Origin: Antedon mediterranea
Taxonomy: Eukaryota > Animalia > Echinodermata
Length of the DNA: 64,000 bases
Direction of reading: 5' to 3'
NCBI RefSeq assembly: GCF_964355755.1
Contig: NC_092677.1
Span: 17,940,101-18,004,100 of the forward strand
In this document: positions 1 to 64,000 of the stretch, piece by piece
How positions within the stretch are numbered: position 1 is the first letter of the stretch
Layout: each line of letters starts with the position of its first letter
Notes under the pieces: model-generated
What the model was told of the DNA's origin: nothing
Database searches by the model: none
The model's input: only the letters and a program-made list of their open reading frames with translations
Position numbers and translations under genes: made by a program

Positions 1-846
1 TTTGTCTGTTTCACTCTTTGAGTGTCATCATTGTTAAGTACAATTTTAAAATTATCTACATCATCAGCCTTCTTTTTCTTATTACTAATTATAATATAAT
101 TAGATTTCTTTGAATTTAATGAAAATCTAGCCTAAACCATTCACAAATATAATATAGTTGGTTGTTGACAGTACGATTTTGTATTCGTAACGTACCACGC
201 ACAAAACGGGTTAAAATATCATTTGAAAATCTTTTAACAACAAATCTACCATAATTTGAACTAGGTATAAGCATAACAGTTTAGTAATATTAGTTTTTAG
301 CTCATTAATTAAGATCTGATAAGTGTTTTTTCAATCGATCTTTAACTGAAACATAGTCTCGAATGTCATAGTATCACAGCATGCATGGTAGCCTAACTCC
401 CGGGAGAGGTTCTCTCGGGGTATAGGCTGCGTTGTAGAATGTTAAAGGTACCCCATAGGCGATAGAATCGGAGCACAGAGCGGCCTGACAGGTGTCGTAT
501 AAACGACATTGTAACTGAGATCTCGTCTCACCTTGTATGAAAGCGCTTCTTTTTTTGTTCGTAGAGGTCGATGTTTCTGGTACAAATACCCTGGCAACCT
601 CATTAAAACACACTCTGTGCAAATGGGCCGGGAGGCACAAACTGAGATACATATCAATGGAAACTTTGGATTGCACCTTAGTAATGACGCATCATTACAA
701 GTAATTGCAGCCAAGCATTTTGTTCTCCAATGCAAGTTGTTTCAATGTGAAAATGGGCCTAATTAATGTGCGAGGACTGGGGAGTGGGGTGGGGTAGTAA
801 ATATCAATAGAACCGTCGGGGGCTAATCTCATGATTGCATCTTTTC

Positions 847-930
847 ATTACCTCCGCCAAGGAGGTTATGTAGTCGATCGCGTGTGTCTGTCTGTTTGTT
901 AGTAGGATTACTCAAAAAGACCAGGCCAGG
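847..930 (+). mobile_element. 5' end of a second Helentron/HINE-like family
   Basis: ATTACCTCCGCCAAGGAGGTTATG hairpin followed by a GTCT/GTTT microsatellite and AGGATTAC, a layout typical of such elements. Confidence 0.55.
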
Positions 931-1654
931 ATCCCATTTTGGGACCACTTATTATCAATATTATTTTTAGACCCGCTAGTGTTAAAAAGATAGGAGACAA
1001 TTTTCAAAAGCTAGCGATCTGGTACTGAGAAGTCTTTAACGTAACAAGTAAACTGAAATTGTATTTTCTCGAGAATAACTTCATTTTTTTTAGAGGAGGA
1101 AAGATTTTTTTTTTGTAATTTTTAATTGATTTAATGTACAAGGTTTTTTATACAAGTAGTTTTAAAAACCCCATTTTTGTTTCTGGCGCTTTGACAGGCT
1201 CGTCCATTATACTAGGGAACATACTTTTTTCTTACAATTTTCAAAGTTAATTTTGTTACCAGCATATGTGTAATTGTTGATTTCATTCTGTAAAACTTAC
1301 ATCTTAGTAAATTAGTACGGCCCTGCATGATTAATTAAACACCACAGTCTTAAGGAGATTATCAAGATCAGCTGATAATAACGTAACGCAAAAATATTAA
1401 ATAGGCAAAGAAAACTCTCACAATTTTTATTTATAAGGGAATTATACGAAGTTGAGCTTAGAATTATAGTAAAAATAAACAAAATATAAAGAAAAAATAA
1501 TTAAAAAAATATTAAATAAATTATTACAAAAAAATAATGATAACGGATACATTACCATTACACCAAACTCGCATTCACATGGGTGTTAGAGTGAAATTAG
1601 CCTGTAGTACAGGAAAACTGAAATATGGTTGAAAAAATTGCACAATCACAATGC

Positions 1655-1762
1655 ATTTCTATAAGGTCCCTATATGAACATGCTAAAAGTTTTTAAAAAA
1701 CCTATTTCCCCTACAAAGTTTTCTAGACTTTTGATATGTTCATATAGGGACCCTATAGAAAT
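1655..1762. repeat. Long imperfect inverted repeat (foldback or MITE remnant)
   Basis: atttctataaggtccctatatgaacat..aaaagt pairs with acttttgatatgttcatatagggaccctatagaaat. Confidence 0.7.
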
Positions 1763-2946
1763 AAATATGTTACTGTTTTAATCAATGTGAATCAAATGTA
1801 AGCCTTGGCTAGGGCTACCTTTTTTTTATTCAAATGACAGGAATCTATTTAGATGTTATATAAAACAAATAATGAATGTTTTATATTCGTGTAATGGTAC
1901 AAAATAATGGCATTTGGTGAATGATGAAAAGTTAAATATCAATTATCTGTGGCTGCGACACGATCAGTTCTACGCGCCTTGGAGAATGCACATAGTACAG
2001 TACTGTTGGTATATGTCGCAGCCAGACATAAGATCAAATGAGTTTCTATCTTGGCAAGGCTAGCTCAGTATCCTGTTGTAAGGTTGCCTTACTTCCCTTT
2101 AACCATTGGTGTACGCGCCTACCGCCTGCCGCAGGTAACACGATAGCTCATGATATTGCAATAGAACCTCAATAGTATGTCATTCTCTACTACTTACTTT
2201 GCTTATTTCGTTACTATTAGTCTACACACTCTCCTGTTTATCAACAATAAACTTTAAATATTCATAACCGTTTGAACAACTGCGAATTTTAGCCGATTCA
2301 TAGTGTCTGAAATTGAACAGTAATACGATAGCTTCTACTGAATAATTGTTTTGTTTTCTCCTTTTGTTTCTCTAGGAATCTGAATAATACTAGTGACAGG
2401 GGATAGCGGCTGGATACACATTCGTCGAATAGCAACCAACCCAAGGGTGGAAGTTGCCCTGAAAGTTAACATCGCCTGCGGCTCCAAACGATCTTTAAAA
2501 TTCGAAGTGTCCAAAAACAAAACATAACCATGTAAATTCGTAATAGAGAATTGTTTGTACAGACTTCGTGAACGACTACGGCGAAATACGGACAAGGAGA
2601 AGGTTACCCTATCAGACAGGTTGTTACCCTCGGGGCCAGCACGCTTCAAATTCATCGACCATAATCTTAAAATCCACAAATAATAAAAGACATGTTTTTC
2701 TACAAATTGTTTTGATATTCATCTACTTTTGAATATCCAGAAATTGACACGTTTTATATTGATTGAGTAATTTGTAACAAGTTTGTATTTCAACAATAAA
2801 TGGATTATGAAGGAAACGTGTTTACTATACCACAAAAATTATTTTCAATATCCCACAGAAACATAAACAACAAAAACAATCCAATAGCTCACTTCTATTG
2901 AGAGCATGTTGGCAGAGATTCTAATGAGCCATTTCTCAATTTTTAT

Positions 2947-3052
2947 AACAAGGCCACATATATGGCTGCAGTCGCGTGCTCAAGTTAGTGCTTACCGACC
3001 GACCAACCGACCAACCGACCGACATTGAGAGCTGTAGAGTCGCAACTAAAAA
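2947..3052 (-). mobile_element. Helentron-type non-autonomous element (HINE/DINE-1-like), copy 1
   Basis: aacaaggcca..tatggctgcagtcgcgtg, (ACCG)n and tagagtcgc..ctaaaa; family members also at 18.8, 25.0 and 63.4 kb. Confidence 0.7.
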
Positions 3053-4292
3053 TGTTGCCTAATTTAAATTAATGCACGAAAAAAAAAATTAAATAGGTCT
3101 AGGCTTACCTGCACTTAATTTAGATAGAAAGCTTGTGAAAAAAAATCTGAATTTCCGAAAATATAATATTGATTTTACGATGAAATGTGCAGGTGGCCAT
3201 TGTTGATTGAATTAAAATAAAGAACGTGTCTGTATGAGCGTGTTAATGATAATGATTTCACTTATAAAAAGATAAAATTTAACCAAAAACCCAGAGCGCT
3301 TACAGATATTTTGTGCTTCAAATTTTGTCATTGTAAATCATTTTTTTTTCGAGCCAATTTTTGGTCATAGTGAATAAACTATACGACATTAAAATGCCAT
3401 ATTCAAGATTTTTTCCAACTAAGATCTCTTCACAATCAATCAAACATAATCCGAACTTCTCACTAAATTATGATTAACTATGCGATAACTTTAGACTAAT
3501 GAAGAAGATAAAGAAAATTATTACATTGTGGTATAGATGTAATATGGTGTAAAATCCACGTAGACGTTGATAGTAAACTTTGTTCGCATAAAAAATAAAC
3601 ATAACAAAAACAACGATTTTAATATTACATTTAAGACATTTTACTATAGCAAAACACATAAATACATACACATAATTTGATAAAATAATACATATATTTG
3701 AGACCTTTATAAAATTATATATGTGTTTTAAAAGTACATTTTAAAAACTTTGTGTTGATCATAAAAATCACATAACATGTTATTTGTGTACATACATCTA
3801 ATTAAAATAAATAATTCGAAAGCTTGAAATTAATAACGTTTATAAAAAGTAAATATAAATTTAAATTTTATATATTTTTTAATAAATCAAATTTTTAATT
3901 CCAAAACCTTTACAACGCTAATCTGTATATTGAACAATAATTAACAATTTGTTCAACAAATGCTTAGTTAAAATGTTTTTACAAAATATTTTAAATTTTT
4001 AAATTCAAATTGGCTTCAATGATTGCGATACAAAGTTTAATCTCCGAAAAAATCCGGCCTTTGGTTAATTCTCCTAAAATGATATGTTTGTTCTGTTAGA
4101 AAAGATACGCTTTTGTAAGCCTAAGTTGGAATTTTATCTTGTTTTCATCCGTTTATGTTGTATAAAATGTTAAGTATTTTGAAAAACTAATTGCACAGCT
4201 ATATTAGCACATTTCCACTTAAATTGTTCTTTTTACTGAAACGACACTTCATTCATTGAGAGAATAAGTGTGTAGAGTTCCATATCTCCTTT

Positions 4293-4427
4293 TTACTGGA
4301 ACGATGCCTTGACAACTCGTCCGTTTAGTGACTGTGTGGGTCTGTAGTTATCCACGAGGTAGCCATCATCTTCAGAAGACGGCACGTCACCCTTCAAATG
4401 AGTCCGCATTCGTCGAAAGTTCTCCAA
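4293..4427 (-). CDS. CA8: CA8-like exon 8 (terminal coding exon)
   Basis: ttttag|TTG...CAG TAA; [44 protein letters not shown]. Confidence 0.95.
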   Translation of the reverse strand: MENFRRMRTHLKGDVPSSEDDGYLVDNYRPTQSLNGRVVKASFQ

Positions 4428-4554
4428 CTAAAAAGTTTAGATATTATATTATTATTATTATTTTATTATTATATTCTATTATCAAAAACTTTAAAGATAT
4501 CCTACATGGTTTTAATCATGAAGTATAGAAGCCAAATGGAAATATATGTTCCAG

Positions 4555-4590
<36 letters not shown>

Positions 4591-7500
4591 ATAGTTATTC
4601 TTTATTAATTCAAATTCAAATATTCTTTATTCATCTTCAATCATGAAAATATACAACAACAATATATGAGAACATAAAAAAGATGAAAAGGAAACACATA
4701 AAAACTCAAAAGAGCTTGATTAGTTGTGTCCCTAATTAGAATGTTCCAAAGAAGGTCTTATTTAAATATAACTAATAACAAACAGCCATGGTACAATTGA
4801 GAATTTAAAAAGTTGAAATAATAGAAAACCAATTACATAACATATTTTAATTAAAATGATTTGTAATTATAAAATACTAAGACAAATTGCAGCAGTTGGT
4901 ATAGGAGGTTAGCAACAGTGAGTCGCCCTTTGTTTCATTAGGTCGCTATCTTAATTGAAAACACAAATTGCAGTAGACTTAATCAAATTCTTTCTTGAAG
5001 TCGTCATGATATGAAAGATCTGATGAGCAAACTTAAAACAAAGAGATCAGTAGTAGATTTTAGTAGATGTTTGAATCAGTATGTTATAAAAAAGAGCAAC
5101 TCCGCTGAAACCATTTATTTGAGATTTAAGTGCGTCGCATAATCAACTGTAACCACACTACTATATGGTCAAAAATATTATCCGATTTCCTTGTGGAATA
5201 TTTTTAACTAGGATCTAGTGGAATTTTATGATTATTGTCAAAAACGAATGGATTTATTGATTCGGCCAAAAAGTTTCTGGTCAACTGGTGTTAATATGTC
5301 CTCACAAGTCCAGGCTGTCGCGGCAACAATTAAATATAATCAAATTCAAATATTATTTCAATCTAAATATTGTGGGATTCCGGGATGAGGAAGTTGTTTA
5401 AATGCGATCGGTTTTTTATCTCGTCTTATTTGACCAGGTAGTTTTTAGAGAAGTGCACGCACCAAAAACTACCGTACTAAACACGAAGATATTCTGTTGA
5501 ATCAATAATGAATCAATATTCCATGACAAAGCTTACCTGAGCATGAGAGACCGTTAGTGGATATCGAAACAGAATCCACTTTACGTTCTCAAAACAAGGC
5601 GGTGTTGTCAGCGACCCCTCATAAGTCCAGAAATCACGAAGTGCGGGATCTTAATAAAAATAATTGTTTAAAAGTTAATGAAAGTTATTAATTCTCAAAC
5701 GCAGTTTTCTTAAAACATAAAACATAACAAAACAGTAAACAAAAATTAAAAAAGGATTCTTAACTGTCTCAGTTTTATTAGGAAGAAGTCTTCATAACAC
5801 AACATACAAAATAAAAACTGCATTCACAGCAGAATAAAAAAAAAAATCTTTAACTGTCTCTCAATTTTATTAGGAAGAAGTCTTCACAACACAACACAAC
5901 AAAATACAAAATAAAACTGCATTCACACCAGACGGCGTCGTTAAATTTGTTTTTTCTTTATGCATTGAAAAGAGCAACAAACAAAATATTATAAAATTGG
6001 ATTAAAGGAATTCAAACCGTTGGTGGCACTTAGTGGTGGATTTATATTGATAAAGCATCATTTACACGTGTTCCGCTTCATGGAATGGAAGACGGCACCG
6101 TTTTGTTAAATAATCGAAAAAATAGAATTGTTCACACCATAGCATCAACATACAATTGTAACAACAGGCATAAGCTCTTATGAATCAACGCGCACGTTTC
6201 CTTATCTAAGGTCTTAATAGTCCTCACATTACTATGTTAAACAAGTGGCAAACTCGCTGTTAACTTAATAGATAAGTGTTATTTAGTTCAAAGAAAGATT
6301 AGATATTATCCATCATTTTACAAAACCCATTGAAACATCTTCGAATCCATCACATGCCATCTGCATGATGACACGAACTCAGGTGGGTGTCTTCCCACAA
6401 TATTTAACTTGAAAGATAGATACGTCATCATTATCATCAACTTTGTAAACAAACTCCGCCAAACAATATTACCAATTATGATTGATATGGTGTGATTTAA
6501 TATTTGGATACTATATTACTGTAGCATCAACACTTTTTTTTCACAAGCTTTATCTATAGATAAGCAATAAGTGTATATATTTCAGTTATATCGGATACCT
6601 TTTATAAAATGGAGAAAATGGTTTTTAATCTCGTAAACGCCCCTTTTCGATACACTATGACAATATAATGGCCTAGTGCTATTACTCAACTTCATACCCA
6701 ACTTATAGAAAGGGTTAAAAAAAAGAAGCTGTCGAACTCGGAAAGGTTTAGTTATCTGCCCACCCCCGCAATCCGTAGTATTCCTCATGTGCTCCGAAGC
6801 AATGGTCAAATATTAACATATAAAAATTCACTCATCCCTACAATAATTAATAATGCTAAACAATAGTTCATAGAGCCAAAGCGACAGAGCGGTTGTTGTA
6901 CCTTTTAATTCGTTTTTATTACATCATTTGTATTGTTAAGTTAAGTAATTGTACAGTAATTTTGTAAATGAAACGGTTTTAGCCATGCGGCTATTTGTTG
7001 TAAGTTTTATACCTCAATAAAAGTGAATAAATAATATTGCAGTATTATATGTTTTAGTACAATACTCGTGCGATATCTCCACAGTATCATATTGTTAGAA
7101 GAAGTTACATGGAAGGTATGAGTGTTAGTGTGTCGCATGAGGGTACTGTACTGTCATACTGTAGACCTAAAATAGAATTTGTCCATTAAACTGGAGAAAT
7201 GTAGGCTACATACTGTATATCAATACAGAGAATTGGCTACACTATATCACCAATTATTTAAAATTATAATCAAAAGTTGCAATATTTTTTTTAATTTTAG
7301 CTAAAAATGTTGCAAACAAATAATTCCAATTCTCCTTACCTGGTAGTAGACAATTAGGATTAAAAGGAATTTGTAGTGAGTAACTTTTTCCCTGTAAAAA
7401 AGATCAAGACAACTGTATTAGTCTAAGATAAATCGGAAAATGTACAATTGCATCATATTTGCGTCCAATTAAATAAACACGTTTTTCATAACAGGATAAT

Positions 7501-10500
7501 CCTTTATGTTCCTTTGATTGATTTGAGTAAAAAAAAATAATTTTCTAATTTATTTTGTTTTATGTAAGAAAATGGGTCTATCTATTTAGTGTCATTCGTT
7601 ATCGTTCGTAGCATAAATTCTAATATAATAGCCTAATATATTAAAGTATAATTAACAAAACAACTTTCAATTGATTATGCCTAAATATAGACCTTAGTGG
7701 TATAAAACAAGAATTCTCGAAAACGATTAGGTTATGATTAAATGCAGGTTTCATTCCGCGATTATTTGTTTGTATTTTCTTTATTTGTTTCTCCACACTT
7801 CAACAATGCAACATAGTATTATATAGACATAATGAAGAAAGAAAGTGTTGAATGAAGTCAAGTAATAATGAGCTATAGGACAACACAAACTATGCAACCA
7901 TAAGAAAAAATAGCATAAAACATTGGTACGTAATAGGCCTTCAACAATATTAATTTTAGAAAGGTTGCCTTTATTTATGTAATTTGGTGATTCTGTTTAA
8001 TAATATCTATCTAATTAATGTAAGGATGACTGTATAGTAAATAACAATATATATTATAATCTAGATTTCTAGGTCAATATTTATTTTTTTAAAGAATGAA
8101 AACGATTTTTAGTTTAGTTTGTCAAAATTAATAACATCATAAATATTTACAACTCCCTTAATGTTTCTACCTTCTATTGTTTTCAAAATATTTGTTGACA
8201 AATCAAAGCGAAGTGTTACTAAAATACGTAATAATACTTATGTATCTTTTCACTTAAAGCGCCGCAGTCGTAAATCATTAATTCTGTATTGACATTTACT
8301 TTTTAATTATTCTTTTTCTATAAATTAATTGAAATTATAATTTAGATTGGAATTTATTACCAAATAGTTTGATATTAAATACATAACACAAAATGGAAAT
8401 GAGTTTATTCATAGAAAGCAATTTTAAATGTATAATTTTTCCGAAGAATCTGAGCTCATTTAATATAAACATCCTTCATACGGTAGACAAGTGTACTACA
8501 CTGTCATGCCACATCTAAACTTCCCGCAACATTTTCTTCAAGTATTGTTAATTCAGTGAAGTGGAATTTCCATCGTCGTATTGACGAATCAATTGATATC
8601 GCTGTGCAGAACAATTAACTTGAATATAAGATGCATATGTTGACAAAAACACTTACAAACGACCGTAACACTATTGAGTAACGCTCGGGTCCACTTATAA
8701 TATGAATTCATACAACAACGTTCAATGCGAATTCAAATAGATCTTAGTATGATAATGAAATTATCGCAATATTCAAAAGCTATTTATCACACTAAATTGC
8801 GGATACGATGAGTACAGACGGCGAAATTTAATAAAGAAATATTGACGATCTTACAATGTCTCGTACTGATGTCACAGCTTCTGTATACCATGTTTTAATT
8901 TAATGGAAATCAACTTAGCGACATTGTTTAACAAGGATTGATTTAGATTGTTGTTTAAACCGAACAGTTAGCGTTTATTGAAACGCAACAGACATTATGC
9001 TGAAAACACATTAGGCTTCGTTCGTGGTTCTGTCAAACACAATAGCTAAGAGTTTAACAGAACTAATCTAATATAAAACGTAGTTAATGAAAATATTATC
9101 TTGTTTTCGTTTCTCATGAAATTCGATTCCGCGGTCCTTATTGACAAAATTGTAAATTGGAGACACGAAATCGTACTTGTGTTAGTGTATTTACTTAATG
9201 TAGCCAACGATAAAGAGTGTCGGGCAAATTATTCAACGTTATCGACAATAAGGAAATGACAAATATTATAAAAATATGCGTCTTGACTCGATCTCATCAC
9301 AGAACAATACAACAATAATCGAACATTTACACGATGTATTAAAACCGAAGACACATGAATTCTATGCTTTGTTCATGACAAGTAAAATTCATTTCCCTAG
9401 AGTAAAAGTATAAACATACGACGAGAGAGTTATTGTCAGATGTCTACCAAAGAATAGACTACGAATCTATAGTAAATACACGAATCGCTAAAACGTAATG
9501 AAGATGAATTGATATTTAAAGACTTGACATTTCCTAAGCTTTGAATAAGGGTTAACATATAGTTTGATAAAACTTTGACATAAGCCTAGATCGTAATGTT
9601 TTATCTCATCTAATTTTGTTTTTCTTGTTCTTTAAAAACACATAAGATTACTTTTTAACGACTCTAATTACCGTTTATTCTCAATACTTTATATTATAGT
9701 CATTGAGACTCTCAATACCTATGCAATAAGCAGGAGTTATGTAATAATAAAATGTTACTAAGGTTAATGAGGACTGTTTTAACATTGACGCCAAACGTTG
9801 AATTTATTTTTTTTCGTTTGATTAAGATACATTTATTGAACAATAGAACGCTGTTGGGGAAGAGGTGGTGGTGAGCTCAAAGACCAATACACCAACAATT
9901 TAAGATTGTGCTTGATATCCAAAAACTGATGTCAAAAAACTGTTTTTCTAAAAAAATTAATTAAGAGCAAAATGCATTTTCTTCCACCAAATTAAAATTG
10001 ATGATAATAAATATATATATATCTATCTATTAACTGTTTATCTAATTTATCTAATATATCTATCTATTGTTCTTGAATTCAAGTTTATAAAATATCAATT
10101 TATTCACGATCCCCATTCATGATAAAGTTTATTATTAATCGATACAAAATAAAAGAACTTAAACAAGTTCAAAAGAGCTTGTGATAAAGTTCTAAAGTAA
10201 AAAAACACACAAAAAATGATGCTCGATAGTGGGCCTAAAGAGAAATCTAAAAAATAACTCATTCAAACGTTTCTAGTAGTAGGCCTAAAACAAGGGAATA
10301 TATTTTCATAAAAAGGATGAGCTTAAATTGAACCACATGAAATTTATATTAAATATTGAACGACGTCTCATGTAAGTAGAATACTGCCCTAAAACATTCA
10401 ATACAATGTTATAGACGTGCTCATTAAAAAGTGCTCGCAGTTATAATTTCCTATTTGTACCGAAAGTACTTAAACACTCATACATCCATCTCAGTTTCTG

Positions 10501-13500
10501 ATATAACAATTGCCTAATAGACAACATAATACAATAAGAATTTAAGTTGATGAAATTTAATAAATGAGTTTTTAAACATACAATCTGAGGTTTACGGCTG
10601 CTTATTTTCATTATGGTTTTTTGATCAAACATTGGACAGGTAAATTTAGAGAATCGATATTAAATAAAAGAGGATTTTAGTCATGTTGAATGACCGATTT
10701 TTACAGAGCACAGAGTAATAGCAACTTTTCGTATACTTTTTTCAAGTCATAGTATTGCTGTTTCAGTTCCACGTAATATCTCTACCAATTTGGTAACAAT
10801 ATACACATTTATGTACAATTGATGATTTTAAAAGACTGTAAATAACTTCATTATGATGATGTTTAGCCTAAATAATTTATTTTATATAATAATATATTTT
10901 TTTAATTATAAATGACCTCCGTATATTGTGTATAATTAATTAAAACAATTTACAATATTCTTGTATTTTGGAATTTTCATTTTTTTCTTTTATCTAAATT
11001 GATTTTATACATGAACATTCATTTCGTGATAACAAAAATGATACGAATAAATTTGAAAGATGTTTTCATGGCTATAAACAATAATATCTTTTGTTATGTG
11101 AACTGATCTACATAGGTAAAATACTGGTTTGTATTTATGTAGGCCCAGTAGTAGCAGCATCAAATTAGCATCAATGAAACAGTAGAAATAGGCCTATTAA
11201 CAGTCGGTTACTTGCGGTCTTAATGGAAAGTAATCTTCCTGTTGGTAGAAATGCATATAACTGATTTTTATTTGTTTTAATCCATTGTACTTACTTTATA
11301 TTGCACAGCCTCTAAATTGTCTGTTAACATTCGGAGTCCAGCGTTTTCCCGACCAATCTAAAATGAACATGAACCAATGAAGATGAACAGTATTATTAAC
11401 ACATTGATATGGTAGTTGGTTACTTTAGTATTTTTATATAAGGTTTTATACAATAAATGATTTAATATTAACTTGACTTAAATTGACTTGTTAGGTAATA
11501 TATTATTATTACTAATACTTTGTAAATAAATAATAATAGGCCTATTTTCACATTTGTATTTTAGATATTTTTAGATAATAAAATGACTGTTGTTAAATGC
11601 TGTATAACATTTTATATCAAATAGTATATAGGTTTAATGACCGAATGGTCAATGACTCGATTTGGCACAAAAATATGCATTCCATATAATTTTACAAGGT
11701 TAGCCTAAGACATCATATCCAAGGTAGCCTAGGCGAGCTTAATTAAATGCAACTCGTAGAGGCTGGCGATCGTGTTCAGTTACGCTGAAATCCTGTAACC
11801 GCTGTCTATTTTTCAGACGGCCTACAATTTGACGTGAAACATTCGCAAATTTTACCCTTTGACAGTAATCATACTGGTTGGAATTTAGGCCTAGGCATCG
11901 CTATGGCATTGTAAATACTTACTATTGTTTTGCTTATTAAATTTTAAATGACGGAGATAGGGCTGAAGTATTAGTAAGCATAACAGTGTTCAAGTATATA
12001 CATTTTGGTTGATCTATTTAATCTTAACGCCATGGTCCGAATCGAAAGGAATCACATTGTTAATTTATACTAAGGCGATAAAGATCGACGAGAACTAGAT
12101 AAATGTGCATCCTTTCTACATAAAACAAAGGAAATCGATTTTTTTTTTCATTTAAGAAATATAGGAAAACAATTTATGCTGCCTTTGATGGAAATACAAT
12201 TGTAATCTAATGATTATAAAACGTTATCATCCCAGTAGCTGTAAATATGCCTTTACTCAGTCTTTGTAAAGCACTCAGAGCCCTGTTCCGAACACACGAT
12301 TTAATCAATCAATATTTTAATTTGAAAAGTTGGAAGAAAAAGTTAATGTATCAATGTATGATAGAATGGCGTATTAGAATAATGTAGGATTAGCCGCACA
12401 AACTACACAAAAGTAATGTTAATAAGGGCTTTAGTTTGAGGCTAAAATAAATTGTTTTTCTTCACTGTGTTTAGTTAAAAAAGGAAAAATAAATATTTAC
12501 CAATAAAATAAAAAAAAAAAATACATACATTCAAGTAGACCTACTTCTAATTTTGTTTTCAAAGTATTCCAAATCTTCTGGCCCCACTTTATTTTGTACA
12601 ATTAAAGAAATTTAGCAAACAAAGTTCGCCAGCGGTTTTTAGTCTAATTTGATATCGGTTAGTAGAACTTCTGTAACCTACTGGAAACATTTCCTACACA
12701 GACAGTGCGTACATAATTCAATTTCAAAATATAGGCCTACTATACAATTTCTTATATAATATATCTGTTTTATGTTCTGTAGGCCAATTAGTCACCATGA
12801 TAAAGGACAACTATCTGGACAATTTAAGATTGAATTTAAATATGCTGTTATAGGCCTAGTTGGTTCGTGAAATGTGTGAACCTTATCCCTTCTTATCTAC
12901 GCAACCATTATGGTAGCTAGCAATTTCAGACAATTCTAACACTCAGTAGAGTACATCATGGATGCATGTATGTATATCGCCTATGTATTAACCTACACCT
13001 TCGAAATGAATATGATAGATGTGATATTTTGGGTGTTAGGTGAGGTGCTCGTGAAATACAGTACTCAGGACGCGAGTCACATAGATAAAAGTTTTTTCTT
13101 TATTAGTATAGGCCTAATGTTCAGATTTTAATTACATTACAATGATTCCTGAAATGAAGAAGAATTTCAAACGTGGTTCGCACGATCAGGTTATTCTGTA
13201 TTTTGACGAATTTTACTATAATATTATACGCGTACAGTAAATCAAATCGACTTAAAGGGCACAATTTCGGTCGGTGGTAAGTAAAGTTTCCACTATAGTC
13301 TACCACTGCAAAGCGACTCACAAATAACGTGCGCTCCACCTTAAAAACTGTTTTTATATTTCTTTTATCCGTCGTAGGCTATAGAATACCGGTTGAAATG
13401 CACAATCAATTACTTGCCTGAATAAAAAGAGCAACTATGCAAATACCATCCGGCTTGCCCATTGCTTCTTCTAGACTCGTGTACAAAGTGCTATTCCAAT

Positions 13501-16500
13501 GCACCAGATGAAGCTGTAGACATGAATAGAATCATTTATAAATGACTACGCATTAGTTAGTTACTTATTGCTTTTGAATGAAATCAGAATATTTTACAAT
13601 TTTAGTAAAAGACTAGTTCTGTCTGTAAATAAATAGAAATAGAAATAACATTTTTCATAAATGAAAATAAAATCTATTCAAAAAGTATATAAAAACAAAC
13701 GAATTGCACAGGTTAACTTTACTAGACCTTCCGTATAGTAATTGCTAAAGTGTCTATAATTACATAATATTTGTCAAAGAGTTGAATAGATAAGATACAT
13801 AATAGAACAAAGTGTTCGGAATAATATTGTACTTGTAGAACAATTGGTTGTTTTTTTTTTAAATTTTGGTTCAATGGATATAACTTGTAGACTAATTAAT
13901 GGAGCAGTTCTCATGTTTTTCTTTACGAAACTACGAATTCCTCTCCGTCCGATTACTGCAACCCGGAGAAGATGTATTGTTACTGCGCTACTTAATAACA
14001 AGTATTCGGTCTATTGATTGTGAGAACCGTAACGAGTACAACAACTAACCACTACAACACGGGTTGTTTTTATTATTGAAATCATCCAATGTCCCTACAC
14101 AAACTTATCACTGCCAACATTGTATTATTAGTCTGTAGTAGTACTCTTGTGAATTTTACCACGTTTTATATTTTGTCTTGGTTACGCTATTGTTTGAGAA
14201 AACTCGTTTTACAGGTGTTAACAATTTAAACAGTAGTTATTGTCTTCTTCGCATCTGTGCATACTTTGGAACATCGCAACACAAATGAATGATCAATCAA
14301 TTGTAATTAATTTTTGTGATATGAAAATCTGAAAAAATACATCGTCAACATTGACAACGATTAGGTCCTACTAGTATACGGCCTAATCAAATATTTTATC
14401 TCATTCGATTATTTAGATAGGTATTGTTAGTGAAATATATTAAATTTAACCAAACTTAGTGTTGTCGGTATGAATAAAGCCGGTTGTGATAATTCGGTAT
14501 CGATTTTGCACGGACAAATGATTATCAATCATGTGTTTAATTGTTTATCAAATCATAATACGTTATTAGGCAAGTATGATCCAGATGTCAATTTATGAGG
14601 ATTTTCACAAAACGACTGTCAATATTCTTGACAAGTGTTTAAATATATTTAGTGAAACAATTGTCACTCCGTTCATCATCGTTTACTCTGAGAAAACACA
14701 AAACAGACACGTTTAATTAAAAATCATTGGATTAGGCCTTCACCAATCGTCAATAATGTTGAGCAAACGATTTACGTTATTTTAATATATTCATTACCGA
14801 TAAAACATTTCGATGTACAAAAAAATTAAATGTTTCATATTTTTATTACCGATGAACGTAACGGTTTTAAACAAAATTAGGCCTTAAAAACAATACGAAA
14901 AAGAAAATTAATGGTGGTTTAAATGTGATTCTTAAATACACAAATATCATATTTAATAATGTTATATTTATTCTTAATAAAAACCATTGTTACAAGATTA
15001 ATTATTGTAGGAATATCACGTGTGCTGCATGATAATGATCTATTCTATTGTCTCAAAAAACCATTCCGCGATAATGTTGATAATGCATTTCCACAGAGGG
15101 CGATATAACAGCATTCGTACACCAATTTCAGTTTGTTAATATTAAATTATAATCTAATACATATTACACTATCTGTAGATGGCGCTATTGTCTTATTTTA
15201 AATCATCAGACACAACCACAGACAAGCTTGTTTTCATACCTCCATTGGATAAGCCTTGTAGTTTACTGTATGCTCCGAGCCTCTTTCGTCATCTTTTCCC
15301 CAGTGAAAACAAAATTCAGTCAGCTCAAAATCATACCCTTCTGGTAACGGACCACCAGTCATGACTAGACAAAATAAAGAAAAAATGTTTCTATATAAAA
15401 CAAGATTACCTAAAGTCTTCAATGAAAGGACACATTTGAGGCGCGTAGCCATATCATTATCAGCAATTATTAAATGTGCTTGTTTGTAAAAACTCTGTAC
15501 CACTATCAGGTTTTGAATGCGCTCGTACCAAATGCCGTACCACTATTATCAGCACCTAAACGGGCTTTTGTTTTCATTGTTGACATAGAATGTGATTTAT
15601 GTTTTCTTCGAATCATACCTGAGCGAGGAAATGTTTCTTCTTTGCCATCACGTGATGTTGATATTGTTGGATCTTTAAAAAAACAATAAAAGCACATTGA
15701 TACCCGTAAAATGATAAAATTAATAAGTAGGCCCTCTTAACAGGCCCTACCGCTCATGTTTGGCGTAGGAGGATTTGAAATAATTTGTTGAATTTATTGA
15801 TGAGATCGAAATCGAATTTCAGTCCCAGTTTGAGAGAATGCATCTTGCATATAATGTCAGGTAACGTCTTTAAAATGTAGGCGCCTTCTATGTATATTTG
15901 TTTTGAGTCTTTACATTTACATACTAAAATACATTTTTATAACTGTACAACGTATAGTCGATGACTTATTAAAATACAACTTTATTAGACCAACAACTTG
16001 TCTCCTCCTCAACATCAGGTCTGTCTTAACCCACGCGGTCTCTCTTTCCCAAAGCGCCCTCTATTATAGGAGACATTCTATTTTCTATGTTTTGGGTTAC
16101 ATTATTTTTTTATGTCATTTTATTTACCGATGGTTTTACTTACCTAATTTGTATCTTAGTGAAATTTGTACTGTATGGCCTGTGTTTGTTATGTCACACT
16201 CTCTGCATAGCATATAATTTGCATCTAATTGATTGTGATTTAAAGATTCGTAGTAGGGAGTGTCACGTGAGTTGATGTTGATCGGCGATTGGCAGTCTCC
16301 ATTTGCTTCTGGGAAATGTAAACCCCATTCAGATGTACCTAATATTAATAAATGTAATAACGGAGTAATTATAGCGATTGATTCTACTTAAAAAATACTT
16401 CGGAGTTTATTAAAGCAGTAGCAGGAATATGTTTGTCTAATTATTAATTGTTTATTTCAGGTTGTTAGTATTCCTTTACCAGCGCCACCAACGGGAGTTG

Positions 16501-18098
16501 GTTGAAAGCCATGTGTGCAAAAATGTTATTTTACAACAAATACGATGTCGAATTGCTGTCTTAACCTAGACTATAGCGGAAACGTAATCCTACCACTTCT
16601 AAAGAGCAAGAGATTGAACGATTTAGCTGATATTTCCTAAAACTGAATCCAACCCTTTAAACAATCTCTCTAAAAACACTCAATAGTTGTACAAGTCGAA
16701 TTCTATACCATTCAGCCAAAGAACTGACTTGCAGAACACAAAATGATGGATTGTTTTACGATAGAAGGATTGGCGATGGAATTAAGTTTATAGTGCTAGG
16801 TGGGATATAGTAATAGGTAATACTAATAGGTCTAGTAAAAGAAGGGGTTGTGATGGTAATTATGGCTATGGGTGGTTGATGGGCGCACAGTGATGATAGG
16901 AGTAATCGAGTGGTGTGATTGTGATAGTAATGCTAACTATGATGTGTTACTGGAAGTAATAGTAATGGTGATGGTAATTAGGGTGATGCGCCCGAGGTGA
17001 TGTTTAAAACAAATCTCAATTGGTTCGGTTCACAATTTATGATTGTACTGATCTTACAATGCATCGTAAATTTTTTAATTACACAATAAAATATTCCATA
17101 TTACTAATCAGTTTATATACATGTTGACCAGAATTGTGGTGATAACGATGGCAACATTTAGATATTTTTAAAGATATTGACTGGAATAGATTACTTTGGT
17201 TATTAATATACCCGCCATGCGCGGTTGACGAATAACTAATTATGGTGTGTAAAACATCACGGTTGTCATAGAAACGCTTCATTATAAATTCATTATATAT
17301 TCAAGTACACCGTAAAATTCAACGAAGCAGACATAAACAACGATCTGTAATTAAGGAATACTGCCTAATTGTCTTTTATTCGTTATCTTTATGAAATAAT
17401 TATTGTTATTTTAAGGAGGGAAAATAAAGGATATTATTTAAAGATATCAGATAATATCAAGCATTGCCATGCCTAATCTTATATAAATTCATGGTATTTA
17501 GCTAATGAAGACAACGTATAAAACATAATAATATAACTATACTACGGCATGGGGTTCATGTGTTTTTTAGTGAACTTTGGTGGTTGTAGATGAAGGTGGA
17601 TGGGTGAATTTTGACGATGGTTGACTGGTGTACACTATAATTGGCTGCCCCCCCTCCCACCTCTAGATTGGTAGACAAACGAAAAACTACAAAATAGTAT
17701 TGTAAAGCAATTAAAAACTGAACGGATGACAAAAAATACAAACGAAGAGAAACCATGGCATTACGAGTATAAATAAAATAAATTAATTTTCAACAGTTGG
17801 GCCTGGAATAATAGGATAGAAACTCCATATGGAATAAACCCCCATATTAATTAAATATATTTCTAAATCCCATATTGCAGACTTAACTCAACAACATTTA
17901 AAGTGAAATCATTCTTATCAGCGTTAGGCTATAATGCGATATTGAACAGCCGGTTCGTGTCACACGTATCGCAGAGAAAAAATCACTTTTGAACTAGACA
18001 GACGTAAGCTTTCTAAAGCTAAATTGTAAGCACATATACATACCGTCATTATGATAAAACCATTCGAGTTCTGTCTCTTCACTCAGTTCTGTCGCCAT
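4293..18098 (-). CDS. CA8: Carbonic anhydrase-related protein VIII (CA8/CARP VIII)-like gene; core exons 18044-18098, 16144-16338, 15240-15364, 13418-13513, 11295-11357, 7340-7391, 5537-5649, 4293-4427 (834 nt, 277 aa)
   Basis: Manual splicing gives a continuous ORF: [43 protein letters not shown]...[14 protein letters not shown]...[50 protein letters not shown]...IGRENAGL...[27 protein letters not shown]...[11 protein letters not shown]...[10 protein letters not shown]...[19 protein letters not shown]. This is collinear with vertebrate CA8 as I recall it, and all junction phases are compatible. Confidence 0.95.
5537..5649 (-). CDS. CA8: CA8-like exon 7
   Basis: attaag|AT...CAG|GTAAGC; [38 protein letters not shown]. 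Confidence 0.96.
5757..5932. repeat. Tandem duplication of about 90 bp (2 copies) in CA8 intron 6
   Basis: taactgtctc..ttttattaggaagaagtcttca..acacaac..acaaaataaaa.ctgcattcaca occurs twice. Confidence 0.85.
7340..7391 (-). CDS. CA8: CA8-like exon 6
   Basis: ttacag|GGA...CCAG|GTAAGG; [17 protein letters not shown]. Confidence 0.92.
11295..11357 (-). CDS. CA8: CA8-like exon 5
   Basis: ttttag|ATT...AAA|GTAAGT; [21 protein letters not shown]. Confidence 0.93.
13418..13513 (-). CDS. CA8: CA8-like exon 4 (followed by a GC-AG intron)
   Basis: ctacag|CTT...CAG|GCAAGT; [32 protein letters not shown]. Confidence 0.94.
15240..15364 (-). CDS. CA8: CA8-like exon 3 (zinc-ligand region)
   Basis: gtctag|TC...GAG|GTATGA; [42 protein letters not shown]. 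Confidence 0.96.
15619..15672 (-). CDS. CA8: Probable additional or cassette CA8 exon (54 nt, phase 1-1, [18 protein letters not shown])
   Basis: Strong acceptor ttttattgtttttttaaag|AT and donor TCAG|GTATGA; length is a multiple of 3, phases match intron 2, no stop codons. Confidence 0.6.
16144..16338 (-). CDS. CA8: CA8-like exon 2
   Basis: tattag|GT...TTAG|GTAAGT; encodes [22 protein letters not shown]...[14 protein letters not shown]. Confidence 0.95.
18044..18098 (-). CDS. CA8: CA8-like exon 1 ([19 protein letters not shown])
   Basis: ATG at 18098, donor G|GTATGT, phase 1; EWFY resembles the CA N-terminal W-x-Y motif. Confidence 0.85.
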
Positions 18099-18163
18099 AT
18101 TTAGAATAAACACAATTTACGTTCGAGATGGGCTTCGCGCAATTAGTTATGCACTGCCGCCGG

Positions 18164-18173
18164 TTATATAAAT
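18164..18173 (-). promoter_or_regulatory. Candidate TATA box of the CA8-like gene
   Basis: TTTATATAA on the minus strand about 70 nt upstream of the ATG, next to a short GC-rich patch. Confidence 0.4.
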
Positions 18174-18838
18174 AATAAGGCAGCGACAGTTCGTATAGGC
18201 TATAGTATTACTTACAGCAATAACAAATGTTCCGTGGATACAAGTAAGATATTAATAAATCGCTGTTCTTTAATAGTACGGCTATTTGTAATGTTGTCTA
18301 TAAAATCAGTGAACAAATGATGAGACTCTAATGAATTGCCTTTAGAATATCATGTCAAATTGTAATGTTAAATAGGCAGATGTAATTAAAATGTCTTTAT
18401 CTGATTGTAAGCAACTAAAAGGTTTTGTCTTTTTAACAAAAGGATTTAATATCGGAGATGAACTACAAAAGATACGGCTCAGTGGCCAACTGTCAATGAC
18501 TCATCTGCGCATGTACATGAGCAACATACATTGATTGCATCCTCTAATTAAAGACTAATTAGAAAAAAAACTACTTACGCGATAATAAAAAGTTAAAGGA
18601 TAACTCCAGATCGAAAAGAAATATGTTGTTTATTATAAAAAACAAATCGTTGCAACCATATAACCCACTTATCTTACCGAAAGTGATGAAGCAGAATGAA
18701 CATCGTGAAAAGTCCCCTTTTCAAGTGATGCTACTTGACTACATGACATGCTACATGTGTTCAAAAAAATTAACCGGTTAAAAATAATATTTAAAACTCA
18801 GCAACATTACGAGAAAGTCCTGGAGAACTTTTAAATTA

Positions 18839-19405
18839 AACAAGGCCATATAGATGGCTGCAGTCGCGTGCTCATTAGTGTTTACCGACCGACCGACCAA
18901 CCTACCAACTGACCGAAATTACTGAACATGTTTAAAAATGTTGAAATGTTTAAAAACATTTATATTTTTAAAATTTACACGTGCGTAGCCTGTAACTTTT
19001 GACGTGCTCGTATAACGTAATTTCGAGTTGAAAAGTAAGTCAAGAAAACAGAAATCGGGCAAAAAGAGTGCGCACTCATGGCAATTTTGTAAATGCTTAA
19101 AATTACCTGAAAATAAATAAATTTTGAAAATTTTAAGCGCGCGTACGCATGCGTTACATGCGCTACGCACGTAACTGTGATTTCGTTAAATCGTGCGTAG
19201 ACCGCGTAATTTTTTATTGCGCACCGTGAAAACATAACCACATCGATTCCTGGCCATAAGGAATATACTGTGAAAAATTGACTTAGCTAGATTAAACTGA
19301 TATCAAGATAAGGTCAGAAAGCGATAAAACGCATAGTGATACCGGACCGACAGACAGACCGACAGACCGACCGACCGACCGACATAGTGAACTATAGAGT
19401 AAAAA
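18839..19405 (-). mobile_element. Helentron-type non-autonomous element, long copy
   Basis: Same termini as the other copies, two (ACCG/ACAG)n tracts and about 400 bp of internal sequence. Confidence 0.72.
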
Positions 19406-21305
19406 AAATATCTACAGGTCACGACACTCGTACTTCAATGCTATTGAAAAAGTTACAAGGGTTTATATTTCATACATCAAACAAAGTCCTAAAACAATAC
19501 AAGATTGTAAACCAAGGCTACACTCTACCGTGGCCTCTTTGTATAATTATTATTCAGGCAAAATAACGAACAATTATATTTCAAGTATTCGTCGTCTTCA
19601 AATTTTGGAGCCACATGACTTTTTTTAAAAGGTAATATTGTGTAATGTGATATTTCCCTTTTGGCCTTTTGTAAAAAAATTCCCAATCCGGTTTTTTTGG
19701 TTGCTACGGATCATTGTTTTGAAGTTTATATCAATTGAAAGATACCGAGATCTATACTACGTTTAAAAATGACACGAAGGCCTAAAACTAAACAAATATA
19801 TCCAGATATACAGTATTATGGTATTACTCAATTTATCCCTCACGCTTGCCTCGCAAAATAAGCCAAACAAGGTTGCCTGAATACGGATGCCATCGTAACT
19901 GTGTTCCTTGTCTACTACAGTACTAGTATTATAAAAAATCTAGGCTTAGGAATTTATACTTACACGTATACACGGACGATTTATCAGGGATTATAATAGG
20001 AAAATCAACGGTACAACTTTCACGCAAAAACCGTTTTTTCCAGGTACACGATTTGCACCAGGCTCTAATGTAGCGTCTCCTTCTCCTCAGAACTTTCTGA
20101 ACATACTTATTTGACTTTTCAATGTTATCTTTTGATAACAAAACAGTATTCGTAACAGAAAACATTGCAACGTCTTAAATGAGCATGCAACAACTGAACT
20201 ACAGTATGTATTCAGAAGAATCGAAGCGCTGGCCGGTGCGAAGATGATTTGCATAATATGCAGGTGAAAAGAAGGAACGGGAATCGAATATAAATAGCTT
20301 GCATAATAACTAACACGGCAGGCCTACTTATGCGACTAATTGTGTTTAAGCAAAATTCCAGTGGCTTTTGTCTACCGGTGTTAAATTGTTTATTATATTA
20401 TTATCATAAACTTGTTAATAATAATGGTTTTATAAAACATTAACCTATGTTTACATTACACATCAATTTTTAAATTTAAATTCAGGTAGTTTATACCACG
20501 GATAAATACACCAATTTTCTTATGATTGTAGTTTAAATCTATCGTCATATATTATGCCTAACTATCATTTTTATTAGCCCTCTTCCAATTTAAAATAAAT
20601 AGGCATGTGAGAAAACCGAAAGTATGATCAATGTAATAAAGCTACATGGGTTTCAAATGTTGATGAAAATGTGCAATTTATTTGAAAATTGTGCATTTCA
20701 CATTTCAAGTAAATCAGAAAGGTGCAGAGAAAACTTTCAACTTATTATTATGAATGTCGCCATCTTTCTATTTATATCGCCAGACCAAGAACCATTGACT
20801 TATATTTCATCCTACATATTTAAAATTACGTTATCAATAATGTATTCATGGAGTGCTTTAGAAAATACAAATATACAGTATAGTAACAGTCAATTTAATG
20901 AACCAATGTTACAGTACGCTCTACTCAACGTTTTTCAGTTTGAGTTAATTTTTTAATTATATAACATTCTCGGTTGACATAATGGATTATTATTCAACAA
21001 TAACATTAATTACTATGGCTCCATAAGTTGTGCCTGTAATAAATTTACCTCGATAATATAAACAAGATCACGCAGGATTATGAGTATTACCGGTACGTCA
21101 TTTGAAATTGTGTTTGTTCAACAGTAATCCCGATCATTGAATATAGCTTGTAGGGACTCGGGACTAAAAAGTAAACATTTGAATCAATGTGGTTAGAGGT
21201 ACAGTGAAAGTGAAAACAATTTACAAGACATTTTAGATCACCTCCATGCTATTTATATTGCAGTGCAGTGCGATGCTGTGAATATGTAAAAGGTTTATCC
21301 ATATA

Positions 21306-21751
21306 CAGTTGAACCTCCCTCCAGTAAGCGGCCAGCTTCTTTAACGGCCGCACTTTCAATTCAATTTATTTCCACAATATTATAACATAATAACACAATG
21401 AAATACTAGTAAACTAAAAAATAGTTATGATTTTTGTAATGATTTTGTCATTTGTATTGATAGGCCGCGGTTTTAAAAACATTTTTTTTGTGAAGAAAAT
21501 TCCTGTGTTTTTTAAATAAATGAAAGGAGAAAACTACACATTTTTTGACCGACCATTTTCATGCATAAAAGCTTTTAACATTTGTCTGAAAATCATAAAT
21601 AATACTAAACCACATGATCATAAAAAATAAAATACAATTAGCTGGATAATTTAGAGGCCCATTGCGTTAAGGACGCTGACAAATTTCGTGCATAGCCATA
21701 ATTCGTGATTTTGGCCCTCCCAACGGTGACCGCTTAGGCGAGATTCAACCG
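21306..21751. mobile_element. Tc1/pogo-type MITE with TA TSD
   Basis: TA|CAGTTGAACCTC...TAAGCGGCCA at the left end versus TGACCGCTTA..GAGATTCAACCG|TA at the right end (imperfect TIR). Confidence 0.72.
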
Positions 21752-24700
21752 TATAATATTTAACAAACAATTATTAACGCCCTCTATAAATAATTATTTT
21801 CACTATTAATAGCGGAGCATAATAGCGGAGTGACGTCAAGAGACACTAACTCCTCTCTGAAACTTCTGTAAGATGGCGGATAAGGCTTTATTTCCTGCAA
21901 TCGTAAGGTTTCGAAATATTTCTGTATTAGGAAAGTACAAATACTTCATTAGGCCAACTGTATCAGAGTACCGCTCCAACTGAAGAGGATGATGTGTAGA
22001 CATACAAGTAAAGTAATTAACTAAAATAACACATGCGTAGGCCTGAACAATAAGTATAATTATCTTTTTTATTATATTTATAATTTACATACAGTATACA
22101 CAATTAGTATCATTGTTGAAAATCATCTTGGGTTACTTTTTTCAATAAGCCGTAACATAAAAAAAAATGCACAATGTAGTACATCTTGCAATTAAACAAT
22201 GCTTCATTGCTTTGATCACGTCATTGGAAATATAGGTTACCTCCGCGCCGCTCGGACTGCTATGACAAGATGGAGCTTATGGCAAAATTGCACAACAGAT
22301 ATTATTCCAGGATATAATGATGCAATCCAGTAAATCCAGCTTTCGTGGTGGAAACTAGGCCTGCTTTGAATAAAACACAAACATGAACGTTATCGTTACG
22401 TTAAACGTTATCGTTACGTTATCAAAAGCTTTCCGTCATCGTAGTTCATTCTCTGATTTGATACCGTTTTCATTCGTTTACTAATTTATATTTCGTATGT
22501 ATGCAGCAATAACAAAAACAGATGGAAAATTATTTTGAAAAGTGTATTTGTGTTGTTATGATAAATATTCATGTTTGATTTCAAAATGACAAAAAAAAAA
22601 GAAGAAAAGACTAGGGTACCGTCCTACACAAGTACTTACTCATGGTTTATTTGTTTATCGAAAGAAAAACTATGGTTTGAGTCTTTTATAAACCATGATA
22701 TTAGAACAGGATGTGTTGGATGGCACCAGGTAGTAGGTTCTGAATCATCATTTCACTCTTTTTTGTCCAAACTAAAACTGTAAAGACTGCCGCCATTGTG
22801 ACCATCAAACAATTCCTCCGTAACGTTCGGTTTCCGATATAGATTGTAGCTAACACATACACACGCACACACGACACTATAAGGCCTACCAGCCAAGAGT
22901 GAGAGCTGGACCTACCGTAAATTATAAAATAAAGGACAACATCGAAGATGTTTATACTGAATATCAACATTTTTCATAGTTCATTTGAATTTCCTAAGAA
23001 ATCAAATCAAAAGAGTGAATATTGACCCTTCGGTGTTAAAACAAATGATACAATAATAATAATAAGGTTCCCAAAAACTACGTACGCATCCAATTAATGG
23101 TAGCGTCGTTCTCGTATAAAAGCTACATCCGGGTTTTAACTACCCTTGAAGATCATACAAATATCCGTTACTTTAATAAAGTAGACTAAAAAAAGAAGAT
23201 GTTGGCGTTACGTATGTTCCATTAGTTATGGCTTAGAAAAATATGCATCCGGGTTTAATATTAGTAAATTAATAGAGTATGCATCTTTACTGAGCTTGTA
23301 CATGGTATACAATATAAATTGTGTATTGAATATAACGTGACGTAACGAGTTTAAACAGATTAATGTTGGAGAAGGGGATGACGTCGGTGCAAACGACCCC
23401 GTGTACAGTCTTTTAACACTCGTTACTTCTGTATGGTAATTTATTTTGTTTGCTTGGTATATAAATATATATACAGCAAAACTGGACTGAAACAAAACAC
23501 TCCATACATCTATTTTATCGACTCTTTTTGTCGAACAGCCAACATACTAAGAATCATAAACTAGGACCAGACACCTGGGTAACCCTTACTCTTCCCGAAG
23601 ACGTATGGAGCGGGTATCAGGGTCTCCTTGTTTGTTTTTCTCCAGACTTGTTCTATTATCATAATAAATGGCTGAGGGATTCTTTACCCTGTGCCGATTT
23701 TATGGTTAGGGTTTGTTGTGCCCATGACTTACCGCTCAGTCTCTTGATTTATAAATTGCTGGTAGGTTGTTAAAGCTGTTTGTAACTATTTTGAGTTGTC
23801 TTTTTGCTTCCGATGATGCTCCTCCATCACATTGCACCATACCACGGAAATCTTATGATGATACCTGACATAATCAATCACCACTCTGTGTCATAATTAT
23901 CCCCACAAAAATCACGTCACCAACTTATTGGATACGTCACACGGAAATACGTAGTTAACCCTTTAAATTCTAAATTTAAATTCTGATCACCTTTCAGACC
24001 CATGATAAAGCATTATTAGGCATCTAAGGTGCCACAAGTCGCTTGGCCTACACTTAATTTGAACCGTGGTATTAGTTACCTGACAAGAAGGTTAATCAAA
24101 CCGCCGATAACAAATTGATTTGATAACTGCTCAGAAACGCGTCAAAGGCTTGTTCCAGGAATGTTAACGCGTGTCGACACGGTGCGTTCTAGGCCAAGCA
24201 CACCCATCCATCTCATATTCTGAAGTAATACCGCCATTGGCCAATTAGGTGGATAATATTGAATACAATTATTTCCCTGACACATATTAAAGTACCAGGT
24301 AAGGCAATACGATAACGTTACGCTAGTGGATGGGTCGTAATTATTGTTCCCATTCTGAATTTCATTGTAGAAAATTCTACGAATGCAATTGGCATAGCTA
24401 ACAACTTAAAATAAACGATGCACAAAGCAAAAGAAATATTTAGTCCTACGCTGATGAAGTTTAAAGAGTGAAGCTGAGATTTAAATCGATTGACGGTGGC
24501 GCATGTTCTGGTTCACAGTGTGTCATCTGATAGATCGGAATAGTCGATGATGTTAACGTGCTTATCAAATGTCACATTCCTGTTATAGATAAACTTTATC
24601 ATTCAAGTAATCGAGAAACAACGACAGTTAACAAAACATACAGGTGACAGGTACACATCATTCATTATCTTTAATCATTCAGGTTTTACTTCCTATACAA

Positions 24701-25012
24701 AACGTTAGAGCCCTTATTGTCTGCTCTTCCTTGCGATGATTTTTGGAAGCGTACGGTAGTTTAGCCGCAAAGTAATTGGGACCTGGATGTTCTATCTTCT
24801 GCATTGGGAGTTTCTTAGGTTTAATTGTTGTTGGTGATTAACTCTCGTCGTCAGGAGTGGTTTGAAACTGTTGTCTGAAAATGAATACTTACTAGGCCCG
24901 TACGATGAGTGGATTGTATCAAACTCTATTGTCAATTATTTTTCTAGAGCACACAGCGTGCCTGGAATATACGTGGAGTACTATTATTACCATGCCAGTA
25001 GAGTTTTCTATA

Positions 25013-25139
25013 AACAAGGCCATATGCATGACTGCAGTCGCGTTCTCAAATTTGAGTTAGTGTTTACCGACTGACCATCCGACCAACCGACCGACCGACA
25101 TAGTGAGCTGTAGAGTCGCGTGCAAAACGCGACTAAAAA
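25013..25139 (-). mobile_element. Helentron-type non-autonomous element, most complete short copy
   Basis: Terminal hairpin AGTCGCGT-GCAAA-ACGCGACT, subterminal repeat AGTCGCGT, (ACCG)n microsatellite and a small stem-loop at the other end. Confidence 0.75.
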
Positions 25140-26599
25140 CGGATCATGCCGGCATCGTGCCGGCATCAACCACACCTGATCAACACTAGTAAATTACTAG
25201 GAATATTCCCCGCAGTGCGAAACGAGCAATCTGTGAGAACGAAAGCCGTTATATCCCCGTCTTGTACAGTCAAGTGTAAGGAACGCTTTTCTTTGCACGT
25301 ATTGTTTCCACACAATTCGAGAAGTAGGCCCACGTGTATGTATGCTTCAATTGTTTTAAAACTTTCCACGCTAAAATCGTCAAAGGTAGTAAAAAGCAAG
25401 TGATGAAGATAGGGTGCATATCATATATTGCATAAACAAACAATAAAAAAGACCACAATGAATCTTTAGAATTGAATTCGTCACCATAATTACCAGGAAC
25501 GCCGTAAACATAAACAATAAAGGGCGCCCTCAACAAATCGTATTTTAACGGATACTTTTATAGGCCGGATATACCTCGACCTAGTCTGGGTTCCAGGCGG
25601 AATTTTGAGGAAAAAGATAAATATTTTGGCACATATGGCGTTTCATACTTATACTACTTGAGCTCGATTTCAGGTTCAGGCAAACATCGAACTAATATAT
25701 AATATAACTACAGACTTGGGGCAAGTCTGACCTCGACTAGTTATAATCCTGGCACGATAGTGAAGAGTGAATGTCCAGGGAAGAGTGAAATTACTTACAT
25801 TTTACAATTTCACTCTTCCCTGGTATGCCGGTAACGATGCAGGCACGATACAGGTAGGCCTATTTATACAGGAACAGGCTGGCACGTCTGTGAGAAAAGG
25901 GCTTAGGTAGAACAACTGAAAGAAGTAGAAGTTCAGTCGGATATACAACGGTCGTTTACTGACTTTAACGACAACCAAGCGACGAGAAGAACGGAAAAGA
26001 CAAAAAAGGAAAAAAAACACCGCACTTGATAATTACTTATTACATAATTATATATAGTATATAAAGATTTATTGGTTGTGTATTCTATAAAGGGAAGCAA
26101 TGCATAACAATCCAGATACCAGATATGTCAATAAAAAAGAAGTGATGATATTTCAAAAATATTTGAAAAAAACAACAAACATCAAATGACGTCAAGTCTC
26201 CTGATAATGCATTTTATTTCTTTTTCGGGAAGGAGTATTTCGATAAATGAAAATACCTAATTAAATAGCAAAAGATCTTGCTGTATTTGACTCCAGTGAT
26301 AAACGGACTTTACTAAGTCTCTTTCATCATATAAGATGTTACTAATAAATCCCCATAAAATGATTAATTATTAGAAAACTTTATAATGTCAGAATGAACA
26401 ACCTATCACGCTTAATTACATACCAACATATATTAATGTATTAAAAACATAATAATTTGAACTGGACACAAGTACACACCATTTGTAGGTTGGTAGCTTA
26501 AGAGTGGATAAACTGACATTGGCCATTCTTTTTCGTATAATAAATTGAATACTCCACCAGAAGAGGAGTGTGGTATAATAGTTTATGGCTATGGTTAAC

Positions 26600-26870
26600 G
26601 AACATATAGCGCAATCGGCTAAACTGGTTTGTCGCCAATGTGTTGGGCACTATACCGTGAAATACTATAGCTTTCCTTGGTCCCCGATTCGAATCCCATG
26701 GTCGCTCTCCATGTGTTCCAACTGGTTGGAATACATGTGGGGAGAGCACCGTCTTTCGGACGAGCCGTTAAGCCATTGGTTCCGGGACCTATGTGCACGT
26801 TAAAGGGCACAGTACACTCTTCTTCGAAAAGTAGGAGTTCGTCTTCTTGTGTAATGGCAAATTATAAGAA
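26600..26870 (+). mobile_element. tRNA-derived SINE with Deu/Nin-like central domain
   Basis: A box TAGCGCAATCGG (26607-26618), B box GATTCGAATCCC (26686-26697), core CCGTCTTTCGGACGAGCCGTTAAGCC...GCACGTTAAAG...AAAGTAGG resembling DeuSINE cores as I recall them. Confidence 0.65.
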
Positions 26871-28126
26871 ATTATAGGAACCAGAAGAACTTGAATAACA
26901 GAACAAATGGTAATAAATACAAGGAAGCTTATATACCAAACACATAATATTATCTAAAAAATATCTACAAGCACGAAATATAAGCTTATTTTACACTCTA
27001 GCAATTTCGTTTGCTCAGAGTTTAAAGACGTTTATTGTGCCTGCCTACTAGTTACATTTGTTCATCTGCAAGACCTACTGAATATTGTAAATTAATTTTC
27101 CAAGTTCACAAACGCTAATAATATATTTATAAAGCATGTGCTTGGTCTAACTTCTGCAAACCAGTTTTCTAAAGTTTGACGAATTTGTTCATCTGGTTCA
27201 CATTGTAAAGCTTTAGAAAACATTCGAGTTCGCCCGAGTTACAAACTAAAGTTCTGCTACTGTTTTTTAGACAATGCTTGATGCATCTTATAATTATTGT
27301 GTTTACAAAATAAAAAAAGGGTTGAACCTCTTTGTTTTGATTGATTTATTTACAATTATTTATTTTTCCCTTTGATCCTTTGAATGTCACTAAGCTTCTA
27401 AAGCCTAGTCAAACTGGCAAACTCAAGCACATTTTGACAAGAAAAGTTTTCAGTGTACAGTAGAAGAAATTTGGAAAACTGCAGAAAACAAGTTTTCAGA
27501 AATCTACACAAGCAAACCTCAAAGAAATACAATTGTAATGTTTGCTAGTGTGTATCGTTATATGATCGTTATTCATCAGTTCTTACTTGATTCCAACGGA
27601 CATGAAGTTAATTATCACTTTATAGTTAGAAAATATGATTATAAACCATATTTACAGGAGGATGTTTTAAACAAACACTGGTGAAACAGTAAAATAGACA
27701 TTTTAGAAATTGAATTGTTAAGATAATATATTATATTCATACGCCGTTTCCTTATGAATAATAATATGAATATTAATATGAATATTAATAATATTTATAT
27801 AAAGTACGATAAAGGCCTATTACAACAAAAATGTACCGACCATTGAAGCGACAGACGATTGTTTATGTTCAAGATGAATTGAGGTAGGCCTATATCGTAT
27901 TTTTTTCTTTATACAGTTCATCAACAACTCTTTTCGTGTTCGTTTTTGGTGTATACATTTTTATACGGAACGTTTCAAGCTTAAAGTTTCTTTATATAAA
28001 CCTTTGTTTATCTAGTTCTGTTTATATACATTCTTTACATCGTATCAAAATAATTTAGGCTCGCAGTTTGAGTTCTTTCTACATATGGTACGTTCTTCCA
28101 TCATACTTATTTGTGCATTACACATT

Positions 28127-28434
28127 TTATAATACCTCTAGGATGTGACAGGATTTTGAACGTGATCTATAACCCGAAGGCTCATTCGGGTGCTTCCGGC
28201 GGAGCAACCTTCCCAGCATTCCTCGTGCGCGTTTCAAAAGGGACGATCGCCGTTTTTGTAGCATTCTACGCGGGCTTTCATGATTGTGATTGGCGTCAAG
28301 GTCTTCTGATCTGACGTGTTTTCGCAGACGATACTGGCGTATAACACCGAGGAATAATTCGTCAACATTGTGTGATAACGGCACAGATGTTTCAACATGT
28401 TTGCAATCAAACGTAGCAGCGAAGTGACGTCCTT
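28127..28434 (-). CDS. RGK exon 4 (terminal coding exon)
   Basis: ctgtag|AA; EGRHFAATFDCKHVETSVPLSHNVDELF...SKSCHILEVL*. Confidence 0.95.
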
Positions 28435-31400
28435 CTACAGATAAATCATAACAAACGACATACATTATTGCACCAAATCAAATATTAATAGCATTATAAT
28501 CATTGTACATATATAGCATCTTCAAATATTCATGTAACTTATGTGAATGTATTGAGTGTATGTTGTATTATTAATATAGACGTCATGAAAGGAAAATTTA
28601 CCTTGATAAAAAGTTATTCTAATGGCAATTAAAAAAAATAGCAGTTGCAGCTAGGTTATTATATATGTAATTAATTCACACGTGCTTTGTTTGTTTTTGG
28701 GATAAAATATTAGCATATTGTTTTTCTCTATTCTGTACTTTTCAAACAATTATTATATACCCTTTGAGTTGATTTATGATTAATAATAATGAATAAAAGA
28801 TCCAATTATTCGTAAACACATAATTATAATATGCTAGTTATTTAATCAGATCACATTGTAAGTCTAAAATATGGATGGCGTAACAATTAGAGCTCAACGT
28901 CTTGTCTGTGTATGGAATATAGGTGTTATGTGATATTGCGTCTACTACTCTACATTTTCCACGAAAAGTATCGTAGGAATATTCGATAATACAGCATCAC
29001 ATGTGTATCATATGTGGTGCCTGTATCTTAAATTTAAGGTTAGGGTAAGAGTTAGGCGATACATGTGAAACACATGTGATGCAATACCGAGTATCCATAT
29101 GCTACAGAAGAGGCATCTGTGAAATGAAAATTAGTTTTAAGCAATTTTATTTTAAGAAATATTTTATAGATATTGTTTGGCATAAAAACTATCTGATTAA
29201 AAAATAGTGTGATGGAGAGGCCCAGTTATAGGGTCTTTTCATGCATAAAGATGGCGGTATTTCGATTCCAATCGAGCGAACGTTTTTCGGGTTGCCATTT
29301 GGTAGCAGTGTATAAAGCCATACCATTATCGCGCGCAGGTTGTCAGATGTAAAAAGGATTCGGCACACGGGTTCGAGCTTAAATTGCCAGATAAAATTAA
29401 TGAGATAGTTATCCTATAATACGTGAGCGAACGGCAGAACAATAGTATATCTTGTGTGAAAACTCCCGTCGTGTGTACTGATTATATAATAGTTGCGCTC
29501 GTTGAATAATTTGTACTTGCCAGGAGACAAGTTTTAGATTTTATGATCGCATGCTTACCTTCGTATTGAATTTCTCTTGACCTTTCCAAATCAGTTTTGT
29601 TGGCAACAAGAATGATCGGATCTGTTTCTGTCTCCTTCGTTCGACGAAGTTTAAATCTTAATTCACAAGCCTTTTTGAAACTCCTTTTATCTGTAACTGA
29701 ATAAACCAATAGATATGCGTCACCTGCCGTTAGATAGCTATCTTCGTTTTCTTCAAAATTTTCCTGCACAAAAACAAAAAAATCGAGTATCGTAATTGTA
29801 ATTCTTCTTTTAAAAACATTCGGCATTTGAAATTTAAAGACACATTCGATGTTCTTTATGCAGGACAATTTTGTTTCAGGAAAGTATATCCACTAGCTAT
29901 GCATTGCTTCACTTTTCTAAGTAGGCTATATACTTAAGGAGATGGACAAGTCTAAGTTACATATACAATTAGAATTTTTAAAGGCGTTCGATACCATTAA
30001 CCACAATATTATAGCCAACACGTTAAGTGAAGAAAAAAAAATAATAAAGTTGTAAACAGAAAGTATTATGCAAGATTGCGTTTTTATAGTCGTCTGAAAA
30101 AAAACCCCAAAATTACAATGATTTTGGCGGTTTACATGTCCCAAGCGGCCTCTTGGAGACGGTAGGACAAACCTTATTTCCATTGATAGTGCTGACGTAG
30201 GATGGTGAAACATGTTACTACCAAATTTAGAAGATACACCATCATGTGAACAAAACATAATTACAATCTAACAGTTTCGCACATTCGGTTTGAGAGGAAT
30301 TTGAAGATAAGAAGGTTCAGAAAAAAGCGCCCACTATTAAAGATAATTAAAAACACTTCTTTCGTTTATAGTTTATACTTGTCATTTCATATTATTTTAA
30401 TTCCTGACAACTGTAATGTAAAAACCTGTTAATAAAGTTTCCGAGGGAATGTATTTTACATTCTGAAAGTACGCCTATTTTATAATATATACGTATTCCA
30501 TTTTTTCATTTTAATCTATCGCACTGTTGGAAAGCTTTAGGAACAGTATCGGTAGCCTATAGTATGGTATGTAGGATGCAGATCTTACAGAGAATATTAA
30601 GGATGCCTGTGTCTTAATACGGCCTACGACAGACAGAATTGACAAAAAGTTCACATACAAGAGGTAATGATATGCTAAATGAGATATTATCCTAACCTTA
30701 CGGAACATTGTTATTTGCTATTTTGAATTAATCATTACTGCCAGTAAATATTCCTACCCAAATCAGTCACGTATCATTGAAAACAAATTAAACTCGAGTA
30801 ACAATAACATAGTTAATTACTGTCGTGCACATCGCGGGGTTGTTCACATTGTGTTCTGTGCTATGAAGATCAATAGATATTAGTAAAGACCAAAGCTTGT
30901 AATATCAAAAATTAATATTATTAACATCAAAGAATCTTGTAAGAATAATAATAATAATAATAATAATAACAGGATTTTTATAGCGCACATACCACTCAAG
31001 AGTGCTCAAGGCGCATTTAAAAAAAATAAAAAAACAAATTATACAAATGCCTGACAAATAAAATGCAATTTCTTTGGAGGGTCCCCATCCGTTCTCGTTC
31101 TGTCGCGGTCCCGGACCCCTACTACCTAGGTGACCAAACAAAGGAGCAGGATACACATTTGCCCTGCCACAGACGACCGGGTGCTCAGAGACAACAACCA
31201 AGACAGAGGCACCCCAAAGATAATGCTGATCAGGAAAAAGTATACTATACAATTCTAGAACTTTAAGAAACCTCATGATTTCCATATGCCTTAATGAATA
31301 AATGTGTTTTTAATAATTTTTTAAAAGTATCAACAGTTTTGCAAAATCTGATAGAGCTCGGTAGAGCATTCCATAGACGAGGAGCAGTAACGGTAAAAGC

Positions 31401-34400
31401 TCTGTCTCCCCATGAGTGGTGAGACTTAGGTTGATGTAGAAGCAGCGTATCACTAGAACGCAGATTCCGTCTGGGAACATACAGCCTAAGCATGTCAGAA
31501 ATATATTCAGGAGCCATGCCATTAATAGACTTAAAAACAAAGAGTAATATTTTAAAAACAATGCGGTACCTACAGGAAGCCAATGCAAAGTTTCCAAGGT
31601 ATTTGTTATGTGTTCATATCTTGGTAATAATAACTCGGGCATTACATTTAAATTTTTTAATATAAAATATAATACTTTATCGCCACGATAGGAACAAGTT
31701 GTGTGTACGAATAACGCCACTTTTATATGAAGTGAACGTTTACATTTGCGACGACCGACGAAGTACGTCATGTTAGTTCATTGTGCACATGCGGGAATAT
31801 TGAGACATGTTTCCACGCTCCTCACCTCGACACAGGTTTTATGGTATCTAGTGCTAGAAAAAGACGAAAAGGCCAGGTCAAGATGATTGTAAATACGTAT
31901 TGCTTGATATTTTAAAACCAGAGTTACCCTCTAATCGTTTCTTTTAAAGAATCTTTTAGCATACTGTGTACAAACTTATTTAGACTAGCGTATAAAGAAA
32001 AATACGTTTGCCGGTGTCATTCCATTAAGATTTACAATGCTTTCTAATCACTGAGGAATTTCTGCACTTTACTTCTAGTCCGTGTCCGACCTACGATGCG
32101 TTGATTAGATTCTATATATAGATTAAAAGTGCGTCACACATCTAAAAGTAAAATCACGTTTCTCTAGGTCATGTGCACAGAAAAAAATGTTAGCATGTCA
32201 AATTTAGCATGAAAAATATATCTGTGGTTAGGTCAAATTAAAGTAATTACAAAAGAAAACAACTGAAGTAGAGCAAACAAAAAAATACAAAAGCAATAAC
32301 CGAAAATGTGAATGTAGTTGAAATTAAAAGAAAAAAGAGTAACCGAAGAAGATAAAATTTATTGAAAACAGGAAGTGAAGAAGGTGAAATAAAAAGAAAA
32401 AGGGTATCCGAATTAATAATAAATTTAAAAGAGTGACCGAAAATAAGTAGGTAAAATTATTTTTTTTAAAAAAGAAAATAACCGTAGAAAGTGAAATGAA
32501 AAGAAAAAAATGAACGAAGAAATTAAAAGGGTAACCCGAAGAAGGTGAAATTAAAATAATTTAAAAAGATTAACCGAGTGGGAAAGAGTAAGCAATTTTG
32601 AAAAATCTGACCATTTTTTTTAGATTATCAACCAGTATAATTATTAGGTTATGTTTTTTGTTTGTTGCGATGCATAAAGTACACATCCAAACACGGCTGG
32701 CGATGACGGCTGCATGAACACGGTCATTAATTCGTAGCTGCCGGGTGATATCGTCCTACCATTAGTGTAAACGCCACATTAAAGTCAAAGTACGGGTAAT
32801 GTAGCAAAGTTATTATGATAAGGCCTAATTAAGTAGGATAAAGTCACGGTGTAATATTGGTCGGAATGGTCTCATAATGTACACAGACGCCAAACGGATA
32901 TTGTCGGGTTACTGCGTTATAGTGTTTTGAAGAAATGTATGTCCAGTGATTATGGAAAACTATAATATACTTACAGTTTAGACTTTGTTATTGAGTGCTA
33001 ATTGGGAACTCGTATGACAAAGACAACGTTATTATAATAATATTATAAGCTGTCTTGATCACAAAATTAAATTTCTTTGAAAGATAAGATGATAATGTAG
33101 TTTGATTTCAGACAAACAACATAGGAAAACCCAATACCCTAGGCGCAATTTGCTATTGTTGGATTCCAACAACGAAAGGTCACAAGAGGAGCTATGGTTT
33201 TATGTTTTGAGAACAAATGTCCTTATCTAAAACACTGTATAGTTAAATCTAGGTCATTTAATATCACATCTCTATTTTTACACATCTTGTTTACCAACCA
33301 AACTCTCACAGGAGAATTATTGATGCGTAAATTAATAACAACATAACTAAACATTTTAATTACCAGATAACTTCATCTGTTAGGATGAAATTCAATCTTT
33401 ATTTCTCCGAATCAAAACTTTAATTATTTTGTTATTGTTATAAATTTATAGACATGCAATCATGTTTTCAAATTTCAAGTCAACCTCAAAACGTCAATTT
33501 GAGCATGTCGACGTCAAATGACTAATTGACGGCACGCAATGAAAGCAGGGTATTAGTGATGGTTGTTTCAGACACTCACCTTCTAACGTAACCCAAGATA
33601 GTTGGTTTCATTTAATTAACCATTATGTGAATAATATTTACCATTTATATGCAGTTACTATATTTACCACAGTTGTTTTTATTTTTTGTTTATTTGAAAA
33701 CCCAAACATCATTAGAACATCATGAATAAACACGAGAAAAATAGCGCCCTCTGACAGTGTGCAATTGCTGCGCTTGAATTTGGTACCGTAACTGGTACTA
33801 TTTAAATGACGTATCAGAGCTAGCGAGTGGCCGAGAGGTTACATCGTAACCGTAATTACGTAGCCATAACATCGGAAAGGGTTCGAGGCGAGGCTCACTC
33901 ACTCGGATAAGGGCTATGTACATGTACACATCTACCTCATGTGCACTTTAAAGAACCTAGCATCTTTCCAGACGATCAGGGAGGTTATCACAGGGTACTA
34001 GTACACACCGCCACTGATCATAACTGGGCATTTTAAGAGAACAGTCTTTTTGACTGAATAGTATATAAAAAACAAACTATAAATCTATAACACTTTAAAC
34101 TTTAAAAAAATTCAATCCAAAATATTACTGATTATTATTAGTATCTTTTAATACTTCCACTATACTGTATGTTTTGTAGATAGTTACCTTTTTGTAAATG
34201 TTCTTGTACTATAAATGTAAATGACTATGTTAGTTGTCTTTGAATTATTTGTATTATATTGTTAATATTTCTCTACTAAACCACTGCAATGCTTTAGCAC
34301 TGAGAGTGTCATTCAATATAAAGAAAAAAATAACAAGCTAATGTTTGATTTGCTGTGCTTACCTGTCCGTATGGCGGTGTGTCAACAAGTTGAATGACTA

Positions 34401-37400
34401 CCTCTTCATTATCTACCAAGATCTTCTTCTCATAAATCTCACAATTTGTATCTAAAAATCAGAATTTAAAATACATATTAACCATAATAAAGTAAGCTGA
34501 AATTGAGGTAGTGCATTATAATTTTCGTCTTTGACTATATATTTTTATTTCTATTTACCGTGTAATTTAAAAAAAATCTTGAGAGGGCTAAATAGGAAAT
34601 ATGTATATTTTATAACATTGTGTGTGTGTAAACAGGTTGTGGTGATTTGTGTATTTACATACAGTAACAACGAAATAAACAATAATAATACTACGCGTCG
34701 TGGCATACCGTTATTTTCTGTAGAGAAACTCAGCAGAAACCCAGTTAACAAGTCGTCTCAATAATATTGAGTATATTATACTATCTTAGGAAAGTCCAAC
34801 GATAAAGGTTCACTAGTTTATCATGTAACAACTTTATATCAAAATTAAGAATTTACCTCTGATACTAATACATACGATATTTACCTAGACACACCAGGGA
34901 GTTGGAAACACTAAGGAAATCTTACTAATAATCCGCCAAAGTACCATAAAATCGTTATATTCTTGTATTGTGATACGTCAAAAGCAAATAGATCAATTTC
35001 TTGGCTTTTATTTTGAAATATTGCATAAAGCTAATTCTGATTTAGTAACGCCATGACACGCTCGCGTTAAAATGCCAAATTCAGTGTACGTATTTAGCTC
35101 AATGTAATAACGTAGAATCAATTTAGGTAAATGATTTATGATGGTTATCTTTTATGAACTTCTTTTAAAATAATGTAATTAATATTAGAGACATTTTAAA
35201 AATAAATTATGCAACTTTTGGTTTATTGTTTCTTTATTTTGATTCTAAAAAATATACATAAATAAGCATAATATCATAATATACAGATTAAAAAAATGGA
35301 AAGGGCTTGAACAGCTTATAAGTTAGAAAATATTGCTTCCCTTACCCTCTATATTACCCCACGTTATACAAAATGTTCTAAATGATCAGGAAATCAAGAT
35401 GATTACAACCTAACCCTAGCCCTAACCCCCAACAGAAAGAAATGTTTGGCGAAAAATAAAAGCCTATAGTTGGTAATTTTGGTTTTAATTAATTTTAAAT
35501 GGCTTACGAATATCTACTCAATACCTTATTCATAGAAATAGGTGTTGACAACAATAACAAGTCTGTTGATTAATTGAATAATTAAAGAAGTGAAGCACGC
35601 GGTTAGAATTGGCAACTTTCTCAGCATCTAGACCTCTACACAACGCATTGACAGGAATTACTACTTTAGTGGAAACAATTGTGATAAACAAATATCAATA
35701 AATAGTAGACTTTGTAGTATTAAACATTAAAAAATACATAGTTCTGATACACGTGATTATGTCAAATTATTTATTCATTTATGTACCTTGGATTCATTCA
35801 TTCATTCATCTTTTATTTCGGAAATAGCTCAATAACAAATTATATATAAACAACAACAATATATATAAATATATAGATATATAAAAAAAACCTACGCCAC
35901 ATAGTCACGTGGTTAAAAACAATAGCTTCATCTATCCACCATGTAGATTGGATGAAGGAAAAGCAAATTCATGAATACATTTTGTGAAAATATTGCCTGT
36001 CCTCCCCAACCTGCACAACATGCCAAACACCACCTTACGTTGTAGTTCGTAGAACGAGCACATGTGGTTTTCTACAAACATGGTGCTGGCACTGCATGAC
36101 CTAGGTTTATTAAGGAGCAGGCGTAAGGCTTTATTGCTTCCATAGATTTTACATTAAAATTAGCCTACAGAGAAGCACAGTATAAGTTATTACAATATGT
36201 TTTAAACAAAAAAACATTTTATGTTTTTAGAGCAATTAAATCTGTATTATTTAATAGGCCTATTTGACAATATACAATTTCTGCTGACGGTACAACAGCT
36301 GTGAATTTTGACACTGAAACAGATTAAATCAATAAATACAAATCATTGACAAGCGACAGATTGTGATCCTTCGTTTTAATATGTGTATTAGATAATAAAC
36401 ATAATAAGTAGAAATGCTTATGAACCGCGTCACCGGCAGCATTGGAATATTTTGTTTAGTGGCCTTTGATGATACCACTTTTGATTCAATTCTGTAGTAG
36501 TTAACTGATGGCCGTTTTCATAAATATAGAGTGTTAACCTTTTCATGTTAAATTGTTTTACAAATATAAAGTTGATTTGAAATGACCTTTAGACTTAAAA
36601 TAAATTGAGAAACCTATTTAAATGGTCACGATGGTTTATGATCATGATAAGACTACGGTACCACATAGATCTCAGGAAATATGTTTTCACAGAAACAAAC
36701 CACGTATTATATTCCAGCATCTCATGCTAAATTATTGCTATATCTAACATGAAAATGAACATCTTAAGGCTGATTACCAGCTGCATTATTGGAGTATGTT
36801 TCCATACGTGTTTGATAAAAAAAAAATGAAAGTTTGTTTATGTGCGCTATAAGAATGAACTATATTATTATGACTAATAAATAGCACACTTCCACATTTC
36901 TGATATGTAATGAGTGCATGGTGTGGTAGATTCTGAATTTGAATCGCTCGTATTAGGTATACCTGAACAAAAAGATTACTAAAACTATAGTAAAGGTTAA
37001 TTAAATTGCATGATCCAATGCAATTTACTATAGATTTTAATTCGGTGCAATCTTTACACCCAATCTTCATAAATGAGTAAATGCAAAATATATTTATGAT
37101 GCGAGACACTTACATTGTGACGTGTTCGCAAAACCAAAATCAAGGACGAGATTAGACTGATAGATATAATTTAATTTTGTAAACAAATATTAGCATACAT
37201 GTAAACCATACACTGAAATTAAAACAGTTGACAGAGTGCATCACTGAAAGCAGATTCGACACGCTAAACTTAATGTCTCAATCAAAACGCTTGAGTAAGA
37301 TTGAATATTATATTATAAACAATTTAAATGTCACTTGATTGAACCAATAACTTGAAATAACAAGGGAGACCTGATGTATGCAGAATCATGTGTACATCAA

Positions 37401-40400
37401 CAAACCAATTACGTCGTGTAAATGTGTGTTCGTTAACACTCGGTCCACTATCATCTTTTATAGGCATGAACGCGTCCACCAAAAATATTATTTTATAATA
37501 GCTCACTCGTCCTAGTTCACACCGTTTAGTTATTCTGGAGTATGACACACTCACACAGACAACCGATACTTTGTAACTGGGTCTTAAATCTTGCTAAAAT
37601 AGGCCTCAATACAAATTCATTAACAATTATACATGACAAGTACGTCATATTTTAACATAAAATAATTATAGATTGTGTAAAAAATTTTAAAAATAGTTAT
37701 GAATGTCAGTATTTGCCACAGAGAGAAAAAGAACATTTATTATTGTTGAACTGCACTCTTCCCTGAATGGAAAGTGTTCCAACAAAATTCAACACATCAC
37801 AATCTTTGGGTGTCCCTTTCTCTGTACACGTTTTCCGTTGTCATGTCTAGTGACGCTAAACTGTGGGTAATGTATATGTAAGAAAAGGCTGTAGATAGGA
37901 GACAAGAAACTACAGCTGCTGTTATAGTTTCTAGACATAATACCGTACGAGAAATCGGGTGTCTCTATTGCGTATTAATTTGCAGTTAGTAACGTTCAGT
38001 TTCAAGTTATTGGTTCCACAAGACTAAATTTGTAAGTTTCTGTCCCACAAGAGAGTCCAGTCAAGTATTGTGGTAACTTCCTAAACTATAGCTTGATTGT
38101 GCTAAAACCTATTAAATTGTTAATTGTACCAATAAATTAAGTTTACTATAATATTTTGCACTCCAACTCAATTATTCATAAACCCAGAGGCAATGAAGAA
38201 TTTTAAATAATATAGACAATTCAATTTCCGATAATAATTGCGTTCAGTTTTAACTCCAAATAATGGTCTCACTTGAATTTTCTTAAATGCCTTAATTGTA
38301 GTATCAATGCCGACACTTAAACTAAAATGATTTAACCATAGACCTATACAAATGTATAATGGTTTATCCCTCAAAAGTGATTCAGTTTGTCTAGTTTGAG
38401 ATTACGTCTGATAAATTTAGAAGATTTTGTTATCACCTTGTAATGATGAGTGTATTTATAATTTTGTCATTCATTCTAATCTTCAAGATTCAAGATTCAA
38501 GAAATTTTATTTGTCCATAAAAATGGAAATTCACTTTGCTTGGTAGATTAAAACAACAATATTGCAACAATTTAAAAACGTGCAGTATTATAACAGATTA
38601 AAAATACAAGATAAAAAGTTAAAAATACTGTTAAAAATGTAAAACTATTAAAAATTGCATTAACGTCTTACATTAGAATTAAAAATATGAATGCTATTTA
38701 CAACGAAGGATTTTCTAGTTCTACAAAGATTTGCTCTTGGAGGTCGTAGCCTAATGCCTGATCTATTTAAGTTATAACAGTAATGTAACGGATGAGTGGG
38801 GTCTTTCATAATATTGTTTACTTTTTTTAGAATACTCTTTTCATAGATAAATGAACAAGGCGTAAGATCAGCTTTAATAATACGTTGTGCAATTTTACGT
38901 GGTCTCTCAATATTTTTCTTATCATTTTCAGTAAAGTTACCATAAAAACATCCAATGCTAAAAGATAAAATACTTTGAATAATACTTTGATAAAATAGAA
39001 TTAAAATAGTGTTATCAACTCTAATTTGCTTGAGTTTTCTGAGAAAGTAGAGCCTTTGAGATGCCTTCTTGGAAATCATGAGAGAGTTTGACTCCCATTT
39101 TAATTTGTTGTCAATTATAGTACCTAAGTATTTGTATTGGGTTACTCTTTCAACCTTGGTTCCTTTAATAGTTATTACATTATGTTCAACTGCAGTTTTA
39201 CGAAAATCTATTATCATCTCTTATCATGGTTTTAGTAATATTAAGTATTAGTTCATATCTTCACACCAATTAACAAATCTTCCAACTTCATTAACAAATT
39301 CATTTACATTATGCTTACTATCGCAAAGAAAACCACTAATTACAGTATCGTCAGCGTATTTTACAATATTGCAATCTTTGCTTAAAATATTAAAACTACT
39401 AGAATAAAAAGAGAACAAAATTGGAGAGATAACACATCCTTGAGGAGCTCCAACACTGGTAGATTCTTTGTTGGATAGGATACCATTGCACTTAACCATC
39501 TGTGGTCTATTAATCAAAAAACTATATATAACTTTGGCGAGCTGAGGTGAGACATTAAAACTTAATAATCTATCAATTAAAACATGTGGTAAAATAGTAT
39601 TAAAAGCACTGGAGAAATCGAAAAATATAGACCGTACATAATTTCTTTTTGAATCAAGGTGATGATATGTATCATGGAGATAAGAATTAACAGCATCGTC
39701 AACCCCTCTATTTTTCTTGTATGCAAATTGATTCTTATCTGCATTACCAATATTTTCCTTAAGTCTAGAAACAATCAACCTTTCTAAGCATTTCATTAAA
39801 TTTGAAGTAATTGCAATTGGTCTAAAATCTTTTGGTACACTTATAAACATCTTATTATTTCGATGAGTTTATCAAACGTTTTAGCAGTTGCAATATCCAT
39901 CAATGCATAGGCCTAAGGTAAGTTAAAGTATCATCAAAGAGATAACATTGTCTTGGATGTGTATTGGATGTACTGAACTATCTAGAAATCTAAGGCTAAG
40001 TTAATAATCTATAATGTTACATACACCTTCGAGCATTACTAAAAAGGTAGACAGAAAATGCAAAGAATCACCTTCACCATAGTATACATGTATAGGCTAC
40101 CTAAACTTTGAAATTGAAGATTAACATTTAACTTAAAAGTGAGATTTTTCTATTTTTGTTCATCCTTTACAAATAGGTCTTACGAAAAAAACGGTTTTAA
40201 ATAACGCTATGGCGTACTATATATCAGGTTATTATGTGCTTTTTTTTAATTAAGATCAGGTACTGCACCGTGATTTAATTCTAAACTCGTGCTTTCAAAA
40301 CTGTTTTTATGATTAGCATTTAGCAAAAAAGGAATGAGATTTGAACTCGGGATAATGTGCATAAGAACCACTGCATGTTTGTTCTATCTTCTGATAATCA

Positions 40401-42356
40401 ATAAACCACAATAACTTACCATAATATTTATTAGCTTGTTAAAGACTAATAATAAAAGCTTTTAACCGTTATATCATTAATGTACTACTGTAACTACGCC
40501 CGAGTTCACAAATCGAGGGACCTTGTTGAAGTTTCATCAGATAAAGCATCACTAATTTATTGAGGAAATAATTCAATTGTGTTTCTGCTATGATTAGTTG
40601 ACAGAATTGAAAATTGCGGTGATCTATGATGGAGATAATAATCAAGTGAGATGCTTACTACACTGCTGTCGACACTTAGGATAATAAGCAAACCCATCAA
40701 TCCTATCTTACTTCAATGTACTTAGGCAAATGGATAATGACTAAATTATTATTTCTATATTTAGATATAAAAACATTATTATGACATTTCAGAGAAATAT
40801 CAAATATTAGTAAATATCAAAATTTATTGGAAACAATTATGATAATTGACATCAAATATTGTTTGTTGTCACAAAGACAGTATTATATTCGAATTGTATA
40901 CTGTAGGCTTATACTTGTTAGTGCTTGCAGAGTCGGAAGACGTCCAATTGCTTTAGATAGATGGTAATTATGCTGTTGTGTTACAGAACGTCGAGAATGA
41001 GATGTATGCTGTGTGTGTTCTTGCCTGTGTTTATAAATTATTATATTTTTAAGATCTTAATGTTAGTTCAAAAAAGGTTTTCGTTAATTGCATAACCCAG
41101 CTAAGTGGTTCATAAAAAAACTTAAAACCACCTAAGTGAATCATTGCATCATTTGAGTAATATCGTATCACGTTTTTGTATTCTCCCATTTCAACGAGTG
41201 AAATTACTATTCCACGGTCAATGTTTTTGTAAAAAAATGTATGCAACGTCGTTCACCCGAAGATATTGCATGACCGGAAATAAACATGTTTATTATCTAA
41301 TTATTCTGCTCCGGCGGCCAAAATCCGCGAGCACCTGACTTATACATGGTCTAGTTTTCAACATTTGATCCAGGGGGATAACAATAATTTACTCTAAATC
41401 TGTAGGTTTATTATAAACTAATAATCAATGTGTTATATTCCTCGAATAGGTAAGACATCCATCAAATGTAAATTATGTAGACTAGTTATCTATACAAATA
41501 TTAATAGTCATTAACGAACTAAGATAAAAAATACATTACATACTGTAGTTCGTCCTAATTATGTGACCACAAGCCTACACATTCACATCAAGTCCCAGGG
41601 ACCTAATTAATGCTTTATCCACTTAGGCTAATCCTAATTTCTCTAAGGACAATATACAATCATTACAAGCATGAACGATCAGAACGTTGGGAGAAAAAAT
41701 AAAAAGTATCAGAAGATATTATATATGTATCGTAATTAGTCCTATAAAAAGAAAAGTATTAATTACAATACGTGTATGAATTATTTTGTGTGAGTTAGGT
41801 CTACATGTCAAATAAAGCTATGATCGCGTTCTATATTGAGAAAACTACAACTCAGTGATATACAGCAATCTAATAACACAATTCTTCTTCATAGAAAACA
41901 GGATAGGCAAAAAACACAATTAAAATTTGTAAATAAATTGCTATTAGCTATTTTACGCTGTAAATTGGAACTTGGTATTGTATCGTATTAATAAGATACA
42001 AAAATAAACTCTTTATACAAAATTGGATGACATGTCATGGAATTTTCTTGGGGAGATTTAGTGTTATGAGTGAGTACACGTAATTGAGTGATTCAAAATC
42101 GCAAAGGACGTCTATTCCATTGACATTGAGCTAGATAAAAACAACCCTTACCGTGTTCTCTTGAGAGTTCATCATTAGAGTCTGAGGAAGAGTCAAACGT
42201 TTCAATGAGTGCAGACTTTCCAACTCCAGAACATCCAAGCAATATTACACGTATGATGTGTGGCCTACCATCATGGTGATACTCCTCTAGATCAAGAACG
42301 TCAAAACTCAAAGATGGTGCACTTGCGCTACGCGCGCGTGGTCCCTTGATTGTCAT
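28127..42356 (-). CDS. RGK-family (Rad/Gem/Rem-like) small GTPase gene; exons 42152-42356, 34363-34451, 29559-29763, 28127-28434 (807 nt, 268 aa)
   Basis: G1 GCSGVGKS, degenerate G3 DTPPYGQE, GDAYLLVYSVTD, G4 NKTD, G5 ETSV, polybasic C-terminal helix and the RGK-diagnostic end SKSCHILEVL*. All junctions are GT-AG and phase-consistent (1, 0, 1). Confidence 0.93.
28976..29097. mobile_element. Palindromic MITE with TTAGGG-like loop
   Basis: Arms gcatcacatgtgtatcatatgt..gcct and aggc..acatgtgaaacacatgtgatgc flank aaggttagggtaagagttagg. Confidence 0.6.
29559..29763 (-). CDS. RGK exon 3
   Basis: gtgcag|GAA...GAAG|GTAAGC; ENFEENEDSYLTAGDAYLLVYSVTDKRSF...ILVANKTDLERSREIQYE. Confidence 0.95.
29925..30030 (+). 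mobile_element. Small decayed CR1/L2-type RT fragment
   Basis: Reads ...ILKEMDKSK...EFLKAFDTINHNII, resembling the RT motif D..KAFDT..H.IL. Confidence 0.5.
30944..31640 (-). mobile_element. L2-clade LINE 3' fragment
   Basis: HIT..L..LHWLPV / RIVFKIL..F...APEYI...RRNLRSS...GDRAFTVTAPRLWNALP...FKKLLKTHLF with a frameshift; 3' stem-loop GCGCCTTGAG...GCGCTATA and (ATT)n tail. Lies in RGK intron 2. Confidence 0.88.
32270..32580. repeat. Degenerate A-rich tandem repeat
   Basis: Recurring aaccgaa..gtgaaattaaaagaaaaa motifs. Confidence 0.55.
33817..34040 (+). mobile_element. tRNA-derived SINE
   Basis: A box TGGCCGAGAGG (33828-33838), B box GGTTCGAGG (33880-33888), then GCACTTTAAAGAACC, similar to the core of the 26.6-kb SINE. 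Confidence 0.6.
34363..34451 (-). CDS. RGK exon 2
   Basis: ttttag|AT...CAG|GTAAGC; DTNCEIYEKKILVDNEEVVIQLVDTPPYGQ (missed by the ORF track). Confidence 0.92.
38483..39840 (-). mobile_element. Rex1/Babar-clade LINE, 5'-truncated, frameshifted near 39220-39250
   Basis: DFRPIAITS, DFSSAFNTI, GAPQGCVISP, KYADDT, MIIDFRK, KYLGT, DPTHPLH; 3' AATAAA followed by a (CTTGAAT)n tail at 38483-38501. Lies in RGK intron 1. Confidence 0.9.
42152..42356 (-). CDS. RGK exon 1 (N-terminal extension and P-loop)
   Basis: MTIKGPRARSASAP...RVILLGCSGVGKSAL...; donor CACG|GTAAGG. Confidence 0.9.
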
Positions 42357-42794
42357 GATAACACTTCAAACGGCGTTGTTACACTACTTTTTAAAACATT
42401 ATCGTTCAACAAATAGTATAATAATGTCGATCGATTGAATCTGCTACTCTGAATGAACTTTTTGATACGTTAGTGACCCAAATGCCTGAAACACTCAGAT
42501 CAACAAGAAATAAGTTACAAGAGAACTTGTTTGCTCCCGCTGTCAGTTGTCTAAGATTGCGCCAAAACTGATCAATAAGCTGGCTTGAGTAATACCAGGC
42601 CGCAGTCGAGGCAACACAATTGTAAAACGCAATTAGGAAATCGATACAAACGTCGAGTTACTGACTCGCTGTGTTTCGACAGATATCAATATGACACTTG
42701 CCTTAAATATCTATCTACTCAGTTTGTTGTCTTCAATAATAACACAGCGCCTGTTCGAACATCAAGATACAGTACGATTGAAATTTACCGTCTG

Positions 42795-42855
42795 CTATTT
42801 ATGACAAACTACCAGTGACGTCAAGAGGTTTTACCCAATCAAAACGCATGACTCA
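42795..42855 (-). promoter_or_regulatory. Candidate RGK promoter: CATAAA TATA-like, CRE, CCAAT, AP-1
   Basis: CATAAATAG (42795-42803, minus strand), TGACGTCA (42816-42823), CCAAT (42835-42839) and TGACTCA (42849-42855) lie within 60 bp, 440-500 bp upstream of the ATG. Confidence 0.55.
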
Positions 42856-44163
42856 CAAGCGCTTTAATTTCTGTCTATTGTTATCAATTTTTTATGATGA
42901 TGCAGATAAAAAAAATATAAATCATAACGCATTTTCATTATGGTCTTGTTGATTAACAGTTGGGCGATGTATTAATAACACATGACGAATATGTACTCAA
43001 TTAGTAAGCACAATATAAAAGTCATCTGTTCATATTCTAGCATAAATATCATGCATTTACATTTAGGCCTAATGAATAAAACATCATTATTTTCATCGCA
43101 TCGTGCACTCGATTGTTTTCTAATATAGATTTTTAAAGTTGGCTTTTTTTGGTTGGGAGGGAGACATAAAATTATACATAGGCCTATACATGCAAAACGC
43201 TAGTGGCCTTAAAATAATCAATAGTAGCAACACGAGTTAGTTCCGTTCTATAAACAAACGATTCTCGTATATAATCATGATCGCTAGGCTAACATTATTA
43301 GATCATGGGTTACATGGCCCTAAATACAATACAATAAAGCGCCTCACGGTTAGCAAATAATATAGTCATTTTAACACATAACAACATAATTCAAATAAAA
43401 TATTAATCAAATAATCATAATAATAATCGCTTTCCTAGTTAAATTTGACTATTAGCTTTGTTAAAACAGCTATTATAAATCACAAATTCAGGAGTTTAAG
43501 TTATTTGGGTAAAATACAGCTTAGCTATTAGTAGCATCTGTTAAGCTATCCTATGCAGCAACAAGCAAGCTTGGCTTTTAACATTCACATTGCAGGTGCT
43601 CGAAATGTACTTTCACCGCAGTAGCAAGACAGTAAGTGAATTAAATGAATATAGGGCTGCCTGTCCTATATGCAACATGAGAAATGGAAAAACCCGATTA
43701 TTAGATGTGCTTCACATATCCAAAATGAGAAGAAATTCGCAAATTATAATAATGCCAACATATCAAACTTTACTGACAGATATGTGAAAAATAATAATAT
43801 AACATGTTACGGTATTGTTTGTTTTAACAATATTTTTTTTTTATCGGTAGGCCTATTTTATTTATTCGTATAGCCTGAGTTTTCTGTGCTATAATTCAAA
43901 TGTGGTGATGTAAATTTTAATCATATATTCACAAATTACATTTATATTTGATTAGTGGCACCAGAAGAAAGGTTAATGTCCTTTAGTCTATGGAAATCCA
44001 GACAAGACGTGCTCAACTGGAGTTTTATTCATTGCAATAACAACTCTTACAACGTATGCGCATATTATTATCAAAATAACACCGGTGTTACAAAATTTGT
44101 TAAAATTCAGTATCAGCAATACAAATGTGCATTGAACCCAAGTGAAACGCTGTAAGTGCTAAT

Positions 44164-44455
44164 TCTTGGTTACCCAACGCAATAACGTAGGCGCAACGTA
44201 AGTGATTGGACCAATGGTCAACTGTCTCTTGCGCTGCGTTAAGTCCTTGCGTTGCTTCTGATTCGACTAATCACAAGCGATGGATTATTCGTCTTTGCGT
44301 TACGTCTCTAGTAAGAACCAAGAGTTTTGGGAACCCAACTTTAAGATTGTATCCCAATAGGAACAGGGATGTAAGCCAAGTAAGCTAAGTGATTTGTCGC
44401 TTGTGATTGATAAACTCGCCTGCCTTGCATATCCGTCCTTGCGTTGCGTCTCCCC
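44164..44455. mobile_element. MITE-like cluster
   Basis: TCTTGGTT...AACCAAGA ends (44164, 44323), internal AACGCAA/TTGCGTT inverted motifs and a related adjacent partial copy. Confidence 0.45.
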
Positions 44456-47400
44456 AATCTTAATCCAACAAACGTGGCATAAATATCTATATCATAATAA
44501 TTCTGACGTAGACCAATCCGTACATTAAGACACCGCGTGTTATTACTAAGTAGGCTACCTCAAATTAGATAAGTATACAATATATTTTGTTCAGCATCTG
44601 TTATAGTACGCTAGAGTCACATTGTCTTACCGCGTTATTTTTAACAGCAAAATACTCTATTAATTACAATTTTAATTTTTTACTGTTACATTTTCAAAGG
44701 TTAAACAGGATATAAAAATTATGCCTCGTATACGTATAATTCAGATATAGGTCTATTAATATCTCGATTACAAATAAACTCTATTGTTATGTAATAATAT
44801 TACAATCACAATGACGTTATAGAAGTTATTATTTACTCCATGCGTTTACGTATCAATATTTAATGTTATTGTCTATATATAATCTAAATCTAATAGTATT
44901 ATTTATACACTTCTTGCGTCACGAGCCAAAATATAATGATATAATTTCACAATGACTCAAAATAAATAGTCAACAAATAATATTTGAACATTAGTTCAAA
45001 GAAGAAATAGGAAGTGACATTTCAGTAAAACCATATCGACGACTACTACTAAACTGTGAGGAGCAGGTTGTTTTGGACAACTGAAAAATGGGATAAGGAA
45101 AAGTAATTTCCCCATAAGAGAGGGTAACTCATAAATATTATATAAGTATATTTAAATCGAATTGATCAATTGATTACATGAATGTGAATACACAAGCAAG
45201 CCAAACAATCCTATGTTTATCATTTTGAAAAATGGAACAAAACCTTCTCCTCGCCCTCCTTACATTCTACTACTGTAAAAGATAATTATTAATGGTAGGG
45301 TACACATTATTAAAATTATCCAATGTTAATAAAGATCAATTATTTTTCATTGATATTCTTAATAAATTCTGGTTGTCCATAAAGCGTGTGTTATTAAGAT
45401 ACAGGCAAAACATTTGATGTTCAATATATAATTATTGCTGAGATTGAAATTGCTATTATATATTATGAACAAGGACATTTGTCTTTTACGCGTTTTCTTT
45501 ACAACCAGAATATGCAGTTTTACACGAGGAAGGACAATATCAGAGGCTGTGTCGAGATACTAATAATTATGTGAAGGGCTTACATCCATAATGTTACAGC
45601 CAGTGTAGATTAAGATAAGATATTGGAGGAAGATTAGTTGGAATGTTAAACGTTCTGACACTAGTTAATGTGTTTAATGTTGTAAAAATCTAGTTAGGTC
45701 AAAGAGTTACACAAAATAATTATTTTAACAATATAATTTATGTGCTTGTACTTTTCCTCATGACAGAAAAAACTGAATTGCTTGTATATTATGTACAATA
45801 AATACATTGAAGTAGGAATTGTTGATTTTACTTCAAACAATTCATTGACCACACTAAATGCTACAAGCAAGACAAGAACCAGATGTATATCAACTCATCT
45901 TCATATTGTACGGTTTATTGATGACTGGACGATAATTATATAATAGATCAATCGACCATGACTGTTGCTAAGGGTGTTGATTGATTAACAATTCCCATTA
46001 TTCTTCATAGAATTCCACGTGATCACTTTGGTATGGTGACGTACAATTAATCATCATTCTCGTCTAAAAGTACATATAATAGCAAAGGTAAAACAAGAAA
46101 TATTTCGTACAAAAAAACGCTGCTCGCTTATTGAAAAATATTTTTTATTTCAAATGTTTTTGAATGTGTCATTTTATTGTCACATAATAGTTATTTTACC
46201 TGAAAAAAATGTAATTTAAAGCAACAAATACTTAAATTGTCTGTCATACAATGGTTTTTGGGTTTCTTTTCTCTTTTTATATGTGAATAAATATTATTTT
46301 TTTGTTACAGAAGAGAATACTCAATTTCTTCCACTTTAGTTAATTGTATTGCTAAGGTCAAGCCTGGGGGTCACTTCATCACCCTAGATATTTCAAGTGT
46401 GAAGTATCCTATTACAAACACAAACTTTAATGGACTGTTTCGATAATAATTCAATGAATATCTGACAGTGAATTACAGTCAAAAGTCATAAATACCAGAA
46501 ATGCTTTGGGATTTGTAATTTTAGCATAAAAGTCCTAATAGACTCTTTCCCAGACGTTTTTTGGGTCTACAGTAGCAGCTGGAAATATAAATTATAGTGG
46601 AGTTTCCATTTTCGCAAAACTGTCGTCCTTAGAACTATAACTGCTGCTTGCTTTAGCTTCTGATTGAGTAGTCCTAATGGGACGTAGCGGGCTAGAGCAG
46701 CAGCGTGATAAATGGTACTTTACTAGCTGTAATTGGATTTGAAATGTTATTCTGTGCCGGTGGTGTTTATATATGTATTTGTTTAAAAAACATAATGAGT
46801 GAAAATCAGTATTCGGATGTTTTGTTTTTTTCGCATCCAGATCAATTATTAAATAAAAACACAGTAAAACAAGTTTTAATAGAACATTCCAAAACTCAAC
46901 TAGATAGACTTTTAATAATCTAGCTGAAAATACTTTTCTGTCAGATAAAATCTGAAGAATTTGGTATTTTTCTTGTTGTTTTTTAAACCAACCGAATACA
47001 TTTATCAAGGTGTGGATTAGTTTTACTGTATGAATGTCTCAAAGATAATATACACGAGTTTGGCTACTAAAATAGAACAATCAAAGTATGGTTTCTCATA
47101 CAGCTGCAAATTAACAATAGAGTATGGTGGAGTTTATTGAAGAACAGTTAATTAGAGGAAATATCGACTTGTGTTTATTCATACGTATATAGCTGTGCTT
47201 TTCTTAAAGTGTTACTGTTCTGATATTAACTCGAGCAAGTGACACCTCTATGCAAAGTTTCACACCTTTCTGCGACAAGGTTTCACCAAACTAAATTTGC
47301 AAAAGGCACAGGCAAGACAACGATTGAATGTTTTTATCAAATATCACTCAAAAGTGTAAAATAGCACACGTCGTAAAGCTCTTGGTATATGAATCGATTG

Positions 47401-48739
47401 AAAGGAAAAACAAAAATGGAAACCCAGAGCCGTTCATATTTTGTAAAAACGTTAGCTGATACCATCATTGTTGATGTGACATTTCATAGATCATCATTAT
47501 TCTTTATTAGAAATCTAGTAATTTAGTTTTGAAGGAAGTTCACGGTGTCACATGTATACAAGAATTGATTCATGTTTCTGTAATATTGTTGTATCATATA
47601 CATATGACCACGTTGTTATTTTCTTCAAAAATTTTGTGTACAAAAAATGTCCTTTTTAATTCATTATTATTGATTGTTATTTATCAATATTAATTCAATT
47701 CAATTTATTGAAAGTAAATAAATTAAACAAAATGTCGATACATAATATAATATAGAGTGATGTTCACAAAATTGATATATGTGTTTGCTCCAAATTGTAA
47801 AATTTAAATATGCGTGCACCGCCGTGAACCTTCCTTGCGCTTTTTGTCAACTTTTAGTATCATTGACCGTATTGATCCTGTATACACATTATCATCATTT
47901 CAATTAATCACATTTAATATTTCCGAAACAATTCGGTGAAAAGGTTACAGAATAAAATGATAACAGAAGATAGATAGAAAAGAATTTTGAATTAAAACTC
48001 CAAACTACATAAACTCATAACATTTTTGTAGTGTCATTACTATCAAAGCGCTTTACGTGGACCGATTAGTTTGTGATTTTTTTTCTTATATTAATTCAAT
48101 ATATACATTCACAATACATGAAATTAAAAAATAAATATATATAATAATATATATATATACTAACATTAGGCATAGAACATTAATTCTAAACCGCCCGGTA
48201 ATATACTGAAATTTAATTAATTAATTTGAAACGATAAGATGAGGAAATCTGTGAGAATGAGAAAAAGTCGCCCCAACCGAGAGATCATCGGTGTTTTCAC
48301 GACAAAACAATGAAGTATGGTAACCATTTCCTTTTACTTGTAGCCTACTTAATGACTATTTATTCATCACTATGGCGAATCATAGTTTGTTAACATTCCC
48401 ACGTGTTTTTAATAATTTGATTTACAGTATACAGGTTTTAATGAACAGATGTTCAAGAAAATGTATTCCTAAAAAAAAAAAAAAACAGTTAACTAATTAA
48501 ACAAAAATAGTTAAGGTAATTTATTAGGATGCTGTTTGACATTCTTTTTACAATCCACATTACAACAGACTAGAGAGATATTCTAAAGCTTTATTATTAT
48601 TTTTGATTTATTTTTTTTGGGACCATATTTAATGAGGGTGATCCATCCAGCAATTGCTGATCATTAGGTCACAAGACAAACATATTATACACAAGATACT
48701 CTAAATAAACAAAGTCTTAGTACAAGACTTTGGAAGCGG

Positions 48740-48840
48740 AGTTGAAATGTTGTCCTTAGAAAAAATCCTGACATGTGACGGGGCTTGAACCCAGAACCAT
48801 TGGAGTGGTAGCCGAGCATCATAGCCACCAAGCCACAACT
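48740..48840 (-). mobile_element. tRNA-derived SINE head
   Basis: Minus-strand A box TGGCTTGGTGG and B box GGTTCAAGCC at tRNA spacing; no proper acceptor stem. Confidence 0.55.
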
Positions 48841-49693
48841 CTATTCCATTATACGTGTAGTTAAAACTATTCTGTCGTCACCAGGACCTATATAAACTAT
48901 TATCTATCATCATCATCATCATCATTTAACAAATCGATCTACACGTGCGCAAGCATTACGAACAACTTTTGTTACGTGCGTCGAGTACCTTATTTAAAAA
49001 AAATAGCGTAACATTGTTAATCATGCAACATGTATACTAAACATAACTAGACCTAGTCTCCAGACCCAAAATATTCCATAAATTGTTTTAATATATGCAG
49101 CATGTTGCGTGCGTGACACATACGTTGAAGCGGTATATGTTACGTGCGCGACACATATGTTGCGTCCTGTCGCAGCGCGAAATTAAAAACAAGTACGTTA
49201 TCGCCAACTGTTCGCTGAACTACGCTAATATGCAAATCAGCAGAATATTTACGTCATCCGTTAAAGTTCATTAGGTTATTCTATACCTTGCAATTCAATA
49301 TTGTCATTGTCGTTTGCATCCGAACGTGGGACAACTACTTGAACTGATAGGGTTTCAGTTGGAGTTAAGTTAAGTCTTATTTGCGGACGGCGCTTGACAT
49401 TCTAGTACAGTTCATTTTGAGTTGATGCCGCATTTGTCGTTGTCCTAACTCACACTGTTTTCAATTGAAGGAGGTGAGGTTTAAAGAGCAGAAAGGAAAA
49501 TTCAAATACTTTGGATTAACAGCGCAAAGTTTTCTAAAGCAACAAGATAAAATAATAATACTGTCAAATTTCTTGAAAGAAACTACTTAAAAACCCCTTC
49601 TCTATAAACTTAACTTATGAATTTATTACACGGAACGGCATCACATGACGCAGTGGATAACGGATAAACTGCTTACTAAGACACAAAATTGTT

Positions 49694-52600
49694 TTTTTTT
49701 TTTTTTTTTCTCTTTTGTGGCGCAAACACCACTTTTATTCACATTCATATTATTTCATATTACATAAGATCGTATTATTTAACTTGTAAATGTCGTTACA
49801 GTTCATAAGTAACATTTTTACATATATGAATTCTGTATTACTCCTTTTTTCATTAATTTTCTTATATTTTGTTATACACTTGACAGGATCATCATTATCA
49901 TCTATTCGTTTTAAAATAGTTCACACATTTTCATTTGTTTGTTTTCATTTTACAACCCGGATTATACAATATATTTATATACATGATAAAAAAAAAAACA
50001 ATAATAGCTCAGTACCACCAGTAACCCGTATCACTGTAATTCCTTTTCGGTTAATCGTATCAAATTAGAATTTATATTATCATAATCTTATTTCTTAAAG
50101 CTACCCATTTTTCTATACTTGTTTCTTTATTGTTATATGTTTCACATTCAATGTTATATAACATATTGCTTTTAAATGAATTCCATAAAGATTTACCCAC
50201 TGGCTTATTCAGTGCAGATAACATTTTTATTCTATAAATAGTAAATGCTGCAAAAGTGTAAATATAATCTATTAGCTTATCTCCCGTTCCTAGTATTAAT
50301 TGTTTAAATGATATATTATTGTGATTTAAACTTACAAAGATACTAAGCATTTTCCTCCAATATTTCTGAATAAATCTACAACTAAAAAACAAATGATTTT
50401 CATTTTCAATTTCTCCACATTTGTCACACGTTTGTGTTTCCTTAACTTTCCACTGATACAGCCGTTTGTTGGTAGGCAGTATTCTATGTAACATCTTATA
50501 ATTGAATTGTGCTAGTTTCTTATCTTTCATTTTACATACTTTCCGTAACCAAGAAGTTTTCCAATCAATGTTGTTATCATTGAAGTACTCTTCCCATTTT
50601 AGTTGTGACATTGGAATAATGAAATATTCTTTCACAAACCATGAGTATATTAGTTTGGTAGTATTAATCTCATACTTAGTCCCAACTACTTCATCATTAT
50701 CATCACAATTGAAAATATCTACCTCCTTAATAATACGTTTCCATTGAATTGGTATTGCCTTAATAATGCACAAATACTCATTTAACCAGTTTGTTTTACA
50801 TTGTAGTTTCACCAGTATTTCGTTCGATGTTAAAAAAGTGTTCTTATTAACAATGTCTTTAATACTGATAATGCCACTGTCAATCCAATGCTTGTAGAAA
50901 AGCGTTTTTTTTTTTAGTTTAACGTAGTGGTTTCCCCACAGTTGCTCATTCATTATATCGTTATAAGTTTCAGGGTTTTTTTTTGAGATTCTGTTATAAT
51001 TTATGTAGGCTTTTATCATATTTTTGTAAAACAGTGGAATTTTATCAGAATTAACATCAATAATGTTATAACATGACATATTAAGTAAACCATTAACATC
51101 ACATATTTTTTTAATATAATACATTGGAATATTTTTCCATTTAGCACCATCATCATTCATAATTCTTTTTAACCAGCCACACATGAGTGCGTTAACATGA
51201 AGAGTAAAATCAGGCATTTTAATGCCTCCCATCTCAACATCACCAATTAGAGTTTTTCTTTTTATCTTTTCCCTTTTATTGTTCCAAATAAAATTATATA
51301 TTAGATTTGTAACTTGTGTATATACATATTTTGGAACATCAGTGATATTTGCAGCATATGTTAATTTAGATAGTGCAAGACTTTTCAGGATTATTATTCT
51401 ACCAAAAATTGAGAGATTTCTAGCATTCCATTGTTTTAAAGTCTTTTCTAGCTCTATTAATTTAACATCCCAGTTTTTTCTGGTACATTCTTCTGTATTA
51501 TACCCTACATATATGCCTAAAATTTTGATCGGGTGTTTTACCCAATTTAATTCTAAAGGTCTATCTATTCTGTTCTTCCATTTACCAATCCAAAAAGCAT
51601 TGGTTTTTTTTTTATTTAGTGTCATTCCAGATACTTCACAAAAACGTTCAATTACACTGACTGCTGACTTAATACTTTTGTCATTACCAACATACAAAAC
51701 AGTATCATCGGCTAATTGGCTTATTCTAGCTTCTATGTTATTTTCATTATTTGGAAGTTTAATACCCTTATAGTCATCTTTGTTTCTTATTCTAGATGCC
51801 ATTACTTCAACCACTAAAATGAATAACAGAGCAGATAGAGGACAACCTTGTCTAATACCTCTTTCCATTTTAAAATTGTTTGAAACCCAACCATTGTTAA
51901 CTGTGACACATTCAACGTTATTGTATAATACTTTTACCCAGTTACAAAAGAACATTCCAAAGTTAAACTTTTCTAGAACATTGAACATAAAATCTCTACT
52001 AATAGAGTCAAAAGCCTTCTTAAAATCTACGGTAATTATTGCCCCTTCGATATCATTACACTCTGTATAATAAAGCAGGTCTTCTATTAACCGAATGTTT
52101 TCACCAGCGAAACGGCCTTTTATATAACCTTTTTGGTCTGAACTTACTATTGATTTAATAACCATTTTAAGTCTGTTACTTAATACATGTGCAAGAATTT
52201 TGTAATCGGTGTTTAAGAGGGTAATGGGACGCCAATTATTCAAATTTTCTCTTTCTCCATCCTTGAACAAAAGGGTGATTACACCTCGTTTTTGCGAAAA
52301 GGATAATTCTTGAGAATTATAACTTTCATTTAACGCATCGCAAATTAAATGTTTAATATTATTCCAAAAGAACACATAAAATTCAACACTTAGACCATCC
52401 GATCCAGGTGTTTTATTTTTTTCCATCATTGAAATGGCCTTTTTACATTCATCAATAGTGACGTAACCTTCACAATTTTCTTTTTCTATTTCTGAAAGCT
52501 TGTTTATAATAGAATTACAAAGGTATTTATTAATTTTTCCAGGGTTTATAACATTTTTTGCGTATAAACCTTCGAAATGTTGTATTTGTTCCTTTAAAAT

Positions 52601-52747
52601 ATCAATTGGGCTCGTTGCTAAGCTCCCATCTTTAGTAATTAAACTTTTTATGTGTTTCTTTTTACTTTTGGATCTTTCTAACCCAAGAAAGTATTTTGTA
52701 TTCCGCTCGCCTTCCTCTATCCATTTTACTCTGGACCTAATTTGCGC
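49694..52747 (-). mobile_element. 5'-truncated L1/Tx1-clade non-LTR retrotransposon, recent insertion
   Basis: Uninterrupted ORF2 frame from about 52747 to 50072; 3' UTR with AATAAA (49734-49739) and poly(A) (T run 49692-49709); direct repeat GACACAAAATTGTT at 49680-49693 and 52748-52761 is the TSD. Confidence 0.95.
50072..52747 (-). CDS. L1/Tx1 ORF2 (reverse transcriptase plus C-terminal zinc knuckle; endonuclease lost by 5' truncation)
   Basis: RSRVKWIEEGERNTKYF, KTPGSDG, NWRPITLLNTDYKILA, DFKKAFDS, RQGCPLS, QLADDT, CDKC...HLFFSC. The frame stays open about 106 codons upstream of the Met listed at 52429. Confidence 0.93.
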   Translation of the reverse strand, partial: AQIRSRVKWIEEGERNTKYFLGLERSKSKKKHIKSLITKDGSLATSPIDILKEQIQHFEGLYAKNVINPGKINKYLCNSIINKLSEIEKENCEGYVTIDECKKAISMMEKNKTPGSDGLSVEFYVFFWNNIKHLICDALNESYNSQELSFSQKRGVITLLFKDGERENLNNWRPITLLNTDYKILAHVLSNRLKMVIKSIVSSDQKGYIKGRFAGENIRLIEDLLYYTECNDIEGAIITVDFKKAFDSISRDFMFNVLEKFNFGMFFCNWVKVLYNNVECVTVNNGWVSNNFKMERGIRQGCPLSALLFILVVEVMASRIRNKDDYKGIKLPNNENNIEARISQLADDTVLYVGNDKSIKSAVSVIERFCEVSGMTLNKKKTNAFWIGKWKNRIDRPLELNWVKHPIKILGIYVGYNTEECTRKNWDVKLIELEKTLKQWNARNLSIFGRIIILKSLALSKLTYAANITDVPKYVYTQVTNLIYNFIWNNKREKIKRKTLIGDVEMGGIKMPDFTLHVNALMCGWLKRIMNDDGAKWKNIPMYYIKKICDVNGLLNMSCYNIIDVNSDKIPLFYKNMIKAYINYNRISKKNPETYNDIMNEQLWGNHYVKLKKKTLFYKHWIDSGIISIKDIVNKNTFLTSNEILVKLQCKTNWLNEYLCIIKAIPIQWKRIIKEVDIFNCDDNDEVVGTKYEINTTKLIYSWFVKEYFIIPMSQLKWEEYFNDNNIDWKTSWLRKVCKMKDKKLAQFNYKMLHRILPTNKRLYQWKVKETQTCDKCGEIENENHLFFSCRFIQKYWRKMLSIFVSLNHNNISFKQLILGTGDKLIDYIYTFAAFTIYRIKMLSALNKPVGKSLWNSFKSNMLYNIECETYNNKETSIEKWVALRNKIMII

Positions 52748-53160
52748 GACACAAAATTGTTATCGAATCAAAAAAATCCCAGATATCTCCCAATTTAACT
52801 TTATTGTTGATATCAAACGCTTTGGATTTATCAATCACACTTCTGTTCTGTTAGACAAGTTTACAGCACAAATGGTGTTCAACAAACTGAACTGGAAGCT
52901 TCATTTAGCTTAAATTTCCAATAATATCTCCCAAACCATTGATGTACTAAATAAACTGAAATCTACATCATCACTTCCTTGTACACTACACTCATCTTGC
53001 CTCGCCTCTTCTATTGTAACACTGTCTTTTAGAGGAATAAATTCCTTGAAACTAGCCTTACTGTTATAAATTTGATAATAATAATATTTAATATATAAAC
53101 TTTTATTTTTTAAATTAAATAATGAATCTAAAATATATAGTATAAAATATATAAATAGCA

Positions 53161-53283
53161 ACAAAATGTTTTTCTCTCTTTTGTGAACTTTTATTCACAT
53201 TGATATCATCATAGTCATATCATCACTATATCATCTTCATTTTATTTCCATTATTATCACATTTTTGTTTCTATCATTACGAT
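53161..53283 (-). mobile_element. Second L1/Tx1-like 3' end remnant
   Basis: acaaaatgttttt..ctcttttgtg..acttttattcacatt closely parallels the 3' terminus at 49683-49750. Confidence 0.5.
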
Positions 53284-53443
53284 TTTATCAACTTCATCAG
53301 TGTAGTCCTATAACATTTATCAACTTCATCAGTGTAGTCCTATAACATTTATCAACTTCATCAGTGTAGTCCTATAACATTTATCAACTTCATCAGTGTA
53401 GTCCTATAACATTTATCAACTTCATCAGTGTAGTCCTATAACA
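53284..53443. repeat. Perfect 32-bp minisatellite, 5 copies
   Basis: (TTTATCAACTTCATCAGTGTAGTCCTATAACA)5. Confidence 0.95.
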
Positions 53444-53462
53444 TTTTAAATTTTTAAATTAT

Positions 53463-53850
53463 AACCCTGGGAAATACTTCCGAAAGAGGAACTTGTCACA
53501 AAATGAGAGTCAATTTAAAAAAAAAACCCAGTTTGTGTTTTGTATGTAACATTAGGGTTGAGAAAGAGGATGGGTGCAAAGAGGAACAACAAAATACATT
53601 TTTTAGCCATTTAGAAACGAAAAAATAATTGTTTTAATGTTTTACAAATAATATACCATTATAAACAGTAAACATTGCGATTTTAAATACTTTGCTGAAA
53701 CTGTCACTTTCATAGTCGATTGAAATAGTACAGTACATGTAACAATACAACTATGACGTTTTCTTTTTTTGTAATTACAGTATTAATTAATAGAAACGCT
53801 GAGAAGCAACTGTCAGTAATACATTTTATTTGTATATGTTTATATATAAT
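53463..53850 (+). repeat. Dispersed repeat of about 380 bp; second copy at about 60183-60520
   Basis: Shared blocks accctg.gaa.tacttccgaa.gag.aacttgtcacaaaatgag, gtatgtaacattagg, gaggatgggt.caaagaggaacaa. Confidence 0.8.
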
Positions 53851-55239
53851 GTAAAACAGTTTGTGAAAAACACCTCTATTCGGGGCAATATCGTAAATTC
53901 GCTGTAATCGTCAATAAATAATTATCTAACTCAACTTAATTAGTAGACCTAATGGTTTTCAATGGGTTCTTAGAGCCAATTCATACTTAAGTTGGTTCCT
54001 ACCCACCAAAGTTGTTCTGCGTTAGGGCATGTGATCTTTCGTACTGTTGGCATATCCTAATTTTTGTTTATCTTAGATCCAGTTCATACGGTACGTAATT
54101 TACACGGGTTACGTTGGTTCCTACCCACCAAATTTTGCGGTAACTGTGCTCATGAAAGCAACTAACTATGCCTAAACAGGCCCTTAGAGAGTTATGTGAT
54201 ACCGCGGTTTTGATAAAAGCAATGTAGTAAAACAGTTTGTGAAAATCAAACATCAATTTTAATCGTCAATAAATACTTATCTAACTCAACTTAATTAGTA
54301 GGCCCAATGGTTTTCAATTGCTTGTACAATTTGATACGGAAAGTATGAACCCACTTTCTAAAGCATTGAGAAAAAGGTTACGCGCGATTTACCTAAATGT
54401 CCTTAATACGAATACTGTACGAATAAAACTAAATACGTCCTATAAAAACCTACGTCCTTAGTAAATGTATATTATACGCGCTTGTAATTGCTCAGATGGC
54501 TTCCGAATATAGGAGCTTTGGCGTTAATAACTGGAAATTATAAAAATGAATACAGTCAAACACGATGCAATTTGTAGCCAAATATAATTGCAACCATGGA
54601 AATTTTAAATTGAAAAATATACTTTAGACTTAAATTGTCTGTATTGCATGGTATCAAATTATAAAATTCGTATCAAACATGGATTGTTTTCTTACAACAA
54701 CGCTTGCAATATTATATAATTATAATATATATTTGTTGTACACTACTGTAAATCTACTGGTATTAGCATTTTCAGTGTTACATATAATTATATATTTTAA
54801 CTGTCTGATCAATTGAAATAAGAAGTAGCGGGCTTTACAACGCTACTCATGGCATTAAGAGGAAGAGTGGTGGTGTGGGTGGTGGTTGAACTGCAATAAT
54901 AAAGTTGATTGTACAGCCACCTCTACAGTCACAGATTGACAAAATGAGATCGAATGTCTGTTATGAGTGTACTTGCCTTTGTGTTATTATTTGGAACGTT
55001 CCATCAAAATAGTATTTTCTTTAAAATCGGTCTTCAACGTTATAATGCTGTACTCGAGCTTCAACCGGTTTTCAACTATTAAAAGCAATTATTGTAGGAG
55101 GAGATTCGAAGCATCCTCGTATTATCATTAGACAGTGTATACCACGATCGGAAAACAACCCTATTTAGGGCAAATCGTTGAACCTAACTTCGTTTTAATT
55201 GTCAGTAACTAATTATCTAACTTAATTAGTAAACAGGGT

Positions 55240-55365
55240 TAAACCAGATGGTTAAAATCAGTACCGAATGTATATGAACCAACTTTATATACCATCGAGT
55301 AAACATTCTAGAAGTAATGCGCGATTTACCGAATTTTGCCCTTACGTAAATTTATATATAGATTA
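55240..55365 (+). repeat. Dispersed repeat; inverted copy at about 63868-64000
   Basis: cagatggttaaaatc..taccga...accatcgagtaaacattctagaa...cgcgatttaccgaattttgcccttac matches the reverse complement of the window end. Confidence 0.85.
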
Positions 55366-55483
55366 TAGACAATCCAAAATTTAACTTTTTTAAACATCGA
55401 ACATAAAATCTTTACTAATAGAATCAAATTAATTAATTATTGTCCTTTCAATGTCATTAAATTCTGTATAATAAAAAAATTGT

Positions 55484-55680
55484 CTACTAAACGAATGTTT
55501 TCGCCGGCGAAACGTTTTTTGGTCTGAACTTACTGTTGATTTATTTAATAACTACTTTTAGTCTATTGCTTAACACATGTTCAAGAATGTTGTAGTCAGT
55601 GTTTAGAAGGGTTTGAAAAAAGGATAGGCCTAGTTCTTGAGAATTAAAACGTTCATTTAAAGCATCGAAGAAATTAAATA
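55484..55680 (-). mobile_element. Older degenerate fragment of the same L1/Tx1 family (RT region)
   Basis: Aligns to 52085-52350 (gaatgttttc.cc.gcgaaacg, tttggtctgaacttact, ttcttgagaatt) with deletions. Confidence 0.8.
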
Positions 55681-57654
55681 ATTGTCTTGGCGATCCAATT
55701 TTTGGTCAAATTGAATAAATATTATGAGAAATTAAAATGGCGTTTAAAAAAACATTTGTATAAAAGACAACGAACACAATATAAATGTCTCTTTCAGTAG
55801 ACTTTAGTCGTTAGGTTGTAGTTCAGCCTGAAAATAAAAAAATGCAAAAAATGTAAATATTTATATCTCAAAAATGAAAACCTGAAGAAAACACCGTAAT
55901 AAACGTAAAATTAAAGTAATATAACCTATACATTTATTAGTCATCTGGTTTTTTTTTCTTCATATTTTGATAGATTCCTTCCTATTTTTTTTATAAAATT
56001 TGTGTACACAAGAATAGGTATTAATTTACACAATCGCCCACTCATTATTTATCAAAATAATCGTTTATTATTGGAATGTTATATGACCAATATATTGTAT
56101 TTGCCTGCCTTTAAAACTGTTACAAACATCGTAATAAACATATCGCACATATTGCGGTTAGATTTTTTTTTGGCGATGGAAATGTTAATAGTAACGACGA
56201 TCTCATCAATATAGATTATTAAAAAAAAAACACTCATTTAAAAAATACATGCTTCATTTATCCTTAATTTAAAGTTAATCTTTCAGTCTTATCTCGGTAC
56301 ATCTATATATATCCTGTCTATAACACTGGCTCTACATATTATTATCACGGCTAAAGGTTTTACTGTCAGCGATTGGTTAAAAGAGCACCACAATATTCTT
56401 TAACTTTGGGTGCGTTAAGAGAAAATTGTAAAAATAGTTTTTAAGTTGAACGTGGTACTAATGGTACCTAACTCTGCACTCAGGGCAAAACAAAAACACT
56501 GCCGTTCATAGTATATATGTCCTCCTTTGGACATTGGAAGACTAGGCCCATAGTTTTTACCACTTTACTCTCAAAGCAAAACAATATTTATATATTATCT
56601 AGGACAGCTCTCAAGGATTCTGACGTATATATATACCTGCGATCTATTTCCAAATTACAAAACAACAGCTTTTTTTAACCGATAAGATTATTTAATTCAC
56701 GAATCCCTACTAAAATAAAAGGGATCTTATGTCCTTTAATATACTTAAATATTGAAACTACTTAATTAAGCAAAACTTAAATTAAGACGTACGTTGTCAC
56801 TATTTTTCCAAAAGTAATTAACGTTCTATATAAAGCAAAACTTCTATTTTTAGAAAGACTTGTTAATTTTAGATATGCATCTGAAAGTCATCGACTAAAA
56901 ATAAGTGATCCATAAAGAATATCAATTTAAGTTGATGATATAATAGTCTGTAGGCATCGTGACAATGACGTCAATCATTAATACTAGAACATAACAAAGA
57001 AAGATGTGGATATAAGACAAACACAATGTGATCTACTGTGTGAATCTTATTCACTAACGTCAGAATTTAATAATATTACATAATGCCTTCAATAATAGCG
57101 TGTTGTAATAATTAAATAGTATTTAACTATGTATAACTGTGGAATGGTAAACGAAAACAAATTAAACTCGAAACTTTGTCTTCCAAAATAACCAACCTTA
57201 ACAACATAGTAGAGAACTGCTTATGATGCGTCCTAATATGAATTGCCTATTATTATTTATTCATTTTATATTGACAAACTGAAATTAACATGGCGCAAAA
57301 TAGTACAGTAGGCCTACAACAAGTAGGCCGATATAAAAAACCTTGATAATATTTTCACTAACTTCAACTTTGACAAAACTGAAGGTTCAATTAATAATAG
57401 TAAAAAATAAAGCATAATAATATTTAGATATCCTAGCCAAATTTGGTTACCTTAATACGAATAAAACTTTAATATGTACGCTCTTGCAATTGCCAATATG
57501 CTCTCGAATACAGGAACTATGGTGAAAATAACTAGAAAGTGTCAATATGTACACAGAGCGAATGAATACTAACATGATGTAATTATGTAGCCAAATACAA
57601 TTGTCACCATGATAATTTTAAAATGAAAAATAAACTTTGACTTGAATTTTGCTT

Positions 57655-58710
57655 ATTGCAAAGTGCGGCAGGCAGTTATTACAAAGTGCGGCAGGCAGTT
57701 ATTACAAAGTGCGGCAGGCAGTTATTATAAAGTGCGGCAGACAGTTATTACAAAGTGTGGCAGGCAGTTATTACAAAGTGCGGCAGGCAGTTATTACAAA
57801 GTGCGGCAGGCAGTTATTATAAAGTGCGGCAGACAGTTATTACAAAGTGTGGCAGGCAGATATGCGACAGGCAGTTATACTATGGAGTACGGCAGCAGTT
57901 ATAACAGTGCGACAGGCAACTATTACAAGTGCGAGAGCAGTTATTAGGCCTACAAATTGTGACCGCAGTTATTCCAATGTGAAACAGGTAGTTATTACGA
58001 CAGCAGTTATATTACAATGTACGACAGTAATTATATTACAAAGTATGGCAGCAGTTATATTACAAAGTATGACAGCAGTTATAATTAAAAGGTACGACAG
58101 CAGTTATATTACAAAGTATGACAGCAGTTATATTACAAAGTATGACAGCAGTTATAATTAAAAGGTACGACAGCAGTTATATTACAAAGTATGACAGCAG
58201 TTATATTACAAAGTATAACAGCAATTATATTACAAAGTACGACAGCAGTTATATTAAAAAGTACGACAGCAGTTATATTAAAAGGTACGACAGCAGTTAT
58301 ATTACAAAGTATGACAGCAGTTATATTAAAAGGTACGACAGCAGTTATATTACAAAGTATGACAGCAGTTATATTACAAAGTACGACAGCAGTTATATTA
58401 CAAAGTACGACAGCAGTTATATTAAAGGGTACGACAGTAGTTATATTACAAAGTATGACAGCAGTTATATTACAAAGTACGACAGCAGTTATATTTCAAA
58501 GTATGACAGCAGTTATATTACAAAGTTATAATTACAATGTACGACATCAGTTAGGCCTATATTACTACATATTGTAGCAGTTATATTACAAAGTTCGACA
58601 TGAGTATATATTACAAGGTACGACAGCAGTTATATTACAAAGTACGACAGCAGTTGTGTTACAAGGTACGACAGCAGTTATATTACAAAGTACTGTATGA
58701 CAACAGTTAT
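57655..58710. repeat. Compound minisatellite: 23-bp unit grading into a related 24-bp unit
   Basis: ACAAAGTGCGGCAGGCAGTTATT (about 57655-57860), then TACAAAGTACGACAGCAGTTATAT (about 58020-58700). Confidence 0.95.
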
Positions 58711-60532
58711 ATCTATATATAAATTATGGTTAATTCTGACATAGGCGAACACAATGGAAAAATTTTGGGAGAAATCTCTGCCTTGGATACCTACCTGATC
58801 TAACTTAGGTATATCGTGAAATGTAAATTTGATAACATTAGTTTTCACTATTACGGTATTGTTCCATATTTCTATCTTAGGAAGATATTATAAAGGGTTT
58901 TATAATAAAATTGTAGGTATATTTTCAATTGAATTTAAACTGTACGCGGGTCGAAGTAATTTCCGGGTTCACGATAAGTTCACATGTTCACCTTGCAACT
59001 TCCTGGTTTCAACTAAGTTGGCCGTTAGTGGCTATAGCCAATTTAGTTTTTGGTTTATTTTCGGATCGAACCGCGCGTGTGAAGGTACGGTAGTTAAAAA
59101 ATAAAATTATACTGCAAATTAATAAAGAGCAAATTAAATATACGCCATAAAGCATCGGAATATATTGTGGGGAATAGTATTATAAAATTACAGGGAGATC
59201 TGATGATAAGACATTTTGTTTAAAATCGAGTGAAATCCCGATAGCCGAGTTTTATTGAGTAAGCTGGCAGGAATAACTGTTCCGTAAGGACCGGGTGTCT
59301 GCCCATGATGCAAGCCGTCTAAAACGTTTTAGAATAATCACTCCCAAACACCCCCCACCCCCCGCAACAAAAACTATCTAATAAACGCCCATCCATATTT
59401 ATACACACAATGTTGTATTATATTTATAATGATACTATTTGTAGTAGAATTCATCGCACTGTTATCTAAAATTTACCAAGCATTTGTTATTCTTTTTTAC
59501 CACTTTTCATATATCTATTAGAGGATTTTATTTGATTATAAATGTTACCATATTGTTAAAACTAACAAATTAAACATATCCCTTGAATAAGCATCTCCCT
59601 CAAATGAACTCCGCCTCCTCACATCAGCCCTTTAAGGTTCCTACCAAACAATACACACTAGGCCTACTTTAAAATGTTATTAATCATCTAAGACACTGTG
59701 AAACAGAGTAGGTTTAGTTTTACGAATGTCAAGCATTTTCAATAATGGTAACCGACAGAAAACGTACATGGATAACGTTTACCCGAGTCATTATCATTCC
59801 GATAACCATCGTCTACACTTCCTAGAGCTGTATCTTTACATTTGCTTCTCTCCACCCAGGTGTAAAAAATGGATACCAGTTAGATAATCGAGAGCTTATT
59901 TATATTATTTAATAATGAACTATTATTATTATTATATTAGTTATGAATTTCAAACAATTGAACTCTGAAATTAAAACACTGCTCTCTACTTACTGACAAG
60001 AGGGCGATATACAAACAAGTACAAATAGAATATCATCTAGGTCGCGCCCACACATAGTTCTCGAATACACAGTAATTTCAGCGTAAACAAATTTCAAATG
60101 TACGTACCGCAGGAATATAATACATTGTCGTTCAAATACGAATAAATAGACACGATGATTTATGTAGTCAAATAACATTAGCACCCTGAGAATTACTTCC
60201 GAAGGAGAAACTTGTCACAAAATGAGTCCATATTTTTGATTTGGACTCATTTAAACAAACCAACGTTGTGTTTAGTATGTAACATTAGGAATAAGGAATA
60301 GGGAAGAGGATGGGTACAAAGAGGAACAATTTTTAAATACATTTTTTATCCACTCAGTAACGAAATATTTTGTTCATTTTTTATAGGCCTATAAATAATA
60401 TACCACTAAATACAGTAAAACATTTGCGACTTAATACTTGGACGTTTGTATTTTGTGTAATTATTAATACAAACGTTGAGAACAACTGCCAGTAATAGTG
60501 TTTACTTGTACATTATGTGTTTATTTATCTAA

Positions 60533-61070
60533 CTCTCTCTCTCTTCTCTCTCTTTCTTGGAATGATCCAAGAAAACATTTATTATAGCCTATATGGCATT
60601 TAACCCAAATAATGTAACAATTATATAAATAACATTAGAGTGCGTTTAAGAATTCTGTTCTACTTTTAAATGAAAAAAATAAATATTTTCCAAGCTTAGT
60701 AGTGAGATCAGTATTAATAGTGGACATAAGATAAATATATTTTAATTTAGATGGGTTATTTGTATAAAATGAAAAAATATATTTAGTTCTAATATCTGAA
60801 TAAAAGGGACAAACTGATGTGAAGTGACATTCAGCTTCAATCGATTGTAAAGAACATAATTTGCATAATCTTTCATTTCTATTAATATGATTCCATCTTC
60901 TTTTTTTTTCAATTTCTAGTTCTAATATTCCTAGTCTTAGTTTAGTCATAATTTTTCTATGTTTGTAATTTGTTATTTTAATTAAGTATTCTTCAATAAT
61001 TCCAAAATAATATTTAATGCGTGTTTAATATTGGAGCTTAGAGTGTAATTTAATATCTTTAAATAATTGT
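60533..61070 (-). mobile_element. RTE-X-like LINE 3' fragment
   Basis: KLRLG...LEIE..R....RNERLCKLC...IE.E.HF..VCPFY..IR C-terminal motif; AATAAA and (GA)n tail. Confidence 0.75.
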
Positions 61071-61094
61071 TTGTCTTTCAATATCGGTGAGCCT

Positions 61095-61720
61095 TTGTTT
61101 AAAAATAAAGGAATGTATATTGTGGACCTGTTGAGCATGTCATATGTTACCAAATCACTCTAAATGCTACTCAATGCGGATCACTCACAAAAACAAACCA
61201 ACCGATTTAGGAGGATTGACGACAGTCTCCTGGAAGAAGTAGACCATTACCCCTAACTGGGAGTTGAACTTACCTAAGCTGGAAGGGAAACATCAATCAG
61301 ATTACTATAAAAGCAAATAGAACTCTTGTGGCCTCCTTAAGCGAAATCTCAGTAACTGTGACAGGGAGACTAAAGTGGTGGTATATAAGGCACTCGCCCA
61401 TTGTTAGAGTACTGCCAGACAATATGGGATACTCACCATCAAACGAACATCGACTCTCTCAACACAATTTAAAGACGAGCAGCGAGATTTGTCTTTAATG
61501 ACTATTCCAGAGCTTCAAGTGTCACCAACATGATAAACCAACTCAACTGGGACTTGCTAAAGTCAAGAGGTACCAAAGCCCGCCTATGCACTATATTTAT
61601 AAAAAAAAAACCAACAGCTTGATTCCCAGCAACATATCACATTTACTCCAAAATCAGCCGAATGAAACCACAGTCTTCAACAAGATTAACCAGACAGTCC
61701 GCGGGCAATTTCATCTACAA
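61095..61720 (+). mobile_element. Decayed CR1-group LINE fragment
   Basis: YP.LGVEL, KANRTL, LEYCQTIWD.H, RRAARFVFNDY...SSVTNMINQLNWD..K.R..KARL, with frameshifts and stops. Confidence 0.8.
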
Positions 61721-61764
61721 AAGGAGCCAGACGAACAACAACAACTAGGCCTACTGCCTTATCA

Positions 61765-61970
61765 GCTTGCTGGCAATTCCTTATACCGTTTGAGTCAACT
61801 CCTAAATATTTAAAAGATTTAACAATGTCAATTGTGTTTCCATTGTAATTCCGTTTTTCAAATTTCTTAAGATTACTACCATTTTTAAACACTACAATAT
61901 TACTTTTGTTAACATTGACAGTGACATCCTATCTTTTACAATAAGCAGACAACTTATTTAAATAATGTTG
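61765..61970 (-). mobile_element. RTE-X-like LINE RT C-terminal fragment
   Basis: LNKLSAYC...VNVNKSNIVVFKNG...IDIVKSFKYLGV. Confidence 0.7.
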
Positions 61971-63100
61971 TCAACCAAAATAATATAAGGTCATTCCGTC
62001 TGGTGCTGTTTTCAGTGCTTTTTCTTCCAAATCTTCCAGACACCAATTTGCAACAATAGGGCTGATGGGACTGCCCATGGCAATACCGCCAATCTGTTTA
62101 TATATTTTTTCTTGGAAGCTGAAATAAGTGGTATTAATGACAAGTGATAGTAAATCTATTATATCTGAGATCAGTTCCTCAACTAGTTGTTTTGAATTGT
62201 CGACGTGGTGGCAAGAGGTGCCTACCAATGGAGAGGAGTTTCAGTTAATTTTTTACCCAAGTTATATTAGATGTTGTTTATGCAATCCATAATAGGTCGT
62301 AGTGGGACATCAGGTTTGTGGATTTTGGGTAAACAGTATAACCTTGGTGTGATTTCTTCAGTTGGGAATGTAAGTAGCTTATTCTTTATTGCTAATTTTT
62401 GTCTCACCTAGAAGCCGTTTTAATATTTTAACATACTGTGTTTTGTATCTTTTGGTAGGGTTGTGGTTTAAGGCCTGGTATACCTTATCATCATTAAGCA
62501 TCTCTTTGACTTTTTGTATGTAATCAGCATTGTTTAGAGTAACTTTTGCCCTTCTCTTGTCGGCTGGTAGGATTAATATGTCCTTGTCTTTCTTTAAGGG
62601 ATCTAAAGCAATGTGTTGATCTTCTGTAATGTTACTAGGTGGGAGTTTTACGGAGCTTATGATAGAGGCCATTTTACTTCGTAGCGCACCACGGTCGTTT
62701 GGTCCCACTAAGTACGCTGCTTTTCCACTAGCTACGATCAGGTCTTCTATAGGCTTAATCGTTGGGGTGACGGCAAAATTTAGGCCTTTCTCCAGTAACG
62801 AATTTCATGTGAATTTAAGTTTCTGTTACTGAGATTAATTACCCATTTTTGTTTTAATTAGTTACCTGTTAGATCTCCTTCTTGTGTTAGGTTGTCTTTT
62901 AGTAATTGTGTTTTTACTTTCCATGTATCCAGTTTTTTGAGTTGTTGATCCCTTGTGCGTTTGAATTCGGTTTCTTTGTAGTTGTTTTGTGATTCCGTGT
63001 TGTGCTTAGCATCCCTCTGTCGTCCACAAGCTCTTCCAAATTTTTTAATATCCTTGCTGACGTTTGTGATTCTTTCGTTTAAGAGTAGTTTTTCTGCATT
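61971..63100 (-). mobile_element. Penelope-like element (PLE) fragment, decayed
   Basis: KGLNFAVTP, LKKDKDILILPADK, PRL..LPKIHKPDVPLRPI, TYFSFQEKIYKQIGGIAMGSPISPIVAN..LEDLE are PLE RT motifs. Confidence 0.88.
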
Positions 63101-63384
63101 TAGGTAAACCTGAAAGTTCTATAGATGGCGGTATACCAAATACGATATATCATGGTAACAATTTCAAGTCACATGGACTAACTCATGATTAAGCTGAGTC
63201 GTTGACCAGCGAAAGCTAGAGTAGTAAATTTTACAAAATTTATTTGCCTTTGGATCATCAAAAAGAAAAATTATTTGAATGGAATTAATAACGATTAAAA
63301 TTTGAACCCTTTTCTAAAACCAGCTTGTTCTTGATGTAAAATGTTATTTTCTTCTCCCCAAAATTGTAATCTCTTATTGTAGGA

Positions 63385-63453
63385 AACAAGGCCATACATA
63401 TACATGGCTGCAGTCGCGTGCTCAATTTAGTATTTACCGACCAACCGACTAAA
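63385..63453 (-). mobile_element. Helentron-type element, internally deleted copy
   Basis: aacaaggccata...atggctgcagtcgcgtgctc...ttaccgaccaaccgactaaaa. Confidence 0.68.
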
Positions 63454-64000
63454 ACGACATCCTGTAAAAAGCCACCCAACAATGGACTATACCATTTCAA
63501 AAAGGGGGTGTCATATAATGAACTTGTATTTAATTGTGCGTTATTAATAGGAATGTAGCATGGGTAATCATTGTTTGGTGTTTGGAATTACAACATTTTA
63601 TTTTATAAATGTAAATTTGGAATTCTTAGGACTTACACAAGAATAATAATCAATATTTTAAATAAAACATTTATTTGTTTACTATTACTCTACATTTGGT
63701 TAAATATCACATACTCATATATACACTGAATAAGTATTGGACTTTATAACCATTTTGTCAAATTAAAAACATTACATTATTAAATTTAATAAATAAATGA
63801 AATACACTGAAGTATATCAGTTTACCAGAAATAAAGATTGTTTTATATTTGATTTCATAAAGTTTATTGAATCTAGGCCTATAGGCCTATATAAATTTAT
63901 GTAAGGGCAAAATTCGGTAAATCGCGCGTTATTTCTAGAATGTTTACTCGATGGTATATAAAGTTGGTTCGTACTTTCGGTACAGATTTTAACCATCTGA

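What the first reader, a model, noticed from the sequence alone, without database searches (positions are those of the whole stretch)
10280..63889. TAGGCCTA is a recurrent 6-bp insertion at TA sites: probable mass DNA-transposon excision footprints
Seen: the exact palindrome TAGGCCTA occurs at least 23 times (e.g. 10280, 11189, 11537, 11886, 12732, 12851, 13109, 25855, 27885, 36255, 39908, 43064, 43179, 43848, 55625, 57309, 57945, 58552, 59659, 60384, 61746, 63874, 63882). A rough base-composition estimate predicts fewer than one. Paralog comparisons in the window show GGCCTA inserted after a TA. (a) The L1 copy at 55621 has aggaTA[ggccTA]gttcttgag versus intact ggaTAattcttgag at 52301. (b) The minisatellite at 57941 has ttatTA[ggccTA]caaa versus the unit ttatTAcaaa. 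(c) 58551 has tTA[ggccTA]tattac versus the unit tTAtattac. (d) 63871 has atcTA[ggccTA]TA[ggccTA]tataaattt versus the inverted copy near 55350, atcTATAtataaattt. (e) 60384 versus 53641 fits less cleanly. Inference: these are scars of a TA-targeting cut-and-paste element with GGC...GCC ends, since TAGGC plus GCCTA joined through their GC overlap gives TAGGCCTA and one-sided scars give the frequent TAGGCTA/TAGCCTA. That would be a mutational process rewriting the genome roughly every 3 kb, with the donor element not identified in this window. I cannot say whether this has been described for this taxon.
Basis: partly seen in the sequence, partly recalled or inferred. Interest (0 to 1): 0.85.

Follow-up and report, generated by a model that had tools for sequence, protein, structure and literature searches.

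The report
Transposon exit scars at TA sites
In this feather star's DNA the word TAGGCCTA occurs dozens of times more often than chance, is a six-letter insertion at a TA site wherever a related copy allows the comparison, and differs between the animal's two chromosome copies at one site; it is likely the scar left when a cut-and-paste jumping gene leaves, but that jumping gene was not found.

Summary
Observation confirmed. TAGGCCTA occurs 23 times at the stated places, against a shuffle mean of 0.38 and 0.6-2.6 under Markov orders 2-4. Three sites are clean 6-bp insertions against in-window paralogs, three more fit less cleanly. New here: site 13109 is heterozygous; contigs of the same individual lack exactly 6 bases (1 of 3 sites covered). 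TAGGCTA/TAGCCTA are enriched (20 vs 5.5-9.4); TAGGTA/TACCTA and TAGCTA are not. The known Sleeping Beauty-type scar TACAGTA/TACTGTA is also enriched (35 vs 15-18) and is a 5-bp insertion in the same minisatellite. Best reading (0.75): germline end-joining scars of a TA-targeting element with GG(C) ends. The donor was not found: no TIR pair and no transposase in the window, and no genome is held. GGC versus GG ends is unresolved. The host is a crinoid (a 100% identical protein is labelled Antedon mediterranea). This scan noted the same scar before on other DNA. Footprints are a known kind; this one was not found in print in 10 searches.

The parts
10280..10287 (.). TAGGCCTA, cluster 1, inferred intron of a carbonic anhydrase-like gene
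11189..11196 (.). TAGGCCTA, cluster 1
11537..11544 (.). TAGGCCTA, cluster 1
11886..11893 (.). TAGGCCTA, cluster 1
12732..12739 (.). TAGGCCTA, cluster 1; no indel listed in the laid contigs
12851..12858 (.). TAGGCCTA, cluster 1; no indel listed in the laid contigs
13109..13116 (.). TAGGCCTA, heterozygous: contigs of runs X4 and X5 lack 6 bases here, X3 and X6 carry them
   Evidence: tables 4 and 8
25855..25862 (.). TAGGCCTA downstream of the GEM-like gene
27885..27892 (.). TAGGCCTA about 240 bp past the GEM-like stop codon (possibly 3' UTR)
36255..36262 (.). TAGGCCTA between the first two coding exons of the GEM-like gene
39908..39915 (.). TAGGCCTA between the first two coding exons of the GEM-like gene, 40 bp from a broken RT frame
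43064..43071 (.). TAGGCCTA 0.7 kb upstream of the GEM-like start codon
43179..43186 (.). TAGGCCTA upstream of the GEM-like start codon
43848..43855 (.). TAGGCCTA upstream of the GEM-like start codon
55625..55632 (.). TAGGCCTA, clean 6-bp insertion in a decayed L1-like copy relative to the open frame at 52304
57309..57316 (.). TAGGCCTA sharing its first TA with a TACAGTA at 57304 (possible nested scars)
57945..57952 (.). TAGGCCTA, clean 6-bp insertion in one minisatellite unit (1 unit with, 8 without)
58552..58559 (.). TAGGCCTA, clean 6-bp insertion in one minisatellite unit (1 with; 35 CAGTTAT words without)
59659..59666 (.). TAGGCCTA
60384..60391 (.). TAGGCCTA, probable insertion vs paralog near 53640 (not clean)
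61746..61753 (.). TAGGCCTA
63874..63889 (.). two adjacent TAGGCCTA in a TA run; probable double insertion vs the inverted paralog near 55350 (not clean)
128..60591 (.). 20 seven-letter forms: TAGGCTA at 7202, 13375, 17925, 18196, 29922, 40093, 41624, 43285, 44551; TAGCCTA at 128, 389, 7629, 10864, 11701, 11725, 30553, 36161, 38747, 48341, 60585. About 11-14 exceed chance; none shown to be an insertion
58691..58697 (.). TACTGTA, a 5-bp insertion in the same minisatellite (1 unit with, 22 without): the Sleeping Beauty-type scar, an internal control
57653..58693 (+). minisatellite (23- and 24-bp units) whose units give the empty state
50072..52759 (-). 895-codon L1-like open frame (RVT_1, zf-RVT) that gives the empty state for 55625; 0 TAGGCCTA at 280 TA sites

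Best explanation
TAGGCCTA is a 6-bp insertion (TA to TA-GGCC-TA) at the sites with a clean paralog, and is likely the scar left in the germline when a TA-targeting cut-and-paste transposon with GG(C) ends excises and the break is closed by end joining. Shown: enrichment; insertion polarity at three sites; a 6-bp allelic difference at 13109; enrichment of the 7-letter forms. Inferred: an element inserts at TA and duplicates it; its transposase, as in the IS630-Tc1-mariner group, cuts a few bases inside each end and leaves 3' overhangs on both flanks. With GGC overhangs, pairing of the two terminal GC dinucleotides would give TAGGCCTA and pairing over all three bases with a central mismatch would give TAGGCTA/TAGCCTA, as CAG overhangs give TACAGTA/TACTGTA in Sleeping Beauty. 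I put GGC at about 55% and GG with fill-in at about 45%. Decayed copies suggest that scars have accumulated over a long time, and the heterozygous site suggests that some are still segregating.
For: 23 vs 0.38 and 0.6-2.6. Invariant G+C-rich insert in unrelated A+T-rich flanks. Clean polarised gaps at 55625, 57945, 58552. Site 13109: 6 left out in X4 and X5, present in X3 and X6. TAGGCTA/TAGCCTA 20 vs 5.5-9.4 (p 5e-6 at order 3); TAGGTA/TACCTA 28 vs 31-35 and TAGCTA 12 vs 10-13. Known scar class TACAGTA/TACTGTA 35 vs 15-18, with a 5-bp insertion at 58691; it is the canonical Sleeping Beauty footprint (PMC6943129, passages). One-mismatch forms enriched, e.g. TAGACCTA/TAGGTCTA 9 vs 1.5 and TAGGCCCA/TGGGCCTA 6 vs 0.9. 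The base next to the scar favours pyrimidine 3' / purine 5' (32 of 46 flanks vs 23.6, p=0.009). pogo/Fot-like elements with GG-starting TIRs exist, one seen with a TA duplication (Entamoeba; PMC7386202 supplement 3).
Against: No donor: no convincing TA|GG...CC|TA TIR pair in the window, no transposase domain in 129 frames of 62+ aa over the window or 59 shorter minus-strand frames of 1-15300. No filled allele seen at any scar (3 exact sites covered). Polarity at 13109 is unknown: a deletion between the two TAs would look the same. 17 of 23 sites have no empty-state comparison, and no 7-letter form was shown to be an insertion (0 of 20). The GG-ended pogo rows I saw were fungal, algal, oomycete or amoebozoan, mostly with TAA/TAAA duplications, and no word starting GGCC was found in 8 supplement files. 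In rice, clean excision scars are rare (8 of 94 left only the duplicated target; PMC4423477, passages). Absence from coding frames is not significant (0 vs 1.6, p=0.18).
Confidence: 0.75

Rival explanations
1. A transposase-independent mutational process (for example a repair polymerase or template switch at TA) adds GGCC plus a TA duplication without any element having been resident.
For: No donor found; no filled allele seen; the product is a perfect palindrome.
Against: The insert is invariant in unrelated flanks, which local templating does not give; a second TA-flanked class that matches a known transposon footprint is present in the same array.
Confidence: 0.09
2. The words are parts of ordinary repeats and spread by copying of those repeats, not by independent events.
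For: Some decayed copies were multiplied by duplication: TAGTCCTA in five units of the 32-bp array at 53284, and TAGACCTA/TAGGCCCA in the paralogs at 53944 and 54299. Sites are clustered.
Against: The 23 exact sites share no flanking sequence; within repeat families only single copies carry the word.
Confidence: 0.06
3. The donor duplicates three bases (TAA/TTA, as in many Fot elements; Zator also has 3-bp duplications) and the scar loses one base.
For: Two exact TWA-GGCC-TWA words occur, 14877 and 32819, vs 0.14-0.30 expected; GG-ended Fot elements mostly have TAA duplications (PMC7386202).
Against: It needs T before or A after every scar (at least 23 of 46 flanks); only 8 of 46 have it, fewer than the 16 expected by chance.
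Confidence: 0.05
4. TAGGCCTA is a selected protein-binding palindrome.
For: Palindromic; three copies lie 0.7-1.5 kb upstream of the GEM-like start codon.
Against: It sits as an insertion in a decayed L1 and in single minisatellite units, is absent from one haplotype at 13109, and shows no link to CpG richness (rho -0.21, p=0.26).
Confidence: 0.04
5. Assembly or library artefact.
For: All four full-cover runs are one sample, perhaps the one assembled.
Against: Contigs assembled separately from X3 and X6 match the window with 0 differences over 12560-14825, across three sites; decayed forms exist.
Confidence: 0.01

Closest known systems
Sleeping Beauty canonical footprints TACAGTA/TACTGTA (PMC6943129, passages; bioRxiv 10.1101/659086, abstract)
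   Same: TA + terminal bases of the element + TA, left by end joining of 3' overhangs; the 7-letter pair TAGGCTA/TAGCCTA is the exact analogue for GGC ends. The CAG-type word is itself enriched here.
   Different: Ends would be GG(C), not CAG; the commonest product is +6, not +5; these are inherited natural scars at about 0.35 per kb in this window, not assay products; donor unknown.
Tc1 excision scar of C. elegans (PMC13148408, abstract and passages)
   Same: TA target and a stereotyped short insertion after end joining.
   Different: The typical Tc1 scar is +4 and somatic, the germline repairing by homologous recombination; here the +4 forms are not enriched and the scars are inherited.
pogo superfamily, Fot/Fot-like and Passer (PMC7386202, passages and supplement 3 rows; PMC9976928, passages)
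   Same: Includes GG-starting TIRs, TA duplications in some members, and 0-4 bp footprints (Passer).
   Different: No animal GG-ended row among those I saw; most GG-ended rows have TAA/TAAA duplications; membership cannot be tested without the donor.
Genome-scale excision polymorphisms in rice (PMC4423477, passages)
   Same: Natural excision events read from genome comparison.
   Different: There most excisions carry deletions or filler DNA; here one stereotyped scar dominates.

Membership tests
Excision footprint of an IS630-Tc1-mariner/pogo element | Scar is an insertion relative to an empty TA, with TA on both sides | tested here: met
   Clean at 55625, 57945, 58552; 6-bp allelic difference at 13109; 17 of 23 sites untestable
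Excision footprint of an IS630-Tc1-mariner/pogo element | Inner bases equal the first/last 2-4 bases of a resident TIR element | tested here: inconclusive
   No such element in the 64 kb; whole genome not held
Excision footprint of an IS630-Tc1-mariner/pogo element | A family of related scars differing by end processing | tested here: met
   TAGGCTA/TAGCCTA 20 vs 5.5-9.4; by count only, none polarised
Excision footprint of an IS630-Tc1-mariner/pogo element | Cognate DDE/D transposase in the genome | not testable with these tools
   None in the window; no genome
Excision footprint of an IS630-Tc1-mariner/pogo element | Filled allele (element between the two TAs) at a scar site, or the scar produced in an excision assay | tested here: inconclusive
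   None at 3 exact sites in one individual; assay not possible
Footprint of a donor with 3-bp TAA/TTA duplication (Fot, Zator) | T before or A after the TA-GGCC-TA core | tested here: not met
   8 of 46 flanks, at least 23 needed
Sailor (DD82E) | TATA duplication; TIRs starting GT or CC (PMC8533490, passages) | tested here: not met
   TATA on both sides of GGCC at 2 of 23 sites; inner bases are GG

The most novel reading that the evidence does not exclude
An undescribed lineage of TA-targeting transposons with GGC ends is spread across invertebrate phyla, hops so often in the germline, and is repaired so cleanly by GC-microhomology joining, that its scar is among the commonest small insertions in these genomes while resident copies stay rare: a dated, base-precise record of past transposition that outlives the element.
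Probability: 0.3. Interest if true: 0.72.

Novelty: new variant of a known kind. Interest (0 to 1): 0.5.

Why it matters
If true, a common palindromic 'motif' of this genome is mutational debris and will mislead motif discovery and k-mer models. It would also make two open questions testable from sequence alone: how often cut-and-paste elements excise in natural germlines, and how often the break is closed by end joining and not copied back from the sister or homologue (C. elegans germline uses the latter; PMC13148408, abstract). Scar words predict the ends of the donor, and two scar classes in one array would let two families be compared. The word carries a TAG on both strands, so it can disrupt coding frames; depletion from coding DNA was not significant in this window.

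Tried and rejected
Whole-genome counts and donor search: no genome held. TIR scans in the window for TA|GG...CC|TA and for any TA-flanked pair gave nothing convincing. A repeat that starts TA|GGCC at 21461 and ends GGCC|CA at 21661 looked like a small donor; its ends match 8 of 13, a level reached by 44 of 166 GGCC pairs, so rejected; its 20-base start found two unrelated metagenome loci. The element on the other haplotype at 18194-18196 touches a TAGGCTA but has TAG...CTA ends and a 3-bp duplication, so it is not the donor. First read-laying over 5000-24900 was swamped by repeats (12 of 84 indel rows shown); gap sums of one X4 contig imply 6 letters lost and 3 gained in 10040-12559, but the places were not shown, so this is not counted. 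The ACGT insertion at 18031 is not at a TA. No link to CpG ratio, nor between scar classes, in 32 bins of 2 kb. TAGTCCTA excess is mostly one tandem array (5 of 8). Literature: searches (283 papers hold the string; the 30 listed are unrelated by title; 1 paper, a primer) found no description of TAGGCCTA as a genomic scar; most subscription journals and Repbase Reports are outside the library, and bioRxiv supplements are closed.
Full report
Observation. TAGGCCTA occurs exactly 23 times, at the coordinates given; 100 dinucleotide-preserving shuffles give a mean of 0.38 and at most 3. Markov expectations are 0.72 and 2.0 at orders 2 and 3, or 0.59, 1.07 and 2.61 at orders 2-4 when the 23 inserts are removed from the background; orders 5-6 rise to 16-23 only because they are fitted on the word itself. 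Among TA-N4-TA words it leads (z 26). Of 99 GGCC words 23 have TA on both sides. The flanks are unrelated to each other. Sites are clustered: 7 in 10001-14000, 7 in 25001-45000, 9 in 55001-64000, none elsewhere; 12 of 22 gaps are under 1 kb against 6.7 for random TA sites (p=0.004).

Context. The window is animal DNA of about 32% G+C. A coding exon at 28130-28435 is 100% identical to a protein labelled GTP-binding protein GEM-like of Antedon mediterranea and 88% to one of Anneissia japonica, so the host is a crinoid. Its coding exons map at 42356-42141, 34452-34363, about 29800-29550 and 28435-28130. Five carbonic anhydrase exons lie between 16387 and 4296 on the minus strand (one exon was not located). 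None of the 23 sites is in these exons or in the RT frames, but only 1.6 were expected there (p=0.18). No genome is held, so every count is for 64 kb.

Is it an insertion? I searched all 23 sites, 20 seven-letter forms, 35 TACAGTA/TACTGTA and 37 one-mismatch forms for paralogs in the window. Six of 23 exact sites have an informative paralog. Three are clean 6-bp gaps: 55625 in a decayed L1-like copy against the 895-codon open frame at 52304, and 57945 and 58552 against minisatellite units (1 unit with the insert against 8 without; 1 against 35 CAGTTAT words). Here polarity is clear because many units, or an intact frame, show the empty state. 63874+63882 and 60384 score better without the inserts but lie next to other gaps. 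None of the 20 seven-letter forms has an informative paralog. One of the 35 CAG-type words does: TACTGTA at 58691 is a 5-bp insertion in the same minisatellite (1 unit against 22).

Second haplotype. Six public runs hold the region; four are one sample, possibly the one assembled. Laid on 12560-18800, their contigs list 26 substitutions and 11 indels. One indel is '13109 left out 6' in X4 and X5, while X3 and X6 match the window with no difference over 12560-14825. So 1 of the 3 exact sites covered is a segregating 6-bp indel, and the word is not an assembly artefact. Contigs are mosaics of two haplotypes, so no row at 12732 and 12851 does not prove homozygosity, and the direction at 13109 is not known. 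No filled allele was seen at a scar.

Spectrum. TAGGCTA/TAGCCTA: 20 vs 5.5-9.4. TAGGTA/TACCTA: 28 vs 31-35. TAGCTA: 12 vs 10-13. TAGGCGCCTA, TAGGGCCTA, TAGGCCCTA and TAGGGCCCTA: 0 each. TACAGTA/TACTGTA: 35 vs 15-18. One-mismatch forms are in excess, mostly transitions, as expected of ageing scars; some were later duplicated (53944/54299; the 32-bp array at 53284). The base beside the word favours pyrimidine on the 3' side (32 of 46, p=0.009) and avoids A (8 of 46 vs 16, p=0.008). The latter rules against a TAA/TTA-duplicating donor for these 23.

Mechanism. Tc1/mariner transposases cut the non-transferred strand a few bases inside the element, leaving 3' overhangs; end joining leaves 2-4 terminal bases between two TAs, for Sleeping Beauty TACAGTA or TACTGTA (PMC6943129, passages; further forms in bioRxiv 10.1101/659086, abstract). 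By inference, GGC overhangs can pair over the terminal GC (giving +6, TAGGCCTA) or over three bases with one mismatch (+5, TAGGCTA/TAGCCTA), which is the observed pair of classes; CAG overhangs cannot pair over two bases, which fits the lack of an 8-letter CAG class. GG overhangs with fill-in and occasional loss of one base give the same words, but a Tc1-like +4 scar (typical in C. elegans soma; PMC13148408, passage) would be expected and is not enriched. I therefore lean to GGC (55:45). Earlier AI notes of this scan report G-rich-ended pogo-like donors in another genome (e1-8147538, e1-9325482); I could not test that, and it keeps the GG reading open.

Donor. Not found. TIR scans of the window were negative; the one lead at 21461-21661 is at chance level; Pfam found no transposase in 129 frames of 62+ aa or in 59 shorter minus-strand frames of 1-15300. 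In the pogo survey PMC7386202 (passages; supplement 3, places 1-10 and 61-99 of 99 for GGG and all 5 for GGC) GG-starting TIRs occur in Fot/Fot-like elements of fungi, red algae, oomycetes and Entamoeba, the last with a TA duplication; no word starting GGCC was found in its 8 supplement files. Passer leaves 0-4 bp footprints (PMC9976928, passages). Sailor has TATA duplications and GT or CC ends (PMC8533490, passages) and does not fit. PMC10045372 and PMC4455052 (passages) gave only duplication lengths and classification.

Against my reading. No donor, no filled allele, 17 of 23 sites without an empty-state comparison, one individual only, and clean scars are the minority in rice (PMC4423477, passages).

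Novelty. Footprints are a known kind. Ten searches found no paper that treats TAGGCCTA as a natural scar; the one paper holding it with 'transposon' and 'footprint' has it in a primer (PMC7650587, passages). The library lacks most subscription journals. This scan has noted the same scar in at least two other genomes (8 of 9 notes shown), none in this genome; these are unchecked notes and not support. What this window adds is a crinoid host, a heterozygous site, and a known scar class in the same array as a control. Verdict: real, an insertion, likely a transposon exit scar; new variant of a known kind; interest 0.5.

Noticed in passing
window 18194-18196: The other haplotype carries an inserted element here: 3-bp duplication TAT, perfect 15-bp inverted ends TAGTGGGGTGCCTTA, seen as loose ends in X3, X4, X6 and as junction contigs in X5. 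TAG...CTA ends with a 3-bp duplication suggest Academ (label recalled; the paper was not held). It abuts a TAGGCTA.
   Followed up: partly
window 14877-14886 and 32819-32828: TTA-GGCC-TTA and TAA-GGCC-TAA, 2 vs 0.14-0.30 expected: possibly a minor scar class of a GG-ended donor with 3-bp duplication, or decayed TAGGCCTA.
   Followed up: partly
window-wide; 57304, 7157, 40899, 58691: TACAGTA/TACTGTA 35 vs 15-18; three share a TA with an exact or decayed TAGGCCTA, suggesting repeated hits at one TA.
   Followed up: partly
window-wide: TACCGTA/TACGGTA 12 vs 6.3-6.5 (p=0.03): a possible third scar class.
   Followed up: no
window 50072-52759 (-): 895-codon open L1-like frame with RVT_1 and zf-RVT; decayed copies near 55369-55740 and 3334.
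   Followed up: partly
window 55245-55358 and 63888-63999: Inverted 114-bp copies at 93% identity, 8.5 kb apart, with further direct duplications at 53458/60177, 53905/54260 and 54475/57477.
   Followed up: no
window 2947, 18839, 19350, 25013, 63389: Very high-copy short repeat with GACC runs; contig depth thousands-fold above single copy at 18837-19400.
   Followed up: no
window 1655-1762 and 28968-29105: Short palindromic elements; the second has a telomere-like GGTTAG core.
   Followed up: no
window 4296-16387 (-) and 28127-42356 (-): Carbonic anhydrase-like gene and GEM-like (RGK) GTPase gene.
   Followed up: partly
window 53284-53446: Five identical 32-bp units, each with TAGTCCTA, possibly a decayed scar amplified by tandem duplication.
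   Followed up: no
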